DNA of 64,000 bases from a virus, in IMG/VR virus record IMGVR_UViG_3300034418_007369, positions 16,292-80,291 of that record. The stretch is one strand, 5' to 3'. How positions within the stretch are numbered: the first letter of the stretch is position 1; each line of letters begins with the position of its first letter. The position numbers were made by a program, and so were the translations under genes. Positions 1-64,000 of the stretch are shown here, piece after piece. The notes under the pieces are model-generated. The model searched no databases. It saw only the letters and a program-made list of their open reading frames with translations, and was not told the origin of the DNA.

Positions 1-840
1 GAAGAAGTAGAAGGCGAAGAGACAATAGAATGGGATGTCGCTGCCGAACGACCCGGATTGTGGGAGAATATTCGCAGAAAGAAAGAGCGCGAGGGCAAGA
101 ATTACAAGCCAGCCAAGACCGTAGAAGAGGGTAGACCAACCCAAGACCAGCTAAAGCGAGCGCAGTCTGAGTATGAGGCTTACGCAGATCACGCAGAAGC
201 AGACAAGCCGAGCAAAGATGATCCACGCAGAACGCCCGCGCCCAAAAAAGATCAGAAGAAAGGTTCTGATAAAAACAAACCAGACAGCGCGAAAAATCCA
301 AGCGGCAAAATCACTTTCAGTAAAGAGGTGACTGCCCAACTTTCTGCAAAAGTAAAAGAACACAACGCAAAAGGCAAAGGCTCTAAGGCAACTTTGGGTA
401 TGCTCAAAGCCGTATATCGTCGTGGAGCTGGCGCTTATTCGACGAGCCATGCTCCAAAAATGAGTCGTCATGGATGGGCTATCGCAAGAGTTAATGCCTT
501 CTTAACATTACTTAGAACCGGAAAACCCTCAAACTCGAACTACACCACTGATAACGATTTGCTGCCTAAAGGACATCCTAGAAAATCCAAGGCCGCAGAG
601 TATCAGGGACGTAAGGTTACTCTAAACAAGCCGTTCCGAACTCCAGATGGGCCAAAAAAGTTCGCAGTTTACACCAAAAATGGAAGCGGTAAGGTTGTTA
701 TCGTGCGCTTTGGAGACCCAAACATGGAAATCAAGAAAGACAATCCAGCACGACGAAAGAGCTTTAGAGCGAGACATAAGTGCGATACAGCTCCCGGCCC
801 GAAGTGGAAAGCTAGATATTGGTCTTGCAAAAAATGGTAG
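1..840 (+). CDS. basic modular phage protein, 5' end truncated by the window (possible internal head polyprotein)
   Basis: Frame 1 is open from base 1 (EEVEGEETIEWDVAAERPGLWENI...). It contains modules I recognise from marine phages and giant viruses: LKAVYRRGAGAY...WAIARVNAFL and AEYQGRKVTLNKP...FGDPNM...RKSFRARHKCD...ARYWSCKKW. Confidence 0.7.
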   Translation, partial: EEVEGEETIEWDVAAERPGLWENIRRKKEREGKNYKPAKTVEEGRPTQDQLKRAQSEYEAYADHAEADKPSKDDPRRTPAPKKDQKKGSDKNKPDSAKNPSGKITFSKEVTAQLSAKVKEHNAKGKGSKATLGMLKAVYRRGAGAYSTSHAPKMSRHGWAIARVNAFLTLLRTGKPSNSNYTTDNDLLPKGHPRKSKAAEYQGRKVTLNKPFRTPDGPKKFAVYTKNGSGKVVIVRFGDPNMEIKKDNPARRKSFRARHKCDTAPGPKWKARYWSCKKW

Positions 841-850
841 GAGATATACA

Positions 851-1147
851 ATGATACGGGGTGTAAAAGCTGGTAAAATTTACAGAGTCGAAAATAAAGA
901 TAAGCATGGAGCAGCAAACGATCACTATAATATGGTGATAATTGAGTGCAGTGATGGCTCTATTGATGAAATATTATTGACTGATTCTGAAGTAATAAAA
1001 GGATTAGAAAGAACCAAAAGAAATAGAGAGGATATACCAAAATACTCTTTAGATTCAGATTGCTGTGCTTACTGGTATGGGCTAATCATTATCTCGGCCA
1101 TATCTAGTGCTTTAGGATACTTTATCAGAGATTTAAATTTATTTTAA
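851..1147 (+). CDS. hypothetical protein with C-terminal transmembrane helix
   Basis: AGGAG RBS at 839-843 before ATG 851; hydrophobic C-terminus YWYGLIIISAISSALGYFI. Confidence 0.7.
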   Translation: MIRGVKAGKIYRVENKDKHGAANDHYNMVIIECSDGSIDEILLTDSEVIKGLERTKRNREDIPKYSLDSDCCAYWYGLIIISAISSALGYFIRDLNLF

Positions 1148-1163
1148 AACGATAGGACGATTG

Positions 1164-2228
1164 ATGATTAATTTGCAGACTCCAATTAATTCGCTTGGAT
1201 ATGGTGTCGCCGGATATAATATATTAAAAGAGCTTTTTGCTAGAGATGATTCAGTTGCTTTATATCCAATAGGAAAACCGGATCAAACGGATGACTTTAT
1301 AGCTAAAGCCATAAGCAATATATCAAACTTAAAATTAAACAGGTCGCACGTTAAAATATGGCATCAACATGACCTCTTTCAAAGAGTCGGCAACGGTAAG
1401 CATTTTGGATTTCCTATCTTCGAGTTAACCGAGTTCGACCAAAGAGAAAAAGTAAGCCTTCATCATTGTGACGAGCTATTGGTCTGTTCTAAATGGGCTT
1501 CTGAAATCGTCGATAACCAGACAGGAATCAAAGCCAGTGTTGTTCCGCTTGGTGTAGACACTAAAATATTCTATCCTAACAGCCAGTATCAGGTGCATAA
1601 TCCTTATAAAACAATCTTTTTTAATTGTGGGAAATGGGAAAAAAGAAAAGGTCATGATATTTTAGGGGAATGTTTCAATAAGGCTTTCACAAAATACGAT
1701 AATGTAGAACTGTGGATGATGTGCGACAATCCATTTTTAAAGCCAGAACAAAAAGAGTATTGGGAAAAACTTTACAAAACGTCGGGACTTGGCGATAAGA
1801 TCCGACTAATCCCTAGACAGCAACGGCATGAGGATGTTGCTAGGCTTATGAATATGGCTGACTGTGGAGTGTTTCCTGCGCGAGCAGAGGGGTGGAACCT
1901 TGAGTTGCTTGAGATGATGGCGTGCGGTAAACACGTTATAACCACCAACTACTCAGCTCATACAGAGTTCTGCTCCCCCGTAAATTCACGACTCATAAAC
2001 ATAGAAAACTTGGAAACAGCTTTTGACGGGGTGTTTTTTGATGGTAAAAAAGGACTTTGGGCAGAATTGTCTTGCGATCAAGAGAATGTCGTGATAGAAT
2101 ATATGAGAGATGTCCACAGGCTAAAACAAGGCGGGCAGCTCATGGTTAATAATAATGGAATAGAAACGGCTAATAAATTTTCTTGGAAGAACACTGTTGA
2201 TAAGCTATTGGAGGCTATAAATGAATAA
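1164..2228 (+). CDS. glycosyltransferase family 4 (GT-B)
   Basis: N-terminal GYG motif, GKWEKRKG, and PARAEGWNLELLEMMACG (E-x7-E signature). Confidence 0.9.
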   Translation: MINLQTPINSLGYGVAGYNILKELFARDDSVALYPIGKPDQTDDFIAKAISNISNLKLNRSHVKIWHQHDLFQRVGNGKHFGFPIFELTEFDQREKVSLHHCDELLVCSKWASEIVDNQTGIKASVVPLGVDTKIFYPNSQYQVHNPYKTIFFNCGKWEKRKGHDILGECFNKAFTKYDNVELWMMCDNPFLKPEQKEYWEKLYKTSGLGDKIRLIPRQQRHEDVARLMNMADCGVFPARAEGWNLELLEMMACGKHVITTNYSAHTEFCSPVNSRLINIENLETAFDGVFFDGKKGLWAELSCDQENVVIEYMRDVHRLKQGGQLMVNNNGIETANKFSWKNTVDKLLEAINE

Positions 2229-2451
2229 AAAAAATCAGTTGCTAAATGCGGCAGAATCACACTATAGGTCGTTATTAGATAGATATACACTATCAATTTC
2301 TAACATTGTTGAGCGAGGCGAAGCGTCTGGAGATAAAGATCTCGATCAACTAATTGACAACATCCAAAAATATACTAATATACTATCTCAGTATAATTTT
2401 ATACAAAGACTTAAAGCACAATCTCCTAAAGAAGAAGAAAATGCTAACTAA
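2221..2451 (+). CDS. hypothetical protein
   Basis: GGAGG RBS; overlaps neighbouring genes in operon fashion. Confidence 0.65.
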   Translation: MNKKNQLLNAAESHYRSLLDRYTLSISNIVERGEASGDKDLDQLIDNIQKYTNILSQYNFIQRLKAQSPKEEENAN

Positions 2452-2836
2452 ACTGACTATAATTTTTGCAAAAATAGAGAAAAAGAGACAGATATTTTCT
2501 GATGAATATTTCATGCTTTTTTTAAATAAAGAAAATAAGTTACCTTCGGAAACGGTAACGCAGTCGGGAATAAGCGCCTGCATGGATAAAATTTTCGGAA
2601 AATATTTTAAAATAGATAAGCACTGGCCTAATATAAAATTATCTGATGCTAGGGTTTATTTAGATTCTGGAAAATTAACGACAGAGCTGGTTTATACATG
2701 CTTTATACCCTCTGTTTGGTCGATAGAAAAAACCGGCGGTTTTTATACGAGGAAAACAATTAACGACTTATCAATAAAAATTGATCCGTTTTTACTGGAC
2801 GTTATATCTAAGCAGTCTGCTTCTGTGTATAGATAG
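2441..2836 (+). CDS. hypothetical protein
   Basis: ATG 2441 overlaps the upstream gene end; fills the operon. Confidence 0.6.
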   Translation: MLTKLTIIFAKIEKKRQIFSDEYFMLFLNKENKLPSETVTQSGISACMDKIFGKYFKIDKHWPNIKLSDARVYLDSGKLTTELVYTCFIPSVWSIEKTGGFYTRKTINDLSIKIDPFLLDVISKQSASVYR

Positions 2837-2863
2837 GTATAGCTTTATAAATGAGGTGTTGTT

Positions 2864-3181
2864 TTGGAAGAAGATCAAGCTGCCTGTATAGTAATAGAAT
2901 GCTCCGCTGACGGAGAATTGTCATTTTCCTGTGATTGGATTGGAGCGGAAGATGGTATAACTTCTATGGCGACCATCCTTATGGCTTTAGATAATCAATC
3001 TTTAAGCGAAAAAATATTAGAAAACTTAAAAAGTTTACATAAAGAATCGCAAGGCGAACAGGATCAGGTATTAAAAATAGATGCTTTTTATCGAGCTATT
3101 AAAAAATTAGCAGATCATAGAAATCAGTATGAAGATGAAGATGTTGTCGTATATCCACTAGACGTTTCCTCGTTAATGTAG
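2864..3181 (+). CDS. hypothetical acidic protein
   Basis: GAGGTG RBS before a TTG start. Confidence 0.6.
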   Translation: MEEDQAACIVIECSADGELSFSCDWIGAEDGITSMATILMALDNQSLSEKILENLKSLHKESQGEQDQVLKIDAFYRAIKKLADHRNQYEDEDVVVYPLDVSSLM

Positions 3182-3188
3182 GATTATA

Positions 3189-3833
3189 ATGAAAACAAAA
3201 AAGAAGATATCTTGGGAAAGCTGGAACGCAAAAGTTGTAGAGTACTTGTCCCAAGATGAAGAAAAAGAAGCGGCTATTCAAGATGTCGAATTGTCTGAAT
3301 CGGAAAGCCAATTTTTTTTTCCGGTTCCACAAAGTAACGTACTCTACACTCCAATGGGGGCTTATCCTGAAGAATCAATGCTAAAACCATCGGACAGATG
3401 GGACTGCTGGACAGCCTCTACTAACTTTCCTATAACTAAAAAAATTGTAAACATACTAAATGAAGAGATTGATGGTGTCGAAGCTTTGAAAATCATGGGT
3501 AAATATTCATTTTTTATTGGTGTGGCTCAGATGTTTGACATAAGAGACGTGCGAAAACAAATAGATGAAAAAATTTGCTCTTATACCGAGAACGAGATAT
3601 TTGAGAATAATGAAATACAAGAAACTGTGAATTTATTAAAAAACCAGTTGAAAGATAATAATTTCTGGTCTATACTAGTATACCCAGAAGGTATGGTTGA
3701 ATATGTTGTTGCTAACGAAATTAATGCTGAATATCTTGACGCCTTGAGTTCGTTAATAGAAAAGAAAAATAACTTTGGTGGAATAATTTTGAGGAGTGAT
3801 AATGGACAGCAGAATGAACGAGCTTATGAGTGA
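3189..3833 (+). CDS. hypothetical protein
   Basis: 214-aa ORF with AGGA RBS, immediately upstream of the sigma factor. Confidence 0.7.
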   Translation: MKTKKKISWESWNAKVVEYLSQDEEKEAAIQDVELSESESQFFFPVPQSNVLYTPMGAYPEESMLKPSDRWDCWTASTNFPITKKIVNILNEEIDGVEALKIMGKYSFFIGVAQMFDIRDVRKQIDEKICSYTENEIFENNEIQETVNLLKNQLKDNNFWSILVYPEGMVEYVVANEINAEYLDALSSLIEKKNNFGGIILRSDNGQQNERAYE

Positions 3834-4263
3834 TCCTAATGTAGTAGGAATTATGAACGCGGTTGGCGCTAGATATAGGTCTATTGACCCAGATCAACTA
3901 GACTCAATTAAATTAAATACGCTTTGGGAGTGCGCCAAGAAATATGATCCCAAAAGAGGCACTAAATTTACTTCGTTTTTATATCAAAATCTAGTGTTCG
4001 CGTTTAAGAACGAGCTAAAAAAGAGAATCAGAGAGTTTCCAACGGAAACTATTGAGGCTAATACCCCGTCTAGAGCGTCTAGTCTTACGGACATTTTTGA
4101 TGGTATGCCAAAAGAATATGCATCGCTACTAGAACAGAAGTATGTATACAATATGACCATGAATGAAATCGGCAATCAAAATGGTTATAGTCGAGAAACG
4201 GCCAGAAGAAAAGTGGCGAAAGCGGTTAAATTTTATAAAAACAATAACAAGATTGAAATCTGA
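3802..4263 (+). CDS. phage RNA polymerase sigma-70 family factor (regions 2 and 4 only)
   Basis: LWECAKKYDPKRGTKFTSFLY (region 2) and YVYNMTMNEIGNQNGYSRETARR (region 4 HTH); GAGGAG RBS. Confidence 0.85.
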   Translation: MDSRMNELMSDPNVVGIMNAVGARYRSIDPDQLDSIKLNTLWECAKKYDPKRGTKFTSFLYQNLVFAFKNELKKRIREFPTETIEANTPSRASSLTDIFDGMPKEYASLLEQKYVYNMTMNEIGNQNGYSRETARRKVAKAVKFYKNNNKIEI

Positions 4264-4274
4264 ATTGTGTATAT
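4264..4274 (+). promoter_or_regulatory. candidate phage late promoter motif ATTGTGTATAT
   Basis: Intergenic, upstream of the putative structural gene at 4351; the identical 11-mer lies upstream of the structural gene starting at 49168 (-). Confidence 0.5.
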
Positions 4275-4350
4275 CAATCTAGGAACTGGACCTTATATCG
4301 GATTTGGAAAATTGTAGTTTATTTCATCACTTTTACATGGAGAACTTATA

Positions 4351-5019
4351 ATGGCAGTTCCTAGTAGCAATAGCCACCTAGTCAATACTACTGGTGGATC
4401 GTTTTCGGCCCAATCTCAGGGCGGAACAATTCTTGGAAACATCACCACTGGCGGTGTTATCACTAGAGCTTCGTCACTCAAAGACAACGCTTCTGATTTC
4501 GGCAAGACTCCGGGGCCAGTAGAAGCAGCAAACGGCCTTGTTGCAAATACCAAGGCTTTGAGCGGCGGAACTTTCGCATATAGTTCGGCTGGCAACTATG
4601 TCATCCGTACAATTAGCACTACTCTTTCTGGCGTGGCTGGCACGAAAATGTTGATTCCGGGATCGGATTCCAACACTCGTCGCTCGATTCATCAGTTTGA
4701 ACACTCCTTTGGTGCTAAGACTTTGACCAAGTTTAGAGCTGGTCAGTACACCTTGACCGGAACCAAGGCAAACGGTTCGTCAAACCTCTCCAGACTAATC
4801 TGGTTGAACGCTGGCGGAACCGCTGCTCAGGCTCCAGTAGCATTGAACGAAAACATGCACGACATCGCGGATGGTGATGAAGCGGATAGAGCAGCAGACA
4901 GCGCTGCAAATCCAAGCAGAGCTATTCCGGGCGAATTGGTTATGAAAGTTGACTTCGTTACCACCAATGTAGCTTCTGGTGGCGACTTCTTCGATTACAA
5001 GCCAATCACTGGTAAGTAA
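4351..5019 (+). CDS. putative virion structural protein (G/S/A/T-rich)
   Basis: GGAG RBS; composition typical of virion proteins; has its own candidate promoter and terminator. Confidence 0.55.
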   Translation: MAVPSSNSHLVNTTGGSFSAQSQGGTILGNITTGGVITRASSLKDNASDFGKTPGPVEAANGLVANTKALSGGTFAYSSAGNYVIRTISTTLSGVAGTKMLIPGSDSNTRRSIHQFEHSFGAKTLTKFRAGQYTLTGTKANGSSNLSRLIWLNAGGTAAQAPVALNENMHDIADGDEADRAADSAANPSRAIPGELVMKVDFVTTNVASGGDFFDYKPITGK

Positions 5020-5045
5020 TTTATTATTTTATAAATAATTATTCT

Positions 5046-5079
5046 GGGGTTGGCGGCAATCGTTGCCAGCCCCTTTTTT
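5046..5079 (+). terminator. Rho-independent terminator
   Basis: GC-rich hairpin GGGGTTGGCGGCAATCGTTGCCAGCCCC followed by T6, downstream of the 4351-5019 gene. Confidence 0.85.
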
Positions 5080-5093
5080 CGCCAAGGTGTGAA

Positions 5094-5648
5094 ATGAGCA
5101 TTACCGATATATTAATTATGATAATTGAGGTTGTTATTATACCATTTTGCGTTTGGCTTGCGGCTCTTTTTTGGAAAAAAATTATAAAACCCGTGGCTAA
5201 AATGGTCAAGGGGCATGATTATTTAGTGTGTAGCATTAAAGAAATAAAACACGAACTAACTACCAATGGTGGATCGTCTATAAAAGATGCTATCAACAGA
5301 ATAGAAAGCAGGCAAATAACAGTAGACCATAGATCAAAAGCTATATTTTACAACTTTGAGCAGCCAATTTTTGAGATAAGTAGCACAGGAGATTTTCTTT
5401 GGTCAAATGAAAAATTCAAAGAGGCAACAGACCACAAAGAATTTAAAGGACTTGACTGGGTTAATATTGTAGATGAGCCAGAAAGACATCATGTGTTACA
5501 TGAGTTTGAATCTTGCTCAAAGGGCAACAGAGAAATAAAAATAAAAACTGTATCAATGGACGGTACATCTATATGTTTACACGGTTTCCCATATAGGGGA
5601 GAAAAGAAAAATCACGGTTTTTTAGTTTATTTAAAAATAGGAGAATGA
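5094..5648 (+). CDS. membrane-anchored PAS-domain protein
   Basis: N-terminal TM helix, coiled segment LTTNGGSSIKDAINRIE, then PAS pattern PIFEISSTGDFLWSNEKF...GLDWVNIVDEPERHHV. Confidence 0.7.
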   Translation: MSITDILIMIIEVVIIPFCVWLAALFWKKIIKPVAKMVKGHDYLVCSIKEIKHELTTNGGSSIKDAINRIESRQITVDHRSKAIFYNFEQPIFEISSTGDFLWSNEKFKEATDHKEFKGLDWVNIVDEPERHHVLHEFESCSKGNREIKIKTVSMDGTSICLHGFPYRGEKKNHGFLVYLKIGE

Positions 5649-5649
5649 A

Positions 5650-5859
5650 ATGGGTTCAGCTAAATTCAAATTGAACTGGTCTGACATTATCGGTGTTGGC
5701 AAAAATGCGGCTCTTGTTGGTGGCGCTGCCGCGCTTACCGTTGTTGCACAGAGTCTTGGGACTATCGACCTTGGAACATATGGCCCTCTTGTAGTTCCGA
5801 TTATCGCAGTAGGTCTTGATACTGCAATTAAATGGATGAAAAATAACGCAGCAGAATAG
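5650..5859 (+). CDS. small 2-TM membrane protein, holin-like
   Basis: 69 aa with two hydrophobic segments and a short charged C-terminus; GGAG RBS. Confidence 0.5.
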   Translation: MGSAKFKLNWSDIIGVGKNAALVGGAAALTVVAQSLGTIDLGTYGPLVVPIIAVGLDTAIKWMKNNAAE

Positions 5860-5868
5860 GACTATATC

Positions 5869-6792
5869 ATGGATTTTAAAACGCCACGCGAGCTTTTAAA
5901 CGCTTATCGTGAAGGATTTAAAGGCGCAGAGTGTGACAAAAAAGAAGTCGCAAAACTGCTTGGCGAGCTTAAAAATCCACTATTCGGAGCTGCCGCATAC
6001 CAATTATGGGGAGATGGAGAAGGGAAACTCTCTCTCCCGTTTAAATCTCTGTTAAAGTTCGACCCAAGTTTTGGGCCATCAGAACGTCAAACAACTGGCG
6101 ACTGCGTATCTCACGCCACTAGAAACGCTATAGACGTAACAAGAAGCGTAGAGATAGATATAAAGGGAGACATGGAGCAGTTTGTTGCCAGAGGTGCAAC
6201 AGAGGCCATCTACCAAAGCAGAGGACACAAAAAGCAAGGCATGATGTGTTCTACTGCTGCAAAATATGTTCATGAGCATGGGGGTATTGTATTAAGAAAA
6301 GATTACGGTATTGTCGATCTATCTAAATATGATTCAAGCCTTGGCGCTAAACATAAAATCCCTTTTGATATTTATACAAAAGAAGCAAGAAAGCACCAAG
6401 TTAAAACCATATCTTTAATCACAACTATACAGGAAGCGCGAGATGCGCTTGCTAATGGTTACGGTATCTCTGTCTGTTCTAGTTACGGCTTTTCTTCAAA
6501 GAGAGATAAATATGGAATAGCTAAACGTAGTGGTGGCTGGTCACATGCTATGGCTTGGATCGCCTGCGATGATACAGACGAAAGATACAAAGAGTCATTG
6601 TTTCTAGTACAGAATAGTTGGGGTAAATGGAATAGTGGCCCAAAATTCCATGAGCAGCCAGATGGTAGCTTTTGGATTAGAGAAAAAGACGCAAGAGGCA
6701 TGTTGGCTCAAAAGGGAGCTTGGGTGTTTAGCGATGTAGATGGATTTCCAGCAAGAGAACTACCGGATTACGGAACTACAAAATTTTTATAG
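5869..6792 (+). CDS. papain-family (C1A) cysteine peptidase
   Basis: QTTGDCVSH (oxyanion Gln and catalytic Cys), WSHAM (His), LVQNSWGKW (Asn). Confidence 0.88.
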   Translation: MDFKTPRELLNAYREGFKGAECDKKEVAKLLGELKNPLFGAAAYQLWGDGEGKLSLPFKSLLKFDPSFGPSERQTTGDCVSHATRNAIDVTRSVEIDIKGDMEQFVARGATEAIYQSRGHKKQGMMCSTAAKYVHEHGGIVLRKDYGIVDLSKYDSSLGAKHKIPFDIYTKEARKHQVKTISLITTIQEARDALANGYGISVCSSYGFSSKRDKYGIAKRSGGWSHAMAWIACDDTDERYKESLFLVQNSWGKWNSGPKFHEQPDGSFWIREKDARGMLAQKGAWVFSDVDGFPARELPDYGTTKFL

Positions 6793-6801
6793 GATAGAAA
6801 G

Positions 6802-7254
6802 ATGAAATATCTATCAACTTTGATTGTGCTTGTTTTATTTGTCGGATGCGCAGAAACAAAAAATAGTGAGTGGCAAAGCAACCCAGAATACAGAGCCTAT
6901 ATTGCAACAAGACTTGCCGATGCTATAATAGAGTATAACGTCATCACAGAAGAAGTTGTTGAAGAGGGCTGTGATGGTTCTGGCTGGATAACACAGGGGG
7001 ATGGACATAAAACGGAGTGTCCCGGATGCGATGCCTGTAAATCTGCTGGCGACATACCACAAATAGAATGGTCAACAGATACGCTACTAGACATTCCACA
7101 AATATTAGAAGAATTTAAAATTCCGATTGAGGAAGAGCCTGAGCCTGAAGTCATCATAGAACCAGAGCCAACACAAGAAATAATAGTCGAAGAAAAACCA
7201 ATAATTCAAACTAATCAAGATAGGTCAAGAGGACTATTTAGGAGACGTAGGTAA
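6802..7254 (+). CDS. putative lipoprotein with small Cys cluster and E/P-rich tail
   Basis: Signal peptide ending in lipobox-like LFVG-C; CDGSGWITQGDGHKTECPGCDAC; C-terminal RGLFRRRR. Confidence 0.6.
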   Translation: MKYLSTLIVLVLFVGCAETKNSEWQSNPEYRAYIATRLADAIIEYNVITEEVVEEGCDGSGWITQGDGHKTECPGCDACKSAGDIPQIEWSTDTLLDIPQILEEFKIPIEEEPEPEVIIEPEPTQEIIVEEKPIIQTNQDRSRGLFRRRR

Positions 7255-7583
7255 TGAGTATAGAAAATTTAGCAGAAAGAATATCAGAGAGCGCCCAGAA
7301 AAAAGATGGAAATTACGGTATTGACCCTATCACTATTAGTATTATAATATCTATCGTTACAAACCTAATAAAACTATGGTGGGCTTGTAAAGATAAACAA
7401 AGCATTAAAGGAGAACTACAAAATCCGTCTCTTATTTTTAAGGTCTTGTTAAAAAGAGAGATACGAAAACGCGCGCGAAGAGAAGATAGGACTGCACTCT
7501 ATGGGGCATTTTTAGATGTTGTTCCGGCGCTAACCGAACAGGAAATTAATGAAATTATAAAACAAATTGGAGAACAGGAATGA
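7254..7583 (+). CDS. hypothetical membrane-associated protein
   Basis: Hydrophobic IDPITISIIISIVTNLIKLWWAC; TAATG translational coupling. Confidence 0.65.
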   Translation: MSIENLAERISESAQKKDGNYGIDPITISIIISIVTNLIKLWWACKDKQSIKGELQNPSLIFKVLLKREIRKRARREDRTALYGAFLDVVPALTEQEINEIIKQIGEQE

Positions 7584-7855
7584 GTGAATTATTTAGTGCG
7601 TTGAGTGTATTTCAGTGGTTCATGCTTGGCATTGGGGCGTTTTTGATTGGGCCAGTTTTATTTAGCAAAATCTTAGATAGATATGTACATGGAAAGCCAG
7701 AGCCTCCACCTCTTCCGGGTGACGAGAGCCTCACTGACGTTGTAGAGTGCTGGGAAAATCTTAAAAAATTATGCAAGAGGCATGGATTAGCCGAGGCCGA
7801 ACAAGAAGTCCACAAAGTCTTTCCTCTTTTTGCAAAATCAAAGGATGTGCTATGA
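7580..7855 (+). CDS. hypothetical membrane protein
   Basis: N-terminal TM helix, Pro-rich linker; ATGA overlap. Confidence 0.65.
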   Translation: MSELFSALSVFQWFMLGIGAFLIGPVLFSKILDRYVHGKPEPPPLPGDESLTDVVECWENLKKLCKRHGLAEAEQEVHKVFPLFAKSKDVL

Positions 7856-8319
7856 GTGATAACCTTAGAATATTCTTAGCTTTAGTAGTTATTGTGGTTG
7901 GACTTTTTGGGGAAAAAGCTGCCGAATTTGTGAAAGATAACGTTGAAATTGTCGATGAGTCTGTGTATACTATCACTGAACCATCTTTGGAAAACAAAGA
8001 GCTTGTCAAGCCAATTACTGAGATTGAAATCTCCCCAGAAGATGCAAAACTAATTTCTTCATTTTATCTGGAATTAGCTGATGTAATTGACAAAGATGAT
8101 ACTATAATAGATTCTACAGGACAGTTTAGAAACCTAAACACTTTTGCCGGAGTGTTGCACTTTGATACATCTCTGTTAGGAAAATACGACTCTCTTGGAG
8201 AAAACATAGACTCGGCTATTGTTAATACTATTGGAAAACAGGACGCGCCTATGGATGACGACAAAAGAGATGACTTGATCGAAATACTAAATGCGGTAGC
8301 TTGGAGTGTCACCCAATGA
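7852..8319 (+). CDS. hypothetical protein with N-terminal membrane anchor
   Basis: ATG 7852 in an ATGA overlap; LRIFLALVVIVVGLF anchor followed by an acidic helical domain. Confidence 0.65.
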   Translation: MSDNLRIFLALVVIVVGLFGEKAAEFVKDNVEIVDESVYTITEPSLENKELVKPITEIEISPEDAKLISSFYLELADVIDKDDTIIDSTGQFRNLNTFAGVLHFDTSLLGKYDSLGENIDSAIVNTIGKQDAPMDDDKRDDLIEILNAVAWSVTQ

Positions 8320-8501
8320 TTATCAACAAAATTTTAGATGTCCTTCTTGACAAATATGACATTGAAAAAGAAGATGTTGATAAAGTCAAAAAGATTTTAG
8401 ATAAGGTGAGCTTTACAAAAAGAGATGGCAAAGATATAATGGTCATCAGTATAGGCGAAGGAATTGAGCTGTCTATAGTTCAGAAAAAAGAAGAAAAATA
8501 A
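8316..8501 (+). CDS. hypothetical protein
   Basis: GGAG RBS; ATGA overlap. Confidence 0.6.
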   Translation: MIINKILDVLLDKYDIEKEDVDKVKKILDKVSFTKRDGKDIMVISIGEGIELSIVQKKEEK

Positions 8502-8535
8502 ATTAATTTAGTTTTACAATCATGAGGAATATTTA

Positions 8536-10743
8536 ATGTCTTTGAAATCTTTAATGGATTATACATTTGTTAGTAAGTATGCGCGTTGGATTCCTGAAAA
8601 GAAAAGGCGAGAAACTTGGAACGAGGCAGTAGATAGAGTCAAGCAAATGATGCTCGACAAATATGTTGCAGGTCAAGAGGGCGAGAACGTAGAAGAAATT
8701 AAAACCGAGATCGAGTGGGCGTATGAACAAATGCGCAAGAAAAAAGTTCTTGGCAGTCAGCGCGCTCTACAGTTTGGCGGATCGCCAATCTTTAAGCACA
8801 ATGCTCGTATGTATAATTGTATTGTGTCATACTGCGACCGTGTAAGATTCTTCCAAGAGTGTATGTATCTTCTTCTGTGTGGATGCGGTACTGGATTTTC
8901 CGTACAGAAACACCATATTGAAAAACTGCCAGACCTTTTACCAAAGAAAGAGGGTAGTAAAAAATACGTTATTCCAGATACCATTGAAGGATGGAGTGAC
9001 GCTGTAGGTATTTTGGTGTCGAGTTATTTCGATCAATATCTACAAGATGAACTATTCGGTGAATATTCTGGCAAGACTGTTAATTTTGACTACAGTCAAA
9101 TTCGTCCCGCCGGATCTTACCTAAAGTCAAGTGGCGGCAAAGCTCCCGGCCCTGAACCTCTACGCAATGCTCTAACAAACATTAGAAAAATCTTAGACAA
9201 GGCAATTAAAGATGGACAGAAAAAGCTCAAACCTATCCAAGCTTATGACATTATTATGCACACCGCTGATGCTGTTATATCTGGTGGCGTTCGCCGCTCT
9301 GCTACCATTTGCGTATTTAGTCCTGACGATAGTGAGATGGCAAGGGCTAAAACAGGAACTTGGTTCATTGACAATCCCCAACGAGGAAGATCAAACAATT
9401 CTGCACTACTTGTACGAAATGAAACAACAAAAGAACAATTTGCAGAACTAATGAACTCTGTCAAAGAGTTTGGCGAGCCGGGATTTGTATGGGCAGACAG
9501 CACAGAACTTCTGGTAAATCCATGTGTTGAAATTGGCATGTGGCCTGTATGTGAGGAAACTGGTGAATCTGGATGGCAGGCATGTAACCTATCAACTATT
9601 AACTGCTCAAAAGTAAAAACCGAACAAGACTTCTTTGATGCTTGCCGTGCCGCTACAATCATTGGTACACTACAGGCGGGTTTCTCGGAGTTTGAGTATC
9701 TGGGCGGTGCGTCGGAGCGAATCATCGCAAGAGAAGCTCTGCTGGGCGTTAGTATGACAGGCATGATGGAGAACGCAGAAGTTTGTCTTGATCCATCATC
9801 ACAGAAGCGCGGCGCTAATATTGTAAAGAAAACAAACGCTAGAATGGCAGAACTGCTGGGTATTCGTCAAGCAGCAAGAACCACATGTATTAAACCAGAA
9901 GGAACATCAAGTTGTATTCTTGGAACATCTAGTGGTATTCACCCGCACCATGCGAAACGATATATCCGCCGAGTCCAAGCAAACAAAATGGAACCCATTT
10001 ATAATTATTTTAGAACACAAAACCCAAGAGCATGTGAAGAAAGTGTTTGGAGTAATAATGATAGTGATGACGTTGTATCGTTCTGTGTAGAAGTTAAAGA
10101 CGGCGGCAAAACTAAAAACCAAGTGAGCGCACTACAGTTATTGGACTATGTAAAATCTACACAGCAAAGCTGGGTTCTCAATGGTACAAACCCAGAGCTA
10201 TGTACTCAACCTTGGTTAAATCATAATGTAAGTAATACTATTAATGTTAAGCCAGATGAATGGGACGAAGTAGAGAAATATATTTATAAGAATAGAAAAT
10301 ACTTCTGTGGTATTTCATTGCTTCCTATCTCTGGCGATAAAGATTTTCCACAAGCACCATTCACTACGGTTTATCTACCAAGTGAACAGGTCGCACACTA
10401 CGGCAATGCCTCTATCTTTGTGAGTGGACTTATCGAGGTTGCACTTACTCTATGGGAGGACAACCTTTGGGCGGCATGTGACAGTCTACTTGGGTTTGGC
10501 GAAAAGATTAAAGGCAATGGAAAGAAAGAGTGGAAAGAGCGATGTGAAAGATTTGCCGAAAAATACTTCGCAGGAGACCTAAAACAGTTGACATATTGTA
10601 TGAAAGATGTCTATAATTGGAAAGAGTGGGTGGATCTTAACAGAGAATACCAAGATGTAGACTTCACACAAGTTGTCGAAGAAACTAATAATGTAAATCC
10701 CGTTCAACAAGTCGCCTGTGCTGGCGGTAAATGTGACTTTTAA
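8536..10743 (+). CDS. nrdJ: class II (adenosylcobalamin-dependent) ribonucleotide reductase
   Basis: RRETW, GGVRRSA, NPCVEI (thiyl Cys), CNL, TTCIKPEGT and C-terminal CAGGKC; no small-subunit gene adjacent. Confidence 0.92.
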   Translation: MSLKSLMDYTFVSKYARWIPEKKRRETWNEAVDRVKQMMLDKYVAGQEGENVEEIKTEIEWAYEQMRKKKVLGSQRALQFGGSPIFKHNARMYNCIVSYCDRVRFFQECMYLLLCGCGTGFSVQKHHIEKLPDLLPKKEGSKKYVIPDTIEGWSDAVGILVSSYFDQYLQDELFGEYSGKTVNFDYSQIRPAGSYLKSSGGKAPGPEPLRNALTNIRKILDKAIKDGQKKLKPIQAYDIIMHTADAVISGGVRRSATICVFSPDDSEMARAKTGTWFIDNPQRGRSNNSALLVRNETTKEQFAELMNSVKEFGEPGFVWADSTELLVNPCVEIGMWPVCEETGESGWQACNLSTINCSKVKTEQDFFDACRAATIIGTLQAGFSEFEYLGGASERIIAREALLGVSMTGMMENAEVCLDPSSQKRGANIVKKTNARMAELLGIRQAARTTCIKPEGTSSCILGTSSGIHPHHAKRYIRRVQANKMEPIYNYFRTQNPRACEESVWSNNDSDDVVSFCVEVKDGGKTKNQVSALQLLDYVKSTQQSWVLNGTNPELCTQPWLNHNVSNTINVKPDEWDEVEKYIYKNRKYFCGISLLPISGDKDFPQAPFTTVYLPSEQVAHYGNASIFVSGLIEVALTLWEDNLWAACDSLLGFGEKIKGNGKKEWKERCERFAEKYFAGDLKQLTYCMKDVYNWKEWVDLNREYQDVDFTQVVEETNNVNPVQQVACAGGKCDF

Positions 10744-10754
10744 GGAATAAAAAA

Positions 10755-11294
10755 ATGGAAGGTAATACAAACAAAAACGTGCCGCCGTTTCCGGTATGGC
10801 AAAACTCTTGTTGCAGACATGAGACGGTAGTAACTTCTCTGCCAATGGGCATGAAGCCTTACACTGGTCCTGAATTAAAAGTTAAGAAACTGGCCCCAGA
10901 AGCAATCATTCCAACAAAAGCAAATAAAACAGATGCGGGCTATGATCTCTATGCCCTAGAAGATGTAGAGATTCCAGCTGTAAATCATAAACTAATCAAG
11001 ACAGGTATTTCTATGGCGATCCCAGCCGGTTACGTTGGTCTCATCTGGCCTCGCTCTGGCCTTGCTTATAAGAATGGACTAGATGTGTTTGCTGGCGTTA
11101 TTGACGCCGGTTATAGAGGTGATGTGGGGGTAATACTCTATAATTCAAGAGTAACTGACCACTATCAAGTCAAAAAGGGAGACAGAATAGCGCAGATAGT
11201 TTTTCAAAAGATAAAAGGCTTTAATCTTATTGAAGTGGACGATCTTGATGAAAGTCAAAGGGGTGAAGGCGGATTTGGGAGTAGCGGAGTATGA
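10755..11294 (+). CDS. dut: dUTP pyrophosphatase (trimeric)
   Basis: AGYDL, PRSGLA, GVIDAGYRG, GDRIAQ and RGEGGFGSSG motifs. Confidence 0.96.
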   Translation: MEGNTNKNVPPFPVWQNSCCRHETVVTSLPMGMKPYTGPELKVKKLAPEAIIPTKANKTDAGYDLYALEDVEIPAVNHKLIKTGISMAIPAGYVGLIWPRSGLAYKNGLDVFAGVIDAGYRGDVGVILYNSRVTDHYQVKKGDRIAQIVFQKIKGFNLIEVDDLDESQRGEGGFGSSGV

Positions 11295-12289
11295 CCGATA
11301 GAATATTTTGGGCTACTCAGGGAGTACTCTTAAACGGTTCTTTTTTGGGAGGTGTTCAGTCAGTAGGCGTTAACTCTAGCCATTCGGCCTCTGCGCTGTT
11401 TAATAACGGCAGTCCCACAAGACGCCACATCTTCTATAATAGACCCTCTACAGAAATAACAATAGAAAGACTCCTAACAGGCGCCCCCGCAGAAGTTGAT
11501 GATGGTGTCGCCGCTGGTGAACATGATATTGAAATTGCCTATGGTTCAGACGAAAACGGGAATATCGGCGAGAACTCATCGTTAGGCGGGGTTCAATATA
11601 AAAAATGCTTAATCAGTTCTATTTCATATTCTATGTCTGTAGACCGTGTTACAGAGACAGTAACATATATAAACAGATGGATGGAGCCGGGCGGAGCGTC
11701 TCCTAGCGATTTTTCAGGGGTTGGCGGGGGAGGAGGGGAAACTATGAAAAGGCAGCACATAAAACCACAAAGTAGCACATTACCAGAAGAAGTGAAAAAG
11801 TTATTCGACATTGGGACTGAACTTAACGGCATTGATGTTCTAGGACTTCAATCCATAGATATAAATGTAAACATAGAACGAACACAATTATTGGATCACG
11901 GATACTGGGGCGGATCGGATGGCGATTTGAGCAGGATTAATGAGTTTTATATTCCCAATCTTCCAATAAGTATTTCTTGTTCTTTTCGCGGGATAATAAG
12001 GCAGCCGATTCCTTGGACTGGAATTATGAAAAATTTAGATAACGCGGTGCGCCCTGTTGATAACAACTTTACTCAATCTTATGGCGGCCCAGCCGCTAAT
12101 CCATTCTATGAAGCCGATAGGGTGATTGTTATTAATTCGGAATTTTCGGGATCAAATAGTTCATGGAATCTTGGCGCTAAAAATTATTTAACATCAATAG
12201 AAACAAACGGAGGAGATGCTGGAGACGATTCAAATGTCGAAGTTACTATAACTTATCAAAATAGCAACAACTTTATTGAAGTATCATAA
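11291..12289 (+). CDS. hypothetical protein, possibly tail-tube-like structural paralog
   Basis: Beta-rich with internal two-fold pattern (GVQSVGVN / GLQSIDIN; ISSISYS..ETVTY / LTSIETN..VTITY). Confidence 0.4.
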   Translation: MTDRIFWATQGVLLNGSFLGGVQSVGVNSSHSASALFNNGSPTRRHIFYNRPSTEITIERLLTGAPAEVDDGVAAGEHDIEIAYGSDENGNIGENSSLGGVQYKKCLISSISYSMSVDRVTETVTYINRWMEPGGASPSDFSGVGGGGGETMKRQHIKPQSSTLPEEVKKLFDIGTELNGIDVLGLQSIDINVNIERTQLLDHGYWGGSDGDLSRINEFYIPNLPISISCSFRGIIRQPIPWTGIMKNLDNAVRPVDNNFTQSYGGPAANPFYEADRVIVINSEFSGSNSSWNLGAKNYLTSIETNGGDAGDDSNVEVTITYQNSNNFIEVS

Positions 12290-12317
12290 TCAATAACATT
12301 ATAGTGGTAAACACCTT

Positions 12318-12995
12318 ATGACAAAAAAAATAAGAAGAACGCTAAAAAAAGAAAATATTCCCCAGCAAGTTAAAATAGTAGAGCCAAAAACACCCAACCA
12401 AAAAAAATACATTAGATCAATAATAGAAAACGATATTATTTTTTGCACCGGTCCTTCGGGTTGTGGAAAATCCTTTATTGCCGCTGGCCTGTCGGCACAA
12501 AAACTTCACCATGATGAAATTGAGAATATAATAATTACTAGACCCCTTGTATGCACCGGAAAAGAAATTGGATCTTTACCGGGAGAGCTGGGAGAAAAAA
12601 TAGCCCCATACCTCATGCCAATGCAGGAAAATTTAAAACATTTTCTTGGGCGCGCTTATTACGGAGAATACTATAATGCAGGTAGGATCAAGTACATGCC
12701 GCTAGAGGTTATGCGCGGTAGCACATTTAATCATTCATATATGATTCTTGATGAGGCGCAAAACTGTAGCTTTGAACAGATCAAGATGTTTATAACTAGA
12801 ATGGGTGAAGGCTCTAAGGTTTTAATAAATGGAGACATTAAACAAACTGACATAAAATCTAGAAGCGGTCTTGCACATTGTATTGAAAAACTCTATAATA
12901 TAGAGGGAATCGCTTATTGCCAGCTAACAATTCAAGATATACAAAGAAACGGAATATTGGGCAGAGTGTTAAATGCCCTAGAGAATGACGATTAA
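12318..12995 (+). CDS. phoH: PhoH family ATPase
   Basis: GPSGCGKS, TRP, GSLPG, MRGSTF, ILDEAQN, TRMGEGSK, GDIKQTD. Confidence 0.95.
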   Translation: MTKKIRRTLKKENIPQQVKIVEPKTPNQKKYIRSIIENDIIFCTGPSGCGKSFIAAGLSAQKLHHDEIENIIITRPLVCTGKEIGSLPGELGEKIAPYLMPMQENLKHFLGRAYYGEYYNAGRIKYMPLEVMRGSTFNHSYMILDEAQNCSFEQIKMFITRMGEGSKVLINGDIKQTDIKSRSGLAHCIEKLYNIEGIAYCQLTIQDIQRNGILGRVLNALENDD

Positions 12996-13008
12996 TTGAG
13001 GTAAAAAT

Positions 13009-13350
13009 ATGCCATTATATGATTTTGAATGTGAGCCTTGTGCGTATTATACGGAAATAAGACAAGGACCGGAAGATCCAGATGTTCATGAGTGTCCATT
13101 TTGCGCAAGCAATACTCTTAAAAAAGTTTTCATTAATGCTCCATCTATCAGTGTGATCGGAGAACCCACTACTGTAAAACATTTAGCAGATAGAAATACC
13201 AAAAAGATGGGAAGATATGAGCTAGAGTCTAAAAACGCAAAGAACAATTCGGAACAGTACAAGGAGGCTAAAAAAGCAAGAGACCAGCGCCGCAAGATCA
13301 ACTCTATGACACAGGAACAGAAGATTAAATGGATAAAGGAAGGTGACTAA
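13009..13350 (+). CDS. FmdB-family zinc-ribbon protein
   Basis: MPLYDFECEPC...CPFC...LKKV signature. Confidence 0.8.
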   Translation: MPLYDFECEPCAYYTEIRQGPEDPDVHECPFCASNTLKKVFINAPSISVIGEPTTVKHLADRNTKKMGRYELESKNAKNNSEQYKEAKKARDQRRKINSMTQEQKIKWIKEGD

Positions 13351-13616
13351 TGGAACTGGAAAAAGTATTATTAGGTAATAAAAGCGATGAAACGGTTAAA
13401 TTAAATAGAAAAGATTTCCCACATCACGCAACTGTTACTCTTAAAATCGACATAAGAAAAATGAATAAGGATGGCTCTTTAGAAAATAAAGTTTTGAGCG
13501 CGTCAGAACTCTCAAAATATGGCATGGGTATCAAGGCTCAGATATGCACATCTGGAGCTACTCAATCCGAATGCATCAAGAATCTTAAAGAAATGTTGGA
13601 GAAAATGAATGGCTAG
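13350..13616 (+). CDS. hypothetical protein
   Basis: Coupled ORF with RBS. Confidence 0.6.
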   Translation: MELEKVLLGNKSDETVKLNRKDFPHHATVTLKIDIRKMNKDGSLENKVLSASELSKYGMGIKAQICTSGATQSECIKNLKEMLEKMNG

Positions 13617-13956
13617 ATGGGAAAATGAAGACGTGTCTGGACTAGGTATTCCAGAACCGATTACTTCAGTTGTAAAATATTTGAATAAGGAAGGTAGAGA
13701 CTGTCAAAACGAAAGATATGGTTTCGTGAAAACTGTTTCTACAACTCTTCCAGATAAGAGTGTTTTTGTAAAATACTATATTAGATTTTATAGAGGCGAG
13801 CTTGTTGATCCTCATTCTGTTGACATTAATTTTAAATCTAAAATACCAGAGTTTAAAAAAGTATCAGAAGATTGTTATAATCTATATAAAAAATATTTGT
13901 CTACAAAAAATCGTTTGTATTTCACTAGGTCAAGAAGATTGTTCATGGAGAATTAA
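13609..13956 (+). CDS. hypothetical protein
   Basis: GGAG RBS; coupled ORF. Confidence 0.65.
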   Translation: MARWENEDVSGLGIPEPITSVVKYLNKEGRDCQNERYGFVKTVSTTLPDKSVFVKYYIRFYRGELVDPHSVDINFKSKIPEFKKVSEDCYNLYKKYLSTKNRLYFTRSRRLFMEN

Positions 13957-14268
13957 ATGAAAAAGGGACCACTTTCTAACGAAGAGAAAAGCTATATTGA
14001 AGAAAACTCAAAAGTAGGCGCTAAAGATTTAGCGGAATCTATGGATAGATCGCTAAAGCTAGTAAAGGCGCATCTAGGTAAAATTTCTAAAAAAGAACAA
14101 ACAAAACCAAAAGAAGAATCTAAAACTATGCAACTATTAGCAAGAAATGCCGATAGGGGCGTGGTGGTTATGACGGAATCGGCCTCTTCGCATTTTGATA
14201 AAAATAGGAAAAAGTCAGAACCGCCCAAAAGATACAGAGGGATTATTCATAAAATAAAGGAAGACTAA
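13957..14268 (+). CDS. hypothetical protein with possible N-terminal HTH
   Basis: KGPLSNEEKSYI...AKDLAESMDRSLKLV resembles a Myb/HTH-like helix pattern. Confidence 0.55.
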   Translation: MKKGPLSNEEKSYIEENSKVGAKDLAESMDRSLKLVKAHLGKISKKEQTKPKEESKTMQLLARNADRGVVVMTESASSHFDKNRKKSEPPKRYRGIIHKIKED

Positions 14269-14269
14269 T

Positions 14270-14785
14270 ATGATTTGCACCAAGCTTGATTCATTCCTTA
14301 GAAAAAAAGTTATGACAGATCTTGAAATGACTTGGGAAGCAGAGCTAAAAAGCGGCGTCACTGTTTATGGAGACTATGAAAGAAGCGGACAAGATAATCC
14401 TTGGAATAGACTTTCTAAACACTGCGAGGAAAATAATGATAGTATTATTAAAATAAAACTTCTAATGTTTGGAGCAAAGAAAGAAACGTTTTTTGAAGAC
14501 GAAAACGGTCTCGATGGAATTTTTGTTCTTAGAGGCGCTGCGAAAGAGCAAACAATGTCAGACGATTCTTTTAGGGTGTATCAAACACTCACGGTTGGGC
14601 TTTTGCGAGACGACTGTGATTCAGTAGATGTTAAAAAATATTGCTGGCCCAATAATGAATTTGAACAAGGCTCTTCTTCTAGAAAGCTGACAGCCGGAAA
14701 TTTGGAATATATGATATTTAAAAATGAATCAGAAAAACTCAAACATCCTAAAGTACAAGAGCTTATCAACGGGGCAGCCGTGTAA
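14270..14785 (+). CDS. hypothetical protein
   Basis: 171-aa coupled ORF. Confidence 0.65.
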   Translation: MICTKLDSFLRKKVMTDLEMTWEAELKSGVTVYGDYERSGQDNPWNRLSKHCEENNDSIIKIKLLMFGAKKETFFEDENGLDGIFVLRGAAKEQTMSDDSFRVYQTLTVGLLRDDCDSVDVKKYCWPNNEFEQGSSSRKLTAGNLEYMIFKNESEKLKHPKVQELINGAAV

Positions 14786-15197
14786 TGCGGCTCAATACGC
14801 TGCTGAACTTGTCTGTTTAAGAAAAAGAGAGAAAGAAAATTGCGGCAGTTTAGAGTTTAAGTTTTGGAACAGATCTCAAAAAGAAGAGTACCAAACTCAA
14901 ATACGTGTTGCTTCTAACTTGATAAGTAAATATAGTGAAAAAGCACTAATTAGATATCTAAATAGTCCAAGCGGTAACAATGTTTATGCCTTGGGCTTTC
15001 TACATAAAAGTAAAAAGTTCGCGTTAACACTTAGATTTGTTGAAAAGGGTGTAAAAGAAATACATGCCAAATTGAAAGAAGAGTCGAAGCGCGAAAAGAA
15101 AATAATCGAAGCCCCTAAAGGCGATTATAAACCAAAGAAATCAAAAGGCAAAAATAGCCTCTTTTCAAAAATAAGGAAGATAGATGGCAAAGGTTAA
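14724..15197 (+). CDS. hypothetical basic protein upstream of RecA
   Basis: 157-aa ORF overlapping both neighbours. Confidence 0.6.
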   Translation: MNQKNSNILKYKSLSTGQPCNAAQYAAELVCLRKREKENCGSLEFKFWNRSQKEEYQTQIRVASNLISKYSEKALIRYLNSPSGNNVYALGFLHKSKKFALTLRFVEKGVKEIHAKLKEESKREKKIIEAPKGDYKPKKSKGKNSLFSKIRKIDGKG

Positions 15198-16257
15198 AGA
15201 CTGGAAGAAACAAATCACAGATAAGTATGGCGATATTCTTGTTTCTGGGACAAATGTTTTAAGTAATAGAAAAGATTATAAAGTATTATCAATTTCTCCA
15301 ATGCTAGATATCGCTCTGGGCGGGGGAATCAAAGAAGGTTCGTGGCTCATGCTTTCAGGCGATCCCAAGTGTGGTAAGACGACCACAGCGATGCAGTTGG
15401 CGGCGAACGCGCAGAAAGATGGTAGACATGTTATCTATCTTGATGCAGAGGGGCGACTCAAAGAAATGAACTTTGAAGTCCCAGAACTAGATCCAGAAAA
15501 TATGACAATCATTCAACCTAAAGACAAACCTATTCCTGCTGAAATATTTTTAGAAACAGCATACAAATACATGACTGATCCAGAATATCATGGGGCGGTT
15601 TTGATTGTTGACTCTATCTCGTCTTTGATTTCAGAGAAAGAACTAGACGGCGACTTCTCTCCCACTAGAGCTGGCCTACCTAAGATTCTCTCTATCTTCA
15701 CTAAAAAGATGGGACAGGTCTTACCTAATCAAAGAGGATTGGTGATACTGATTACCCATACTATCTCAAACACGTCTGGAATGGGCGCGTCTAAGATGGC
15801 TGACGGAGGTAGAAAGATTCAATATCAGGCGGATACTAGAATGGAAGTCAAAAGCGGTGGAGAGAAAATTCCAGCCGTCAAGCCTTGGACAGATGAAAGC
15901 GGCGAGATCATCGGGCAGCAGGTTAACTGGCGCATCCTCTGCTCGTCTATGGGATCGCCGGGCGGAAACTGTCAGAGTTTTATTCGTTATGGCGAAGGTA
16001 TCGACGAATGTCAAGAGTATCTACAGCTAGCTCAACAGCTTGCCCTTATCGACAGAAGTGGCGCTTGGTTCAAGCTCATATTCATGCTAGAAGATAAAAA
16101 ATTAATGAAGAAGCTAGAACCGGATTTAGATGTTGAAGACGAGACCGCATGTATTAAAGCCTTTCAGTTTCAAGGACAGCCAAAGGTGTATAATTTCCTG
16201 AAAGAAAATCCAGAGTGCATAAAGCTGTTGGCTAAATCAATTAAGGACATGCTATGA
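15184..16257 (+). CDS. recA: RecA/UvsX-like recombinase
   Basis: LDIALGGGI, Walker A GDPKCGKTT, YLDAE, LIVDSISSL, GGRKIQYQADTR, SGAWF. Confidence 0.9.
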   Translation: MAKVKDWKKQITDKYGDILVSGTNVLSNRKDYKVLSISPMLDIALGGGIKEGSWLMLSGDPKCGKTTTAMQLAANAQKDGRHVIYLDAEGRLKEMNFEVPELDPENMTIIQPKDKPIPAEIFLETAYKYMTDPEYHGAVLIVDSISSLISEKELDGDFSPTRAGLPKILSIFTKKMGQVLPNQRGLVILITHTISNTSGMGASKMADGGRKIQYQADTRMEVKSGGEKIPAVKPWTDESGEIIGQQVNWRILCSSMGSPGGNCQSFIRYGEGIDECQEYLQLAQQLALIDRSGAWFKLIFMLEDKKLMKKLEPDLDVEDETACIKAFQFQGQPKVYNFLKENPECIKLLAKSIKDML

Positions 16258-16685
16258 AAATAGAAATAGTAGGATTAGACGCAAGGGGCTACATATGGAT
16301 GCCGCTATCCGCAGCCGCCGAGAATGTTAATAGATCAAAACTTCATGAAAAAGCATACAAACTTATTGAAGAATTCTATCCGTATGATACGATATTGGAA
16401 GAAGTGACACTCCCCGGAAGCAAAGACCAATTTGGAGGAAAATCCCTTAGAGCGGACTTGTTTTTACCAGCTAGAAGAATTATAATAGAAGTTCATGGAG
16501 AGCAACATTATAAGTTTAACAAGTTCTTTTTTAAGAGCAAGCTAGACTTTTATAAAGCCAAAGCCAGAGACTCAGACAAAAGAGAGTGGTGCGAGTTGAA
16601 CGAAATAGAACTGATAGAATTAAATTATAATGAGGACATTGATGAGTGGAGAACAAAAATTAGAAGAGTTTCTTCTAGCGATTGA
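16254..16685 (+). CDS. Vsr/DUF559-like PD-(D/E)xK endonuclease
   Basis: LRADLFLP...IIIEVHGEQHY...RDSDKREWC. Confidence 0.75.
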   Translation: MKIEIVGLDARGYIWMPLSAAAENVNRSKLHEKAYKLIEEFYPYDTILEEVTLPGSKDQFGGKSLRADLFLPARRIIIEVHGEQHYKFNKFFFKSKLDFYKAKARDSDKREWCELNEIELIELNYNEDIDEWRTKIRRVSSSD

Positions 16686-17103
16686 TAATTGGATAGAGTG
16701 TAAAGGGCTTCCGAAGGTTGAGCAAAAAGAAGACATTGAAGCTATTCTTAATATGCGATCTCACGATATAAACCATCTCTCTGCAAAAGAATGTCTGGCG
16801 TATGCCTATGAGCTATACGCATATTCAGACTATCTTGAATCCATAAAAGCCAAAGAAAAGATCGTTTTAGATTGGGCGGATTCCAGTATTTGGTATATAA
16901 TATCTAAGTCTCTAGACTCTTACGGCACAAGCTATACGAAATGGGAACAGAAGTATTATTCTGCCGTAAAAGAAAACCCTCTAGCGTCTGATATATTAAA
17001 AATCAAGAAGCACGCAGAAGCAAGACTGTCTTGCGTAGATGGTAAATCTAACAAGGTATTGAGAATGGCAGACACATTAAGTAATTTATCAAAAACAAGA
17101 TGA
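16642..17103 (+). CDS. helical protein, possible recombination mediator (UvsY-like)
   Basis: GAGGA RBS; all-helical coiled pattern; lies after RecA. Function is inferred from context only. Confidence 0.35.
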   Translation: MSGEQKLEEFLLAIDNWIECKGLPKVEQKEDIEAILNMRSHDINHLSAKECLAYAYELYAYSDYLESIKAKEKIVLDWADSSIWYIISKSLDSYGTSYTKWEQKYYSAVKENPLASDILKIKKHAEARLSCVDGKSNKVLRMADTLSNLSKTR

Positions 17104-17110
17104 GGTTAAA

Positions 17111-17521
17111 ATGCTAGACAAATTTATTGAATCACTAACCGCAGAACAAAAGATGGCGCTCATAGAAACCCTAAGTGAAAGTATTGAAAAACCAGCGGAG
17201 ACTAAAAAAGAACAACGTCCAGAACCAGTAAAATTATCAAGTGCAGATATTGGCTTGGACTTTACGGTTTCTAAAGACGGCGGGCAAGTTAGAACTAGAA
17301 TCCCCGTTACGGAGAACAAAAGGTTTAATAGCTTTACTGATGACGGAACAGAAGCAAAGGGCGCAGAGTTTAAAACGCCGGATGTCAAGCCTACCGAGCG
17401 ACGACGACAGCCAACCAAGATGATAGATCAGAAATGCACCAAGTGTCAAAACTCTGTTAAGGTTCATCCTACGCACGCTAGGGAGTGGTATGTTTGCGAC
17501 AGGTGCATTGGTGGCCGATAA
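17111..17521 (+). CDS. hypothetical protein with C-terminal zinc finger
   Basis: CTKC...CDRC; GAGG RBS. Confidence 0.65.
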   Translation: MLDKFIESLTAEQKMALIETLSESIEKPAETKKEQRPEPVKLSSADIGLDFTVSKDGGQVRTRIPVTENKRFNSFTDDGTEAKGAEFKTPDVKPTERRRQPTKMIDQKCTKCQNSVKVHPTHAREWYVCDRCIGGR

Positions 17522-18984
17522 TGAAAAAGAACAAACTACAGGACTTAGCTTCTGAAAGGGCTGTACTGGCGGCACTGTGTCAGTACGGGCTAGACTGTTA
17601 TCTTGACATTGATTTTGTAGATGGCGACCATTTTACAGATGACATGAATCAAGTTTTGTTTAGCTGTATTCATAAAACAATATCTGACAACGCAAAGGTA
17701 GAATTAACATCTATTCTATCTGCTGCAAATAGTCTTGGTGTTGGCGATGCGCTAAACAACAAGGAAGAAATGGGGTTCATCAGATCCCTGTTTAATTTCC
17801 CAGTAAATTTAGAAAACTCGCAAATTCATGCCGCTAAAATCGCAAAGCTAAAGCTGGCTAGAGATTTAAAGAAAACACTAAGCGGCTGCCAGAAAAGCGT
17901 AGAGTCCATGACGGGCGAAGAAGATATTGTAGACCTTATCTCTATGGTAGAATCTCCTATCTTAGATGCTACATCTGCAATATATCAAACATCAAGTAAT
18001 AAAACAGAAGTAATGGGAGAGGGTATTGATGAATACTTGGATTTTCTCACAGAGAATGTATCAGATTTTGTTGGAATCCCCACAGGGTTTGCACGATATG
18101 ATGCTGCTATTGGCGGTGGGCTGCGTCGAAAATGTGTTGACTTAGTAGCGGCGCGACCCAAGGTTGGTAAGTCTATGTTTTGCGATGCTGTTGCGCTCAA
18201 CATATCAATGCAAAATGTTCCCGTTCTTGTTCTAGATACTGAAATGTCTAAAGAAGATCACTACAATAGAATTCTAGCTAGTATTAGTGGTGTTGAAATT
18301 AACAAAATATCCACTGGTAAATATTCTGATAATGTAATAGAAAATGAAAAGGTTCGTGCCGCCGGTGAAAAACTTAAAAACATACCATACCACTATATTA
18401 GTATTGCAGGTCAGTCTTTTGATAATATACTTTCTATTATGCGTAAATGGATTTATCAGCACGTTGGGTTTGACGAAAGCGGCAGAACTAACGATTGTGT
18501 AATTATTTATGATTATCTTAAACTGATGAGTTCAGACGGCATTAGTGCGTCTATGCAGGAATATCAAGTTCTTGGCTTTCAAATTACCAAGCTGCATAAC
18601 TTTATGGTTAAATATGATGTTCCATGTTTGAGCTTTGTGCAGTTGAACAGAGATGGTATCACAAAAGAAAGCACCGATGCGGTATCTGGCTCCGACCGTC
18701 TTATTTGGCTTTGTACCAGTTTTACAATTTTTAAGATGAAATCAGACGAAGAAAAAGCGGAGGACAATCCTAAAAATGGAAATAGAAAACTTGTTCCCAT
18801 TGTAGCCAGACATGGTGAAGGATTAGATGATGGTGATTATATTTCGATGAAGATGTTTGGTAATATTGGACGTTTAGAAGAAGGCATGACTAGAAATGAA
18901 ATTCATAACAATGCCAAATCAAGAAGTGAAGGATTTGAAATAAATGAAAACTTTGACCCCGAATCAGATCTCAGCAGCGTGTGA
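17521..18984 (+). CDS. dnaB: DnaB-family replicative helicase
   Basis: SERAVLA N-terminal domain, GIPTGF, AARPKVGKS, DTEMS, IIYDYLKL, QLNR. Confidence 0.93.
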   Translation: MKKNKLQDLASERAVLAALCQYGLDCYLDIDFVDGDHFTDDMNQVLFSCIHKTISDNAKVELTSILSAANSLGVGDALNNKEEMGFIRSLFNFPVNLENSQIHAAKIAKLKLARDLKKTLSGCQKSVESMTGEEDIVDLISMVESPILDATSAIYQTSSNKTEVMGEGIDEYLDFLTENVSDFVGIPTGFARYDAAIGGGLRRKCVDLVAARPKVGKSMFCDAVALNISMQNVPVLVLDTEMSKEDHYNRILASISGVEINKISTGKYSDNVIENEKVRAAGEKLKNIPYHYISIAGQSFDNILSIMRKWIYQHVGFDESGRTNDCVIIYDYLKLMSSDGISASMQEYQVLGFQITKLHNFMVKYDVPCLSFVQLNRDGITKESTDAVSGSDRLIWLCTSFTIFKMKSDEEKAEDNPKNGNRKLVPIVARHGEGLDDGDYISMKMFGNIGRLEEGMTRNEIHNNAKSRSEGFEINENFDPESDLSSV

Positions 18985-19963
18985 CGCGCTAAAAGATTCT
19001 ATTCCAGAAGTGCTTGAAAGACTTGATATTGAGTATATAGAATACAGCAATAGATACGCTTTTCCTTGTCCTATTCACGGCGGCGACAATCCAGAAGGAT
19101 GTTGTGTCTTTCTAGATGGTGATGACGTTGTGGGAAACTGGAAATGCTGGACAGCCGGGTGTGACGACGACTATGCGAGAAACATATTTGGATTTATTAG
19201 AGGCTGTTTAACCACCAAGAAGGGATCAGAAGCGACTCTTTCAGAAACATATAAATTTTGTGAGTCTATAGCAAAAGCAGAAGAAAGAGAAGAAATAGAC
19301 ATCAATCCTGCTAAAGAAGCTAAAATGATTGATATTTTTTTGAAGCAGTCTGTCGCGACAATACCAACAATCTCAAGACAGGATGTTCGATCTAAAATAC
19401 AAATACCATCACAATATTATATGGACAGAGGATACTCAGAGGAAGTTCTTGACTTGTTTGATGTTGGTACATGTTTAGATAGCAATAGGCCAATGTGTAA
19501 TCGGGCCGTTGTTCCTATCTATGATGTAAACGATTGTTATGTTGGATGTGTTGGTAGATCAATCTATGATAACATGCAACCAAAATGGCTACACAGTAAA
19601 GGTTTTAAAAAAGAACATCTTTATGGGTTAAATATCGCAAAAGACCATATAATAAGAAGTAGAACCGTTTTCTTGCTAGAAGGTCAGGGCGATGTTTGGA
19701 GAATGCACGAGGCCGGATATAGCAACTCTGTTAGTATATTCGGCGCGTCCATAACAGATGAACAGCTGATATTGCTTGAAGAGATAGGAGTCATGAATGT
19801 AATAATATTAACAGACTATGATGAGGCCGGAAACAAGGCGGCCACTCAAATCATGAAAAAATGTGGAAGAAGATTTAATTATTTACGGCCAACTCTTGAC
19901 GCTAAAGATGTTGGCGATTTATCCGTTGAACAATTGCAAGAACAATTAAAGGCTATCTTATGA
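18944..19963 (+). CDS. dnaG: DnaG-type DNA primase (CHC2 zinc finger and Toprim)
   Basis: CPIHGGDN...WKCWTAGC, LYGLN, LLEGQGDV, TDYDEAG, KDVGD. Confidence 0.9.
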   Translation: MKTLTPNQISAACDALKDSIPEVLERLDIEYIEYSNRYAFPCPIHGGDNPEGCCVFLDGDDVVGNWKCWTAGCDDDYARNIFGFIRGCLTTKKGSEATLSETYKFCESIAKAEEREEIDINPAKEAKMIDIFLKQSVATIPTISRQDVRSKIQIPSQYYMDRGYSEEVLDLFDVGTCLDSNRPMCNRAVVPIYDVNDCYVGCVGRSIYDNMQPKWLHSKGFKKEHLYGLNIAKDHIIRSRTVFLLEGQGDVWRMHEAGYSNSVSIFGASITDEQLILLEEIGVMNVIILTDYDEAGNKAATQIMKKCGRRFNYLRPTLDAKDVGDLSVEQLQEQLKAIL

Positions 19964-20772
19964 CTAAAATATTAGCGTTTTCTGGAAAGAAACAATCTGG
20001 CAAAAGCACATCTTCAAACTTTATTCATGGCTATCAACTAAGAGCCTTTAGAGTTATAGAAAACTTCGCCCTAAATGAAAAAGGCGACCTCTTAATAAGA
20101 ACAGGAGAATCAAATGACTCTTACGGGATGCTGGATGTTAACAGGTTCGATGCGCAATTTGCCGAGTGGGCTGGATATAATATGTGGCCCTATATTAAAA
20201 AATACTCACTAGCCACGCCACTGAAGCTAATGGCTGTAGAGCTGTTTGGCCTAAGTGACGAGCAGGTGTTTGGCACAGACGTTCAAAAAAATACAAAGAC
20301 TCACATAAAGTGGGAAAACATGCCAATTTCAATAGCACAAAGAAAAAAGCTAAACAAGTACGGCAGAATGACAGCTAGAGAATTTCTACAGTTTTTTGGA
20401 ACAGAAATTTGCAGAAAGATTCATAATGATGTTTGGGTCGAGCGTCTTGTTAAAGATATTGAGATGGAATCTTCTTTGCTTGCGGTCGTTGATGATGTTA
20501 GATTTCAAAATGAAGTAGAGCTTATTCAGAAAGCGGGCGGCAGGGTTATAAGACTAACAAGACAGCCACATGAAGATAATCACTCTAGCGAAACAGAGCT
20601 AGATAATTATGAAGATTTTGATGCGGTTATTGACAATACAGACCTAAGCATTACCGAAACAAATAAACAAATTATTGATTTGTTAGAAAAATGGGGATGG
20701 CTAGGAGAAGAAGTTTTACTACAGAGCGAAGAACAGGAGAGATTAACAGGTATTCAAGCAATAAGGAGCTAG
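19960..20772 (+). CDS. deoxynucleoside monophosphate kinase
   Basis: SGKKQSGKST P-loop, ATPLK, REFLQFFGTE, DDVRFQNE, HSSE. Confidence 0.88.
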   Translation: MTKILAFSGKKQSGKSTSSNFIHGYQLRAFRVIENFALNEKGDLLIRTGESNDSYGMLDVNRFDAQFAEWAGYNMWPYIKKYSLATPLKLMAVELFGLSDEQVFGTDVQKNTKTHIKWENMPISIAQRKKLNKYGRMTAREFLQFFGTEICRKIHNDVWVERLVKDIEMESSLLAVVDDVRFQNEVELIQKAGGRVIRLTRQPHEDNHSSETELDNYEDFDAVIDNTDLSITETNKQIIDLLEKWGWLGEEVLLQSEEQERLTGIQAIRS

Positions 20773-20773
20773 G

Positions 20774-21796
20774 ATGATAGTAACGTATATTAGGTCGTCT
20801 AGCTATGGCAACTATGAATTTTGTCAGATGCAGTATTTTATGACATATGTCTTAGGTCATAGATCGGCTTCTGGAAAAAAGGCGCAACAGGGTACAGCCT
20901 GTCATAAGGTCATGGAATGCTTAGCGGCATGTAAAAAAGAACTACAAGAAAAGCCAGAAGAAAAAAATCTATCTATTACAGATGATGCTATTGGCGAAGT
21001 AGAATTTACACCCAAAAAGCTCTACACTAAAAAATTTGTAAAAGATTTAATGGATAGAAGTTATGAGTATTATACCTCTATGGATGACCATAAGTACTAT
21101 CCGGCAGATTTTAGATTTTGTGAACAGCAAGTTGAAACGGCACTTACTTACAATGATGGTCAGTTCGACCCTAGAAATAGAACCATTGTAGACACAGAGC
21201 CTACTTTCGATATTCCTATTGAAGAAGATTGGGCTAAGTTTGAATATGAAATGCCAGATGGAACCAAACTAAATGGACAGCTCGCTATCAAAGGAACTAT
21301 TGACTTAGTTACACAAATTGATGACGGCGTTATAGAGGTCATAGACTGGAAAACAGGACAAAGAAAGAACTGGGCGACCGGAGAAGAAAAAACTTACGAA
21401 AAACTTCTTGAAGATCCTCAACTTCTATTGTATAACTATGCGATATCTAAATTATATCCAGACTATGAACAGGCTATTATGTCTATCTTCTTCACAAGAG
21501 ACGGCGGCCCTTTTAGCATGTGTTTTGATGCGTCAGATCAAGACAGGTTTTTGGGTATGCTAAAAGCCAGATACGAAGAAATAAAACAAAATATTAAACC
21601 AAAGCCAATTAAACAAAACAGAATGGATTTTAGATGTCAAAAACTATGTCATTTTTATAAGAATAATTGGCCCGGAACAAATACTACAATGTGTCAGCAT
21701 GTCGAGGGCAGGCTGCACACGATTGGCTATAAAGAGACCCTCAAAGAGTGTACTAAGGAAGGATTTAACATAGGATATTATGAGGCTCCGGGATAA
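20774..21796 (+). CDS. PD-(D/E)xK RecB/Cas4-like exonuclease
   Basis: SSY..C, GTACH, GTIDL, IDWKTG, QLLLY, and C-terminal Cys cluster CQKLC...C. Confidence 0.85.
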   Translation: MIVTYIRSSSYGNYEFCQMQYFMTYVLGHRSASGKKAQQGTACHKVMECLAACKKELQEKPEEKNLSITDDAIGEVEFTPKKLYTKKFVKDLMDRSYEYYTSMDDHKYYPADFRFCEQQVETALTYNDGQFDPRNRTIVDTEPTFDIPIEEDWAKFEYEMPDGTKLNGQLAIKGTIDLVTQIDDGVIEVIDWKTGQRKNWATGEEKTYEKLLEDPQLLLYNYAISKLYPDYEQAIMSIFFTRDGGPFSMCFDASDQDRFLGMLKARYEEIKQNIKPKPIKQNRMDFRCQKLCHFYKNNWPGTNTTMCQHVEGRLHTIGYKETLKECTKEGFNIGYYEAPG

Positions 21797-21797
21797 T

Positions 21798-22520
21798 ATG
21801 AAGGGAATAATTTTAGCAGGTGGCACAGGAAGCAGGCTTTACCCGCTTACAAAAGTTACAAACAAGCATCTTTTACCAGTCGGAAAATTTCCAATGATTC
21901 ACTATCCAATAGTGAACATGAAAAACGCTGGCATAACAGACATATTGATTGTTAGCGGAACAGATCATGTGGGAGACATGATAGCTTTTTTAGGCAGCGG
22001 AAGCGAATATGGTTGCGACTTTACCTTTAAGGTTCAGGATCAGCCAGATGGAATCGCCGGAGCTTTAAAACTGTGCAAGTCTTTTGTTGGGAGTGATAAT
22101 TTTTTGGTTGTCTTGGGGGATAATATTTTTGAAATTGACATTAAGCATCACATAGATTCATTTAACACATCTGCAAAGTTTTTCTTTAAACGCATGGAAA
22201 ATCCTAATAGGTTTGGTGTTGCTGTTCTAAATGACGATTTTGAATTATTAGAAATAGAAGAAAAGCCAAGCAATCCCAAGAGTGATTTAGCCTGTATGGG
22301 CATATATATGTATACAAGCGAACTTTTTAATTATGTGGACGATCTTAAAAAATCAGAGAGAATGGAGTACGAAGTTTCCGATTTAAATAATCTCATGATA
22401 AAAAACCATAAGACGAGTTACGTTATCATGGATGAATTTTGCATGGACGCAGGCACTATGGACTCCTATCACTATACAAATAAAATTTTAATAGAAAATG
22501 ATAAACGACCAAGGGGGTAG
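21798..22520 (+). CDS. rmlA: glucose-1-phosphate thymidylyltransferase (short form)
   Basis: GIILAGGTGSRLYPLT...KHLLPV, QDQPDGIA, LGDNIF, EEKP, DAGT. Confidence 0.92.
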   Translation: MKGIILAGGTGSRLYPLTKVTNKHLLPVGKFPMIHYPIVNMKNAGITDILIVSGTDHVGDMIAFLGSGSEYGCDFTFKVQDQPDGIAGALKLCKSFVGSDNFLVVLGDNIFEIDIKHHIDSFNTSAKFFFKRMENPNRFGVAVLNDDFELLEIEEKPSNPKSDLACMGIYMYTSELFNYVDDLKKSERMEYEVSDLNNLMIKNHKTSYVIMDEFCMDAGTMDSYHYTNKILIENDKRPRG

Positions 22521-22522
22521 CC

Positions 22523-23404
22523 GTGTCGCAGTTGATAGACCTAAAAAAAGACTTTGATTTGGGGAATAAATTTTTACTAGACGTAGCGTCAGAGCTATCT
22601 AACACTCTAGATGATAGTTATAGGGTTGTTATTAAGTATGATCTACAAGATTACAATATTCCAAAAGACGACAAGAAAAATATACTTTTTGCGCTGTCTA
22701 GAGAAACACATGAACTACCAAGATACACAGAAGACGAAAGGATTTTTCTTACGTTTCATAACTATGCTCCTTTAGACGCTTGGGGACATCCGATAAATCA
22801 TCCGAAAGTTGTGCCGCTGCCGCTTGGATTCTTTATAAATGATATGACCTCCAAGGTTGAAGAAATAAAGCCTCACGAAGATAGAGAATATGACTTCTGT
22901 TTCGTTGGACAGATACCGCATACCGGAACAAGAGATAAGTTTAAAAGATGTTTAGACAATATGCTAGAGCGCATAGGAAATAAATACAAATACTACGTCA
23001 AATATACTGAGTCTTTTGGTTGCGGCTTAGATCATCAAGAATATATTGACTTATTAAACAACTCAAAAATTTGCCTATGTCCGACTGGGGCATATAGTGA
23101 TGAGTCTTTTAGATTTTTTGAATCTATAGCTATGGGGGCGTTCCCTATGGTTGAAATGCTGCCAAGGTTTTGGTATTATGAACAGGCACCAATGTTTTTC
23201 GCTAAATGGCAATTCTTAGATAGCTTTCTAGAAAATTCTTTAAATTTTTTACGATCTGAAAATAAAAGAGTTGCACTTGAACAAATTGTAAACTACAATA
23301 ATACAATATTGAATACTGTCACCCTTTCTGGATTTTTGAAAAAGATAATTGATGAACAGCAAATACATACCAATAAATTGCAAGACCCACTTCAGTCTCC
23401 TTAA
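22523..23404 (+). CDS. exostosin-like (GT47) glycosyltransferase
   Basis: REYDFCFVG...R...YIDLLNNSKICLCPTG...SFRFFESIAMGAFP. Confidence 0.75.
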   Translation: MSQLIDLKKDFDLGNKFLLDVASELSNTLDDSYRVVIKYDLQDYNIPKDDKKNILFALSRETHELPRYTEDERIFLTFHNYAPLDAWGHPINHPKVVPLPLGFFINDMTSKVEEIKPHEDREYDFCFVGQIPHTGTRDKFKRCLDNMLERIGNKYKYYVKYTESFGCGLDHQEYIDLLNNSKICLCPTGAYSDESFRFFESIAMGAFPMVEMLPRFWYYEQAPMFFAKWQFLDSFLENSLNFLRSENKRVALEQIVNYNNTILNTVTLSGFLKKIIDEQQIHTNKLQDPLQSP

Positions 23405-24944
23405 AGGATTCTCTAATCCCGATAGACTAGCGAAACTGTGCGCTTCATATAACTATGGGGCGTGCGTTCTTGCTGATGTCAACACTCTTTCTGGCGCCGT
23501 GAACTTTCATCAGGCGTGTACGAAGAATGGCGTCAAGCCAATACTAGGACTAGACACAGAGCAATTCCTCCTAATTGCAAAGAATAAAGCTGGATGGCTA
23601 GACCTTATTAAATATTCTTCAGAAGAACAAGATATTGACACTCTGAAAAGAATAGCTGATAATGGCAACATTTTGTTTATAACAACAGAAGATAGTCCAG
23701 CCCAAAAGAAAATGTGGGGAAAGAATTATTTTTGTTATGATTATATTTCTGATGCGGTGTATTATTGCACCAAAGAAGAAGCAGAGCTACATAGAATCAT
23801 TCTGTGTTCTGGGATGAAAACCAGCATTCCGAAAGTTACGGCAAAGCTGCAAAAGGGAGAAGATTTTGAAAACAAACACTTCTTTACAAGTGAAGATTAT
23901 TGCTTAAAGCCGACAAGCAGAGTCACAGGTAATAAAAAATTATTTGACGCACTCGCTTCGTGCGAAGAGTATGAAATCACCGGAAAGCCAATGCTGCCAG
24001 AGTTTGATGTGCCTGAAGGGTTTGATAGTGATGAGTATCTTAAAGAGCTTTGTCGGCATGGTTGGAAATCTAAACTCGCCCCCGCTGGCAAAGTGTCCGA
24101 CCCAAAACAGAAAGAAATCTATCTGCAAAGAGTAAAGACTGAGCTTGAAGTTATCTTTAAGGCTAATCTTAGTGGTTATTTTTTGATCGTGCAAGATATT
24201 GTCAATTATGTTAAAAATCGTGGCTGGATCGCTGGTCCCGGTCGAGGATCTGCTGCCGGGTGTTTGATCTCTTATTTAGTTGGAATCACAGAAGTTGATC
24301 CAATTGAATTTGACTTACTCTTTGAGAGATTTTATAACGAGGGACGGAATACGGAAGATCACGTCTCGCTTCCAGATGTTGATATGGATGTTCCCGCAGA
24401 ACATCGAGACGAAGTAATTGACTACATTAAAGAAAAGTATGGAATTGATAAGGTCTCCCAGATGGTAACATTTGGTAAACTACAAGGTCGCGCGGCGATC
24501 AAAGAAGTTTTAAGAATCAATGATGCTGTATCTTTTTCTGAAATGAACGCTATTACAGATAGTATTCCAGATGAAGCTAAAATTTCTGACCAGCTAGAAC
24601 TCATGGAAGATAAGTCTATTATCAGATGGGCGCTAGAAAACGAATCAGAAGCGCTAAAGAGCTGGTGCTATTATGATGAAGAAGGAAACTTAGAAGGACC
24701 GCTATCAAGATATTTTGAACAAGCTATTAAAATTGAAGGAACAAATAAATCTCAGGGCAAACATGCTGCCGGTGTAATTATATCTAAACATCCACTAGCA
24801 GAGGTTTGTCCAATGGTTAAAGACAAGAATGGTAAAATGATTGCCGCGCTTGAGATGAATGACCTAGAGGCTATGGGTCATGTTAAGTTTGATGTTCTTG
24901 GAATTGACTTGTTAAGTAAAATTATGGAAATATGTGAGGATTAA
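23352..24944 (+). CDS. dnaE: DNA polymerase III alpha subunit, N-terminal half (degenerate PHP, palm, thumb)
   Basis: THFSLLKG, YFLIVQD, GPGRGSAAG, LLFERFYN, PDVDMD, GKHAAGV, KFDVLG; ends immediately after the third catalytic Asp motif. Confidence 0.93.
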   Translation: MNSKYIPINCKTHFSLLKGFSNPDRLAKLCASYNYGACVLADVNTLSGAVNFHQACTKNGVKPILGLDTEQFLLIAKNKAGWLDLIKYSSEEQDIDTLKRIADNGNILFITTEDSPAQKKMWGKNYFCYDYISDAVYYCTKEEAELHRIILCSGMKTSIPKVTAKLQKGEDFENKHFFTSEDYCLKPTSRVTGNKKLFDALASCEEYEITGKPMLPEFDVPEGFDSDEYLKELCRHGWKSKLAPAGKVSDPKQKEIYLQRVKTELEVIFKANLSGYFLIVQDIVNYVKNRGWIAGPGRGSAAGCLISYLVGITEVDPIEFDLLFERFYNEGRNTEDHVSLPDVDMDVPAEHRDEVIDYIKEKYGIDKVSQMVTFGKLQGRAAIKEVLRINDAVSFSEMNAITDSIPDEAKISDQLELMEDKSIIRWALENESEALKSWCYYDEEGNLEGPLSRYFEQAIKIEGTNKSQGKHAAGVIISKHPLAEVCPMVKDKNGKMIAALEMNDLEAMGHVKFDVLGIDLLSKIMEICED

Positions 24945-25160
24945 ATGAATGCTACAAAAGAAGAATATATGTCTGTGATTTTTTCTGGTTGCAGTATTGA
25001 CTATAAAGATATTACATTTTGTAATTTGGCTAATCACTATAGAAGATTGGCAAGATCAAATGAATATCAAGTATGGTCAGACAGACAAAACGAATATCAC
25101 CTATTTAAAAATATCGAAGATGCTGTTGATAAGTTTATTGAACTAAAGAAAAGGAAGTAA
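24945..25160 (+). CDS. hypothetical 71-aa protein between the split dnaE halves
   Basis: GAGGA RBS; ATG immediately follows the dnaE-N stop. Confidence 0.65.
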   Translation: MNATKEEYMSVIFSGCSIDYKDITFCNLANHYRRLARSNEYQVWSDRQNEYHLFKNIEDAVDKFIELKKRK

Positions 25161-25161
25161 C

Positions 25162-25857
25162 ATGGCGAACTATAGAGATATTATTGTTTTTGACTTTGAG
25201 ACCGGCGGCGCTAATCCATATACGTGTCAGCCAACTCAAATCGCGGCTGTGGCTATCCACGCTAGAAAGCTAGAGCTACAGCCCGGAGGCGTGTTTAACA
25301 GCGAGATTCGCCCTATTATCGACGACGATGAGGCCATTAAAGCGGGAGTCGGCCCGTTGGAGGAAGAGGCTCTGCGGGTAACGCGCAAAAACCGTGACGA
25401 CCTAGCAAAAGCACCTTTGCCCAAAACAGTATGGAAAAAGTTTGCTCAGTTTTGCGACAAATATAATTTTAAGAAAACTAATTATTATGCACCTATCGCT
25501 GCTGGCTATAATATCAATGGCTTTGATATGCCTATTGTGGAGAGAATGTGTCAACAATATGGTCCAACTCATGCAAAGAATGGCAGGCAGGGAATCTTTA
25601 ACCCTATTTTTACCATTGATGTAATGCAACATATTTACTGCTGGTTTGAAAACAATACAGAAGTAAAGGGATATGGTATGGATTACTTGCGCGACTATTT
25701 TGGAATGAGTCAGGCTAGTAAGGATAATGCTCACGATGCGTTGCAAGACGTTAAGGATACCGCTAATATCATGATTAAGTTCATGAAATTGCAAAGAACA
25801 TTGCTACATAAAGTTAAATTTGAAAAAACATTTGCGAACGGGGATATTTATGTCTAA
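25162..25857 (+). CDS. dnaQ: DEDDh 3'-5' exonuclease (DnaQ/epsilon-like)
   Basis: ExoI VFDFETGG, ExoII AGYNINGFD, ExoIII HDALQD. Confidence 0.88.
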   Translation: MANYRDIIVFDFETGGANPYTCQPTQIAAVAIHARKLELQPGGVFNSEIRPIIDDDEAIKAGVGPLEEEALRVTRKNRDDLAKAPLPKTVWKKFAQFCDKYNFKKTNYYAPIAAGYNINGFDMPIVERMCQQYGPTHAKNGRQGIFNPIFTIDVMQHIYCWFENNTEVKGYGMDYLRDYFGMSQASKDNAHDALQDVKDTANIMIKFMKLQRTLLHKVKFEKTFANGDIYV

Positions 25858-27391
25858 ATTTGACATTAATAATTTTGAAGATGAAGAAGTTTGGGATTTG
25901 ATTTGCGAAGGACGCACAAAGGGCGTTTTTCAACTTGAGTCTAGCCTTGGTAAGCATTGGGCTAAAGAAGTCAAACCCAGAAGCATCAGTGAATTAGCGG
26001 CTCTTATTTCGTTGATTCGTCCCGGCTGTTTGAAGGCTTACACAGATGGTAAATCCATGACACAGCACTATGCGGATAGAAAAAAGGGAACTGATGCTGT
26101 TGATTACCCAGATGATTCTTTGGAGCCTATTCTAAAAGGAACCTATGGTGTTTTGGTATACCAAGAGCAAAGCATGAAAATCGCCCAGCAACTAGCTGGG
26201 TTTGACCTTAAAGAAGCTGATTCGCTTCGTAAGGCTATTGGTAAAAAGAAAGCTGAACTCATGGAAGAAATGAAACAGGTCTTTATGGATGGCGCCGAAA
26301 AGCAGGGGATTATCAAGAAGGAAGTGGCGGGAGAGATTTTTTCATGGATCGAGAAGTCTAACCGCTACGCCTTCAACAAAAGTCACGCTGTTTCATATGC
26401 TATTGATGCATACTGGAGCGCGTACTGTAAATGTCATAGATTAGAGAGGTTTTACGTGAGTTACATGAATCGCTCTGACCGTAAGCCAAAGCCTGAGATT
26501 GAGCTAAAACAGCTTATCATGGATGCTAAGATGCATGGGCTAGACACCTATCCGCCAAGGCTTAATCACATGCACACAAATTTTCTACATGAGAATGGTA
26601 AAATTTATTTTGGTATGAGGCACATTAAAAATGTAGGCACGAAAGAGTGTGATAAAATTGAAGAATTAAAACAAACAGAAGATTTGTCTTTGTTTACTTG
26701 GATGGATTGTCTTATCAAGATTGTTCACCGTACCAAGATCAACAAGCGAGCGGCAATTGCTATGATTTCTGTTGGTGCGTTTAATGGCAAGAACAATAGA
26801 GAGTCTCGCCAGAAAATGCTGTATGAATATGATAGCTGGAATAATCTTTCTGCAAGAGAAAAAGATGCCATCGCTGATAATTACAAAAGTAATTTAACTT
26901 TGGCTCAGTGTGTAGACCTGCTATCAGACTGGGTTAAGATTAATTCTAGAAGGGCGCAAGCGATAGAGGACATCAAGCAGTCTCTCATTTCGCCATTCTA
27001 TAGCCTAGATGACGATCCCGCCTCTATTGCAGATTATGAAATTAAATTAATGGGGTGTGCCTTGACATGCAGTAAGGCAGATTCTATAAATATTTCTACA
27101 AATATGTGCAAAGATGTGACACAGGGTACTATAAGAGGTAAGGTAAATCTTTCTGTGATGATTAATTCTATCCGTACCTATAAAACTAAAAAGGGAAAGA
27201 ATCCCGGCCAAGAGATGGCTTTTTTGTGTATTGAAGACGCGAGCGGCGAACTGGATTCCGTTACAATTTTTCCAGAAGCATTTATAAAATATAAAGATTT
27301 ATTGATAGAAAGAAACACTGTCTTCATAGATGGTGAGGTTTCTAAGAGGGATAAAAATTCCATCGTTGTTAATAAAGTTATACAAGTTTGA
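25850..27391 (+). CDS. dnaE: DNA polymerase III alpha subunit, C-terminal half (fingers, HhH, OB fold)
   Basis: GVFQLES, LIRPG, YGVLVYQEQ, ADSLRKAIGKK, YAFNKSHA, FGMRHIKNVG, and OB fold MAFLCIEDASG...TIFP. Confidence 0.93.
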   Translation: MSKFDINNFEDEEVWDLICEGRTKGVFQLESSLGKHWAKEVKPRSISELAALISLIRPGCLKAYTDGKSMTQHYADRKKGTDAVDYPDDSLEPILKGTYGVLVYQEQSMKIAQQLAGFDLKEADSLRKAIGKKKAELMEEMKQVFMDGAEKQGIIKKEVAGEIFSWIEKSNRYAFNKSHAVSYAIDAYWSAYCKCHRLERFYVSYMNRSDRKPKPEIELKQLIMDAKMHGLDTYPPRLNHMHTNFLHENGKIYFGMRHIKNVGTKECDKIEELKQTEDLSLFTWMDCLIKIVHRTKINKRAAIAMISVGAFNGKNNRESRQKMLYEYDSWNNLSAREKDAIADNYKSNLTLAQCVDLLSDWVKINSRRAQAIEDIKQSLISPFYSLDDDPASIADYEIKLMGCALTCSKADSINISTNMCKDVTQGTIRGKVNLSVMINSIRTYKTKKGKNPGQEMAFLCIEDASGELDSVTIFPEAFIKYKDLLIERNTVFIDGEVSKRDKNSIVVNKVIQV

Positions 27392-27402
27392 AAAGGATTA
27401 TT

Positions 27403-27729
27403 ATGAATAATTGCTCTTTTTTAGGCAAGCTCAAAGAGCCTGTCTTTTCTACAGTATCTAATGATGTTGATATGGTTAATTTTGTACTTGAAGTTGAAGA
27501 ATATAGAAAAAATAAATCTGGTCAAAAAACAAGACGTGTTGAAAATCTAACATTTGAAGCATGGCACACCGCCGCTATTACCCTGAGAGAAAAATTAAAT
27601 GTTGGCGATCTCGTTCTGGTAGAATGTACAGCCAGAAGCAAAAGAGACGAAGATGATTTTTGCTACTTTAGAGTCAATAGTTTCAAGATTTTTAACAAAG
27701 AAAGATACTCCACGCAATCGGAAGACTAA
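27403..27729 (+). CDS. ssb: single-stranded DNA-binding protein (OB fold)
   Basis: MNNCSFLGKL...FEAW...GDLVLVEC pattern of bacterial-type SSB; follows the polymerase. Confidence 0.7.
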   Translation: MNNCSFLGKLKEPVFSTVSNDVDMVNFVLEVEEYRKNKSGQKTRRVENLTFEAWHTAAITLREKLNVGDLVLVECTARSKRDEDDFCYFRVNSFKIFNKERYSTQSED

Positions 27730-29381
27730 TGAGAAAAAAGAAGATATTGTTTGTTTCTGAGGCTTCGTGGCTTAGTACCGGATATTCCGTATATACCAAG
27801 GAAGTTCTTAGTAGACTAAATCAGATAGAAGAATTTGAAGTTGCTGAACTAGCCTGCTATACGGACGCAGCAAATCCAAATATAAAAAAAACACCTTGGA
27901 AGGTATACGCCAATAAACCATTACCAGACGATCCAAATCTAAATATTTACAAATCTAACACAATTGCTCAATTTGGTGAATTATCATTTAATAGCGTACT
28001 GCTAGACTTTATGCCAGATATTGTGATGGATATTAGAGACTGGTGGATGCTAGAGTTTGAACAGCGCTCGCCTTTTAGAGACATGTTTCACTGGGCGATT
28101 ATGCCAACGGTAGACGCATCGCCACAAAATATGCAATGGATAAATACGTATGACTCTGCGGATTCCGTGTTTGCTTATTCTGAATTTGGAAGAGATACGA
28201 TGAGTCGTCAATGCGACACGATAAAGTTTGTTGATGTGGCGTCTCCGGCGGCCAGTAAGGTATTCAGTCCAGTAGATGATAAGCGCCAGCATAAGATTAA
28301 CATGGGCGTGTCCCCAGATAGTATTATAGTGGGAACCGTAATGAGGAATCAAAAAAGAAAACTATATCCAGATCTGTTTTCTTCATTTAGAAAATTTTTA
28401 GATATTGCAAATAAAGATAACGTGTTTTTATACGCGCACACCTACTATCCAGATGTTGGATGGGAGATTCCACAGCTAATACAAGAAAACGGTCTTTCTA
28501 ATCGCGTACTGATGACATATAAGTGTAAGAAGTGTGACACTATCAGTGTTGACTTTTTTCAGAATTCTGTTCAGGTATGTAATAAATGTAAGAGTTTGTC
28601 TAATCAGCTTGTTGGCATAGGCAATTCAATAGAAGAAAATAGACTCTCGCAGATTTACAATCTGTTTGATATTTATGTCCAATACGCAAACAGCGAAGGC
28701 TTTGGTATGCCGCAGCTTGAAGCGGCGCACTGCTCTCTTCCTGTTATTTCTACTTATTATTCTGCCATGCAGTCTGTAATAGACAATATTGGTGGAATCG
28801 GAATAGAGCCAATTTCATACTATAAAGAATGTGAAACGGGATGCAACAGGGCGGTTCCAGATAATGAGCTTTTTGTTCAGGCTTTACTAGACCTAATTTC
28901 ACGCCATGAAAACGATTCTAATTATTTGGTTGATCTGGGTAGGACCATTATGGAAAAAGCCAAACATCACTATACTTGGGATGCAGCTGCCGACAAGTGG
29001 GCTGCTAGATTTAAAGAGGTGGAACTAAAAGACCCAAAAGAAACTTGGCTGTCTCCATCAAAAATTAGAGTACCAAAAACTGAACTACCCGCCTCACTTA
29101 AAAACGCCAAAGAAATAACGGATTTTATTTTTAATAGTGTTTTGTGCAAGCCCGAATGGATCGGTAATCATATTTGGAGAAGGATGTTAAGAGATTTGAC
29201 ATTTGGCTATAAGTGCGAAAGTTCTAATAAAGAGTTTTACTTTAATGAGTCTCATAACAAATCTCAAAAATCAAGTTTGCCCTTTTCTCCTCAAGATGCA
29301 CTAAAAGAAATGTTAAACTTTAGAAATCAGATGAACTCTTGGGAACAGGCCAGATTAAGAAAAATCGGAGCAATAAAATGA
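27729..29381 (+). CDS. glycosyltransferase family 4 with inserted Cys4 zinc motif
   Basis: STGYS, VMRNQKRK, EGFGMPQLEAAHC; CKKC...CNKC insert. Confidence 0.88.
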   Translation: MRKKKILFVSEASWLSTGYSVYTKEVLSRLNQIEEFEVAELACYTDAANPNIKKTPWKVYANKPLPDDPNLNIYKSNTIAQFGELSFNSVLLDFMPDIVMDIRDWWMLEFEQRSPFRDMFHWAIMPTVDASPQNMQWINTYDSADSVFAYSEFGRDTMSRQCDTIKFVDVASPAASKVFSPVDDKRQHKINMGVSPDSIIVGTVMRNQKRKLYPDLFSSFRKFLDIANKDNVFLYAHTYYPDVGWEIPQLIQENGLSNRVLMTYKCKKCDTISVDFFQNSVQVCNKCKSLSNQLVGIGNSIEENRLSQIYNLFDIYVQYANSEGFGMPQLEAAHCSLPVISTYYSAMQSVIDNIGGIGIEPISYYKECETGCNRAVPDNELFVQALLDLISRHENDSNYLVDLGRTIMEKAKHHYTWDAAADKWAARFKEVELKDPKETWLSPSKIRVPKTELPASLKNAKEITDFIFNSVLCKPEWIGNHIWRRMLRDLTFGYKCESSNKEFYFNESHNKSQKSSLPFSPQDALKEMLNFRNQMNSWEQARLRKIGAIK

Positions 29382-30454
29382 AAATATTGTATATAGGACA
29401 CTACAAGGATGGAACGGGTTGGGGAGATGCCGCCAAGAATAATATTATAGCTTTATCTAAAGCCGGTGTTGATGTTGTGCCTAGAGCCATTTCTTACAAC
29501 GAAAAAGATTCTGAGCCAGATGAAGAAATAAGTAAATTAGAACAAAAAAGCTCCGAAGGTTGCGATATCTGTATTCAGCATACGCTTCCGTCTAATTATG
29601 TTTATGATTCTAATTTTAAAAACATCGGATATCTAGCCACGGAAAGTAGCGATTTTGTAGATACGGCTTGGCAGAAAAATATAAATATGATGGATGAACT
29701 TTGGGTTCCGTCTGAATACGTCAAAAATTCTTGCGTAAAAAGCGGTGTCACAATACCCATCAAGATCGCCCCGCACTGTCTTAATATAGATTCATATTTA
29801 AAAGCAGAAGACGGCGCGAAAATTTCACAACTGCTAAACACTTTTAACTTTGCTTTTGTGGGAGAATTTATAGAGAGAAAAAATATACAAGCCTTAATTA
29901 AAGCGTTCCATACAGAATTTCATCCAAAAGAAAATGTAAGCCTGCTTATTAAGACTTCTGGTGTTGACATTAGTGTTGTAAATAATCTAATTCAAGCAAC
30001 CAAAAAGGGCCTAAAACTAAGAGAAAAATATAAGGAAGATATTGTTATATCGGGAAAACTAGAAAAAAAAGACTATCTTTCAGTGCTCAAGCAGTGTCAT
30101 GCTTTTGTCATGCCAAGCAGAGGCGAGGGTTTTTGTATTCCGGCGCTAGAAGCGATGGCTCTTGGCGTTCCCGCCATCTACACAAAAGGAACGGCCATGT
30201 CTGAATTTTGCATAGGCTCGGCTGTTGAAAGCCATAGCGTAGCATGTTTTGGCGGCATGGGATCACTGCCAAACATATACACCGCAAATAGTAACTGGCA
30301 AGAAATTAATATTAGAGACCTTCAAGCAAAAATGAGAAACGCTTATACAAAAGGAACAGACATAGACAAAAAAGAAAGATGTCAAAATAAGGCAAAAGAA
30401 TACTCTCACGAAAATATTGGAAAGCTATTTAAGGAGTTGTTGAATGACAAGTAG
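29378..30454 (+). CDS. glycosyltransferase family 4
   Basis: TGWG, VGEFIERKN, PSRGEGFCIPALEAMALG. Confidence 0.9.
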   Translation: MKILYIGHYKDGTGWGDAAKNNIIALSKAGVDVVPRAISYNEKDSEPDEEISKLEQKSSEGCDICIQHTLPSNYVYDSNFKNIGYLATESSDFVDTAWQKNINMMDELWVPSEYVKNSCVKSGVTIPIKIAPHCLNIDSYLKAEDGAKISQLLNTFNFAFVGEFIERKNIQALIKAFHTEFHPKENVSLLIKTSGVDISVVNNLIQATKKGLKLREKYKEDIVISGKLEKKDYLSVLKQCHAFVMPSRGEGFCIPALEAMALGVPAIYTKGTAMSEFCIGSAVESHSVACFGGMGSLPNIYTANSNWQEINIRDLQAKMRNAYTKGTDIDKKERCQNKAKEYSHENIGKLFKELLNDK

Positions 30455-31505
30455 AGCCAGTCAAAGATCAGTTAGAAGCATATTAAGGTCCGCCCACAGA
30501 CCCAAAAAACTTAATATATTAACATTTTGCGCACATGAAAGATATGAACAAAATCTTTGTAAGACTGGTCATAATTTTTATTCAGTTGGCGTTGGTAAAA
30601 CTTGGGACACCGATTACGGAAAAATACCAGAAAACTATCACGTCATTAATAGTATTCCAGATTACTTAGATTTTGATTTGATATTGGCGCACACGGACGA
30701 CAACAGAGTGGCCGCTGTTTACAGCCATCTGTCTGGAGACGATAAAAAAAATCTAAACAGAACTCATATCCCGATTTTGAGGCACAATCATGTTCTTCCA
30801 GATGTTAGATATGACATAGAGATGCAAAAAAAAGCAGCAGTAAATCCAATTTTTAATTTCTTTTCTTTTATTTCAAACTATTCTAGGGATCGGTGGGGCT
30901 TTAGCAAAGATAATTCATTAGTTATCGAGCATGGTATTGATACAGATTTCTGGAATCCGGGATCAGAAAAAAGAGACAATGTTTGTCTTTCTGTTGTAAA
31001 CGATTGGCCCAATAGGGATTGGTGCTGTGGATGGAATGTTTGGAGGCATACGGTTGGAATGAAGGGCGGATCTGGAACCAAGACAGACCCTTGGCAGTGC
31101 GATCTTCCAATTAGAGTGTTTGGCAAGAGTCCCGGATTATCTGTTCCGGCTGAGTCAACAGAGCATCTAAGAGAGATTTACCAAAAGTCAAGAATATTTT
31201 ATAACACATCTATACATTCGCCTGTTCCAACTGTATTATTAGAAGCTATGGCGTGTGGATGCGCAATTGTTTCAACCGCAACATGTATGATACCAGAATT
31301 TATAAAACACGGCCAAAATGGATTAATATCAAATGATGTCAATGAGCTAAAATCTTATCTAAAGATGCTTATGGAAAACGAAAACATTGCCAAAAAACTA
31401 GGACAAAACGCAAGAAAAACAATTGAAGAAAAATTTAGCCTAGACAAATTTGTTAACAATTGGAATAAAACTTTTGACTTGGCGACGACTCTATACAAAG
31501 GATAA
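30444..31505 (+). CDS. glycosyltransferase family 4
   Basis: IEHGIDTDFW, LLEAMACGCAIVS, IKHGQNG, LGQNARKTI. Confidence 0.88.
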   Translation: MTSRASQRSVRSILRSAHRPKKLNILTFCAHERYEQNLCKTGHNFYSVGVGKTWDTDYGKIPENYHVINSIPDYLDFDLILAHTDDNRVAAVYSHLSGDDKKNLNRTHIPILRHNHVLPDVRYDIEMQKKAAVNPIFNFFSFISNYSRDRWGFSKDNSLVIEHGIDTDFWNPGSEKRDNVCLSVVNDWPNRDWCCGWNVWRHTVGMKGGSGTKTDPWQCDLPIRVFGKSPGLSVPAESTEHLREIYQKSRIFYNTSIHSPVPTVLLEAMACGCAIVSTATCMIPEFIKHGQNGLISNDVNELKSYLKMLMENENIAKKLGQNARKTIEEKFSLDKFVNNWNKTFDLATTLYKG

Positions 31506-31508
31506 TCC

Positions 31509-31931
31509 ATGAAAATATATTTATCAGAAAAAAAATTAACTAATGACGATTTTATTCATGTCTCTAGTATCATGCATCTTGATAATGCTGTATTAGATGG
31601 CGAGGCGACGGAAATTGTTGCAGACAGTTTTTTAAATCAATTTAAGATTGAAGATTTAGAAAAAGTCATACAAAAAATAGTAAGCAAAATGAGAATTAAA
31701 TCAGAAATTAGTATTCAGGGCAAAGACTTGGATATTTTGATCCTTAAATATAACCGGGGAGAAATTTCTATACAAGATTTAAACAGGGATCTTATTGGCG
31801 AATCGCCTGTGTCAAGTTTAATAAATGTAGAAACTCTTCAAGAAGCTCTACCAAAAAACATAGAGGTTTCTTACATGTCTGTAGACCAACAAACAGGAAA
31901 TTTTTTAATAAAAGGGAAAAGATCAAAATGA
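31509..31931 (+). CDS. hypothetical protein, degenerate methyltransferase-like fold
   Basis: DGEATEIVADSFLNQF...KMRIKSEISIQGKD resembles the post-motif-I half of type-11 MTases but lacks GxG. Confidence 0.4.
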   Translation: MKIYLSEKKLTNDDFIHVSSIMHLDNAVLDGEATEIVADSFLNQFKIEDLEKVIQKIVSKMRIKSEISIQGKDLDILILKYNRGEISIQDLNRDLIGESPVSSLINVETLQEALPKNIEVSYMSVDQQTGNFLIKGKRSK

Positions 31932-32722
31932 TGGAAATGAAATGTTCGGGTTGTGTTTTTACTAAAGTCAAGGACTCTAAACAGGCCGGATGCATGTTGA
32001 ATAGAATAGAGAAACTTCAAGAAACCAACACGGAAGAAAAGGACGGAGTAGAGTACAAGGTTTTAAAAAGATTTTGCAATACGCATCGCCCAGAGCGATG
32101 GCTACAAAAGCTCACGCTTGACAAGAGTCTAGACGCCACTAGCACTGCGCTCGAAGAAGTAAGACCAAGAGTTGGATTTATTGTTTATTTAGACCACTCA
32201 AAAGATAATCCGTTGACATGGCTTGAGTCAACTCTCATGGATATCAGAGATCAAACAGAGTCGGCTGCCAGATATGTGATTGTTGTTAACGAAAAAGTGG
32301 AATATAATCAACAAATTCATGATATGCTGCTGCTATTTTTCAATAAAGAAAAAACAGAGATTCACCTTTTACAATTATTAGAAGTACCTACAAATAAAAT
32401 ATGGATTGTTGATGAGTGCTTTCGGTTCGCTTTAAACGGATGGATTTATGTAACAACATCTGGCGAAGCGGTTAGTAGAAGCCTATTACAAGACATGCAT
32501 GAGCACATTAATATAAAAATGAAAAGACTGTCTGTAGTTAAGCCATACGAAGGTATTAATGGGCTTCTATTTCAAACGGCGCTATTTAAATATTTAAATG
32601 GCAATAAAACAAAGATTTGGGATGAAGATAAAAAAGACTCTAGACTATTTCTAGATAAAATAAAAGATCTAGACGCCGAGAATGATTGTATTTTAGAATG
32701 GAGTGATGTCAATGTTGCCTAA
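31928..32722 (+). CDS. hypothetical protein (Cys-rich N-terminus, degenerate GT-A-like region)
   Basis: CSGCVF...C...C N-terminus; located inside the GT operon. Confidence 0.5.
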   Translation: MMEMKCSGCVFTKVKDSKQAGCMLNRIEKLQETNTEEKDGVEYKVLKRFCNTHRPERWLQKLTLDKSLDATSTALEEVRPRVGFIVYLDHSKDNPLTWLESTLMDIRDQTESAARYVIVVNEKVEYNQQIHDMLLLFFNKEKTEIHLLQLLEVPTNKIWIVDECFRFALNGWIYVTTSGEAVSRSLLQDMHEHINIKMKRLSVVKPYEGINGLLFQTALFKYLNGNKTKIWDEDKKDSRLFLDKIKDLDAENDCILEWSDVNVA

Positions 32723-33467
32723 AGTAGCCATCATATGTGCAAATTATAATTATGGCAGGTATATTGTTGCCGCCATGAATAGTATAATAAATCAGACATA
32801 CGAAGGTGAGCTTCGTTTGTATGTTGTAGACGATGGATCGTCTGACGATTCATGGGATAAAATTTGCGGCTATGTTAATAGCTATAGTCACCCAGCAGAA
32901 GGTCAAGATAAGATTTACACGAAGCGAATCGAAAACTCTGGTGCTAGTGTCGCCCGCAATACAGCAATTGAAATGTGCTGGGACTGGGCCGATATCATTG
33001 GCGTTCTCGATGCGGATGACGAATACAAACCAAGAAAAGTAGAAAAGTTTGTAAACAAGCTGATTGAATATCCTGAGATTGGCGCGGTTTATGGGGACTA
33101 TGATATTCATAAAACATATGCAGGTAAATCATATACAAAAGAAGAGTTCAAGCCATCATATTCTAGAGAAGAACTGTTAAAAAATTGCATCGTTCATAGC
33201 AACTCTTTGATAAAAAAAGAATTTTTACAATCCGTCAGATTGCCCAATGGAGAATTTTTTGACAGTAGGCTGCATGGGCCAGCCAGTAAAGGATTTATCG
33301 GATGCACAGAGGATTACGATCTATGGCTCAGGATATCTAAAGTTTGTATCATTTGCCACGTTCCAGAATCGTTATCTATTGTTAATGAATCCGGTCAAAA
33401 TCAGTCCATGAAAATGACAAACGATGTCTTTAAACAAAACGCCGAAATATTAAGGAGTAGGTTTTGA
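32712..33467 (+). CDS. glycosyltransferase family 2
   Basis: ICANYNYGRYI, VVDDGSSDDS, NSGASVARN, LDADD, EDYDLWLR. Confidence 0.92.
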   Translation: MLPKVAIICANYNYGRYIVAAMNSIINQTYEGELRLYVVDDGSSDDSWDKICGYVNSYSHPAEGQDKIYTKRIENSGASVARNTAIEMCWDWADIIGVLDADDEYKPRKVEKFVNKLIEYPEIGAVYGDYDIHKTYAGKSYTKEEFKPSYSREELLKNCIVHSNSLIKKEFLQSVRLPNGEFFDSRLHGPASKGFIGCTEDYDLWLRISKVCIICHVPESLSIVNESGQNQSMKMTNDVFKQNAEILRSRF

Positions 33468-34180
33468 ACAGGTCTACAACATCAATTAAGAAAAATATAA
33501 CAGAGAAAGGATTGTCTGTTGTTATTCTTTCTGCTGGCGCAGGATCTAGAATTAGGTCTAATGAACCAAGAAGCCTAATAAAAGTTAAAGATGACTATCT
33601 TATAAATCATCAGATAAAAGCTGTTAAAAGCATATTTAAAAATGTAGAAGTTATTGGCGTTTTTGGAACACATCTAGAAAAAATAATAAAAAAGCTAGAT
33701 AACAAAATAAGGGTTGTAGAAAACCAATTACATAATACAACAAACAACTCAGAAAGCATGAGGCTTGGTTTAAATAACTGCCTATATGACAATGTTTTGT
33801 TTATTCATGGAGATATTTTTTTTAAAAGCTGCTTACTAGAAAGTGCAGACTTTAATAAATCGTTTTTAGTGGTTGATGCTAACCAAGACATGGAAGAAAA
33901 AGAAGTTGGGGTAACTATTAATAAAAAAGACGTTTCCATACTGTCATACGGGCTGCCAAAAAAATGGTGTCAAATCTGTTTTGTCACGGGTAAAGAACTA
34001 AGAATTCTTAAATCAATATTTTTAAAGTTTCAGGCAGTAGATAAAAAAATGTTATCTTTTGAGATTTTAAACAAAGTCATAGAAAACGGCGGATCTTTCC
34101 GGCATCATGAAAAAAAAGATTCGCACACTATAGAAATAGACTGCATCAAGGATTTAGAAAATGAAAATTTTAATTTGTAA
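33464..34180 (+). CDS. NTP transferase (LicC/MobA-like sugar- or choline-phosphate nucleotidyltransferase)
   Basis: ILSAGAGSRI...PRSLI, HGDIFF, IEIDCIKDL. Confidence 0.75.
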   Translation: MNRSTTSIKKNITEKGLSVVILSAGAGSRIRSNEPRSLIKVKDDYLINHQIKAVKSIFKNVEVIGVFGTHLEKIIKKLDNKIRVVENQLHNTTNNSESMRLGLNNCLYDNVLFIHGDIFFKSCLLESADFNKSFLVVDANQDMEEKEVGVTINKKDVSILSYGLPKKWCQICFVTGKELRILKSIFLKFQAVDKKMLSFEILNKVIENGGSFRHHEKKDSHTIEIDCIKDLENENFNL

Positions 34181-35198
34181 CGACGGACGACACGCCCATT
34201 TCTTTCAAAGAATGTCGTGGGCTAATGCTCTTACGGCGGCTGGCCATCAGGTGTTCCTTTGGGAAAAGGATACTATGCCAGCTTTTGACGCTTTTGATAC
34301 GTGTGAGCCAGATATTTTTCTTGGGCAGGCTTATAATCTAGACGAAGCGACGATTAAATGCGTCAAAGAAAGACCACACCTAAGAGTTGGACTGCGCGCC
34401 GGAGACTGGGGCGATCAAACAAAAGATATAGATCAAAATAAATTTAACATCTTGACACTTACAACAAAAGAAGTTAAGATGCTAGAAGAATTAAAAAACG
34501 AAACAGGCGCTCCTGATTTTGTTCATATACACTATCCAGAATGGGCGGTAGAACAAACACATAATCGCTTTGAAAGTATCGGAATCAAAGCTGTATCACT
34601 AATGATGTGCGCAGACACTACCGTATATGGAGGCGGACAAAGAAGAGAAGAGCTTATGTGCGATATAGGATTTGTTGGAGGATACTGGCCCTATAAAGGA
34701 CAGATTATAGATCAATATCTTATGCCTCTTTTACATCCTGTTGGCAGATATAATGTAAAAATATTCGGCAATCAACCTTGGCCTGCAAATCAATATTGCG
34801 GATTAATACAAGACAATAAAGTAAAAGACTTATTTGTTTCTTCTAAAATATGTCCAAACCTTAGTGAGCCTCACGCGCACGAGTTTGGATTTGATGTAAA
34901 TGAAAGAATATTTAAAGTTTTATATGCTGGCGGCTTCTGTATCACTGATAATGTAGAAGGGTATAAAATGTTTGGTGATGGCATTGTAATTGCAGATTCC
35001 CCAAAAGATTTTACAGACAAAGTAGAATACTACGCAAACACTGATGCCGGAACAATGGATAGGTCAGAGATAATCCAAAAAGGACAAACACTTGTGAAAG
35101 AAAATCACACAAACTATCATAGGACCGCACAGATTATGGATTTATTTGGCTACAAAGACGAAGCTAAAAAACTATTAGGGATTGCTAATGAACTCTAG
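34161..35198 (+). CDS. CgeB-like glycosyltransferase (GT-B)
   Basis: CDIGFVG, SSKICPN, VNERIFKV...GGFCITD, HTNYHR. Confidence 0.8.
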   Translation: MKILICNDGRHAHFFQRMSWANALTAAGHQVFLWEKDTMPAFDAFDTCEPDIFLGQAYNLDEATIKCVKERPHLRVGLRAGDWGDQTKDIDQNKFNILTLTTKEVKMLEELKNETGAPDFVHIHYPEWAVEQTHNRFESIGIKAVSLMMCADTTVYGGGQRREELMCDIGFVGGYWPYKGQIIDQYLMPLLHPVGRYNVKIFGNQPWPANQYCGLIQDNKVKDLFVSSKICPNLSEPHAHEFGFDVNERIFKVLYAGGFCITDNVEGYKMFGDGIVIADSPKDFTDKVEYYANTDAGTMDRSEIIQKGQTLVKENHTNYHRTAQIMDLFGYKDEAKKLLGIANEL

Positions 35199-36150
35199 AA
35201 AAATTGTAATTACTGGCGGTACTGGATTTCTTGGTAAGGCCGTTCGTAAAGCGTTGTTGGATTCTAATGATACTATTATTCCACTTAGAGGAAGAGGTGA
35301 ATGGGACTTAACAAAACAAAAACATGTTGAATATTTGTTTGCTCATAATACTCCAGATGTCATTGTGCATCTCGCTGCTAGAGTTGGCGGAATAGGGGCG
35401 AATAAGGAAAACCCCGGATTGTTCATGTATGAGAATCTGGCGATGGGGATGAACTTGATTGAAACGGCCAGAAAATATGGCGCGCTAAAGAAGTTTGTTA
35501 TGGTTGGGACAGTGTGCGCATATCCAAAGTTTACGCCGGTTCCATTCAAAGAAGAAGATATATGGAACGGCTATCCAGAAGAGACCAATGCGCCTTATGG
35601 GATCGCTAAAAAAGCCCTTATGGAAATGCTTGCGGCTTATAATGCTCAATATGGACTTAACTGTACTAATCTCATTCCTGTAAATATGTATGGGCCGCAT
35701 GATAATTTTCACCCAAGCATTAGTCATGTTATTCCCGCCATTATTTTAAAGATAGATAAAGCTATTCAAAATAAAGAAAGTTCTGTAGAACTCTGGGGAA
35801 CTGGAAACGCCAGTAGAGAATTCCTTTATGTGGATGACTGTGCCGAAGCTATTAAACTAGCAATAGATACAGACACCACACCAGACCCAATCAACATTGG
35901 AACAGGTGTAGAGTTTACAATATCCGCTCTAGCCGAGAAGATAGCATCAATTATGGGATATGAAGGCGATGTCTTATTCAATGCAAACGGAATGGATGGG
36001 CAGCCGCGACGATGTTTAGACACCTCGAAAGCAAAAGACGCGCTAGGATTTGAGGCGCAAACAGGTTTAATATCAGGACTGAAACAAACTATTGAATGGT
36101 ACAATAATAATAAAGAAAAATTTACTAGTTACTTTAAGGATATTGACTAA
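35188..36150 (+). CDS. fcl: GDP-L-fucose synthase (GDP-4-keto-6-deoxymannose epimerase/reductase)
   Basis: TGGTGFLG, HLAARVGGIGAN, TVCAYPK, YGIAKK, YGPHDNF, WGTGNASREFLYVDD, DGQPRR. Confidence 0.92.
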   Translation: MNSRKIVITGGTGFLGKAVRKALLDSNDTIIPLRGRGEWDLTKQKHVEYLFAHNTPDVIVHLAARVGGIGANKENPGLFMYENLAMGMNLIETARKYGALKKFVMVGTVCAYPKFTPVPFKEEDIWNGYPEETNAPYGIAKKALMEMLAAYNAQYGLNCTNLIPVNMYGPHDNFHPSISHVIPAIILKIDKAIQNKESSVELWGTGNASREFLYVDDCAEAIKLAIDTDTTPDPINIGTGVEFTISALAEKIASIMGYEGDVLFNANGMDGQPRRCLDTSKAKDALGFEAQTGLISGLKQTIEWYNNNKEKFTSYFKDID

Positions 36151-36152
36151 AC

Positions 36153-36629
36153 ATGAAAATATTAGTTACTGGACTAGAAAGCTCTTGTACAAAAATAGTG
36201 TCTAAAATTTTTAGTGATAATCTTAAAATAGATGGATATGAAAAATATAATGGAGTAATGAGAATAAGCGATGATAAAAACCTAGTTTCACACATGAGCT
36301 TACCCTCTGGACAGAGAACGTTTTTCTATATACCAAAAATTAAAGATTGGGATATTATAACTATCGCTACTAGGGATTATAATTGTTCTTTAAAATCAAA
36401 AATAAATAACCATCAGCCAATAGTTAAAAATGCAATTGCCGAGCACGATAATGGCGCATATATACTATCTGAAATGATAAAATTTGATAACGTGCATGTT
36501 TTTTCTTATGAAAGCTGGTTTTTACTTGGGGATCTATATGTTAAGAAATTTTTAAATCAGTTCAATATAGACTACTCAAAAAAAATAAATCCCGAAAACG
36601 TTAATAAAAAATACATGAAAGATTTTTAA
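36153..36629 (+). CDS. P-loop sulfotransferase-like protein
   Basis: ILVTGLESSCTK resembles the 5'-PSB loop; TRD...S resembles 3'-PB; SYE motif. Confidence 0.45.
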   Translation: MKILVTGLESSCTKIVSKIFSDNLKIDGYEKYNGVMRISDDKNLVSHMSLPSGQRTFFYIPKIKDWDIITIATRDYNCSLKSKINNHQPIVKNAIAEHDNGAYILSEMIKFDNVHVFSYESWFLLGDLYVKKFLNQFNIDYSKKINPENVNKKYMKDF

Positions 36630-37477
36630 TGATTACATCTATTATATTCAGTAAAAATAGACCTTTGCAGCTTGACTTATGTCTAAATAGCATAAAGCAA
36701 AACTTTCCACAATCAACACAGAATATTGTGATTCACAACAACTCTGTTGAGTTTGGGAAGGCTCATTTGCAGCAAAAGAAAGAACATCCAGACGTTGAGT
36801 TCTGGCAGCAAACAGAGTCGCTGTTTTGTGATATCTGGGACGCCATGAAAGAAGCCAAGAACGACTATGTGTGCTTTTTTGTAGATGATTGCATTGTCTA
36901 TAATAAGGTATTCCTTGAAGAAATAAATTTACAAAATCTAGAAAAAGATATTGTCTCTTGTATTTCGCTGCGCTTGGGCATGAATATATGTGAAAGAAGT
37001 CACGACAATCAAGCCTTTCCTGACAGGCCAGTAACGTATGGTTTTTCTGAATGTGGCGGATGGATGATTGTCAATAGAACCAGTAATACATATGGGTCAT
37101 ACTGGTCTTATAACTTGTCTGTAGACGGTCACATCTTTAAAAAATCAAGCATGAAAGAAATGTCTTTTGAGCTATGGAAAATTTCTCAATTTAAAGACTG
37201 GAAACAAACGCCAAATGAATTTGAAGGCGCGCTACAGAGGTTCTGGACCATTACTCCCGCTGCCATAGTCTGCCCTTTTCAAAGTGCCGTGGTAAATAGC
37301 CCAAACAATAAAACACAAGACTCTCATGATAATAGGTCTGGAGACTACTACGACTATGATGAGTTTTCTTTATTAAGGAAATATGAAGATGGTAAAAGAA
37401 TTAAATTAAGTAACATTGATTTCGGACACATAAAATGTCCACACACCGAAATAGACATCTTAAAGGACTTAAAATGA
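36629..37477 (+). CDS. GT-A fold glycosyltransferase (GT2-like)
   Basis: IIFSKNRPLQLDLCLNSI, CFFVDD, SLRLG, SVDGHI, PNEFEG. Confidence 0.7.
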   Translation: MITSIIFSKNRPLQLDLCLNSIKQNFPQSTQNIVIHNNSVEFGKAHLQQKKEHPDVEFWQQTESLFCDIWDAMKEAKNDYVCFFVDDCIVYNKVFLEEINLQNLEKDIVSCISLRLGMNICERSHDNQAFPDRPVTYGFSECGGWMIVNRTSNTYGSYWSYNLSVDGHIFKKSSMKEMSFELWKISQFKDWKQTPNEFEGALQRFWTITPAAIVCPFQSAVVNSPNNKTQDSHDNRSGDYYDYDEFSLLRKYEDGKRIKLSNIDFGHIKCPHTEIDILKDLK

Positions 37478-38211
37478 GCATATACGTACATTACGTACAA
37501 TCTATAATAGAAAACTTAGAGCTAAGTCGTGAGCAGTTATTTTTTAAAAGCGACCCAAGATATCAATATGTACTAGAGCACGTAAGCAAAAATCATGGAT
37601 CAGAATATCTTGATCTAATAAAAGAAGAATTTCACAACGTTTACAAAGAACACAAAAACCTATTTGTAAACTTGAGTAAAAAAAACGACTCAGTAGGCAA
37701 GCCTACGCAATATTATTATTTTGATTTCTGTGAATGTTCTCCTACAAACTTGAGATACATCTATCAGTCTTTGTTGATACTCAAATATGCTAATGAGCTT
37801 GGTTTAAAAACACTAGACATCATAGAAATTGGTGGTGGATATGGTGGTCTTTGTTTTTTCTTAAAAAATATGTGCCATATATACTCTGTCAATATAGCAT
37901 CATATGTAATATATGATCTCCCGGAGGCAGAATCATTACAATCAAAATACTTAGAGTATCATGATTTAAGACTCAGCGAAAAACAAACATTAAAAGGCGA
38001 ACATTTCCTGATAAGTAACTACGCATTTAGCGAGCTTCCAGAGCCAATAAGAAAAACATACGAAAAAGAAGTAATAAACCCGTTTTGCTCTTTTGGGTTT
38101 TTGGCTTGGAATGGGTGTGAGTTTTATCGTTTTGTAGACGATAAAGATTTTTTAATAGAAGAAGAAAAACCACAAACACACCCAAACAATAGATACATTT
38201 ATTTCAAATAA
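37474..38211 (+). CDS. putative sugar O-methyltransferase
   Basis: LRY, IIEIGGGYGG, YDLPE, ISNYAFSE. Confidence 0.8.
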   Translation: MSIYVHYVQSIIENLELSREQLFFKSDPRYQYVLEHVSKNHGSEYLDLIKEEFHNVYKEHKNLFVNLSKKNDSVGKPTQYYYFDFCECSPTNLRYIYQSLLILKYANELGLKTLDIIEIGGGYGGLCFFLKNMCHIYSVNIASYVIYDLPEAESLQSKYLEYHDLRLSEKQTLKGEHFLISNYAFSELPEPIRKTYEKEVINPFCSFGFLAWNGCEFYRFVDDKDFLIEEEKPQTHPNNRYIYFK

Positions 38212-38221
38212 GGATTAGAAT

Positions 38222-39079
38222 ATGAGATATTTAATACTGGGTAAAGACGATCTAAAGGGTATTCCGGGCAGCGATTCAGCGAAGGATGGGGATATTAATA
38301 GATACTGGGAGCTTGGATGGGAGTCTGTTGGCGGCAGGATTGATTTTATTTCTTTTTATAATCAAGGCTTTTGGGATCAAGACAACATGACAGCCGTGGC
38401 AATAGAAGACAGGATGTTTCTGTACACTAAAATGTGCAAAAATGTAATTTCTTATACAGAGTTTAAAAAATTAAATGTGTCAAGAGAACAAATAATTTTT
38501 GACATTCCCGCCAACCATATGAGCTGCTGTTTTACAAAAAAAAGTATTTTTTTAAAACCCGGAACGATTGAGTATTACAGAAAAAAAGAAGACCAAGAAT
38601 TAATTTTTAATGGATTCGATCTAGATGGAGCCATTGAACCAGAAGAACCCTTTGTTACAATGTGCATCAGGAGAAGGGGCTGGTGTCCAGATAGAAACAG
38701 TGATATATCATTTTTTCAGAGGCTTGTAGACGGCATAAAAGATCATTATCCAATATATGTAGTTGGCAAAGGTAATGAACAGTTTTGCGAAGAAAACGGA
38801 ATCAACTTTGTTGAAAAATTAAAAGATTATGTTTCATTAATTAAAAATAAAAATTGTGCAAGGTTGATAACACAGGCAACAGGATTAGTCGCCCTAGCTC
38901 TAACTTGCGCAGAGACAGATATAGAACTAATAGATCAGTCTAAATGTTCAAGACTAGATAGTTCAGACGCGATATTGGGAGGAAAATGTATACATTTTTT
39001 CAAAGGTGAAGTAACTCCGTATTTTTATGCAGACGATAAAACTTGTCAAGAAATAATATCAAAAACAATCAAAAAATAA
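38222..39079 (+). CDS. hypothetical protein in glycan cluster (possible GT-B-like)
   Basis: 285-aa ORF; weak pattern CIRRR...RN. Confidence 0.55.
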   Translation: MRYLILGKDDLKGIPGSDSAKDGDINRYWELGWESVGGRIDFISFYNQGFWDQDNMTAVAIEDRMFLYTKMCKNVISYTEFKKLNVSREQIIFDIPANHMSCCFTKKSIFLKPGTIEYYRKKEDQELIFNGFDLDGAIEPEEPFVTMCIRRRGWCPDRNSDISFFQRLVDGIKDHYPIYVVGKGNEQFCEENGINFVEKLKDYVSLIKNKNCARLITQATGLVALALTCAETDIELIDQSKCSRLDSSDAILGGKCIHFFKGEVTPYFYADDKTCQEIISKTIKK

Positions 39080-39094
39080 TAGATGGGAGAAGAT

Positions 39095-39403
39095 ATGGCA
39101 GATACGCTTGGCGGTCTTATTGATAAACTGATAACCGTAGACATGAAAATGTGGAACAACCAAGAGTTTCTTTATGAAGTTCGTAGAATTCCATTTGAAG
39201 AATTTAAAGAAAAGTATACTAGCGATGACACTAAACAACTAGCTCTTTTTTCTTCTCTCAAAAAATGTTGTGATCTTAACTTCCAAAGGAATGTGTTGAT
39301 AGATGAAATAGATGAAATGATCGCGTCGGTTTTAGAGGCTCTTTCCTCTGGGGAAAAAATAGATTATGAAAAATTCATCCAGAGAAAACACAAAACATAC
39401 TAA
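39095..39403 (+). CDS. hypothetical helical protein
   Basis: GGAG RBS; TLGGLIDKL...LNFQRNVLIDEID pattern. Confidence 0.65.
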   Translation: MADTLGGLIDKLITVDMKMWNNQEFLYEVRRIPFEEFKEKYTSDDTKQLALFSSLKKCCDLNFQRNVLIDEIDEMIASVLEALSSGEKIDYEKFIQRKHKTY

Positions 39404-39521
39404 AAAGATACAAGAAATAGCAGAACATATCAAATATAAATATGGACTGTCTGAGTGGAGCGCAAAAGTTTTAGTCAATGATATTGTAGAATTATATAAT
39501 AGATCAAAAAGTGAGGAATAA
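39366..39521 (+). CDS. small hypothetical protein (51 aa, absent from the ORF track)
   Basis: ATG 39366 opens MKNSSRENTKHTKKIQEIAEHIKYKYGLSEWSAKVLVNDIVELYNRSKSEE; its TAA abuts ATG 39522. Confidence 0.5.
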   Translation: MKNSSRENTKHTKKIQEIAEHIKYKYGLSEWSAKVLVNDIVELYNRSKSEE

Positions 39522-40091
39522 ATGTTTAACGATGGTTATTTTTCTGAAAATGATATAAAAGATAGATTTAAGTCTGTTGGTAAAAATGTTTTAATTTCTA
39601 AGAACTGCACAATTATAGGAACAGAAAACATAGAAATAGGTAATAATGTTAGAATTGATGACTACTGTTGTATTATGGTTGGTAGTGACGGGGCAAGTCT
39701 TAAAATTGGCTCATATGTTCACATCGCGGCAAATTGTTATCTGTCTGCGAAAAATGGAATTATAATGGAAGATTTCACTGGAATATCTCAAGGCGTTAAG
39801 ATATATAGTAATTCAGATGATTACTCTGGAGCATTTTTAACAAACCCAACCGTTCCGTCTGAGTTTACAAACGCTACCGGGAGAACCGTCACGTTGAAAA
39901 AACATGCGATAGTCGGTTCTGGGGCTGTTATCTTGCCGGGAGTCACCATACATGAAGGCACATCTGTAGGGGCTTTATCATTAGTAACTAAAGACTTAAA
40001 AGAATGGAGTATTTATTTTGGTATTCCAGCAAAGAGGTTGAAGAACAGATTAAAAAATCTTTTAGACTTAGAAAAAAAACTTGAGGAATAA
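39522..40091 (+). CDS. hexapeptide-repeat (left-handed beta-helix) sugar acetyltransferase
   Basis: IEIGNNVRIDD, IGSYVHI, VGSGAVILPGVTI, GIPAK. Confidence 0.9.
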   Translation: MFNDGYFSENDIKDRFKSVGKNVLISKNCTIIGTENIEIGNNVRIDDYCCIMVGSDGASLKIGSYVHIAANCYLSAKNGIIMEDFTGISQGVKIYSNSDDYSGAFLTNPTVPSEFTNATGRTVTLKKHAIVGSGAVILPGVTIHEGTSVGALSLVTKDLKEWSIYFGIPAKRLKNRLKNLLDLEKKLEE

Positions 40092-40092
40092 T

Positions 40093-40764
40093 ATGAAAAT
40101 ATCGTCTATAATAGAAGCTGCATACAAATTGCCGGATAAATTTTACGCTTTAGAGTGTGGAGCCTGTAGACCGGAGTATATTGAAACAGAAGACTGGAGA
40201 AGAAAGCATGAAGTCTGGCTACTTGAACCAAATTTAGAAGTATACAATCAATTAAAATCATTAGATTATAAAGTACTTAATCTTGCGCTTTCAGATAATA
40301 ATCAAAAACAAACTTTTTATATTTCAAAATCTGAAGGGTTTTGTTATTTAGAATCATCAAGCTTAAACGATAGTCAAAAAAATAATGAGCAAGAATTACT
40401 AAGTTATGAGGTGGAGTGCATAACATACAAAAATCTACAAAAAAAACTAGGTATAATATATGACATTCTTATACTAGACATAGAAGGTCAAGAAGATAGA
40501 GTATTAAAAAATTTACTAACAATAGAAAAAAAATACTTACCTAAAATTTTATGTGTTGAGTGTGGATATGAATGGGAAGATAGAAAAAAAATATGTAAAA
40601 AACTTGGCTACAATTTAGATTTCTATTACTATAACAATGCCTATTTTTCTTTATGTAATACTTTTACAAAAGACATAAACACGATTGAGACGTATAATAA
40701 ATCTTGGCCTAACTGGGACTATAGCGGGAAAAGAATTTATGACAACGAAAATACCAATATATAA
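40093..40764 (+). CDS. FkbM-family methyltransferase
   Basis: LECGA, LLEPN, LNLALSD, LILDIEGQE. Confidence 0.8.
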   Translation: MKISSIIEAAYKLPDKFYALECGACRPEYIETEDWRRKHEVWLLEPNLEVYNQLKSLDYKVLNLALSDNNQKQTFYISKSEGFCYLESSSLNDSQKNNEQELLSYEVECITYKNLQKKLGIIYDILILDIEGQEDRVLKNLLTIEKKYLPKILCVECGYEWEDRKKICKKLGYNLDFYYYNNAYFSLCNTFTKDINTIETYNKSWPNWDYSGKRIYDNENTNI

Positions 40765-41812
40765 ACCCTACTTACCCAGCAAGTCTATAGAGTACGCAAA
40801 AGACGCAATAGACAGTGGCTGGGTGTCTTCTATTGGAGAATATGTAGAAAAAGCCACAGAGGAACTCAAGAAGCGCACAGGATCTAAATATGCAGTATTA
40901 GTGAATAATGGAACATCTGCTACTCACTTATGCGCTAGAGTTCTTAAAAGATGGCATCCTGAAACCAAAAGAGTGTTCTTGCCAAGCGCCTGCTATGTAG
41001 CGGCGTACAATTCGCTGCTATACGATGATAATGAATGGGTACTACAGCCCGTGGATCTAGACACAGAAACTTGGAATATGCGTATTCCAGAATACGAAGA
41101 GGGTGACGCTATCATGGCTGTCCACAACCTCGGCAATATCATGCCGCTTAACAGTATTGAATGTCCAGTCATAGAGGACTCCTGCGAAACTTTATTTGGA
41201 AAAACCAAACAGAAACAATCGCTATGCGCCTCTCTTTCTTTTTTTGGCAACAAAAACATGACGAGCGGCGAAGGTGGAGCCGTGCTGACGGACGATGAAG
41301 ATATTTTTAAATTCTTGACAAAGTTAAAAGGTCAAGGACAAACATCTAGAAGATATATTCATGATGAACTCGGCTACAATTATAGGATGACCAATATTCA
41401 AGCCGCACTACTACTGGGCCAGCTAGAAGAGTGGGATAATATATATGGCGGAAAACGAGTATTGTTTCTGAAATATAACGAAGCGTTTAAAGACCATCCA
41501 AATATAATTCCACAGAAAGTGGTTTGCGATCACTCTAAATGGATGTATGGGGTCAGAATTCTTGGGTCTAAATCTTACGAAGATAACAAACGTATTTTTG
41601 ACGCCCATAATATAGAGACTAGACCAATGTTTTATTCTTTTAAACATCACAAACATTTAGACTTCTTGCACAATATGGCAGGAAGAACCCATGCAAACGC
41701 AACAAGGCTACATAACGAGATAGTAATTCTTCCATCATATCCAGAACTAACCAATGAAGAAGTAAGTCATATAACAGAAACAACATTAAGTATAGCGAGG
41801 CGAAATAAATGA
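40739..41812 (+). CDS. DegT/DnrJ/EryC1/StrS PLP aminotransferase (perosamine-synthase-like)
   Basis: SGWVSSIG, NNGTSA, IEDSCE, SFFGNKNMTSGEGG, GYNYRMTNIQAA, ETRPMF, LPS. Confidence 0.9.
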   Translation: MTTKIPIYKPYLPSKSIEYAKDAIDSGWVSSIGEYVEKATEELKKRTGSKYAVLVNNGTSATHLCARVLKRWHPETKRVFLPSACYVAAYNSLLYDDNEWVLQPVDLDTETWNMRIPEYEEGDAIMAVHNLGNIMPLNSIECPVIEDSCETLFGKTKQKQSLCASLSFFGNKNMTSGEGGAVLTDDEDIFKFLTKLKGQGQTSRRYIHDELGYNYRMTNIQAALLLGQLEEWDNIYGGKRVLFLKYNEAFKDHPNIIPQKVVCDHSKWMYGVRILGSKSYEDNKRIFDAHNIETRPMFYSFKHHKHLDFLHNMAGRTHANATRLHNEIVILPSYPELTNEEVSHITETTLSIARRNK

Positions 41813-42714
41813 TATACTTAGTCACGGGAGGCAGGGGTTTTATAGGGAGCCATTTTGTAGAAAAGGTTCTTGCCGATAATCACGAAGTTATTGATATAGA
41901 TAAAATGACCTATGCGGCCAGTAATAGTCTCCCTTGGGACAATAATCCTAATTATAAACATATAAAAAAAGACATATGCGAACTTAAACATCTACCATGC
42001 TGTGATATAATTGTAAATTTTGCAGCAGAATCGCACGTAGATAACTCAATTGAATCTCCGGGCGTCTTTCTGAAATCTAATACAGAGGGCGTTTTTAACT
42101 TATTAAACCTAATCAAAAACAAAACATATGAAAAACCAACCCTTGTCCATATCAGCACAGATGAGGTCTATGGCGAGGTCGCCCTAGATGAAGAAGAAAA
42201 AACAGAAGAAAGCATATTGAATCCGGGCAATCCCTACTCAGCAAGCAAAGCCGCTGCGGAAATGTTTATTTTTTCTTATGCCAAAACTCATGATATAAAC
42301 TATCATATAGTTAGAAGCGCAAACAACTATGGACCAAGACAGTTTCCAGAGAAGCTAATACCAAAAATTATAAAGCACCTAAAGACAAATAAAAAAATAC
42401 CAATACAGGGAGACGGCAGCAACATTAGAGACTGGCTGTATGTCGAAGATAACGCAGAAGCAATCTACAAAATAACTCAATACAATGGCAAAAACGAGAT
42501 ATGGAATGTATCTGCCTATAACTATCTTAAAAATACCGATGTCGTTAAAACAATATGTATGTGGATGGGCATTGAAAATTACGAGCAGCATATCGAATAT
42601 GTTGAAAACAGATTGGGACACGACTATAGATATTCCATATGCTCAGAAAAGATTAGACAAAAACTGAAATGGAAACCAGAACACGACTCTCTAACAAATT
42701 TTTTAGAGACCTAG
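41809..42714 (+). CDS. rmlB: dTDP-glucose 4,6-dehydratase
   Basis: TGGRGFIGS, DKMTYA, FAAESHVDNS, STDEVYG, PYSASKA, NNYGPRQFPEKLIP, GHDYRY. Confidence 0.95.
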   Translation: MIYLVTGGRGFIGSHFVEKVLADNHEVIDIDKMTYAASNSLPWDNNPNYKHIKKDICELKHLPCCDIIVNFAAESHVDNSIESPGVFLKSNTEGVFNLLNLIKNKTYEKPTLVHISTDEVYGEVALDEEEKTEESILNPGNPYSASKAAAEMFIFSYAKTHDINYHIVRSANNYGPRQFPEKLIPKIIKHLKTNKKIPIQGDGSNIRDWLYVEDNAEAIYKITQYNGKNEIWNVSAYNYLKNTDVVKTICMWMGIENYEQHIEYVENRLGHDYRYSICSEKIRQKLKWKPEHDSLTNFLET

Positions 42715-42741
42715 ACGAATAACAAAGAAAGGAAATACTAA

Positions 42742-43212
42742 ATGAAAATAGCGGCACTAACCGATAATTTAGCACCATCGCAAAAGTCTTTTTATTTAAT
42801 AAAAGAGTTCAACAAATTATCACAAAAAAGCAAAAACTCTTGCTGTGTTTTTACTAATATCTCTGGGTCTGCTGTTACTAAGCCGCTTTTTGCCTGCTAT
42901 AGCTCGGCGTTTTTGTCCGAATACAACGGGGCCGTAATTGCCACGTCTATAGCCGAAGCAAAAACCCTATTAGAAACGAGCAGTAGCGCTAAAAAATATT
43001 TATACCTATGGGAAACTGAATGGACAATGGCGCCAATCAATCACGACGCAGCGTGTAAAATAATGCGTAATCCAAGACTAGAAATAGTAGCCAGAAGCGA
43101 AAGCCACGCAAAAGCAATAGAAAATTTCTGTAACAGAAAACCCATTGAGATAGTTGATGACTGGAATAGCCATCAATTATTAAAACTTATCGGAGGACAA
43201 AATGAAAATTGA
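42742..43212 (+). CDS. hypothetical protein (resembles an isolated GT-B N-terminal half)
   Basis: AGGA RBS; IATS...KYLYLWE...IVARSESH pattern. Confidence 0.5.
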   Translation: MKIAALTDNLAPSQKSFYLIKEFNKLSQKSKNSCCVFTNISGSAVTKPLFACYSSAFLSEYNGAVIATSIAEAKTLLETSSSAKKYLYLWETEWTMAPINHDAACKIMRNPRLEIVARSESHAKAIENFCNRKPIEIVDDWNSHQLLKLIGGQNEN

Positions 43213-43972
43213 TGAAGAGTTTGTAATAAGCAGATATAGTGAAAATGAAAGCACGTACTCTATTGCTAAAGAACTTGGAACTTATCCTAAAAAGATAGAG
43301 CGTATTCTCAAGAAGAATAATATTCAGCTTAGAAGCAAGTCTGAGTCTCAAAAACTGGCTCTAAAAGCTGGAAGGTGCGAGCATCCAACAAAAGGAAAGA
43401 AAAGAACAAAAGAAGAAAAAGTTAATATTAGTGAGGGCGTATATAATAATTGGCAAACCAAAACCAAGGAGGAAAGAAAAGAAATATCCAGAAAAGCCAG
43501 ACAGCGCTGGGACGAAATTCCCGCAGACAAAAAGCGCGACATGATGGAGGCCGCTGGCAGGGCGCTTCATAAAACTTGTAGTGAAGGCTCTAAGGCAGAG
43601 AGATATCTCTACAGGCAAATGAAAGAAGAAGGTCGCGAAGTTGTCATGCATAAAAAGAATCTTATCAGTGGAAACTTTGAAATAGATTTGTTTTTACCAG
43701 ACATTAAGACTATAATAGAGATAGATGGACCACAACACTTTTTACCATTATTTGGTCAAGATAAATTAAAAGAAGTAATCAAGCTAGATTCTATCAAGAA
43801 TGGATTGCTTTTAGCTGAAGGATATTGTATAATTAGAGTAAAGTATATGCTGAAGGGATTGTCCCAAAAATCAGCTAGGACATTGTGGGAGCTTGTTTCT
43901 GAACAGCTATATAAAATTGACAAGAAATTTCCTCCCAAGGACAGACGTTTCATTGAATTGGAGATAAAGTAA
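43202..43972 (+). CDS. Vsr/DUF559-type endonuclease with N-terminal HTH and basic helical repeats (possible free-standing homing endonuclease)
   Basis: STYSIAKELGT HTH; KGKKRTKEEKVNIS (NUMOD3-like); SKAE, EIDLFLP, IEIDGPQHF, GYCIIRV. Confidence 0.7.
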   Translation: MKIDEEFVISRYSENESTYSIAKELGTYPKKIERILKKNNIQLRSKSESQKLALKAGRCEHPTKGKKRTKEEKVNISEGVYNNWQTKTKEERKEISRKARQRWDEIPADKKRDMMEAAGRALHKTCSEGSKAERYLYRQMKEEGREVVMHKKNLISGNFEIDLFLPDIKTIIEIDGPQHFLPLFGQDKLKEVIKLDSIKNGLLLAEGYCIIRVKYMLKGLSQKSARTLWELVSEQLYKIDKKFPPKDRRFIELEIK

Positions 43973-44730
43973 TGAATTCTAGTACAGATTTGTTTGATAG
44001 AGAAGACATGATTGAGAATGTAATTGAAGTCGTACAAGAGGATAGGCCACCATATGGTTCTAAAGAATGGAACGACTTTGTTATGGAAAAGTTTGAACCT
44101 CACGAATTGATTGATGGAAATCCATTGGTTCATGGGCTACGAAGAATTGCAGAAGATTTGCTTGGAGATATTGTTGTTAGCAGGCCAACTCATGTGCTGG
44201 CTTCTGACGACCCTCATGGCCCCGGTAGGGCTACGATTGGTTTCGAGGTTGTGTTTGACTGGATGAACTCTGGTCAGCTTAGGACATACGGCGATGTTGC
44301 AGATGTGTGGCATGGCAATACAGACGATCTATTTTGCGCTCATCCCGCCGCTACAGCGGCTACGAAAGCTGAGTCAAGATGCCTAAGAAAAGCCCTTAAA
44401 ATACGCTGTGTGGCTGCTGAAGAGATCGCTAGAAACAAAGATGTGGCGGCTATCGTGCGTCAGTCTATCAAGGTTCAACCGAGCGATGGAGACTGGACAG
44501 AAGAAGATCCAATCACCACTCCACAGTTGAATTTTATTGATGGAAAATGTAAACAACTGAATGTAGACGTTTTGGCTTTTATTAATCAAGGAGAAAAGAC
44601 ATATAAAAATATTACAGAAGTAACAAAGATGACAGCATCTAAAATGTTGAAGCTGTTAAATGAGTATCAGAATGGTTCTAAAGAAATGCCCGAAGAAGTT
44701 AAGGGCTACAAAAGTAATTGGAGAGAATAA
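43972..44730 (+). CDS. putative single-strand annealing protein (Rad52/Sak-like)
   Basis: HGLRRIA, ATAATKAESRCLRKAL..AEE core; C-terminal ITTPQLNFI...ASKML domain. Confidence 0.55.
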   Translation: MNSSTDLFDREDMIENVIEVVQEDRPPYGSKEWNDFVMEKFEPHELIDGNPLVHGLRRIAEDLLGDIVVSRPTHVLASDDPHGPGRATIGFEVVFDWMNSGQLRTYGDVADVWHGNTDDLFCAHPAATAATKAESRCLRKALKIRCVAAEEIARNKDVAAIVRQSIKVQPSDGDWTEEDPITTPQLNFIDGKCKQLNVDVLAFINQGEKTYKNITEVTKMTASKMLKLLNEYQNGSKEMPEEVKGYKSNWRE

Positions 44731-45059
44731 TGAAGCTAAATTATAAACTTGGAAATCTTACTGTTGAATTTGAGTGCGATACTGTTAAAGAAGTTTTTAA
44801 TCAGTTGTCTACTTTTCAAGAGGTTTTCGGAGAAACGGAATGTGGAAAATGTGGATCTGAGAATCTAAGATTTGTTGTCCGCGAAAACGATGGCAACGAA
44901 TACTATGAGATCAGATGCAACGACTGTGGTGCAAGACTGTCATTCGGCGCGATGAAAAAGGGTGGAGGACTATTCCCGAAACGCAAAGACGGAGACGGAA
45001 ATTGGCTACCAGACAAGGGGTGGCAAAAGTGGAATAATCAAACTAAAAAATTGGAATAA
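44730..45059 (+). CDS. zinc-ribbon protein
   Basis: CGKCGS...CNDCGA; TAATG coupling. Confidence 0.7.
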   Translation: MKLNYKLGNLTVEFECDTVKEVFNQLSTFQEVFGETECGKCGSENLRFVVRENDGNEYYEIRCNDCGARLSFGAMKKGGGLFPKRKDGDGNWLPDKGWQKWNNQTKKLE

Positions 45060-45060
45060 A

Positions 45061-45927
45061 ATGAATATAATAATTTTTGGAGGCTCTGGCTACGTTGGAG
45101 CCTCCTTTTTAAAAAAACTTAAAACCGCTAATCATAACATAGATTCTGTATCAAGAAAAGACTGCGATCTTCTTTATGAAGAAAGCGTTTATAATTATTT
45201 GAAAATTAAAAAGCCAGATTATGTTATAAACTGCGCTGGATATACTGGCAAGCCAAATGTAGATGCCTGCGAAAACAATAAATCAGATTGTATAGCTGGT
45301 AATATAACCATACCAAGCATACTAGCAAGATGCTGCAAAAACCTTGGAATAACATGGGGGCATGTGTCATCTGGATGTATATATACGGGAAGAAACAAAG
45401 ATGGAAATGGTTTTACAGAACTAGATTTGCCAAACTTTTCTTTTAGGCAAAATAATTGCAGCTTTTATTCTGGAACCAAGGCTCTTTCCGAAGAGATTAT
45501 TTTAGATTATAATAATTGTCATATTTGGAGGTTAAGAGTCCCATTTTCAAATATCTCTGGAAACAGAAATTATATATCTAAAGTTATGAACTATAGCAAA
45601 CTTTTAGACGTAGAAAATAGCATCTCAAACATTGAAGAATTTGCTCAATGCGCCATAGACTGCATGGAAAAGTCATTACCGCTAGGTATTTATAATCTTA
45701 CAAATCCGGGATCTATAACAACAAAAAGGATCACCGAATTACTGAAAGAATACAATATCTGCAATAAAGAATTTGAATTCTTTGAATCTGAGGACGAATT
45801 CATGACAAATGCAGCCATCGCGCCAAGATCAAGCTGCGTGTTAGATAGCTCTAAAGCCATATCGCTTGGCCTAGAGTTGCTTCCGGCAGAAGAATCAGTT
45901 ATCAAGTGTTTAAAAAATTGGACATGA
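45061..45927 (+). CDS. rmlD: RmlD-superfamily NDP-4-keto-6-deoxyglucose reductase (NRS/ER-like epimerase-reductase)
   Basis: GGSGYVG, INCAGYTGKPNVDACE, SSGCIY, PNF...SFYSGTK, LRVP, RSSCVLD. Confidence 0.82.
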   Translation: MNIIIFGGSGYVGASFLKKLKTANHNIDSVSRKDCDLLYEESVYNYLKIKKPDYVINCAGYTGKPNVDACENNKSDCIAGNITIPSILARCCKNLGITWGHVSSGCIYTGRNKDGNGFTELDLPNFSFRQNNCSFYSGTKALSEEIILDYNNCHIWRLRVPFSNISGNRNYISKVMNYSKLLDVENSISNIEEFAQCAIDCMEKSLPLGIYNLTNPGSITTKRITELLKEYNICNKEFEFFESEDEFMTNAAIAPRSSCVLDSSKAISLGLELLPAEESVIKCLKNWT

Positions 45928-45928
45928 T

Positions 45929-46489
45929 TTATTTTCTTACACACAGTAGAATATCATCAAATCTTCCTTTGACATGTCTTAGGTCTCTAATTTCCGGCAG
46001 ATGTGTCCCTCCAAGCTCTTTATACTTTAAAATAAGCCTGTTTGCGTTTTCTATGCTGCCTATATCTTCAATTATCAGAAGCCCATTGGGTTTTAATTTT
46101 TTGAAATATAACTCTAGGCAGGAAAATTGGGAATGTAAATTGTGAGGGCCATCATCTATGACAATATCAAAATCAGGTAGACGGCAAGAAACATCAAGGT
46201 CATATGCGTTTTCCTTCAAAAGAAAAACCCTATTTTTAAGAGGGCCGTTTTCTATAGTTTCCCACAAGATCTTAGGAATATTCAAGTCTATGCCATATAT
46301 TCTAGAGTTTGGAAAAACCTCAGACCATAACATTATCGAGTCCCCTTGTTCTACACCTATCTCTAATATGTCTAAATTTTTATTTCTATGACCAAGAAAC
46401 TTTTCTTCGTAAAAACAATCTATGTATGAATGACTGGTGTTCTTGTCGGTATTTTTATAATTAATAATTAATTCTTTTATTGTTTTCAT
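45929..46489 (-). CDS. class I SAM-dependent (sugar O-) methyltransferase
   Basis: TDKNTSHSY, LEIGVEQG, IYGID, IVIDDGPH, GLLIIED. Confidence 0.85.
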   Translation of the reverse strand: MKTIKELIINYKNTDKNTSHSYIDCFYEEKFLGHRNKNLDILEIGVEQGDSIMLWSEVFPNSRIYGIDLNIPKILWETIENGPLKNRVFLLKENAYDLDVSCRLPDFDIVIDDGPHNLHSQFSCLELYFKKLKPNGLLIIEDIGSIENANRLILKYKELGGTHLPEIRDLRHVKGRFDDILLCVRK

Positions 46490-47785
46490 TTATCTGGCCT
46501 CAACCCTAAACAGAAATTGAACCTCGTGACATGTGTTTTGAATAAATCTATAAATATCTTCATCGGCAAATTTAGGAAATAATTGTTTGGCCCTATCGAA
46601 CCATTGAGTAGGAATATATTGCTTACTTTGAAGTTTTAGTTTTTTATTCATATCGTGCCACCAAGCCTCTTCAAACTCATCAAAGTGCTGAATCATATGC
46701 TCGCTAATCACATGAAGGTGTCCCGGACACATCGCCATCTCTTGCCCAAAATGAGGAACTTTAATTGTTACACTCGCTCCAACTCTACAAATACGCGCAA
46801 TATCTCTAATCAAAATAGAAACATTTGGCACATGCTCTAAACAATGAGATGAATATACCTCGTCAACGAAATCATCTGGTAAAGGTATCCCCATCGAAAA
46901 ATCTGCCTGAATATCTACCCTTGGGTCATCCAGTATATCACAATTTATAAAACCCTCCCTTGGGTAAATACCTCCACCAATATCAATTTTTATACCTTGA
47001 GAAAAATCGAATTTAGATTTTAGCTTTTGTAGCATTTCTTCACTTAACATGAGCCTCATAATCTCCTCTCTTTTTAGGCAGGGATTGTAGTCTTTACCCC
47101 TGTAAATTTTCCAAAATCTAGAACAGTATGCATTAGAACAATCTTCCGGCACCCCTTCTGGGGCCAGTTTTATTAGCGGTAATAGGTTGTAACCGTGCTC
47201 AACAATATATTGAACATCGAGATAATTATGTATGTGATGTAGATCAATACATTCATCAAGTTTTCCATATCTGTCGATTTTATCATTGATAAAACTATCT
47301 ATTTTATTTTCATGTACAACATGAACCAAATCATAAACATTATCATAAGCCCTACCCCTCGCGTCTGACGATCTAGAAAAAACATATACACATTCGTCAT
47401 CGTATGAATGATTACAAATATAGGACACGAAGTCTTCTTCCATAATAAGGTCCGATCTAATCAAAATAGTTAATTTTTTTGACAGTTCACTTAAAGCAAA
47501 GTGGGCCGTAGAAAACTGTAAAGAATCTTTCTCGTCTATGAGCAGTATATCTTTCAATAGCGGGAAGTCTTTTAAAGATTCTAGAACCTCGGATGGAGTA
47601 GAATAGTATGTAGCAAAATAAACATCTACATCATATTTTTTAGATAGTTTTTTGACAAGGTTTTCGTAATGAACACGAACCTGAGAAAAATCTATGGTGT
47701 AAGGCCACCACAAAGAACCATGAAAAGGGATTCTATTTTCTTTATAGAGATAACCTCTAATAATAAGATTAAGCCTCTTTTCCAT
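46490..47785 (-). CDS. fusion of an N-terminal GT-like/unknown domain and a type-11 methyltransferase
   Basis: C-terminal DIGGG...NCD...PLPDDFVDEVYSSHCLEH; N-terminal LIIRG...DVYFATY...RSDL. Confidence 0.7.
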   Translation of the reverse strand: MEKRLNLIIRGYLYKENRIPFHGSLWWPYTIDFSQVRVHYENLVKKLSKKYDVDVYFATYYSTPSEVLESLKDFPLLKDILLIDEKDSLQFSTAHFALSELSKKLTILIRSDLIMEEDFVSYICNHSYDDECVYVFSRSSDARGRAYDNVYDLVHVVHENKIDSFINDKIDRYGKLDECIDLHHIHNYLDVQYIVEHGYNLLPLIKLAPEGVPEDCSNAYCSRFWKIYRGKDYNPCLKREEIMRLMLSEEMLQKLKSKFDFSQGIKIDIGGGIYPREGFINCDILDDPRVDIQADFSMGIPLPDDFVDEVYSSHCLEHVPNVSILIRDIARICRVGASVTIKVPHFGQEMAMCPGHLHVISEHMIQHFDEFEEAWWHDMNKKLKLQSKQYIPTQWFDRAKQLFPKFADEDIYRFIQNTCHEVQFLFRVEAR

Positions 47786-48206
47786 GCTTTAGCACTCTCT
47801 TCTTTATTTCGGAAGAGCTTATACCCTTCGTATATGGGATATAAACTAAAACAATTTTATTCAAGTCTAACCACTCTTGAGAAAATCTCATTTGAGAATA
47901 GTAGTCTTTGTTAACCCAGTCGTCGCCAATGGCTATAATATGAGGACGAACACTCATAATAGCCGGTTTACTATCGGCGCCAAAAGTGTTTTCTATAATA
48001 TCATCAACATACTGACAATGAAGTAAAGCCAGTCTTCTCTCTTCATAAGAAAAAACCGGCTCACTTTTGTATGACCGAATAAAACTATCCGTATTTAAAG
48101 AGACGACAACTCTATCCGAAATCTGCTTACACTTCTTTAAAAAATTAAAATGACCATAGTGCAGCAGATCGAAAGTCCCGCCGGTATAAAGAACCCTCTG
48201 AGACAT
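47769..48206 (-). CDS. cytidylyltransferase (TagD/glycerol-3-phosphate cytidylyltransferase-like)
   Basis: TGGTFDLLHYGH (HxGH), GDDW, YTKGISSS. Confidence 0.88.
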   Translation of the reverse strand: MSQRVLYTGGTFDLLHYGHFNFLKKCKQISDRVVVSLNTDSFIRSYKSEPVFSYEERRLALLHCQYVDDIIENTFGADSKPAIMSVRPHIIAIGDDWVNKDYYSQMRFSQEWLDLNKIVLVYIPYTKGISSSEIKKRVLKHGKEA

Positions 48207-49168
48207 CACAGGTACTCTAGAGACACATAGAGTCCATACTGCTCCTTAGATCCAAGAGATAAAGGACTTGCAGACAAAGCTATTGCCCATGTGTGATGAG
48301 TATCGACGCCGGTTCCACCGTATGTTCTTGGCAGATTAGTAGATGACGAGCCATCGCCAAACTGAACCGCCGAACTGTGCCAAGTCAATTGATTACTTGA
48401 GCTTGTTAAATATTGCGTCCACTTTGGCCAAACCAATCCGGTTCCGCTAACGACCTCGCTAGCCTGAAGGCCCTTTTGACCACTTCCGGGAGAATCCAAA
48501 AGAGGAACAACAAGACCGCTACCGCCAACAGTTTCATCATCTCCAGTATAAGCGCCAAGCCTAGCATCACCATTTACGGCACTGGAGCTATCCAGCCCAT
48601 TATAGAAAACGGTACCAAGACTATTTGTATAATAATTCTTAGTAACAAGCTCTGCTGGCCAAGGCTCACCCCACCAAAAAGCGTCCCCGCTGCCAACAAC
48701 AGGAGAAGAAACTCCAGCAGACCCCTGAGACGTATATGTAGAACCACCAAAGTTTACAATTTCAGCGACTTTTGTATTTACACCACTAGCCGGGGCATTT
48801 ATGTAAGACCTATCATACACTCTAAGCTGGCAGTTTTGAACCTTTACAGCGGAAGTGTGTCCAAACCTAATGCCAACAGTAGATTGAAAACTAGGAACTC
48901 CACTCAGCCCAACAGAATATGCCGGTCCAGTATGGTCAACCTCACACATCCCGCTTGGAAAAGTATCACCAACATATTTTATATTCGTTACTGAAGAACC
49001 GATAGTGGCACCATTGGCAGATGATATGTTGGTTCTAGCTTGATACGAGCCTATCTGAACAGATGATCCAGCGGAAGCGCCAAAAAACCCAAGACCAGAA
49101 CCAGAAAGCGTCTCTACGCTCGGTGTCGCATCACTATTGTTTAATATTTGAAAATCTATTGTCGCCAT
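48206..49168 (-). CDS. putative virion structural protein (S/G-rich)
   Basis: AGGAG RBS; candidate late promoter upstream; beta-rich S/G/T composition. Confidence 0.55.
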   Translation of the reverse strand: MATIDFQILNNSDATPSVETLSGSGLGFFGASAGSSVQIGSYQARTNISSANGATIGSSVTNIKYVGDTFPSGMCEVDHTGPAYSVGLSGVPSFQSTVGIRFGHTSAVKVQNCQLRVYDRSYINAPASGVNTKVAEIVNFGGSTYTSQGSAGVSSPVVGSGDAFWWGEPWPAELVTKNYYTNSLGTVFYNGLDSSSAVNGDARLGAYTGDDETVGGSGLVVPLLDSPGSGQKGLQASEVVSGTGLVWPKWTQYLTSSSNQLTWHSSAVQFGDGSSSTNLPRTYGGTGVDTHHTWAIALSASPLSLGSKEQYGLYVSLEYL

Positions 49169-49188
49169 TGTTTATCTCCTTTAAGTAT

Positions 49189-49199
49189 ATATACACAAT
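49189..49199 (-). promoter_or_regulatory. candidate phage late promoter motif ATTGTGTATAT
   Basis: Reverse complement of ATATACACAAT; intergenic, 20 nt upstream of ATG 49168; identical to 4264-4274. Confidence 0.5.
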
Positions 49200-49220
49200 A
49201 ACTATTGTATTTTGAATATT

Positions 49221-49781
49221 TTATAAGAAAAAAGCCCTATCTCTAATTTGATCGCCTTGCTCGTTTTTGCTCCACAGGAAAACACAAATCGTACACCTTG
49301 GCTGTGGACCAACAACCTTTAAAACCTCATGAAAACTCTCATCAGTACACCTGAACAGTGTCAGCTGGTTAAATTCTGGAAGAACCTTTGTTTCGTTCAA
49401 AACAAACTCGCCACCCCAAGAATCTTCCCAATGAGGATTTACAGACAGCACACAACTATATTCTCTTTTCCATCCAGTGGATCGCATGAGAGACGAATCT
49501 AAGTGCCTACTCAAAAACCCACCACCTGTAAGCATGTGCATACCAGCCCCATGAAGCTCTAAATCAGCGAACACATCGCCAGAAACATATGGAGACACCG
49601 CTTCGATCATACTATATATACACCTATTTGCTATATCCGGCAAATCCTTGTGACTCTTCGTTGCATATTTTTCTGCATTTTTATCACTATAATGATGCCA
49701 AATCCTAGAGTTTGGATCTGGCCAAGAATGCCACAAAGACCTCAAAATCAAGGGGTCTATAGCATTATTTATTATTTGCAT
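49221..49781 (-). CDS. 2OG-Fe(II) oxygenase (prolyl-hydroxylase-like family)
   Basis: HGAGMH, RHLD (HxD), WGGEF, PEFN, FHEV (distal His), R-C-T. Confidence 0.85.
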   Translation of the reverse strand: MQIINNAIDPLILRSLWHSWPDPNSRIWHHYSDKNAEKYATKSHKDLPDIANRCIYSMIEAVSPYVSGDVFADLELHGAGMHMLTGGGFLSRHLDSSLMRSTGWKREYSCVLSVNPHWEDSWGGEFVLNETKVLPEFNQLTLFRCTDESFHEVLKVVGPQPRCTICVFLWSKNEQGDQIRDRAFFL

Positions 49782-50226
49782 CTTCTATCTTCCTTTGCTT
49801 TTTAACAGCCAAATAAAACATCTTTGATGCCATCGCAGATTTTATTTTTCTTGGCATATATGAAATACCATATCCAAGCATGTCTGATTTTTTTACTAGG
49901 TATTCGACAATTTCTTTTTCTCTTCTTAAACACTCGTCCACGCCCCAAATATTCATTTTGACCTCATAATCAGCGCAACCGCATGACTCTGGAGGTATTT
50001 TGTCCAACATGTTTTTTGGTATAGATTTTTCTATAATCTTCTTTAACATGGAGCCAACCCCAGTCTCTGACTTGCTTTTTAGCTCTTCTATTATCTCCTT
50101 CTTGTTTATTAAGATATATCTTTGATGATCCGGCGAACACATTTTCCAGTTCTCAACAAATAAAAACTTCTTTTTGGATAATGATGCTTCATATCCCCAT
50201 TTACGTATTTGATCTAAATGACTCAT
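49765..50226 (-). CDS. hypothetical protein
   Basis: GGAGGG RBS before ATG 50226; GVGSMLKK...CGC...MNIWG..EC motif. Confidence 0.65.
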   Translation of the reverse strand: MSHLDQIRKWGYEASLSKKKFLFVENWKMCSPDHQRYILINKKEIIEELKSKSETGVGSMLKKIIEKSIPKNMLDKIPPESCGCADYEVKMNIWGVDECLRREKEIVEYLVKKSDMLGYGISYMPRKIKSAMASKMFYLAVKKQRKIEDANNK

Positions 50227-51313
50227 GTTCCTCCCTCCATTGTTCAAGATCAGGCAAAACCTTCTCCCAAGTTGATGATTCATATAAACTTTCACCACGA
50301 TAAAGCGGCCTAAAAAGGCAATAACCCTCATCTCTACTGAAGTGTTTACCAACATAGGACTCTGCGCCCCACCATCTATTGCACATTTCCTGCCACCTTC
50401 TATTTTCAAATATTCTCTTCGATCTGCCCCACCAAAATGCGCCCGAATAATGCCACTTATGCGGCGTTGTTTGAAAAGCGGAAGTTGATTTAAACGAACC
50501 CGCCACCGGATATCCTGACTCCATAGCAACTTTGACCTCTTCCCAATTACGGACGCACGTTTCGTACATAACATCATTCCAATGATTTATATTTAAAGAA
50601 TTATGAGTATGCTGCTGCTGCCCCTTGCCATGCGCAAAGCATATAGCTCCGTCTTTGTATCTTGAAGCAATAATCTTGAGAGCTGGAACAAAACCAACCT
50701 TTTCTCTTTGCTTAGGGTCATTAGCAACCGTAATAACATCCGTAAAAATCTCTTCTAACTGAAATCTAAATTGTTCATGTATGGTTTGGCCGTCAATCGC
50801 AATAACACAAACCCTTTTTCCATCGAAAAGATCTATGCTTTTTTTAAGCTGCTCTATATGATATAGAACCGAATTTTCATATTTTGGATAGAGGAAAAAA
50901 TAAAGATGTTTTTTAAAATTATTCGCGAAGACATCTCTATTGATATCATATGATCTACTATATTTAAACGGATTTTTATTTCTTCTTCCGGTGGACACCT
51001 TCTCTAAACACCATTTACACATTCCAAAATGCTCATTAACTCTTTCTAGTCTTTCGCAAGAGGGACATATGACCGGAACATAATTCCATAATCCAAGCGG
51101 ACAAGCGCAAGATAATCTACGAACCCCATTTTCTATTATAGATCTATGAGGCTTGTGTTTTGCGGCAACAATCTCGCACACGCCATCCTTATTTCTAGGA
51201 CACTGAGAACAAACCATAGTTCTAGATTCCGCCAAGCCTTCTAGACTAGACATGCCGGGAACTACTAATTTTATATCCTGTCTAAAATTATTTTTATCTG
51301 AAGGTATAGCCAT
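50201..51313 (-). CDS. Cys-rich N-terminal domain plus putative glycosyltransferase-like domain
   Basis: CSQC...C...CPLGLW; C-terminal FAHGKG...WHYSGAFWW...AE. Confidence 0.55.
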   Translation of the reverse strand: MAIPSDKNNFRQDIKLVVPGMSSLEGLAESRTMVCSQCPRNKDGVCEIVAAKHKPHRSIIENGVRRLSCACPLGLWNYVPVICPSCERLERVNEHFGMCKWCLEKVSTGRRNKNPFKYSRSYDINRDVFANNFKKHLYFFLYPKYENSVLYHIEQLKKSIDLFDGKRVCVIAIDGQTIHEQFRFQLEEIFTDVITVANDPKQREKVGFVPALKIIASRYKDGAICFAHGKGQQQHTHNSLNINHWNDVMYETCVRNWEEVKVAMESGYPVAGSFKSTSAFQTTPHKWHYSGAFWWGRSKRIFENRRWQEMCNRWWGAESYVGKHFSRDEGYCLFRPLYRGESLYESSTWEKVLPDLEQWREEHESFRSNT

Positions 51314-51348
51314 TAAAATTTCTCATACAAGTTAAACGCTGGTTATTA

Positions 51349-52014
51349 TTAAATAAGTGGTTCGCCCGTAACAATGGGGAGACTTAAACAATTTTTACAT
51401 TGACTATCGCATAGCGGCCCAACGTGGTCATCGCGTTGCCATCCCTCATCTGCATACCCCTTGTCTGGATCATCTGGAAAACGATCAACAAGATCAGTTA
51501 AATCCATAGCTGGAAATACACGATCCAAAAACATAGAACAGCGGTAGTCATTATCTAAAACTTCAACACCATCCCAAGCTAAAGTAAAATCTTTATCCAT
51601 TATCCTCTTCCGCCTCTGCGCCCATTCATTTAACTCAGCCTCATAACTTTCATCAGGCGGCTGATTATCTTTAGGATTCCAGTCAAAATCGTTCCAGCAA
51701 TATTCTATAACCCAATAAAAACCCCAGTAAAATTTAGGCGCTATAGTATCATAAGATTCTCCAAAATAGAGAATATGGGATTCGCCATAAATGTCTCTCA
51801 TTGGAGGGCTATCAGGAGTTGGCCCCCATCCAGAGCTTGGCTCTACACCATTAATGTAAACAAAGAATGTTTTCCTAGAACAGTTATCAAGACAACAGCA
51901 CCCGCGATAAAATACAATCCTACCATCTCTAAAAAAGGGTTTGCCCTTTTTAAAAAAGATACCGGTGTCATTAGTATCCCTAAACCCCTCAAAAATATAA
52001 TCACTATCTGTCAT
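51349..52014 (-). CDS. putative tail-associated protein
   Basis: Coupled to the large tail gene; CCC motif; its body resembles a C-terminal insert of the 1770-aa protein. Confidence 0.55.
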   Translation of the reverse strand: MTDSDYIFEGFRDTNDTGIFFKKGKPFFRDGRIVFYRGCCCLDNCSRKTFFVYINGVEPSSGWGPTPDSPPMRDIYGESHILYFGESYDTIAPKFYWGFYWVIEYCWNDFDWNPKDNQPPDESYEAELNEWAQRRKRIMDKDFTLAWDGVEVLDNDYRCSMFLDRVFPAMDLTDLVDRFPDDPDKGYADEGWQRDDHVGPLCDSQCKNCLSLPIVTGEPLI

Positions 52015-55000
52015 TAAGATTCCTCACACGTATTTCCTTCGATATATTCATCATCGAGATCACAATGCCACCAAATATCTACTTTCTTTCTTTCTATGTT
52101 TACACCGCGAGTCCCAAACGTTATATCCGTGACCATCGTCACGGTGTCGAACATATCCATCCACAAGATAGCCCAATAACAGTCATACTCACCATCATTT
52201 TGGACATAGACAGCCGACCCCTTTCTGCCCTTAATATCATCAGCAGTTCTACCATACAAAAACGCATCCAAAGTATCAACAACGGTCACTCTTCCATCAG
52301 ACTCCTCTGGAACGGAAGTAGAACCACAAGGTCTTGCTAAAATAGTCACCTGTATAGATTGTTGACTTGTAGGCTCTGGCAGATTCTTGCAGTTGTTGGC
52401 GGTATCACAATTATCTGGGTCTACTCTAGCTGGGTCTATTGGAATCAAATCGACAGAATCCCATCCCGCTGGCTGAATTAATATAGCTTCTTTAGTGTCT
52501 TCTATGGTGTCTCTATCTGTAGACATTCTTCCGTGATCGTTAAAATACCAATCACTATTTCCGCCGTTTTGTTCCTCCAGATTTTCAACCCAAGTTACCA
52601 TGTCGTTGCTATCAGCCCACTCCAAAGCATTAAAATCATCATTACATATTCTATATATCCATCCATACGTAAGGTATGCATCCCCATCGCTTTGAATGTC
52701 ATAGGAATAACCCTTCCAGACTATTTCCCATCCATCTGGAAAACCCGGATACTCATGCGGGTCTTCGGAAGGAGCCTGAGTTCCTTGGCCCGCGCTCAAT
52801 CTATTTATAGTTACATAAATAATTTGCGCGGTAGGTACGTCTGTATATCCATCTGTTTCAAACAGGATAATATCTCCACCACCACCACCACCTTTTACTG
52901 GAACCCATTCATAATTAATTCTCTGAACCATTATAAAAGAATTATCACCAGCACTCTGGGTCAGAGAGGGATCTCTGTTGTATCCAGTTATTGTTTCACC
53001 TTTTAAAGCTAACGCATCTTGTCCTTTCGGAGTATTAATTTTTCTTAAAACTTCAACTTCAAAAGTCGTTGGATTATATGGACTGGGCGGCGCGGTTATA
53101 TCGGTTTTTAAAATTCCAACAAGAATATCATGCCCGCCAGACCAAACCTTTCGCTCCTTATCCCACATCAACTTAACTGGGCCTGTCTCCCATTTTGTTC
53201 TATCGTCAGACGAGGACTGATCGAAAACCGTAATATCTTCTTCTGTTCCCGAACCTTGGTCAGAAGCCTGAAAAGGCACAGGATTATTTGCTAGGTCATA
53301 TCCCCAGCCAGACATAACCGCTGGACCCCTAAGACCAACGCTTCTGATTTTTGAAATTGATGTTGTTTCAACCTTTCTTATTTGCAAATCTTCAGTCAGA
53401 TCTTGCGCGCCATCGACCTCGTTTATAACAGAATGGTAGTCGGTTTTTGCTAAAAACTGCCCACCGTCATCTTCTTGTTGATAAAGATTTCTAGGAAAAT
53501 ATGGATCTATATCTTCAGAACCCGGAATCGCGGCGCCTCTTGAAAAAGACGCGCTTTCACTAGAAACTTCCACGTATTCTATTTTTGGAACCTCGTCAGA
53601 AGAAGTAGCCTCTTTGTTCTTCGCTGTTTGATATGGTGAAAATATCTGCTCCTGAGAACACGTAAAACTTTTCTTGTACTGCGCCCAAGGATCATTAGCT
53701 AAAGAATTATAGGAAGTACCAAAAGCATCATTTAAATCTGAAACCGCCCCCTCAAAAGATTTAGCCGGAGCCTCCGAAATATGCGCAGCCCCAAGCGAGC
53801 CACCGGATCTTTGAAATTGAGTAAAGCCAAGGGCGGTTCCATTACCTCTATTTCTCTGATGTCTATCGTCTTTTTGGAAAGCAAAAATCTTATTTGCATA
53901 TGTGATGATTGGAGCCTTTTCTAATCTACCCCTTAAAAACTTCAACGCCCCAACCGTATCTTTATAGATTCTACTTAATCTATCAGCATTAAATTTTGCC
54001 AATTTTCCAAACTTAGGAGTCCAAGTATTAAATTCATAATCTGTATATATTCCACCCACATCAACAGAGCAAGATATACTTGTGACATATGGCCCACTTC
54101 CCGCAAGCCTGTCTGATATATTGAACGCAGGCTTTTCGGCAACTCTAACTCTACCAGATTCATTGCTAGTAACTTCTGCAAGATTCGACTCTACATATGA
54201 CAAACCCATTTGGTTCATCGCATCAACACTGCCAAAATTTTCAGGAGCTAGATTTGTATCAAAGCCAACCTGAGACCTGCCGTTAGTCCCGTTGAAAGAG
54301 AACCAAGGCCCCCAAGAATACCTATTACTAACTTGAGGCATACCAAATAAACCCGGAGCAACAATCCTTGGTGGCATTTCAATATTCGCAAGCTGATGAG
54401 AAAATCCTATAAGCTGATCCTCGGAAATTGATATTCCAAAGAATTTATGAGCAAAATAAACTAAGCCCATTCTTGGGCCAGTCCAGATATCAACCTCTTT
54501 AACCTGAGCGCCAGCATCAACAACAACACATGGGACACCATCATTGCCCGGATCAAGAGCGCAATTATCGCCGTTAGTACTCCTAAAATCTGTCCAGTAA
54601 ACGAATTCACCCCCGCTCGCATATCCAGCAGTAGAGCTAGCGACACCGAATAAGCCATTATAATTATAAAAACCATAATTTTGACCAAGAGCATTATAAT
54701 CATAAAAATTACTAGCACCCCATACAGCAATAGGCTTCATCTTTCCTGTATCATCGTAAAAATTCAAGTCATCAACTGGCTTTTCCTCGACCCAAGCAGA
54801 AGCAGATGGCGCCCAAGCCGCAACCTGATCGTTTAAACTTGCGTATTGGTCTATGGGGCGTTCGTTTTTATATTTTAAGTTATTATCTATGCCGCCCGGC
54901 TCCTCTGGAACCGCCGCGAGAAATACGCGACCAAAAAAGTTGTTAGCGCATTTCTGCACAGCGTTCCATATGGCCTCAACCCTTTGCTCTCTGAAAACCT

Positions 55001-57326
55001 GCTCATTCTCGTTGTATATCAGTCTAGCGAGCTTTAGAGACGTAGAAGAAAAAGCTAAAGTTCCAACACTCCTATTTGCTACCAGCTGCAATATTTCTTC
55101 TGTGACTTCTATATCAGAAACCCAAGGATCATAATCATAACTTCCAGCAGCAACAGACTCGAAAACTTTAAACGCTTGCCATGTAGCCCGTCCGCCTGTA
55201 GCCATTCTTAACTCATCTACAGTAGCATCATAATAAAACGCATCCTGATCTTGTGTTACTTGAATCGTCACCGGCGCGTCTACATCATATGCATTTGGAA
55301 AAGATAGCGGGCATCCGTTATTAGCTCTTTGCAGTATCCATTTACCATTTACATCTTTGCCCCAAACGGGAACCATTCCCGGAGTGTCACCAATCACATA
55401 TCTAGTAGCTGGCGCACCAACGATAAGCTGTTGAACAACCTCATCAGAAAGCTCTTTTCCGGTACTGTGAGAAACCAACTTTCCGGAATTCTTCTTCTCT
55501 GTTATCAGAGCTTGGATTCTGCCGCCTTCAGGCTGAGACGATCTCTCAATTATTTTTAATATTATATAGGGCCGATTTATCGGATGAGAACCATCTTCTG
55601 AAAAGTTTGGCGGGGGACTTCTGTCTTGAACGTCATAGGTATAGCTATACTGCAATATCTCGCAACACTCTTCTATTATATTTGTGATAGTCGCAACCTG
55701 ATTAGAAATTCTAAAATTCTCTGGAACGGTTTTAATTGCCGTTAGATCTATCTCAAATTCGCTTTCTCCAAAACTTATTTTAGAACCAAATACAGATTCA
55801 TTTCTAGACATAAGCTCAATCGTATCAAGCAACAGCCTAGCGGGAAAACCGGCAGAATTCGTTCCGGCGTCACCAAAAGTACCACCAGCAGAATAATTCT
55901 CGTAATGAGCAAGAGCATTGTATATATTTTTCATGCCTTGCGAATTATTGAAAATTGGACCATACTGTATTTCAGGAGTGCCAAACCCAAATTCTATAGG
56001 ATGGCCCGGATTTCCATAGTCAAAATTATTAAAGCTATTTATAGACCCGTAATTATAACTACCGCCATCAAAATCAGATAATATAACATTAACACCGCTT
56101 AAAATTTTTCCTCCGGGAGACTCAAGAATAAGATCAAATCTTTTGCCGCTGGTAGACTCGTCATATGTCCATCTCTGAACTATTCCACCAAAATAAAATT
56201 GACCATATTTAAAACAATAGGCAGTGCCAAGAGTTGGATAAGTGAAAAGCTTACCAGCGTCTGGATCTTCAACGAGGGTCAACTGCACAGAAGAGCTTTG
56301 AGCACCAAAAGAAACGCTGGAAGAAAATTTCTCAACCCAACAACCAAAAGCCTCCAAAGTCCCATCTGGCCCCTTGATAAATCTTTGAACGTTTATTGTA
56401 TGCTGCGTCGGTTCAGCATCATACCAATCAACCAGCCCATTTAAAGGATCTACGGGATCTGAAATAGGATCGGGCGTAAAAGTTGCCGTTACTGTGTAGC
56501 TAGAGTCCTGAATACTATCAAGATCTGGTGAAAAAGATAGACTCCCCTCTGGCTGCGATCCTGTTGACCCATCAATAAATTTGACACTATCCTCATTAAT
56601 ATTGTTTCGGGCATAGTTGTGATGCTCTATGGTAGAGCCATCTTTCAAGGTGCGCGTTTCAAACTCTCCCGTACTATCTAAATCCAAATTCCAAACTGGT
56701 TTAAGGCAGACATCTCTCACATCCTTTGTTACTCTAATATATGCTTGATGTTGCGAGGGAGCAGACCAGCATTTAGAATCTGCTTCATTGAGAGTGATAC
56801 TAAATGTAACTAACTTATCCTCATCAATCTCTTCGCCGGGAAGCGGAGAAACCTGAGTAAACGTAACGTTGGGATTACCGTCAGGAGTAACGACAGTAAA
56901 GAAACCTGTATAGTCTTCCACTTCGTGCTTCTTAAATACGACCTCTTCTCCACCACAAAGCCTGCGAAATACAGCCTCTCCATTGGGTATAGAACCTTTT
57001 ATTTTTGGAGTTCGATCTTTAAGAGTGTATGTAACTGGAATCTCTAAATTTAATGTGGCTGCTTCATAGTCTAAGATTGAGTCAGGGGTAAAAGTTAACT
57101 CTACTGAGACAGACTTCCTACCGTCATTATACGTAGTGCCAGCAGCCACAGACTGACTCCAAGCACCAGAAACACTGTCACCGTCTTCTGGATCATACGC
57201 GACCGCACCGGCAGTATAATCAATCAGAGTAATGTCGTCAAAACAAAGAACGGCACCGTTAGCAGTGTAGCCAGTACCTTGAAGTCTGTAGCTTTTAGAG
57301 TATAATGATGGAGTTTTTTGTGTCAT
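52014..57326 (-). CDS. large tail/baseplate hub or central fibre protein (1770 aa)
   Basis: Size, position downstream of the tape-measure-like gene, beta-rich Ig-like N-terminus, FGGIVQRW hub-like segment, poly-Gly hinge before a variable C-terminus. Confidence 0.6.
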   Translation of the reverse strand: MTQKTPSLYSKSYRLQGTGYTANGAVLCFDDITLIDYTAGAVAYDPEDGDSVSGAWSQSVAAGTTYNDGRKSVSVELTFTPDSILDYEAATLNLEIPVTYTLKDRTPKIKGSIPNGEAVFRRLCGGEEVVFKKHEVEDYTGFFTVVTPDGNPNVTFTQVSPLPGEEIDEDKLVTFSITLNEADSKCWSAPSQHQAYIRVTKDVRDVCLKPVWNLDLDSTGEFETRTLKDGSTIEHHNYARNNINEDSVKFIDGSTGSQPEGSLSFSPDLDSIQDSSYTVTATFTPDPISDPVDPLNGLVDWYDAEPTQHTINVQRFIKGPDGTLEAFGCWVEKFSSSVSFGAQSSSVQLTLVEDPDAGKLFTYPTLGTAYCFKYGQFYFGGIVQRWTYDESTSGKRFDLILESPGGKILSGVNVILSDFDGGSYNYGSINSFNNFDYGNPGHPIEFGFGTPEIQYGPIFNNSQGMKNIYNALAHYENYSAGGTFGDAGTNSAGFPARLLLDTIELMSRNESVFGSKISFGESEFEIDLTAIKTVPENFRISNQVATITNIIEECCEILQYSYTYDVQDRSPPPNFSEDGSHPINRPYIILKIIERSSQPEGGRIQALITEKKNSGKLVSHSTGKELSDEVVQQLIVGAPATRYVIGDTPGMVPVWGKDVNGKWILQRANNGCPLSFPNAYDVDAPVTIQVTQDQDAFYYDATVDELRMATGGRATWQAFKVFESVAAGSYDYDPWVSDIEVTEEILQLVANRSVGTLAFSSTSLKLARLIYNENEQVFREQRVEAIWNAVQKCANNFFGRVFLAAVPEEPGGIDNNLKYKNERPIDQYASLNDQVAAWAPSASAWVEEKPVDDLNFYDDTGKMKPIAVWGASNFYDYNALGQNYGFYNYNGLFGVASSTAGYASGGEFVYWTDFRSTNGDNCALDPGNDGVPCVVVDAGAQVKEVDIWTGPRMGLVYFAHKFFGISISEDQLIGFSHQLANIEMPPRIVAPGLFGMPQVSNRYSWGPWFSFNGTNGRSQVGFDTNLAPENFGSVDAMNQMGLSYVESNLAEVTSNESGRVRVAEKPAFNISDRLAGSGPYVTSISCSVDVGGIYTDYEFNTWTPKFGKLAKFNADRLSRIYKDTVGALKFLRGRLEKAPIITYANKIFAFQKDDRHQRNRGNGTALGFTQFQRSGGSLGAAHISEAPAKSFEGAVSDLNDAFGTSYNSLANDPWAQYKKSFTCSQEQIFSPYQTAKNKEATSSDEVPKIEYVEVSSESASFSRGAAIPGSEDIDPYFPRNLYQQEDDGGQFLAKTDYHSVINEVDGAQDLTEDLQIRKVETTSISKIRSVGLRGPAVMSGWGYDLANNPVPFQASDQGSGTEEDITVFDQSSSDDRTKWETGPVKLMWDKERKVWSGGHDILVGILKTDITAPPSPYNPTTFEVEVLRKINTPKGQDALALKGETITGYNRDPSLTQSAGDNSFIMVQRINYEWVPVKGGGGGGDIILFETDGYTDVPTAQIIYVTINRLSAGQGTQAPSEDPHEYPGFPDGWEIVWKGYSYDIQSDGDAYLTYGWIYRICNDDFNALEWADSNDMVTWVENLEEQNGGNSDWYFNDHGRMSTDRDTIEDTKEAILIQPAGWDSVDLIPIDPARVDPDNCDTANNCKNLPEPTSQQSIQVTILARPCGSTSVPEESDGRVTVVDTLDAFLYGRTADDIKGRKGSAVYVQNDGEYDCYWAILWMDMFDTVTMVTDITFGTRGVNIERKKVDIWWHCDLDDEYIEGNTCEES

Positions 57327-57351
57327 TTCTTATTCTATGCCTTTAGTTTAA

Positions 57352-58899
57352 TCAATTGGTTGTTTCCGGTATAGCTTCCCATGTTTCACTAAGATTATAA
57401 GTACGAGTTTTTGGATTCCAAGATTCGGAAGAGGCTTGACACTTTCCGCCAGACGGCCTATATGCAGTAACAACGGCTGAAACGTCAGGCTTTCCATATC
57501 CTCTTTTCATAACAACATCTACAGTGACATCTGTTTTCCATAAATTAGTTGTATTCATATCTTGTATAATTGGCCCATCTAATTTTCCAATAATAGCTAT
57601 TACAGCATAAACATCTTCTATCCCATATCTATTTTTATGAGTTACATTTATATTTTCCGAGGCCGCTCCTAAAATTTCTATCTCTCTATCATCATATGTA
57701 ATTGCACACGTCACAACTCCTTCGGTTTTATTTTCGCCGTAGCTTAAATTTACCGGCTCGCTTCTTAGGGCGCCGGTAAAACCAGCGTCTGCATAAACTT
57801 TTTGCGCGTAGGATAATGCCGAAGGCTTAAATAGTTGATATGCGGCCTTAGCATTAGTAAATTTGTCTTTTTTCACTTTATCGCTAATTTTAGATTCTGT
57901 CAGCCCGTTAAAAGTCCCATTTATCACAACAGAAATATTTGGAGATTCTATATTATCTTCTATATTCGCCTCTACGGTATATGTAGCATTACGCTCTTGG
58001 TTGGAAATAACCCAGCTGGTCGTAACCGTATAGGTACCAGAAGATAAATCCGTCTGAACCTGACGAACGCGATTATAAGCCTTGTAACTTAGAGTATCTA
58101 ATTTATACTCCACTCTTTCCCGACCGTCCTTGTCCATCCTAGCAGCCTTAAACTTATCTGGCCAAAACTCAGAGTCGCCAGCCGCATTAGTGGTAACAAG
58201 TTCACTGATTGGATCATCAATAAGTTTTGCGTTAACCCAGATTGCAGCCTGAGCATAGGCCGTCCCATCTGAAGTCATACCGCCATTAGTATATTTTTTT
58301 TGCCCCTGTGCGGTTAGCGTATGAGTAATTTTATATACTTTTTCAACAGTATCATCGGTAGCCAGCCCGCTAAGAATATAAGCAGCGGACTCGTCTTCTG
58401 ATAATTCCCAGTTTTCTTCAGCCCTCTCTAGCTTAAACGCAGAAGTAGAGCCGCCGCCCAGATCATAGCACTCGAAAACAAGAGTATACGGTTGATATTG
58501 CACCCCGCCGGTTTCTTCTGGCACTTCTCCGGCTTCAGCAGAAACAAGTCTCGCATAACCAAACTCCATTCTACCAGACCCGCCACCGCGAGACTCAACC
58601 GCTAGCTTACCAGCAGCCTCCTTCAGTCCTTCGACCACGCTTGTTAAAGTCTTAGATTTTTCAAGCAGGGAACTCTGACGCTCGCCTTCGTTTCTAATAT
58701 TTTGCAAGTCGGAAGATGAAACCGTGGCATTGCCGCTAACAGAAACTGTATATTTTTTATTTAGCTGAGTAGAGTCTCCAGACGTTATATTTTCGCTAGA
58801 TATAGAAAAGTTAGGGAACGGGCCGGGAATACTTGCACCAGTGCCGCCCACTGACAAGACTGTAGCACCAGCCGCCCCAAAAGGTGTAAAAATTATCAT
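57352..58899 (-). CDS. putative tail structural protein
   Basis: 515 aa, beta-rich repeating segments (ENW, TYTVT, TYNLSETW), within the tail operon. Confidence 0.55.
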   Translation of the reverse strand: MIIFTPFGAAGATVLSVGGTGASIPGPFPNFSISSENITSGDSTQLNKKYTVSVSGNATVSSSDLQNIRNEGERQSSLLEKSKTLTSVVEGLKEAAGKLAVESRGGGSGRMEFGYARLVSAEAGEVPEETGGVQYQPYTLVFECYDLGGGSTSAFKLERAEENWELSEDESAAYILSGLATDDTVEKVYKITHTLTAQGQKKYTNGGMTSDGTAYAQAAIWVNAKLIDDPISELVTTNAAGDSEFWPDKFKAARMDKDGRERVEYKLDTLSYKAYNRVRQVQTDLSSGTYTVTTSWVISNQERNATYTVEANIEDNIESPNISVVINGTFNGLTESKISDKVKKDKFTNAKAAYQLFKPSALSYAQKVYADAGFTGALRSEPVNLSYGENKTEGVVTCAITYDDREIEILGAASENINVTHKNRYGIEDVYAVIAIIGKLDGPIIQDMNTTNLWKTDVTVDVVMKRGYGKPDVSAVVTAYRPSGGKCQASSESWNPKTRTYNLSETWEAIPETTN

Positions 58900-59690
58900 T
58901 CTAAAAATCCTCTAGTATATAGGCTAATATTATCTTCTGGCATAGGACTAATAAACAGATCAAGCGAATTATTATTTAGCAATATTCCACTAACATATAA
59001 TGATATATCTCCAGAGGCTATTGTTGAATTAATATATATAGGCATTTGAGCGTCTGTTGGTCTTTCCATATATAATGACATGTCTCCAGAATTAGTTGGG
59101 CTAGCGCCCTGATTCTTTAAATATATACTCATGGAGCCATTTTTAGTATCATAGACCGAGCTATCATTATTTGAATCTACATATAGCGACATGTTTCCAG
59201 AAACAGGAACGCCAAACTGTCCATCGTCAACATTAACATAAACAGGAAGTGATTTATTGGTTTCTAGTTTTTGCTGCAAGGATGAAATAAATAGATTGAA
59301 AGAGCCGCTGTCTTTTGGATTTTCTCCACCTGTAAACAAATTTAAATATGCATATTCAACAGAGCCGTCACCAGAAGGTTGAGCATATTTATCATTATAT
59401 AAATATAAACTCAAGCTTCCAGACGGAATAATGTCTTGTTTTGCAAAAAGAGACATATTGCCACTATCGGGAATTGGCCCAAGGGCAAATAAATTGACCG
59501 AGCCGACTCCTGATGATGGGCCTTCAATGTAAGAATCGAGAGTAGATGTTGACTGAAAAGGGGCTTTTGTGTATATGGACGCAGCAGAAGCCGCGCTACT
59601 GGGGCCAATGCCAAATAGACTAAAGCTGCCCTCACTTGACTGGGGGCCGCTAATAAATAGTGTAAAATCTTCTGCTATACCAGAACCCAT
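58896..59690 (-). CDS. beta-repeat virion protein (SG-x-[MLF]-S-L-[FY] repeats)
   Basis: About 12 imperfect repeats such as SGNMSLFA, SGSLSLYL, SGNMSLYV, SGDMSLYM, SGDISLYV. Confidence 0.6.
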   Translation of the reverse strand: MGSGIAEDFTLFISGPQSSEGSFSLFGIGPSSAASAASIYTKAPFQSTSTLDSYIEGPSSGVGSVNLFALGPIPDSGNMSLFAKQDIIPSGSLSLYLYNDKYAQPSGDGSVEYAYLNLFTGGENPKDSGSFNLFISSLQQKLETNKSLPVYVNVDDGQFGVPVSGNMSLYVDSNNDSSVYDTKNGSMSIYLKNQGASPTNSGDMSLYMERPTDAQMPIYINSTIASGDISLYVSGILLNNNSLDLFISPMPEDNISLYTRGFLE

Positions 59691-59714
59691 CTCTTTTCCT
59701 TCATTTTATTTTTC

Positions 59715-62700
59715 CTAACCGCCACTCTGAAATTTGTTATTTTGCTCATCCATTTTCTTGGAAACTTCATCAGCCACGTACTTTCCAATAAATCCAGAAA
59801 GCTCATCCTTTATTGCTTCAACATTTATTCCAGCAATATTTATCTGTCCACCAACATCTACCTGATGCGACATATCAAAACCCTTCGCAAATATTTGTGC
59901 GACTCTTTCAAGACCCGAAAAAGCGCTACTAATATTATCAAACACAGAAGAGAAATTAGCAACAAAAGAATCAAAAGTATTTTGAATTCCTGAAGTGTCA
60001 ATACCAAGAGAAGAAGCGGCTCCAGCAGGCGAGCCAAGAATACCGCCCTGTTGACGATATTGAACTGGGCCGCCTTTGTTAAACCCTTGAACTTCTCCAC
60101 GATTTAATTTTTGCATGAAAGAAGATCCATATTTACCAACAGCGCTTTTGCTCATAACAAACTCTCCGGGCGTCAACATGGCAGGAATTGTGTCCTGTCC
60201 ATTAGCTCCACCATTAGCGAAGAAAGCGGCAGCATTTCCAAAAAGCATACGCTTATCAAACATCGGAATATTATATCCGCCACGACCCAACATGCTATTG
60301 TAAGGACTTCCGGGAATATATCCAAACGGAACCATGTTTGAATTGCGATTTCCACGCCCGGCCAATGAATCAACAAACCCACGACCAAGATTCCCTTGAT
60401 TCATCATTTGCTGATTCATCATCATCTGATTCATCATTTGCTGATTAAATTGCTGCTGCTGCATGAACTGTTGTTGTTCTGGCGTAAGCTGCTGCATGAA
60501 CTGTTGTTGTTCTGGCGCAAGCTGCTGTTGTCCTTGTGTTGCCTGCTGTGACGCGTCAGATTTTACTGTTTGGGTTGTAAGCGCTTTAGTAATATAATTA
60601 ATTATTCCGCCAAAAAGACTACCAGTACCTTTAGCGACAGAGGCGGCTGGTGCAGTTGGCGTAGTTGGCGCAGTTGGCGTAGTTGGCACAGAACCCTTGT
60701 CAGACGGCGAAGCGGGTTCTTCAACTACTGGCACTCCACCTCTTTCTGCGAGGTCTAGCGACATCGTTCCGTAACCTCTAGCGCTGTACGTATCTCTCCC
60801 GGTTAGCCTTTTTTTACGTCTGGCAGCCGCGCCGCCACGCTTAACCGCGCCTATATTCTCAAGGTCTTCCTGCGTTCTTATGCCTCTCCAGTTTTTTACG
60901 TTTTTAGAACCTAGTACATGGTTTTTGTCGAGAACCTGACCAACGTTGTCGGGCCTGTTTCTGCGCTCCCAGAATTCTCTAGTTCTTTCGTCTTCTTGAT
61001 AGCCAGCGCCGTAAAGACCGCCCGGATTGTTGGCCGTTCTGTTTCTGTTCCTTCGACCAGCCTGCTTCGCAAGCTCTTCGTCAATGCCTACGGGTGGCGG
61101 ACCATACATAGATTCGTCAGCCATTCTCCACGCTTCTGGACGAATACTGCCTCCAGAACGGTAAACGGGTCCACCATTGGCAAAATATGCGGCACCACCG
61201 GCCAAATACATATACTTGTTCACCATTGGAAGATTATAGCCGCCAGCACCAAGCATACTATTGTAGGGGCTTCCGGGGATAGTGCCATAACGAATCATGT
61301 TGTTAGAATTTCTACGATTCCCACGACCGGCGAGCGAATTGACAAATCCGCCACCAAGCGCGGCCTGATTCATCATCTGCTGATTCATCATCATCTGATT
61401 CATCATTCGCTGGTTGAACTGCTGCTGTGGTGTCATCTGTTGCTGCTGTCCTTGGCGACGACTGCCACCTCGCCCATAACCGAATTTATTTCCGTATTTT
61501 TGAGCATTATACTCTTTAATTCTTTCACTAGCGCTAAACTCGGCACCATCTCTAGTGGGTGGCCCACTACGAGTAACAGCGGCATAACGAGTATTTCCTT
61601 CACTATCTGTATATTGGCGCGCGCCCGGATAGGTATAAGTTTTTGCCCCGGTCAATCTCTCTCTTCTTCTGGACGTATACCCCGTTCTTCTAAATCTTAT
61701 TTGTTCTTGTTCTTCTTTTTTATAGGAAGGATCTTTCCGTGGACCAAATTTGACTTTCGGAGTTTCTTGCGTTGTTGGATTATTGGGGTTAACTCGAACA
61801 ATACCGGTTTTGGGAGTTTTTTGCGCGGGTGTTTGAACAGTACCGACTCCGGGAGCTTCAAAAGGAACGATTGGAGTTGGTGCGGTCGGCTTTGGCGCGG
61901 TCGGCTTTGGCGTGGTGGGCTTTGGCATGGTGGGCTTTGGCACGGTCGGCTTTGGCGCGGTCGGCTTTGGCGCGGTCGGCTTTGGCGCGGTCGGCTTTGG
62001 CGCAGCTGGATCTGTCGTAGGATCGTTAGGAACTGGAATTACGGGAGCAAAAGGCTTCTCGTCAGTTGGTATCTGTGGAGCCTGCCTTTCTCTTAAAATA
62101 GAATTTGGATTGATAAGAAGTTTTTGATAGCCGTCTACTAAAGGCCCAAGAAGATAGGGGTTCGCCCTGTCTCCAAGCTCGGCGCTCATTCTATCAAAAT
62201 AATCCTTAGCAATTTCTGGGTCGAGGTTTTTTTCTAATAAATAATCATCAAGAGTCTTAACCTTTTCTTTAGAATGAGCATAGGCGGGAGAAGTGCCGGG
62301 AGGAGCTACTACGGATTCGTTCTTAAACGTAGTAAAGAGGCCGCCCATTCCTGATGTGGCGGTCTTTAGATCTGGAGTATCAACAATACCAGTATCTCCA
62401 TAAAGAAGGTCTTGTCGATATTGCGCCCCTTCCGACATCTTCTGTATTTGATCTAAACCAATACCAGAATCTTGAACTTCATTTATTCTTTTAGTGATAT
62501 AAGACAACACATCTTCCGTAATAGCCCCTTCACCATAGGTATCTTTCAAGTCAGCAATAGCATCCTGTGCAAAATATAAGGACATACTCTTGCTAATCCG
62601 ACCATCTTTTACCCTATTAGAAATATCTATCCCGCCAACATCAGATTTATCAGGCGCATAGTTATACCAATTCTCCACACTCTTGCTCTTACCAATTTTT

Positions 62701-64000
62701 AGCTCTTCAAGTTTTTTGTCAAAATCTTGTTTTATTTTATTAATTTTTTCTTTTTGTAGAAGATCGCCATCGGTCTCAACGGGCGGCGTCGTAGGCTTCT
62801 TAGACGGAGAACTATCTAAATCACCTAAGTCATTTGCAAAAGTTTCAGTATATGTGTCATAAAGATCTGGAGCTTTTCTATAATCTATATCGGTAATTTG
62901 AGACCAACCAAAATGATCCAAAGCTTTTTTTTGTTCTTCTGAACCGTCGTACCTTATTGTGTTTTTAGCCTTTGTAAGAATAGATGCTACAAAGTCTTTG
63001 TCCGCGCTACCACTATCAAAATATTTCTTGAGGACTTTATTAAATTCATTCCCTCTGTTACTCACAGAAGCCCAATTAACATCTTTAAGATTTTCATACT
63101 TGGTTAAAGATTGAGCCACTAAAAACTCTTCTTCGAGAAAAGCATAAGCTTGAGCAAGCTCAGAAGCCAAGCTTTGTACTTCGGGAGCATACAAGAATTC
63201 CTCTCTACCATAGGCATCGCGAGCCATATTTTTGATAGAGTCAACCTCTAGCGATACACCAGAAGACCTTTTCCACTCTTCAGCTATCGCCTTATACATC
63301 TCATCATTTAAGACATGGCCATCTCTCTGCAAATCCGCAAGATAATCAGACATGGCATGTAAACTTTCGTGCTCCAAGTCTTGTATATGAAGCTCGTGCT
63401 TGCTACCTTTGTAGTTCTCTTTTCTATTGCTATTCAGGTAAATATCGGCAGACTGGTACTTGGATCTGGGGTCATGTATATTTTTGTTATAAAAAGCCCT
63501 ATTCTTATCAAGTTCACCATCAAAATTCCAATATTTAATATCTATATTCTTAAAACGATTTCTCGCGCCCTGTCTTATTTTCTCTACATCTCCACCATCT
63601 TCAAAATACTGAGCGCCAAACCCAAAACCACCCCCGCGTCGAGACCCCCGCTGTTGCTGCGTCATCTGCTGCATCATCTGCTGCATCATCATTTGCTGCA
63701 TCATCTGCTGTTGCTGCATCATCATTTGCATCATGAACTGGTTCTGCATCTGCTGCGGATCTACAACAGGGGCCGAAGGAGCGGTTGGCGAGGCTGTACC
63801 AGCAGCGCCAAAAACGGTTGCCCACGTCGCCCCATCCTCATTCGGGTATAAAGGCGGTCTTGTGGTAGAGGACGCCCCAGATGACGATCCAGACGAAGGC
63901 GCTCCACCTCTTTCTGCGAGGTCTAGCGACATCGTTCCGTAACCTCTAGCGCTGTACGTATCTCTCCCGGTTAGCCTTTTTTTACGTCTGGCAGCCGCGC
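59715..64000 (-). CDS. tape-measure-like protein, C-terminal part (start lies beyond the window)
   Basis: Frame open to the window end; C-terminal FANGG...DTIPAMLTPGEFVMSKSAV...G..FMQKLN is typical of tape-measure C-termini; lies upstream of tail genes. Confidence 0.75.
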   Translation of the reverse strand, partial: AAARRKKRLTGRDTYSARGYGTMSLDLAERGGAPSSGSSSGASSTTRPPLYPNEDGATWATVFGAAGTASPTAPSAPVVDPQQMQNQFMMQMMMQQQQMMQQMMMQQMMQQMTQQQRGSRRGGGFGFGAQYFEDGGDVEKIRQGARNRFKNIDIKYWNFDGELDKNRAFYNKNIHDPRSKYQSADIYLNSNRKENYKGSKHELHIQDLEHESLHAMSDYLADLQRDGHVLNDEMYKAIAEEWKRSSGVSLEVDSIKNMARDAYGREEFLYAPEVQSLASELAQAYAFLEEEFLVAQSLTKYENLKDVNWASVSNRGNEFNKVLKKYFDSGSADKDFVASILTKAKNTIRYDGSEEQKKALDHFGWSQITDIDYRKAPDLYDTYTETFANDLGDLDSSPSKKPTTPPVETDGDLLQKEKINKIKQDFDKKLEELKIGKSKSVENWYNYAPDKSDVGGIDISNRVKDGRISKSMSLYFAQDAIADLKDTYGEGAITEDVLSYITKRINEVQDSGIGLDQIQKMSEGAQYRQDLLYGDTGIVDTPDLKTATSGMGGLFTTFKNESVVAPPGTSPAYAHSKEKVKTLDDYLLEKNLDPEIAKDYFDRMSAELGDRANPYLLGPLVDGYQKLLINPNSILRERQAPQIPTDEKPFAPVIPVPNDPTTDPAAPKPTAPKPTAPKPTAPKPTVPKPTMPKPTTPKPTAPKPTAPTPIVPFEAPGVGTVQTPAQKTPKTGIVRVNPNNPTTQETPKVKFGPRKDPSYKKEEQEQIRFRRTGYTSRRRERLTGAKTYTYPGARQYTDSEGNTRYAAVTRSGPPTRDGAEFSASERIKEYNAQKYGNKFGYGRGGSRRQGQQQQMTPQQQFNQRMMNQMMMNQQMMNQAALGGGFVNSLAGRGNRRNSNNMIRYGTIPGSPYNSMLGAGGYNLPMVNKYMYLAGGAAYFANGGPVYRSGGSIRPEAWRMADESMYGPPPVGIDEELAKQAGRRNRNRTANNPGGLYGAGYQEDERTREFWERRNRPDNVGQVLDKNHVLGSKNVKNWRGIRTQEDLENIGAVKRGGAAARRKKRLTGRDTYSARGYGTMSLDLAERGGVPVVEEPASPSDKGSVPTTPTAPTTPTAPAASVAKGTGSLFGGIINYITKALTTQTVKSDASQQATQGQQQLAPEQQQFMQQLTPEQQQFMQQQQFNQQMMNQMMMNQQMMNQGNLGRGFVDSLAGRGNRNSNMVPFGYIPGSPYNSMLGRGGYNIPMFDKRMLFGNAAAFFANGGANGQDTIPAMLTPGEFVMSKSAVGKYGSSFMQKLNRGEVQGFNKGGPVQYRQQGGILGSPAGAASSLGIDTSGIQNTFDSFVANFSSVFDNISSAFSGLERVAQIFAKGFDMSHQVDVGGQINIAGINVEAIKDELSGFIGKYVADEVSKKMDEQNNKFQSGG
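60207..60460 (-). repeat. second copy of an ~85-aa Q/M-rich to FANGG coding module
   Basis: QQQFNQQMMNQMMMNQQMMNQ..LG.GFVDSLAGRGN...IPGSPYNSMLG.GGYN.PM...FANGG, homologous to 61170-61427. Confidence 0.85.
60734..60832. repeat. 99-bp exact direct repeat, copy 1
   Basis: Identical to 63902-64000 (CTCCACCTCTTTCTGCGAGG...GGCAGCCGCGC). Confidence 0.9.
61170..61427 (-). repeat. first copy of an ~85-aa Q/M-rich to FANGG coding module
   Basis: Homologous to 60207-60460. Confidence 0.85.
61879..62003 (-). repeat. 15-bp tandem repeat encoding (PTAPK)n
   Basis: About 8 units of TTTGGCGCGGTCGGC on the + strand, with variants encoding PTVPK, PTMPK and PTTPK. Confidence 0.92.
63651..63755 (-). repeat. 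low-complexity Gln/Met tract
   Basis: CAG/ATG-rich sequence encoding QQMQNQFMMQMMMQQQQMMQQMMMQQMMQQMTQQQ. Confidence 0.88.
63902..64000. repeat. 99-bp exact direct repeat, copy 2 (runs off the window end)
   Basis: Identical to 60734-60832. Confidence 0.9.

Follow-up and report, generated by a model that had tools for sequence, protein, structure and literature searches.

A papain-type protease gene in a conserved membrane-protein gene block of an uncultured aquatic phage

In an uncultured aquatic phage, represented by the IMG/VR record IMGVR_UViG_3300034418_007369, the gene of a papain-type protease is surrounded by genes for membrane proteins, and together they form a conserved block. The block lies on the plus strand at 5094-8501 of the window, the 64,000-nucleotide stretch of the record (positions 16,292 to 80,291) that was analysed and whose coordinates are used throughout. 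The best reading of 5094-8501, to which we give about an even chance, is a lysis-like cassette whose effector is a latent enzyme of papain fold; the phage probably uses this block to open its host. We did not find such a cassette described in the literature.

Every gene that an earlier interpretation, made from the letters alone (the sequence-only reading), had listed here is present on the plus strand, and the genes are tightly coupled, with junctions that are 1-nt or 4-nt overlaps or gaps of 2-9 nt. That reading also placed a terminator before the gene for a 69-aa two-TM protein. An intrinsic terminator is present at 5046-5073 (plus strand; 12-bp stem with 8 GC pairs, T-run), but it follows a G/S/T-rich gene (4351-5019) and precedes a further gene at 5094-5648. 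Since this coupled gene lies between the terminator and the 69-aa gene, the unit starts at 5094, 20 nt behind the terminator. Its 184-aa product has an N-terminal TM helix by hydropathy and a PAS-like domain, the PAS_9 match being weak (E 8e-5; 23.3 bits, under the Pfam cut-off of 27), and a homologue precedes the 69-aa gene in 38 of 80 related loci.

The 69-aa gene (5650-5859) is followed by genes for an intein-free papain-fold (C1-like) cysteine peptidase of 307 aa (5869-6792) and for an exported Cys4 partner of 150 aa (6802-7254). Next come the three membrane-anchored proteins that had been proposed, each with one TM helix. The first (7254-7583; 109 aa) has by hydropathy an internal helix and a basic C-terminal part, with homologues in 31 of the 80 loci. 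The second (7580-7855; 91 aa), anchored N-terminally according to hydropathy, is the commonest partner of the peptidase, with homologues in 57 of the 80 loci and in all three gene arrangements described below. The third (7852-8319; 155 aa) is modelled as an N-terminal TM helix with an acidic helical-bundle ectodomain (AF2 pLDDT 83). The unit probably ends with a small soluble protein (8316-8501), whose ORF was listed from TTG 8301 and whose ATG at 8316 overlaps the preceding stop; homologues occupy the equivalent place in 38 of the 80 loci.

RNA-library contigs of three runs, taken as contigs only, bridge the terminator at 5046-5073. We also observe, again in contigs only, that 5996-6800 is almost uncovered in four runs, with an apparent stop near 5950. 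A search for a hairpin at 5880-6030 found none (z -1.75). The TGTGTATA motif stands before the G/S/T-rich gene and, in the complete relative G001, before many structural genes; upstream of the block, the motif is not retained in most relatives. A host assignment from MAG bins was rejected: the labels (Flavobacteriales, SAR202, Promethearchaeota and Alphaproteobacteria) conflict, which indicates that the bins are misbinned phage contigs.

The AlphaFold (AF2) model of the peptidase (pLDDT 93.7) shows the papain fold, its left lobe helical and its right lobe a barrel. The model matches xylellain (PDB 3OIS) with a Foldseek E of 7e-11 and a VIA Z of 21.6 (232 residues aligned, rmsd 2.9), and 330 chains reach a VIA Z of at least 8, all of those among the matches listed being C1A enzymes. 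A family profile likewise finds caricain in the PDB (E 9e-5), and xylellain over residues 68-272. The catalytic Gln, Cys, His and Asn occur in papain order, and caricain can be aligned over the Cys and His/Asn blocks; across 50 sequences, down to 32% identity, Gln74, Cys79 and His226 are invariant and Asn249 is present in at least 90%. When the peptidase sequence is searched directly, no match is found in Pfam, PHROGs, PDB sequences or 50,697 phage records. PF00112 gives none against it at E <= 0.1, and matches three of 50 family members at E <= 0.01 (best 3.6e-4). The proposed intact C1A cysteine peptidase without an obvious signal peptide thus stands as to fold, catalytic residues and the lack of a hydrophobic N-terminus, but not as to PF00112 membership, and these comparisons place the enzyme in a separate, remote C1-like family that comprises 1381 clusters at 50% identity. 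In the model, the N-terminal approximately 50 residues resemble the stretch of C1A propeptides covering the active-site cleft; the alignment of zymogens (procathepsins B, K and L, propapain) begins at model residue 4-5, that of mature enzymes only at about 31-51. This propeptide-like segment is conserved, not disposable.

In relatives, the peptidase is interrupted by inteins immediately before Cys79, after His226 and after Asn249. With three sites located exactly at catalytic residues, the family is a clear case from nature of inteins homing into active sites, and inteins are found in at least 160 of its clusters. The peptidase is also the most conserved of the 48 proteins (from 116 called ORFs) that have a homologue in G001, with 73% identity compared with 53% for DnaB. 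Very high conservation and intein carriage are unusual for lysis enzymes, and in the clade's most conserved gene they count against the lysis reading. Top conservation and many inteins, as in core enzymes, together with the missing signal peptide, would suit a cytoplasmic protease for host takeover, anti-defence or host-protein recycling, with the membrane genes functionally unrelated. We consider this improbable, because the linkage of the peptidase to the same membrane-protein genes survives three rearrangements and holds down to 55% identity, with the 7852 homologue directly beside it.

The gene order is kept in about 40 of the 80 related IMG/VR loci, which argues that the arrangement is not due to chance, and the block moves as a unit. 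In two further arrangements it is shifted relative to the sigma-factor and RNR genes, and both retain the peptidase with homologues of the 7580 and 7852 proteins and an anchored Cys-rich protein; in two loci (L097 and L098) the 7852 homologue is directly upstream of the peptidase gene. The comparison of these loci marks the block as a functional unit.

No lysozyme, amidase, M15 or M23 domain had been recognised in the window, and this absence extends to the whole 80-kb contig and to complete relatives. None of 18 Pfam families of peptidoglycan hydrolases and wall-binding modules scored above threshold in four relatives that are 100, 100, 100 and 94% complete, or in the others searched, and CHAP and NlpC/P60 were searched without a find. 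In the four relatives, at least 94% complete, no canonical endolysin family was found, nor was a conventional holin-endolysin cassette. The DnaB_C positive control matched in all five records; two of the 18 family searches had silent controls, and the negatives for GH108, GH19 and S77, whose controls were silent, are uninformative. The scope is that of known Pfam families, which an enzyme of a new fold could escape. The peptidase, too, has no Pfam match to lysozyme, amidase, transglycosylase, M15, M23, CHAP or NlpC/P60. Among the forms listed, no homologue is fused to a wall-binding domain, which counts against the lysis reading: in the longer forms that have a Pfam domain, this is always that of an intein or a homing endonuclease, and homologues with an N-terminal extension (P0166 type) carry no Pfam domains.

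An endolysin that escaped recognition could lie elsewhere, with the peptidase block, as an accessory lysis factor, dealing with a different layer (outer-membrane tethers or a protein layer, for example) in the manner of LysB or spanins of other phages. That C1A enzymes normally cut proteins favours this alternative, as do the exported and anchored proteins within the block and the fact that most genes of the complete relatives are unannotated, only the 48 ORFs mentioned above having a G001 homologue. We nevertheless judge it unlikely, given the outcome of the 18 family searches in the four relatives and the fold of the only candidate so examined. This candidate, the 7852-8319 protein, was considered as a hidden signal-anchored lysozyme and rejected, since its model is a TM helix with a compact, plain helical bundle whose matches are generic (best Foldseek E 1.1, best VIA Z 6.3).

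A virion maturation protease was weighed as a further alternative, since adenovirus and poxvirus virions are matured by viral cysteine proteases. In a complete relative, however, the terminase has a ClpP-like head maturation protease (phrog_94, E 3.9e-38) next to it, and all five records contain PF00574, so the head position is filled and the papain-fold peptidase is not the maturation protease. Its gene is, moreover, on the strand opposite to the head module and far from the structural genes. A role in virion maturation is accordingly disfavoured and very improbable.

The 69-aa protein had been called a holin-like two-TM protein, and its two hydrophobic stretches bear this out in architecture, but searches of Pfam and PHROG give it no holin family match; it is thus holin-like by architecture only, as read from its sequence. 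The protein (type A) is 50-75% identical in more distant relatives. Relatives that lack it have a two-TM gene of 57-62 aa (type B) within the block, and the two types are mutually exclusive among relatives. Matches to holin PHROGs are confined to type B (phrog_9987, E 5e-5; phrog_297, E 7e-4; phrog_4712, E 4e-3). Homology between the two types was rejected (hhalign probability 2.8%), and the combination of no holin family match for the 69-aa protein and no homology to type B counts against the lysis reading.

The lipoprotein with a Cys cluster and an E/P-rich stalk that had been described is confirmed at 6802-7254: the signal ends in FVGC, a loose lipobox, and is followed by a near-invariant Cys4 motif (C-D-G-S-G ... 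C-P-G-C-x-x-C) and an E/P-rich tail. It has weak matches to PHROGs of unknown function. The proposed analogy to spanins is weak: the lipobox is present here, but the Cys4 partner is a lipoprotein in about 7-11 of 23 relatives with the motif, and the 7852 protein is not a coiled coil.

The block adjoins sigma-factor, RNR, dUTPase and replication genes and not the terminase, which again counts against the lysis reading. This location, the sensor-like TM-PAS protein encoded by the first gene and the very high conservation of the peptidase would fit an envelope-directed, non-lytic function in which exported phage or host proteins are processed during infection; such a function may include maturation of phage Tat-exported proteins, receptor removal or superinfection exclusion. 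We regard this as rather unlikely. Having no signal peptide, the peptidase could get to the envelope only through a membrane lesion; the block of relatives includes matches to holin families; and the phage would be left without any nameable lysis function.

The proposal of a protease-based lysis system is therefore partly supported: the lack of any match to a canonical endolysin family, the conserved block, the holin matches of relatives and the separate head protease speak for it, while the phage's own two-TM protein has no holin family match and the likeness to spanins is weak. Under this lysis reading, 5094-8501 would be the envelope-opening cassette of a large tailed phage with a diderm host. 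The peptidase would be made latent in the cytoplasm, its N-terminal segment of about 50 residues covering the cleft. The two-TM protein, the 69-aa protein here and a PHROG-holin-like one in other lineages, would then permeabilise the inner membrane, possibly late in infection, and through it the peptidase may reach the periplasm and dock with its anchored and exported partners (Cys4 lipoprotein, 7580 protein, 7852 helical bundle). There it may cut the peptide bonds that hold the wall, either in peptidoglycan stem peptides and cross-links or in wall or tether proteins. No C1A peptidase is known to cleave peptidoglycan, which counts against this reading.

That a widespread aquatic phage clade without any muralytic enzyme lyses its hosts by a holin-released latent papain-type protease, guided by exported partners, is a tentative extension that we place somewhat below an even chance. 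No well-studied tailed phage is known to break peptidoglycan other than by a glycosidase, amidase or dedicated endopeptidase. If a C1-type protease does breach the wall, the known chemistry of phage lysis would be widened by a new lysis enzyme class and a new lysis route. The reason would then lie either in the wall of an abundant aquatic host, through some feature of it, or in the papain fold, through a new activity that cuts peptidoglycan. The family concerned is a very large phage protein family in the endolysin's place, with no cultured-phage homologue among the 50,697 records.

Several known systems resemble parts of this cassette. Xylellain of Xylella fastidiosa and the C1A zymogens share with the phage peptidase the two-lobed papain fold, the Gln-Cys-His-Asn order, the Asn-Ser-Trp-Gly motif and an N-terminal segment alignable with the propeptide portion over the cleft. 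The phage enzyme differs from them in being encoded by a phage, in its low identity (13-20%), the missing PF00112 match and the lack of a signal peptide, in its place among membrane-protein genes and in the conservation of an N-terminal segment that is not disposable.

Among enzymes directed against the wall, a papain-superfamily domain (N5) is present in mycobacteriophage Lysin A (PMC3314691). The CHAP, NlpC/P60 and N5 domains share clan-CA Cys-His catalysis with the phage peptidase; they are short domains of multidomain lysins with glycosidase or amidase and wall-binding modules, whereas the peptidase here stands alone and is of the C1 type. In the BFVD, some phage proteins with the C1 fold bear the names 'Peptidoglycan binding-like' and 'N acetylmuramidase', which, as names only, are a lead. 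Cwp84 of Clostridioides difficile (PDB 4CI7) aligns with the peptidase model at Z 17.6, and viral cathepsins, such as the baculovirus V-cathepsin, are among its BFVD matches. Cwp84 and V-cathepsin, both C1A enzymes, have as targets proteins of the cell surface or structural proteins of the host. They are secreted, have signal peptides and propeptides that can be removed, and do not belong to a membrane-protein cassette of a phage.

A comparison in gene order is with the holin-endolysin-spanin cassettes (lambda S-R-Rz/Rz1 type) of phages that infect diderm bacteria. The block differs from these in that its enzyme is of papain fold and belongs to none of the glycosidases, amidases and known endopeptidases of peptidoglycan; it also has five to six partner genes, a lipoprotein status that is not conserved, no coiled-coil i-spanin seen and a location away from the packaging genes. 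The two are alike in the succession of a small two-TM protein, a signal-less enzyme and then anchored or lipoprotein genes, in translational coupling and in moving as a unit, and here the block holds the only lysis-like genes found in the genomes.

The open reading frames that the sequence-only reading grouped into a possible protease-based lysis cassette, in an order mirroring holin, endolysin and spanin, are all present and tightly coupled. The terminator after which it placed the start of the unit is real (5046-5073, the sole strong one, 3' of a G/S/T-rich gene at 4351-5019), but it precedes an omitted TM-PAS-like gene (5094-5648) rather than the gene for the 69-aa two-TM protein (5650-5859). 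Because the PAS gene starts 20 nt past the terminator and the 69-aa gene 2 nt after the PAS stop, the unit runs from 5094 to about 8501. Its synteny bears out a conserved order. Across 80 IMG/VR loci the peptidase block shows three arrangements. The first, in about 40 of the 80, retains the PAS gene, the 69-aa gene, the peptidase (5869-6792, + strand), the Cys-rich exported protein (6802-7254), the membrane-anchored proteins starting at 7254, 7580 and 7852, and the 8301 homologue; in the other two, the block lies upstream of a sigma-factor cluster or after the RNR genes. The core linkage of peptidase, anchored Cys-rich protein and 7580 homologue is kept in all three. A 7852 homologue is detected in most loci of the three groups, either as a protein of its own or as a fusion with the Cys-rich protein, and immediately precedes the peptidase gene in two contigs with just 55% peptidase identity. 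Linkage across three arrangements and at this divergence indicates that the block behaves as one functional unit, and the cassette at 5094-8501 is real, conserved and phage-specific.

Direct searches with the peptidase against Pfam, PHROGs, PDB sequences and 50,697 phage records find nothing. Its family is very large (1518 matches among 90% clusters; 1381 representatives at 50% identity), and its nearest Atlas clusters are 91-100% viral. Gln74, Cys79, His226 and Trp251 are invariant in an alignment of 50 family sequences, with Asn249 and Ser250 nearly so, and the family profile matches caricain (E 9e-5) and, across residues 68-272, xylellain in the PDB. Xylellain is also the best structural match of the AlphaFold model (pLDDT 93.7, pTM 0.93; Foldseek E 7e-11; VIA Z 21.6 over 232 residues, rmsd 2.9), and C1A enzymes come next. 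The earlier C1A label thus stands for the fold and the catalytic residues, but the C1-like family is remote and lies outside Pfam PF00112, which only 3 of the 50 members match at E <= 0.01. Since VIA alignments to the model start at residue 4-5 for proenzymes and at about 31-51 for mature enzymes, the first ~50 residues correspond to the end of a propeptide, and the modeled peptidase would be latent.

The catalytic residues are marked independently by inteins. Many homologues are 440-1040 aa long, extended by Hint and LAGLIDADG inserts whose junctions map to three sites, directly before Cys79, directly after His226 and after Asn249 (codons 79, 226/227 and 249/250; P0121, P0126, P0129, P0123 and P0134), which identifies the triad as a constrained core. 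At the first site the catalytic nucleophile doubles as the +1 splice residue. Some homologues carry two inteins; the peptidase of the window carries none. It is the most conserved of 48 proteins shared with the complete relative G001, at 73% identity (next best 66%, DnaB 53%, DnaE halves 43-53%). Lysis enzymes are not typically so conserved; gene conversion during intein homing may account for it in part.

Among the partners, the 69-aa protein has the two hydrophobic stretches that led to its being called holin-like, but matches no Pfam or PHROG family, holins included. Loci lacking its gene encode inside the block a different two-TM protein of 57-62 aa, four divergent members of which match three PHROG holin families best (lowest E 5e-5). 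The two types share no detectable homology and never co-occur in the loci examined, a pattern that fits non-orthologous replacement of a holin. In over 20 relatives the exported protein shares an almost invariant Cys4 motif (C-D-G-S-G-W-I-x-x-G-D-G-H-x-T-x-C-P-G-C-x-x-C), which could be either a zinc knuckle or, through its CxxC, a redox site. As just 7-11 or so of 23 relatives with this motif are lipoproteins, the remainder having plain signal peptides, the spanin analogy in its strict form is unsupported. The 7852 protein was considered as a hidden signal-anchored lysozyme and rejected, its model being a TM helix and helical bundle with generic structural matches only.

The source record (80,291 nt, of which the window is bases 16292-80291) is an estimated 52% complete, and complete relatives span 130,845-172,984 nt, two with terminal repeats. 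The window encodes a sigma-70-type factor, class II RNR, dUTPase, UvsX-like recombinase, DnaB, primase, many glycosyltransferases, large structural proteins (- strand) and DnaE in two parts, the polymerase III alpha-type halves (phrog_405) lying at 23349-24944 and 25820-27391 with two ORFs between. Within 16 kb upstream, a permuted, two-piece tmRNA (L002 9058-9371; Rfam tmRNA_permuted, 93.5 bits; tag ADESLALAA) overlaps a tRNA-Glu. Among 50,697 phage records no DnaB comes closer than 27% identity, which indicates a lineage without cultured members; the terminase large subunit and ClpP-like head protease encoded by one relative place the clade among tailed phages. DNA runs containing the stretch are labelled freshwater, and many peptidase homologues derive from marine surveys. 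Near-whole clade contigs (up to 152,655 nt; L092-L095, L097, L098) also occur in MAGs labelled SAR202, Promethearchaeota, Flavobacteriales and Alphaproteobacteria, probably through misbinning.

The reported absence of canonical endolysin domains holds in the four relatives with a completeness of 94% or more; for several families the search extended to as many as 11 records, this contig among them. No match exceeds threshold in the four for glycosidases and transglycosylases (Phage_lysozyme, SLT, GH25, Glucosaminidase, Lysozyme_like), amidases (Amidase_2, Amidase_3), peptidases (M15_4, M15_3, VanY, M23, CHAP, NlpC/P60), Hydrolase_2 or the wall-binding modules PG_binding_1 and LysM, nor for the glycosidase families GH108 and GH19, but for these two the controls were silent; the DnaB_C positive control was found in 5/5 records. 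Only one wall-binding-like signal turns up among the relatives: 15 bits (E 0.005), below threshold, for a LysM-like fragment in a 1544-aa ORF (G002:C1:25380-25463, L099). A role for the peptidase as virion maturation protease is disfavoured, since a separate head protease adjoins the terminase in G001: a 218-aa PF00574 (ClpP-type) protein with a match to PHROGs for head maturation proteases (E 3.9e-38). All five relatives carry PF00574.

Assembled RNA-library contigs of four metatranscriptome runs, 95-99% alike and indicating presence only, lie over the G/S/T-rich gene and extend across the terminator, and one of 723 nt takes in PAS-gene sequence, the 69-aa gene and the start of the peptidase gene. 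Contigs of all four runs end at 5901-5953, no more than ~85 nt into the peptidase gene, where no hairpin is found, and restart at about 7590, leaving the peptidase body and lipoprotein gene (5996-7580) almost uncovered. The G/S/T-rich gene has the highest contig depth, so its 222-aa product, which lacks any family match, is probably an abundant late protein. It has its own TGTGTATA motif at 4266, also found upstream of many G001 structural genes. In G001 (51-121 kb, - strand), many structural-region genes have the TGTGTATA(A/T) form at a distance of 26-85 nt upstream, and in the window it lies at 49197 (-), 2824 (+) and 4266 (+); before the block the motif is not conserved in most relatives. 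From its placement, TGTGTATA(A/T) is a candidate phage late promoter, which the phage sigma factor at 3796-4263 may read.

Our best reading, which we hold at about even chances, is that the cassette opens the envelope with the latent papain-fold peptidase as effector. Our literature search found no paper describing this cassette; BFVD holds phage proteins of C1 fold whose names refer to the wall, a lead from names only. Cysteine-peptidase domains do occur in endolysins, and a papain-superfamily domain is found in mycobacteriophage Lysin A (PMC3314691). The cassette at 5094-8501 resembles a holin-endolysin unit in its layout, and its peptidase, as modeled, resembles the C1A zymogens in its fold.

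Follow-up and report, generated by a model that had tools for sequence, protein, structure and literature searches.

A predicted two-chain DNA polymerase III core with an exonuclease gene nested between the halves of dnaE in uncultured phages

The alpha subunit of DNA polymerase III (Pol III) is the textbook single-chain bacterial replicase. In the window analyzed here, a 64,000-nt stretch of DNA from an uncultured freshwater phage (IMG/VR record IMGVR_UViG_3300034418_007369, positions 16,292 to 80,291), dnaE is found instead as two ORFs in different frames, separated by two further genes. This locus raises the question of whether its halves are re-joined into one polypeptide, are remnants of a former polymerase, or act together as a replicase made of two chains.

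The upstream gene, dnaE-N (23352..24944, plus strand), encodes the 530-aa N-terminal half of Pol III alpha; it starts with an ATG at 23352 (the frame is open from a TTG at 23349), ends in ...KFDVLGIDLLSKIMEICED and terminates with a TAA at 24942-24944. The start of s71 (24945..25160, plus strand), a conserved gene for a 71-aa protein, directly abuts this stop, with a GAGGA Shine-Dalgarno sequence lying within the final dnaE-N codons, and is followed by exo (25162..25857, plus strand), which encodes a 231-aa DEDDh (epsilon/DnaQ-like) 3'-5' exonuclease. The C-terminal half, dnaE-C (25850..27391, plus strand; 513 aa, N-terminus MSKFDINNFEDEEVWD), begins with an ATG at 25850, 905 nt past the dnaE-N stop, in an 8-nt overlap with the exo stop (ATGTCTAA). 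Its own stop is overlapped by the start of ssb (27388..27729, plus strand), which encodes an SSB-like OB-fold protein (Pfam PF00436, 5.8e-09) and is kept downstream of dnaE-C in most relatives. The initial annotation had described an operon ordered N-half, 71-aa protein, exonuclease, C-half and SSB, with a restart 905 nt on and a gap filled by two coupled genes; the coordinates and the contigs of about 100 relatives agree with this order, and the gap genes are adjoining or overlapping ORFs under purifying selection. Indeed, selection of this kind is strong on all four genes, with dN/dS values of 0.045 for dnaE-N (against the relative L004), 0.11 for s71, 0.011 for exo and 0.039 for dnaE-C. Genes for DnaB, DnaG, SSB, RecA, RNR and a dNMP kinase form one replication module together with the dnaE halves. 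A promoter and terminator scan gave nothing beyond shuffled expectation, and a PHROGs search of eight putative structural genes returned no useful matches.

The dnaE-N product, with a short, degenerate PHP domain, palm and thumb, matches PHP in Pfam (PF02811, 3.7e-12, 47.3 bits, cut-off 26.4) and PF07733 across the whole profile (1-260/260, E=1e-71). All three catalytic aspartates lie in this half, where PDVDMD and KFD are read and their columns are invariant across the family alignment. The PHP domain is probably structural only, because the HxH of motif I, the sole motif checked, is replaced, with P, N and K opposite the Taq His residues. The dnaE-C product matches the fingers domain (PF17657, profile 26-166, E=1.3e-46) and HhH_6 (PF14579, E=7.7e-11); its OB-fold match is weak (19.6 bits, under the cut-off of 27), and a C-terminal beta-barrel is present in the model of a sister protein, P0139. 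YAFNKSH is uninterrupted at dnaE-C residues 173-179. The catalytic subunit, one polypeptide in DnaE, is thus encoded here as two.

We then placed the cut against one-piece enzymes. In an alignment to E. coli DnaE, a check that the initial annotation had named, dnaE-N reaches about residue 563 and dnaE-C begins at about residue 591. On the unsplit relative P0139 (1052 aa), dnaE-N residue 531 corresponds to position 532 and dnaE-C residue 2 to position 533, so that, judged by this alignment, no residues are lost and none duplicated; the same exact abutment is seen across P0137-P0139. An AF2 model of unsplit P0139 (pLDDT 88.8) has a strand at 514-520 that carries the third catalytic Asp, a helix at 521-533, a coil at 534-542 and a helix at 543-550. 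The cut therefore maps, at 532/533, to the end of the last palm helix and ahead of a short coil. Such a position would tolerate chain termini, so the N and C parts could dock just as in the one-piece enzyme. Earlier claims that the halves are complementary and non-overlapping, that they part at the palm/fingers boundary and that the catalytic motifs and YAFNKSH are intact all stand.

A survey of related phage contigs, also named in the initial annotation, found that about 100 independent contigs, viral and metagenomic, have the same gene order and breakpoint, with N identity ranging from 40% to 94% and both halves always retained together. Stand-alone C-halves account for 143/150 of the nearest 50%-identity clusters. 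Among cultured phages, blastn of the region gave no match and tblastn at most 30% identity, and the window's phage therefore appears to have no cultured relative. Unsplit DnaE does occur among sister uncultured phages (P0137-P0139; L075, L098-L100), at 54-60% identity between one-piece and two-piece sisters. Because in these unsplit sisters the same exo immediately precedes an intact dnaE and the gene neighbourhood is shared, s71 and exo do not appear to have been inserted into the gap from elsewhere. The gene context of P0139 was taken from a metagenome scan; scans of viral contigs with P0139 and P0150 gave no match.

The window's record is a metagenome-derived contig, so the split might be a misassembly or a sequencing frameshift. 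We give this practically no credence: three DNA runs, independent of one another and assigned to separate studies, yielded contigs across the junctions that differ at 0-2 positions; the identical breakpoint recurs in about 100 independent IMG/VR, Tara and JGI contigs; and stand-alone N proteins of ~530 aa occur in large numbers in four sources. RNA-library contigs, assembled from one metatranscriptome whose library may contain DNA, hold unspliced s71/exo and exo/dnaE-C junctions (90-99% identity); part of RNA run X20 is without coverage over stretches of the region. No joint linking 24944 to 25850 occurs among the DNA and RNA contigs examined, which also argues against the idea that the halves are covalently re-joined through some device that escaped recognition, be it an atypical intron, a split intein of very small size or ribosomal bypassing. 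The lineage is intein-rich, and relatives splice protein elsewhere in the same gene: PF14890 was detected, as a positive control, in dnaE-C of L066, and in L011 and L075 a split intein lies between YAFNK and SH, with a Cys-start N-part, a C-part ending in SN ahead of S, and a Vsr-like endonuclease gene. An intron at this interruption in L011 and L075 was considered and rejected; Rfam finds none there, and the interruption is the split intein. In the window, however, neither half has a Pfam intein domain, a Cys/Ser-start block or, at its termini, an HN or SN junction followed by C, S or T, and an Rfam E-value scan of 23000-28000 for introns gave only a chance snoRNA match. Further, the exact abutment on the unsplit sequence leaves no room for intein parts of ~100 aa and ~35 aa, in keeping with the earlier claim that the split is intein-free. 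The gap holds only s71 and exo, both under purifying selection, and no homing endonuclease gene; among relatives its frames vary and its length runs from 872 to 3786 nt, some variably adding an HNH gene (L012) or HTH proteins. Covalent re-joining is, on this evidence, very improbable.

Nor do the halves look like pieces that have ceased to be a polymerase, as relics or with separate new roles, while host Pol III replicates the phage. Such a reading would fit the failure to detect a clamp or clamp loader in related records: a search of five of them, all incomplete, yielded no beta-clamp domain (PF00712), and processivity must therefore be supplied by the host or by a protein that goes unrecognised. 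Against it stand the dN/dS of ~0.04 for both halves, the retention of catalytic and dNTP-binding motifs across a family of 40-94% identity, the position of the genes within the replication module, and the fact that the halves are never found apart among relatives. We consider it improbable, if somewhat less so than re-joining. Neither PolA nor PolB was found in the same five records, which have one PF07733 match each, although all are incomplete (one is 88% complete, the others at most that), so that a second polymerase could be missed.

Together, these observations favor, at a probability of roughly 80%, a replicative polymerase that is a predicted non-covalent two-chain Pol III core expressed from one translationally coupled operon. 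The heterodimeric, non-covalently assembled replicase that the initial annotation had put forward is, on present sequence evidence, the best-supported reading, given the selection on the genes, the lack of another detected polymerase and the lack of a splicing device. dnaE-N would provide the PHP scaffold, the palm with its three catalytic aspartates and the thumb, and dnaE-C the fingers, with the dNTP/template-binding YAFNKSH region, HhH and OB. The active site would be composite, and polymerisation by either half alone is not expected. N, the 71-aa protein, exo and C would be read from one mRNA on which stops and starts abut or overlap, and coupled translation would yield the products in that order and in predicted equimolar amounts. 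The chains would then associate physically into an active polymerase.

The exonuclease within the cut matches PF00929 in Pfam (1.6e-13, 52 bits, cut-off 24), of RNase_T fold, and phrog_192, DNA polymerase exonuclease subunit, in PHROGs. It has the motifs DFE (ExoI), NGFD (ExoII) and HDALQD (ExoIII), and carries a ~28-aa tail beyond the nuclease domain. We propose that it would serve as the proofreader, in a manner analogous to epsilon, and would bind the inactive PHP domain.

The 28 homologues of the s71 protein share invariant G15, C26, Y41, Q42, V43, A60, F64 and L67, and the predicted fold of s71 is alpha-beta4-alpha (model pLDDT 83.6). Where present, s71 always lies immediately 5' of exo, in split genomes as well as upstream of exo in unsplit L075/76. 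This placement, purifying selection and a size near that of theta, which has 76 aa in E. coli, would suit a theta-like accessory subunit that binds and stabilises the exonuclease within the core. We regard that assignment as doubtful. The predicted fold is no helical bundle, and no theta (HolE) or phage P1 HOT chain is among the structural matches, the best of which are weak (YkuJ, the top VIA match, Z 6.6, within the noise range; AP2, Z 5.2). No Pfam or PHROG match was obtained even at E<=1 across the 28 members, a Foldseek search of the PDB with the model gave nothing at E<=0.001, and an atlas score of 0.85 (DUF2552) is a lead only. Further, the large N-exo-C subgroup L080-L096 lacks s71, and none was detected in L098-L100, where a 68-aa ORF of L098 was rejected as s71, having no homology.

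How the two-chain arrangement arose can be approached through the unsplit sisters. In the DnaE tree the split state changed at least 2-4 times, and monophyly of the split forms is rejected by an AU test (p=2e-6); since close relatives have the one-piece enzyme, dnaE appears to have been cut or re-joined more than once. The cut may be a recurrent and possibly reversible rearrangement, in which exo switched several times between a position upstream of intact dnaE and a nested one, always in the same loop, a scenario to which we give slightly less than even odds. The exo tree does not separate the main clades, and cassette transfer is neither supported nor excluded by it. If the cut is recurrent, it would point to a mechanistic hotspot, such as one arising when exo and dnaE-N are duplicated in tandem and deletions follow, or alternatively to selection for synthesis in the order N, exo, C, with the core assembling co-translationally; the family would then offer a naturally occurring series in which one-piece and two-piece Pol III cores are matched.

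In E. coli (PDB 2HNH, 5FKU) and Thermus aquaticus (2HPI, 3E0D), DnaE is one chain, with epsilon (DnaQ) and theta as separate proteins. These enzymes and the unsplit DnaE of the sister phages share their domain order and motifs with the window's polymerase, and in these systems, too, the proofreader is a separate DEDDh protein. The window differs in that the chain is cut past the last palm helix into two genes, with exo inside the cut rather than directly upstream as in its unsplit sisters. To our knowledge, the cyanobacterial, intein-repaired split is the only well-known natural split of Pol III alpha; Wu and colleagues reportedly described this split DnaE and its split intein in 1998. 'Fractured' dnaE genes with a free-standing gene between the halves are known from ocean metagenomes (Dassa et al., 2009; PMC2677866). 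As in the window, dnaE lies in two genes in both cases, and the relatives L011 and L075/76 have a fractured site of just this kind between YAFNK and SH. However, intein parts are attached to the cyanobacterial and fractured halves, which become ligated to a single chain, whereas the window's break lacks intein parts and lies at another site; the fractured genes have a homing endonuclease in the gap, and the window has a replisome subunit.

In Methanothermobacter, PolB is split. The B-family DNAP of PhiKZ consists of N and C parts in two chains (PMC13648687), and NrdA of Aeh1 is split by mobE, as cited in PMC2677866. In all three an essential enzyme exists as two chains without splicing, as proposed for the window, but these are other enzyme families, and their gap contains a selfish endonuclease or nothing where the window has the enzyme's own proofreading subunit. 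Group 2.2 jumbo phages encode a minimal Pol III alpha in two proteins that are predicted to reconstitute (Iyer et al., 2021; PMC7824862), and so share with the window a Pol III alpha catalytic module that the phage encodes in two parts. Reduced to a minimal core, their version lacks PHP and the other domains and is encoded by distant genes alongside a family B polymerase, whereas that of the window is full-length, with both halves in one operon, exo nested and no other polymerase detected. Among cultured phages, dnaE is also annotated in pieces in Tenacibaculum phage Larrie (ON950054), as two adjacent ORFs, and in Bacillus phage vB_BceM_WH1 (LC597490), as three; unlike in the window, the breaks fall at about N residue 336-350, ahead of PDxD, and the gap has no exonuclease gene.

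Our literature search found no paper on this dnaE-N/exo/dnaE-C layout, and the unsplit sisters with exo upstream of intact dnaE, along with the multiple changes of split state, are new. Such matched sisters provide a system for asking what a replicase gains or loses by being split, how an epsilon-like subunit docks and how genes undergo fission. When viral metagenomes are annotated, 'DNA polymerase III alpha' calls of half length can be taken as real genes and not as fragments. Compared with the single-chain replicase, a very abundant aquatic phage lineage has a predicted two-chain version in which the cut separates the catalytic palm from the nucleotide-binding fingers; on this reading, separate polypeptides can together build a C-family active site.

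The dnaE locus comprises five tightly packed genes, all on the + strand, in an 80-kb IMG/VR record that is 52% complete (CheckV). The first, dnaE-N (23352-24944), encodes a PHP domain and a complete Pol III alpha catalytic domain (PF07733 1-260/260, 1e-71; phrog_405 positions 246-612). It is followed by s71 (24945-25160), a 71-aa ORF without a Pfam or PHROGs match, and exo (25162-25857), which encodes a 231-aa RNase_T/DEDDh exonuclease (phrog_192, 'DNA polymerase exonuclease subunit'). The second half, dnaE-C (ATG at 25850 to 27391), carries the fingers, HhH and a weak OB domain (phrog_405 positions 623-1068), and a 113-aa ORF for SSB, identified by Pfam and PHROGs, closes the group (27388-27729). 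The gap between the dnaE-N stop and the dnaE-C start measures 905 nt, the figure given in the initial annotation. Stop and start codons abut or overlap at each junction (N/s71, TAA-ATG; s71/exo, TAAC-ATG; exo/C, an 8-nt overlap, ATGTCTAA), and s71, exo and dnaE-C each start behind their own Shine-Dalgarno-like purine run. In the window (24942-24947), as in its closest relatives L002-L007, dnaE-N and s71 share a frame with one TAA between them; because these frames differ in more distant relatives, read-through fusion is not a conserved feature. Genes for RNR, dUTPase, PhoH, RecA, DnaB, DnaG, a dNMP kinase and a PD-(D/E)XK nuclease lie 5' of the locus and form a phage replication module.

The halves had been described as complementary and non-overlapping, cut at the palm/fingers boundary, and both points hold. 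Aligned to solved structures, dnaE-N extends to E. coli DnaE residue ~563 and dnaE-C begins at ~591. One-piece relatives of 1052 aa from public metagenomes (P0137-P0139) are 57-60% identical to N and ~54% to C; on these proteins N residue 531 aligns with position 532 and C residue 2 with position 533, leaving 0 residues missing or doubled at the break. The AlphaFold2 model of P0139 (pLDDT 88.8) places the third catalytic Asp on strand 514-520, followed by helix 521-533, coil 534-542 and helix 543-550. The positions of the first helix and the coil therefore put the cut where the last palm helix ends, before a short coil toward the fingers. Because the PDVDMD and KFD catalytic motifs are located in N, and the finger motif YAFNKSH is, as claimed, unbroken in dnaE-C, the active site would be composite.

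We infer that the locus encodes a non-covalent two-chain polymerase whose chains associate and are active (probability about 0.8). A single mRNA would give N, s71, exo and C by coupled translation, and N and C would pack against each other at the palm-fingers interface seen in the one-piece enzyme, completing the active site. In E. coli, epsilon binds the PHP domain of Pol III alpha; by analogy exo, which has the full set of DEDDh motifs and a ~28-aa tail past the nuclease domain, probably binds the PHP domain of N. The HxH of PHP motif I, the one motif checked, is lost in N, which suggests that this domain is probably structural only. No sliding clamp was found in related records, so processivity may depend on a host clamp.

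Across 28 distinct homologues of the 71-aa protein, G15, C26, Y41-Q42-V43, A60, F64 and L67 are invariant. Wherever the s71 gene occurs, exo comes directly after it, also in the unsplit relatives L075/76; the N-exo-C group lacks s71. The predicted fold is a helix, four strands and a helix (pLDDT 83.6), with weak top structural matches (YkuJ, Z 6.6; AP2 domain, Z 5.2). Position and size raise the idea, which we consider doubtful, that s71 is a theta-like partner of exo.

Alternatively, the halves could be rejoined by splicing. In agreement with the claim that the split is intein-free, N and C contain no intein domain in Pfam and no spare residues at their termini, and Rfam returned no intron at the locus. 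Gap lengths among relatives range between 872 and 3786 nt, and the frame also differs. Both core gap genes are under purifying selection; dN/dS against the related contig L004 (90% protein identity) is 0.045 for N, 0.11 for s71, 0.011 for exo, 0.039 for C and 0.10 for ssb. Inteins do occur elsewhere in the family. The relative L066 (locus 8821-11211) has a contiguous intein within dnaE-C (PF14890), and 47 of the 150 nearest clusters (representatives P0262-P0398) have in-frame inserts at four recurrent sites (C residues ~56-65, 104-108, 126-132 and 170-178); stand-alone C-halves often carry contiguous inteins. In L011 (10042-12874) and L075/76 (L075:8870-11687), dnaE-C is broken again, between YAFNK and SH, by a split intein consisting of a Cys-initiated N-intein ORF (CLS/CLD), an endonuclease ORF (295-302 aa, Vsr-like/DUF559+NUMOD3) and a C-intein ORF ending ...SN before SH, the same arrangement as the 'fractured gene' of Dassa et al. 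2009 (PMC2677866). These detections serve as positive controls, so a splicing element of known kind would have shown up. In one metatranscriptome library, contigs cross the s71/exo and exo/C junctions unspliced, and a joint of 24944 to 25850 was absent from the assembled contigs of every run examined; this RNA evidence against splicing is weak because the contigs are assembled, at 90-99% identity, and DNA carry-over is possible. Judged from sequence, nothing we found would splice the halves, and we favor the two-chain polymerase.

Scans of IMG/VR, JGI/Tara metagenomes and GTDB genomes yielded ~100 independent contigs with the identical breakpoint. Among relatives, N always stops 9-13 residues past ...DLLSKIM, and dnaE-C starts with M(S)FDINNF... 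except in deep branches, where a Cys-rich leader (~25-35 aa) comes first. In the deep C-halves L060, L064, L066, L068 and L069 this leader contains F.CGCQF and one more Cys ahead of the FDINNF-equivalent, and may form a small metal-binding element; leaders of this kind, 10-40 residues long, are present in about two thirds of the stand-alone C clusters. Three independent DNA runs gave assembled contigs that span the N/s71, s71/exo and exo/C junctions. Run X1 has one contig in which a joint omits 266 nt, most of s71 (window 24910-25177); the shorter side of the joint matches over only 26 letters, and the contig probably represents a related strain or a chimera. Among 1.8 billion cluster representatives searched, the 150 clusters nearest to dnaE-C comprise 143 stand-alone C-halves and 7 with an N part, and stand-alone N-halves of ~530 aa are also abundant in Tara, ENA, JGI and Logan data. 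Truly bacterial matches are all one-piece (for example Neomarinimicrobiota, 36-45% over the palm). In five related records, one 88% complete, PF07733 matches once per record and no family A or family B polymerase was found. Metagenomes of freshwater, estuarine and marine origin, from 13 studies, contain the window's phage. L110 (CAXDOW010000022.1), a 24.6-kb contig that shares the window's gene order and is 68% identical to N, has been binned with a Flavobacteriales MAG, a weak hint of the host group.

One-piece sisters carry the same exo gene directly upstream of intact dnaE, with an ATGA overlap, and share the neighborhood (PD-(D/E)XK nuclease upstream, 550-aa GT4 glycosyltransferase downstream). 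The order is exo-dnaE in L098-L100 and s71-exo-dnaE-ssb in L075/76; a second large split group, L080-L096, reads N-exo-C-ssb without s71. The forms therefore differ in which of two adjacent segments comes first, exo or the N-coding part, and the split involves no arrival of foreign genes. On concatenated DnaE trees (FastTree, 86 rows; IQ-TREE, 46 rows), split and unsplit groups interleave: the window's clade (support 100) is sister to the unsplit P0137-P0139 (99), followed by an unsplit clade of 10-15 rows, the N-exo-C clade and the deep split lineages L066, L068 and L069, the latter two clustering with unsplit P0165, P0172 and P0182. Four changes of state are required on the concatenated trees, four with N columns and three with C columns, and at least two are forced by well-supported branches. 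A single clade of all split forms, a group defined after the tree was seen, is rejected (AU test, delta lnL 187.5, p=2e-6). The exo tree recovers the same clades without separating their branching order and gives no sign of horizontal movement of the exo cassette.

These changes may reflect several fissions, several re-fusions or recombination between relatives that infected the same cell. A tandem duplication of exo and N followed by two deletions would pass through viable intermediates; no such intermediate was found. A conserved 165-aa gene, absent from the window, changes position from genome to genome, which fits separate rearrangements: some split genomes have it ahead of N, L082 has it between N and exo, and in unsplit genomes it precedes exo (L098:5818-6312; L075:5573-6067; L048:893-1390; L082:8652-9128). 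The three junctions inside the split are also insertion slots, where relatives carry one to four extra genes (L008, L009, L011, L012, L023, L028, L034, L044, L050, L052, L054, L061 and L068), encoding FkbM and class-24 (Methyltransf_24) methyltransferases, GT2 glycosyltransferases, a formyltransferase, an HNH endonuclease and HTH proteins. They echo the sugar-modification genes flanking dnaE in the window (RmlA and GT47-like upstream, GT4 downstream).

Cyanobacterial DnaE is a split polymerase with a split intein. Fractured dnaE genes are known (PMC2677866), some jumbo phages that have PolB also encode a minimal Pol III alpha in pieces, from genes lying far apart (PMC7824862), and the B-family polymerase of PhiKZ consists of two chains (PMC13648687). 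Two cultured phages carry dnaE in pieces, Tenacibaculum phage Larrie in two adjacent ORFs (L073, 3135-6715) and Bacillus phage vB_BceM_WH1 in three (L074, 3432-7630). Unlike the window's break, theirs lies around N residue 336-350, shortly ahead of the catalytic PDxD motif, apparently a distinct, recurrent site; it matches PHROG families 13169 and 12219. A full-text literature search found no description of a full-length, intein-free DnaE that is divided at the palm/fingers loop and has its proofreader gene in the cut, nor of repeated switching of a split DnaE with a one-piece form. Split polymerases as such are already known, and the intein-free, full-length DnaE with a nested proofreader is a variant of them.

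Follow-up and report, generated by a model that had tools for sequence, protein, structure and literature searches.

An aquatic, tailed phage, uncultured like its host and known from metagenomes only, carries about 25 soluble genes for making and attaching sugars, with a dense series of glycosyltransferase, NDP-sugar and methyl/acetyl-transfer genes (Pfam/NCBIfam) at positions 27729-48209 of the 64,000-nucleotide stretch of DNA that was analysed (the window). The reading that we favour, tentatively and at slightly less than an even chance, is that a lytic phage uses this self-contained enzyme set to glycosylate a phage-made protein in the cytoplasm. Similar gene sets have already been described in giant viruses, pelagimyophages and cyanomyophages.

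Genome context of the glycan cluster

The window belongs to an IMG/VR contig of 80 kb (about 52% complete), and the cluster is flanked by a DnaE-type replication operon (+) on one side and a tail operon (-) on the other. A phage origin, as originally predicted, was supported by the genes for RNR, UvsX, DnaB, primase and a split DnaE upstream of the cluster, by a tape-measure protein and tail genes downstream, and by TerL and a capsid protein present in relatives. No cultured close relative was found (0 megablast matches), and the C-terminal half of DnaE was at most 31.5% identical to its best match in the phage collection. The contig was compared with five relatives (G001-G005, 59-116 kb); all six records are incomplete, and G001 and G002 together appear, by synteny, to tile terminase, early, replication, glycan, tail, head and terminase genes.

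The run of sugar genes of about 20 kb described in the original prediction was upheld by Pfam and NCBIfam. It starts directly after ssb and dnaE, and most of its genes share the (+) orientation of the early/middle replication genes; this location of most of the cluster in the replication operon, outside the late genes, counts against the favoured reading. Across the six genomes the layout is a conserved core of ten genes (27729-37477), hypervariable island 1 (37435-42714), a block of four conserved genes (42742-45059), island 2 (45062-48209) and a conserved ORF, ORF320 (48206-49168).

Conserved core and exchangeable islands

The core region comprises the following genes:
27729-29381, +, core gene 1, GT4 glycosyltransferase of 550 aa with a four-Cys insert (Glycos_transf_1 E 1e-7; phrog_2170 E 2e-17)
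29339-30454, +, core gene 2, GT4 glycosyltransferase, 371 aa (Glycos_transf_1 E 2e-16)
30444-31505, +, core gene 3, GT4 glycosyltransferase, 353 aa (Glycos_transf_1 E 7e-18)
31509-32722, +, ORF140 and ORF264, core by conservation in relatives
32703-33467, +, GT2 glycosyltransferase (Glycos_transf_2 E 1.5e-20; 56-75% identity in all relatives)
33464-34180, +, MobA/GlmU-N-like sugar-phosphate nucleotidyltransferase (NTP_transf_3 E 5e-9; weak GlmU/IspD-type matches)
34161-35198, +, CgeB-like glycosyltransferase, Glyco_trans_1_2 (PF13524 E 1.6e-18; 58-71% identity in all relatives)
35182-36150, +, Fcl, GDP-L-fucose synthase-like epimerase/reductase (NF047922 E 1e-86, at 291 bits below the 500-bit cut-off; Epimerase E 8e-59)
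36153-36629, +, ORF158, indel gene unique to the source phage (no homologue in G001-G005)
36629-37477, +, last core gene, weakly GT2-like, 282 aa (Glycos_transf_2 E 0.008, below cut-off)

The three tandem GT4, the GT2, the GT2-like and the CgeB-like transferases that had been predicted here were thus recovered, the GT2-like gene weakly. Core identity was 40-76% across all six genomes, comparable to that of the replication genes. Core gene 1, the first gene past ssb, was found in all five relatives (58-68% identity), with residues C266, C269, C284 and C287 invariant; its AF2 model (pLDDT 72.6) matched the GT-B/GT4 enzymes GlgM and MshA and the chlorovirus NY2A structure 3oy2 (TMt about 0.7). 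Core genes 2 and 3 (53-61%), Fcl (66-76%), the 282-aa gene (42-54%) and ORF264 were likewise kept in 5/5 relatives, and ORF140 in 4/5, with an ORF of 29% identity in L015 of the fifth record. Neither ORF140 nor ORF264 had a match in Pfam or PHROG searches; ORF264 is probably a divergent GT-A/GT2-like transferase, given that ESM Atlas clusters of GT2 enzymes resemble it (feature score of 0.92-0.93, TM of 0.5-0.6 for structure), which serves as a lead only. In a marine-run contig without ORF158, position 36123 is joined directly to 36630.

Downstream of the core lie the two islands and the block between them:
37435-42714, +, island 1, three ORFs of no assigned family and four sugar/decorating genes (Pfam, NCBIfam), which follow
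39522-40091, +, hexapeptide acetyltransferase (Pfam/NCBIfam)
40081-40764, +, FkbM methyltransferase (Pfam/NCBIfam)
40685-41812, +, DegT aminotransferase (Pfam/NCBIfam)
41809-42714, +, RmlB (Pfam/NCBIfam)
42742-45059, +, conserved four-gene block: 156 aa; 256 aa, DUF559/endonuclease-like; 252 aa; 113-aa zinc ribbon
45062-45927, +, island 2, RmlD-like NDP-sugar reductase (RmlD_sub_bind E 3e-21; TIGR01214 E 4e-19, below cut-off)
45929-46489, -, island 2, Methyltransf_24 protein, 186 aa (Pfam)
46490-47785, -, island 2, Methyltransf_11 protein, 431 aa (Pfam)
47769-48209, -, island 2, TagD-like cytidylyltransferase, 146 aa (Pfam; TIGR01518, glycerol-3-phosphate cytidylyltransferase, E 8e-25, below cut-off)

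While the core is fixed, both islands are swapped rapidly between relatives, being wholly replaced by other sugar genes (DegT, GT2, Gmd/epimerases, sulfotransferases, cupins, formyltransferases, GT10). The island 1 slot holds different sugar genes over 13 kb in G001 and 10 kb in G002, and contigs from other samples break off there or continue with dissimilar sequence; its GC content is 33-35%, versus 38-42% elsewhere. The minus-strand slot of island 2 holds GT7/MGAT2-like and GT10-like genes in G001, a GT2 in G004 and a ConA-like lectin protein in G002. The RmlD-like gene, which had no full-length homologue among the five relatives, probably starts at the ATG at 45062, immediately after the zinc-ribbon stop codon, instead of at 44962.

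The intervening block was 46-87% identical in relatives (DUF559 E 3e-4; phrog_559 HNH endonuclease E 2e-10; Zn_ribbon_8 below cut-off), and its summed depth in marine run X13 was 5-10x that of its flanks. These approximately 2.3 kb of the reported interval encode endonuclease-like and zinc-ribbon proteins with no recognisable link to glycans.

Outside the cluster, the following genes were relevant:
1161-2228, +, outlying GT4 glycosyltransferase, 355 aa (Glyco_trans_1_4 E 3e-16; Glycos_transf_1 E 2e-15)
19960-20772, within the replication operon, T4 gp1-type dNMP kinase, DNMK (PF21448 E 5e-15)
21780-22520, +, RmlA-like glucose-1-phosphate thymidylyltransferase (NTP_transferase E 1e-49; TIGR01207 rmlA E 3e-57, below the equivalog cut-off)
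22523-23404, +, GT47/RXYLT1-like glycosyltransferase within the replication operon (RXYLT1_C 35.8 bits, cut-off 27; Exostosin_GT47 29 bits, below cut-off)
49221-49781, -, accessory prolyl-4-hydroxylase-type 2OG-Fe(II) oxygenase at the end of the tail operon (2OG-FeII_Oxy_3 E 1e-14)

The outlying GT4 has a homologue in G001 (61% identity), the GT47-like gene is found in G002, G003 and G005 and missing in G001 and G004, and the oxygenase, which had no TET/JBP match, occurs among relatives only in G002. The RmlA-like gene is a gene-sized insertion in the source phage, exactly missing in its five closest relatives (80-94% DNA identity), in which 21797 joins 22529; it was not in the original list of sugar genes.

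That list fared well on the whole. Pfam placed the outlying GT4 and GT47, announced at 1164 and 22523, and the two nucleotidyltransferases correspond to the MobA-like and TagD-like genes; Fcl, RmlB, the RmlD-like enzyme, the aminotransferase and the acetyltransferase were all matched by Pfam/NCBIfam. Three of the four methyltransferases were recovered (FkbM, 45929-46489 and 46490-47785), the fourth being without support. No sulfotransferase-like gene was confirmed in the window, Sulfotransfer_2 occurring only in the islands of relatives, and the ORF at 50201-51313, listed as GT-like, gave no glycosyltransferase signal.

Export, priming and DNA-modification genes

The reported lack of Wzx/Wzy, transporter, ligase and initiating phosphoglycosyltransferase genes agreed with a hydropathy scan and a PF02397 search. 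Among all ORFs of at least 50 aa on the 80-kb contig, none had more than two hydrophobic segments (Kyte-Doolittle), and no multi-TM ORF that could be WecA was seen. No ORF in G001-G005 had more than four. Three or four were seen in ORFs of 140-169 aa and in the tape-measure protein; those with four were the tape-measure protein itself, an ORF of 141 aa and an antisense ORF that is probably spurious. Matches were found neither to PF02397 (Bac_transf) on the contig and in G001-G005 nor to PF00953 (WecA/MraY-type) and GtrA (PF04138) in G001-G005; control genomes gave matches to each. Since priming, flipping and polymerising genes were absent from the contig and the five relatives, the objection that a nearby flippase or polymerase would mark a captured host locus is removed, as far as the data reach.

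Two known types of locus fitted poorly. A serotype-converting gtrABC module would have a GtrA flippase, which gave no match in G001-G005, and a membrane-anchored GtrB/GtrC, whereas the hydropathy scan showed no hydrophobic segment in the GT2 at 32703-33467. The cluster has NDP-sugar synthesis genes alongside several glycosyltransferases, as in a Wzx/Wzy-type locus, but a match to a Wzx/Wzy- or ABC-dependent O-antigen/capsule locus failed for want of an initiating phosphoglycosyltransferase (family searches) and of a multi-spanning flippase, polymerase, ligase or ABC permease (hydropathy scan). Soluble virus-encoded glycosyltransferases without export machinery, in a cluster that abuts the tail operon and whose island content differs between relatives, are in keeping with virion glycosylation.

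A somewhat unlikely alternative is envelope remodelling, in which the phage enzymes would work at the membrane's inner face, lengthening lipid-linked intermediates of O-antigen, LOS, capsule or teichoic acid or giving them new decorations. The host's own machinery for priming, flipping and ligation would then display the product and alter the infected-cell surface, for example to block superinfection or to stop re-adsorption of progeny. O-antigens are made by the same enzyme families, a TagD-like cytidylyltransferase would suit glycerol-phosphate decoration of envelope polymers, and the co-orientation with early/middle replication genes points the same way. Since the contig encodes neither Gmd nor a 3,5-epimerase, the phage relies on the sugar metabolism of its host, a point against the favoured reading; the lack of Gmd, and with it the reliance on host precursors, is compatible with envelope remodelling. 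Priming, flipping and ligation could indeed come from the host, which counts against the favoured reading, and solubility does not discriminate, because GT4 and GT2 enzymes acting on undecaprenyl-linked intermediates are likewise TM-free. However, the six records, which appear to span the gene map, yielded neither a priming transferase nor GtrA, and likewise no flippase, polymerase, ligase or permease; the ten-gene inner set is common to diverged phages, whereas envelope acceptors would be expected to vary by host; and the minus-strand genes of island 2 lie behind ORF320, a conserved phage protein on the tail strand.

Sugars on modified bases are known from T-even phages and TET-glycosyltransferase phages, and some of the transferases could similarly attach sugars to such bases in the phage's own DNA as a means of escaping restriction, although this seems very improbable here. 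The dNMP kinase and the GT47-like transferase within the replication operon would fit, other roles being also compatible with them, as would the position of the cluster immediately after ssb and dnaE; phage glycosyltransferases that act on DNA are also diverse, to go by the citation of Pyle 2024 in PMC12619734. Against this, the six incomplete records gave no match to the thymidylate-synthase-family hydroxymethylase (PF00303) and none at cut-off to TET/JBP (PF12851; a single 11-bit match in G002 versus a cut-off of 34.9 bits), so that an enzyme providing the hydroxyl acceptor was not seen. About ten glycosyltransferases, several NDP-sugar routes and O-methylation go far beyond known DNA glycans, and the 2OG oxygenase is of the prolyl-hydroxylase type and not conserved. 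Of the predicted glycan on virion proteins and/or DNA, the DNA part is weakened, while gene order, conservation pattern and analogy suggest a virion protein as acceptor.

Candidate acceptor and comparison with known systems

Two features adjoin island 2 on the strand of the tail genes:
48206-49168, -, ORF320, Ser/Gly/Thr-rich, 320 aa, conserved in the six genomes
49190-49197, -, TGTGTATA promoter-like motif upstream of ORF320

The motif is followed, ahead of ORF320, by a strong AAAGGAGA ribosome-binding site, and the minus-strand genes of island 2 lie directly downstream of ORF320. There were 6 matches of the motif in the window, versus 1.7 expected, and 7 of the 10 on the contig sit just 5' of a start codon. 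TGTGTAT precedes the ORF320 homologue in five of the six genomes and TGCGTAC (one mismatch) in the sixth, with a GGAGA ribosome-binding site in all six. ORF320 (S 15%, G 13%, T 8%) had no match in Pfam, PHROG or PDB searches, and its AF2 model failed (pLDDT only 41). It has 693 homologues, the 120 listed all being at least 60% identical and including Tara ocean samples; the family has 226 representatives, among them short forms of about 210 aa and fusions with proteins of 1109 and 800 aa. Such fusions to proteins of 800-1109 aa resemble the pattern of fibre-type domains, which we count for the favoured reading, and ORF320 is a candidate structural protein and glycan acceptor or partner.

In the favoured scheme of cytoplasmic protein glycosylation, phage enzymes would convert dTDP-glucose via dTDP-4-keto-6-deoxyglucose to two sugars, a reduced 6-deoxyhexose and an amino-dideoxyhexose with an N-acetyl group. 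A second route would yield a GDP-fucose-type sugar, and a third product would be either another activated sugar or an alcohol phosphate linked to CDP. Some ten soluble glycosyltransferases would assemble the glycan, which methyltransferases would then decorate; with a phage-made protein as acceptor, no lipid carrier, flippase or polymerase would be needed. At the family level only, the enzymes are compatible with fucose and an amino-dideoxy sugar that is methylated and N-acetylated, and hence with the methylated, acetylated deoxysugar glycan that was predicted. An inner gene set fixed across diverged phages suggests a fixed, phage-borne acceptor. In this scheme the ten core genes would make the inner part of the glycan on a conserved acceptor of the phage, and the two swappable islands would add lineage-specific outer sugars and decorations that would diversify the particle surface. 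ORF320, which has its own promoter-like motif and stands at the head of the minus-strand genes of island 2, could be that acceptor or a partner.

DegT, acetyltransferase, FkbM and CgeB-type genes also occur together, with no flippase, in the islands by which bacteria glycosylate flagellin and spore crust. This similarity, and the enzymes with small-molecule acceptors among the top structural matches of core gene 1 (MshA, BshA, GlgM, sucrose-phosphate synthase), would also suit another cytoplasmic acceptor, such as host proteins before export (pilin, flagellin, S-layer), or the making of a glycosylated small molecule or of an oligosaccharide, free or secreted. We consider this improbable: nothing specific indicates it, and conservation of the core through a large phage lineage, with its link to ORF320 and tail genes, favours a phage acceptor.

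Among known systems, the fibril-glycan clusters of Megavirinae comprise 6-33 genes of clade-specific content without export machinery (PMC10117803). Like these and the chloroviruses, the source phage encodes NDP-sugar pathways for bacterial-type amino/deoxy sugars and many soluble glycosyltransferases, and a chlorovirus glycosyltransferase (3oy2) is among the best structural matches of core gene 1. Those viruses, however, have eukaryotic hosts and glycans chemically shown on fibrils or capsid, whereas the tailed phage is known from genes alone, and the arrangement of a core and two islands, with an unrelated conserved block between the islands, is a peculiarity of its lineage. The LPS/cell-wall gene islands of cyanomyophages P-SSM2, S-SCSM1 and S-SCSM2R and the pelagimyophage host-recognition cluster (PMC12801897; PMC7029224) are likewise aquatic, with at least 20 glycan genes, up to 13 glycosyltransferases, nucleotide-sugar epimerases and TagD. 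They are hypervariable regions of putative function adjoining tail-fibre genes, for which the authors favour host O-chain modification (PMC7029224; PMC12801897), a published reading that speaks for envelope remodelling; their carriers are marine T4-like myoviruses with a family-B polymerase, in contrast to the split DnaE and strictly conserved ten-gene core of the source lineage.

In mycobacteriophages (Che8 type), capsid and tail-tube subunits are glycosylated (Freeman 2023, as cited in PMC12619734), which, with the fibril clusters of Megavirinae, offers a precedent for the favoured reading. As far as that citation goes, they share soluble phage-encoded glycosyltransferases adjoining structural genes, but have one to few of these and use host NDP-sugars, compared with about ten, own NDP-sugar enzymes and methyl/acetyl decoration here. 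The nearest cultured-phage homologues of core gene 1 are in S-CBS4 and TJE1 (21-23% identity). The homologue in Synechococcus phage S-CBS4 sits between portal and capsid genes, beside a galactosyltransferase and a methyltransferase, a setting that speaks for the favoured reading, and that of TJE1 is accompanied by a nucleotidyltransferase, an epimerase and a methyltransferase; these glycosyltransferase modules beside head/packaging genes resemble the cluster in their accessory sugar enzymes but are smaller, with three to five genes of putative function.

Gene content and setting of the glycan cluster

The IMG/VR virus record of 80,291 bp, whose bases 16292-80291 form the window, was estimated to be 52% complete (CheckV), and the glycan cluster is located between convergent replication (+) and tail (-) blocks, organised as follows:

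8.5-27.7 kb, + strand, replication block: ribonucleotide reductase, UvsX-like recombinase, DnaB, primase, dNMP kinase, exonuclease, split DnaE and SSB
23349-27391, + strand, DnaE in two halves (ORFs of 531 and 523 aa) separated by a 71-aa ORF and a DnaQ/RNase_T-type exonuclease; same layout in relatives
49-64 kb, - strand, tail block: tape-measure protein and large tail proteins

No close cultured relative was found by megablast of 20 kb against a phage collection, or by tblastn with the CgeB-like glycosyltransferase (GT) and with ORF320, a Ser/Gly/Thr-rich protein encoded at the edge of the cluster; the C-terminal half of DnaE showed at most 31.5% identity to any entry in the collection. The lineage is common in metagenomes, with 203 DnaB relatives in IMG/VR, and ORF320 homologues are present in Tara ocean samples. 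This exact phage was found in 19 DNA runs of 12 studies (freshwater label in 11, marine in one), and a salt-marsh RNA run contained only a few short contigs of it, making up a small share and too little to indicate transcription. No tRNA was found within the window.

Searches with Pfam and NCBIfam recovered nearly all of the genes named in the original prediction, which had described a glycan gene set of about 20 kb (27729-48206) without export or polymerase genes. Family support was obtained for three tandem GT4s, a GT2, a weak GT2-like gene, a CgeB-like transferase, two nucleotidyltransferases, Fcl, a DegT aminotransferase, RmlB, an RmlD-like reductase (most likely starting at ATG 45062) and a hexapeptide acetyltransferase, as well as for an outlying GT4 at 1161 and a GT47/RXYLT1-like gene at 22523. 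An RmlA-like gene at 21780-22520 was found in addition. Of four predicted methyltransferases, FkbM and two others were confirmed, while the fourth had no family match; the same was true of the proposed sulfotransferase-like gene in the window and of the proposed GT at 50201, the latter even with a 20-sequence profile. The ORFs at 31509, 36153, 37435, 38222, 39083, 42742, 43972, 50201 and 51349 gave no Pfam match even at E up to 5, and several of these nine were also without a match in PHROG and in PDB sequence or profile searches, so the sulfotransferase, the fourth methyltransferase and the GT at 50201 stay unsupported. ORF264 (31928-32722) was placed near GT2 families by ESM Atlas, which serves as a lead only. 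The ORF at 50201 has the following features:

50201-51313, - strand, 370-aa protein; four CxxC pairs within residues 1-105, C-terminal domain rich in Trp

It is flanked by a 1770-aa tail protein and ORF320, and has 23 homologues, none with a Pfam domain, including a 640-aa form in the larger relative G002. Pattern searches for related loci with this ORF and with a 515-aa tail protein found none.

All NCBIfam scores were below the equivalog cut-offs, and the chemistry is accordingly given at family level. RmlA and RmlB would produce dTDP-4-keto-6-deoxyglucose, DegT and the hexapeptide acetyltransferase would yield an N-acetylated amino-dideoxyhexose, and the RmlD-like reductase a 6-deoxyhexose; no 3,5-epimerase was recognised among the genes of this phage. 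Fcl would form a GDP-fucose-type sugar given a Gmd, which it requires and which is absent from this phage. The remaining two nucleotidyltransferases would activate further substrates, and O- or N-methylation would be expected of the three methyltransferases.

Conserved core and variable islands

Comparison with five larger relative records (G001 to G005) divided the cluster into four parts:

27729-37477, core of ten genes
37435-42714, island 1
42742-45059, conserved block of four genes (unknown, DUF559/endonuclease-like, unknown, zinc ribbon)
45062-48209, island 2

The ten core genes were present in all six genomes at 40-76% identity, about as conserved as replication proteins (for ORF140 in one relative, a 29% match was located separately). 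ORF158, outside the core, occurs in this phage only. The slot of island 1 measures 13 kb in G001 against 10 kb in G002, and the relatives' island ORFs (n = 87) matched 63 Pfam families, mostly of sugar chemistry, among them DegT and GT2 (five each), Gmd/epimerases, Sulfotransfer_2 and cupins (four each), HAD, FkbM, formyltransferases and GT10 fucosyltransferases. GC content was 33-35% in islands versus 38-42% elsewhere. No tie to glycans was recognised for the genes of the conserved block by Pfam or PHROG.

Two related loci (L014 and L015) are without the acetyltransferase and FkbM, RmlB, and the entire island 2. Many related contigs stop inside the first GT (550-aa GT4, 27729-29381, +), contigs from other samples omit 36123-36630 or 36117-39067 or diverge from the window within island 1, and the summed depth of the conserved block was 5-10 times that of its flanks. 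These breaks, skips and depth differences indicate that the islands differ between co-occurring phages in nature. On a smaller scale, the RmlA-like gene forms a clean gene-sized indel (window 21797-22529), its absence being exact to the nucleotide in L002-L006, the five closest relatives (80-94% DNA identity), where the exonuclease stop codon abuts the GT47-like gene; one sugar gene has recently been gained or lost here within the replication operon. The best cellular match of this RmlA was from Paenibacillus (45% identity), and no clue to the host was obtained from the apparent recent insertion.

G002 carries a second small sugar set past the terminase (L106:9982-15489; 89.9-95.5 kb), consisting of an RmlA-like gene and two epimerases, one of them a nucleotide-sugar epimerase matching phrog_540 (E 7e-82). 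Glycan genes in the lineage are thus not limited to one locus.

Export genes and the ORF320 junction

In a hydropathy scan of the 80-kb contig, every ORF had at most two hydrophobic segments, and the glycan-cluster genes had none except one borderline internal stretch. Since the contig is half a genome, the five larger relatives (from G001, 116 kb, to G005, 59 kb) were included. By synteny, G001 (terminase-sized gene, early genes, replication, glycan cluster, tape-measure protein) and G002 (RNR, glycan cluster, tail, head, TerL) appear to tile the gene map of the lineage, with PHROG confirmation limited to the TerL and capsid protein of G002. No Wzx-, Wzy- or permease-like ORF was found in any of the five relatives, all of which are fragments; Bac_transf, Glycos_transf_4 and GtrA had no match in them and did match in control genomes, and Bac_transf had none on the 80-kb contig. 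The predicted lack of export and priming genes, such as would mark a captured host locus, therefore held across the contig and five relatives, no record among them being complete.

At the junction between the glycan cluster and the tail block are:

48206-49168, - strand, ORF320, with 15% Ser, 13% Gly and 8% Thr
49190-49197, - strand, TGTGTAT(A/T) motif, with further copies away from the junction at 2824 and 4266 (both +) and in the part of the contig upstream of the window; 20-80 nt before seven start codons in all

ORF320 is present and conserved in G001 to G004, and the G005 record stops short of it. An identical ORF320 is encoded on a contig of 136,468 bp, and relatives of it on contigs of 158,880 and 148,313 bp. 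Its 693 homologues (at least 60% identity among the 120 listed) belong to a family with 226 representatives at 50% clustering, which includes forms of about 210 aa without the middle part. Two fusions, one C-terminal in a 1109-aa protein and one N-terminal in an 800-aa protein, are of a kind that fibre-type structural domains tend to show. ORF320 had no Pfam, PHROG or PDB relative, and its AF2 model (pLDDT 41) was unusable.

Seven of ten contig copies of the TGTGTATA motif are located just 5' of a start codon, one of them 22 nt ahead of ORF320. Upstream of the ORF320 homologue, five of six genomes have TGTGTAT and the remaining one has TGCGTAC, a single mismatch; all six share a GGAGA ribosome-binding site there. 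The motif probably serves as a phage promoter element; scans for sigma-70 promoters and terminators gave chance-level results. Directly 3' of ORF320 on the same strand are variable genes: here a TagD-like cytidylyltransferase and two methyltransferases, a GT2 in G004, and a ConA-like lectin-domain protein in G002. Gene order and motif suggest that ORF320 and these downstream genes form one transcription unit. In G001, the corresponding position (L101:4347-7331) is occupied by a 464-aa GT7 beta-4-galactosyltransferase + MGAT2-like protein and a 529-aa protein with a GT10 fucosyltransferase domain, eukaryote-type transferase families in a phage.

The only strong hairpin (45079-45105; 12 pairs followed by a T-run) sits exactly where the conserved block meets island 2. 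It was rejected as a terminator, as it falls within the codons of the GGSGYVG NAD-binding motif of the reductase; the overlap may be coincidental, or the element may serve both uses.

Possible acceptor of the proposed glycan

DNA, the host envelope and a phage-made protein were weighed as acceptors. DNA is disfavoured, since no thymidylate-synthase-family hydroxymethylase was found on the contig or in the five relatives, no TET/JBP match reached the cut-off in the same set (the sole match, in G002, scored 11 bits), and the single 2OG oxygenase is of prolyl-hydroxylase type and not conserved. Remodelling of the host envelope, with priming and export supplied by the host, would be compatible with GT4 and GT2 enzymes lacking transmembrane segments, which also work in lipid-linked pathways, and modification of host O-chains is the reading preferred by authors on comparable marine phage islands (PMC12801897, PMC7029224). 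A phage protein is nevertheless favoured over the envelope, because the machinery seems self-contained over the gene map, because the ten inner genes match the replisome in conservation across diverged phages, as better fits a conserved phage acceptor than host acceptors, which would differ, and because the variable genes are tied to the conserved, probably highly expressed ORF320 on the tail strand. Among cultured phages, the closest homologue to the first GT comes from Synechococcus phage S-CBS4, where its place between portal and capsid genes also argues for a phage protein.

In its most specific form, which we regard as unlikely but worth stating, this preference for a phage protein would mean that these widespread, uncultured aquatic DnaE-type phages build a complex heteroglycan wholly in the cytoplasm on their own ORF320-family protein. 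The ten core genes would specify an inner glycan on that family, and the swappable cassettes a hypervariable outer layer.

Large phage glycan sets and virion glycosylation have already been published, and the present cluster is not the first of its kind. P-SSM2 and S-SCSM2R carry 13 GTs and TagD, with at least 20 glycan genes per phage genome (PMC12801897), pelagimyophages have a glycan-rich host-recognition cluster (PMC7029224), mycobacteriophage virions are glycosylated (Freeman 2023, as cited in PMC12619734), and giant viruses glycosylate their virions by means of clusters that comprise 6-33 genes and are clade-specific (PMC10117803).

Big glycan gene sets recur, unexplained, in abundant aquatic phages, and this lineage offers a clean case: a seemingly self-contained set with no export genes on the examined map, a fixed core versus swappable islands, and a conserved candidate partner protein, ORF320, at the junction. 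The clean core/island split, the lack of export genes and the linkage to ORF320 make the acceptor question open to experiment, and co-expression could be tried without host culture, given the small size and solubility of ORF320 and the core proteins. If true, the proposal would give bacteriophages an equivalent of the fibril glycosylation of giant viruses, in the form of a coat, antigenic or adhesive, that diversifies as bacterial O-antigen does. Should the product coat the virion, particles would bear a diversifying sugar coat, with bearing on host recognition, particle decay and grazing, and on how LPS 'auxiliary metabolic genes' are read in ocean surveys.

The tape-measure protein (59715-63932, -) contains proline-rich PKPT/PTAP repeats (12 Pro in 30 residues) and shares an operon with the prolyl-4-hydroxylase-type 2OG oxygenase (49221-49781, -). 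Chlorovirus P4H acts on PAPK repeats. Hydroxyproline-linked glycans were rejected as a core mechanism, as the oxygenase occurs in only one of five relatives. The tape-measure ORF is at least 1405 aa, being cut by the window end, and its homologue in G002 is 2920 aa (L104 to L105, two stretches of that record; G002 56684-65446, -), about twice the window ORF; these sizes imply that tails in the lineage would be very long and variable.
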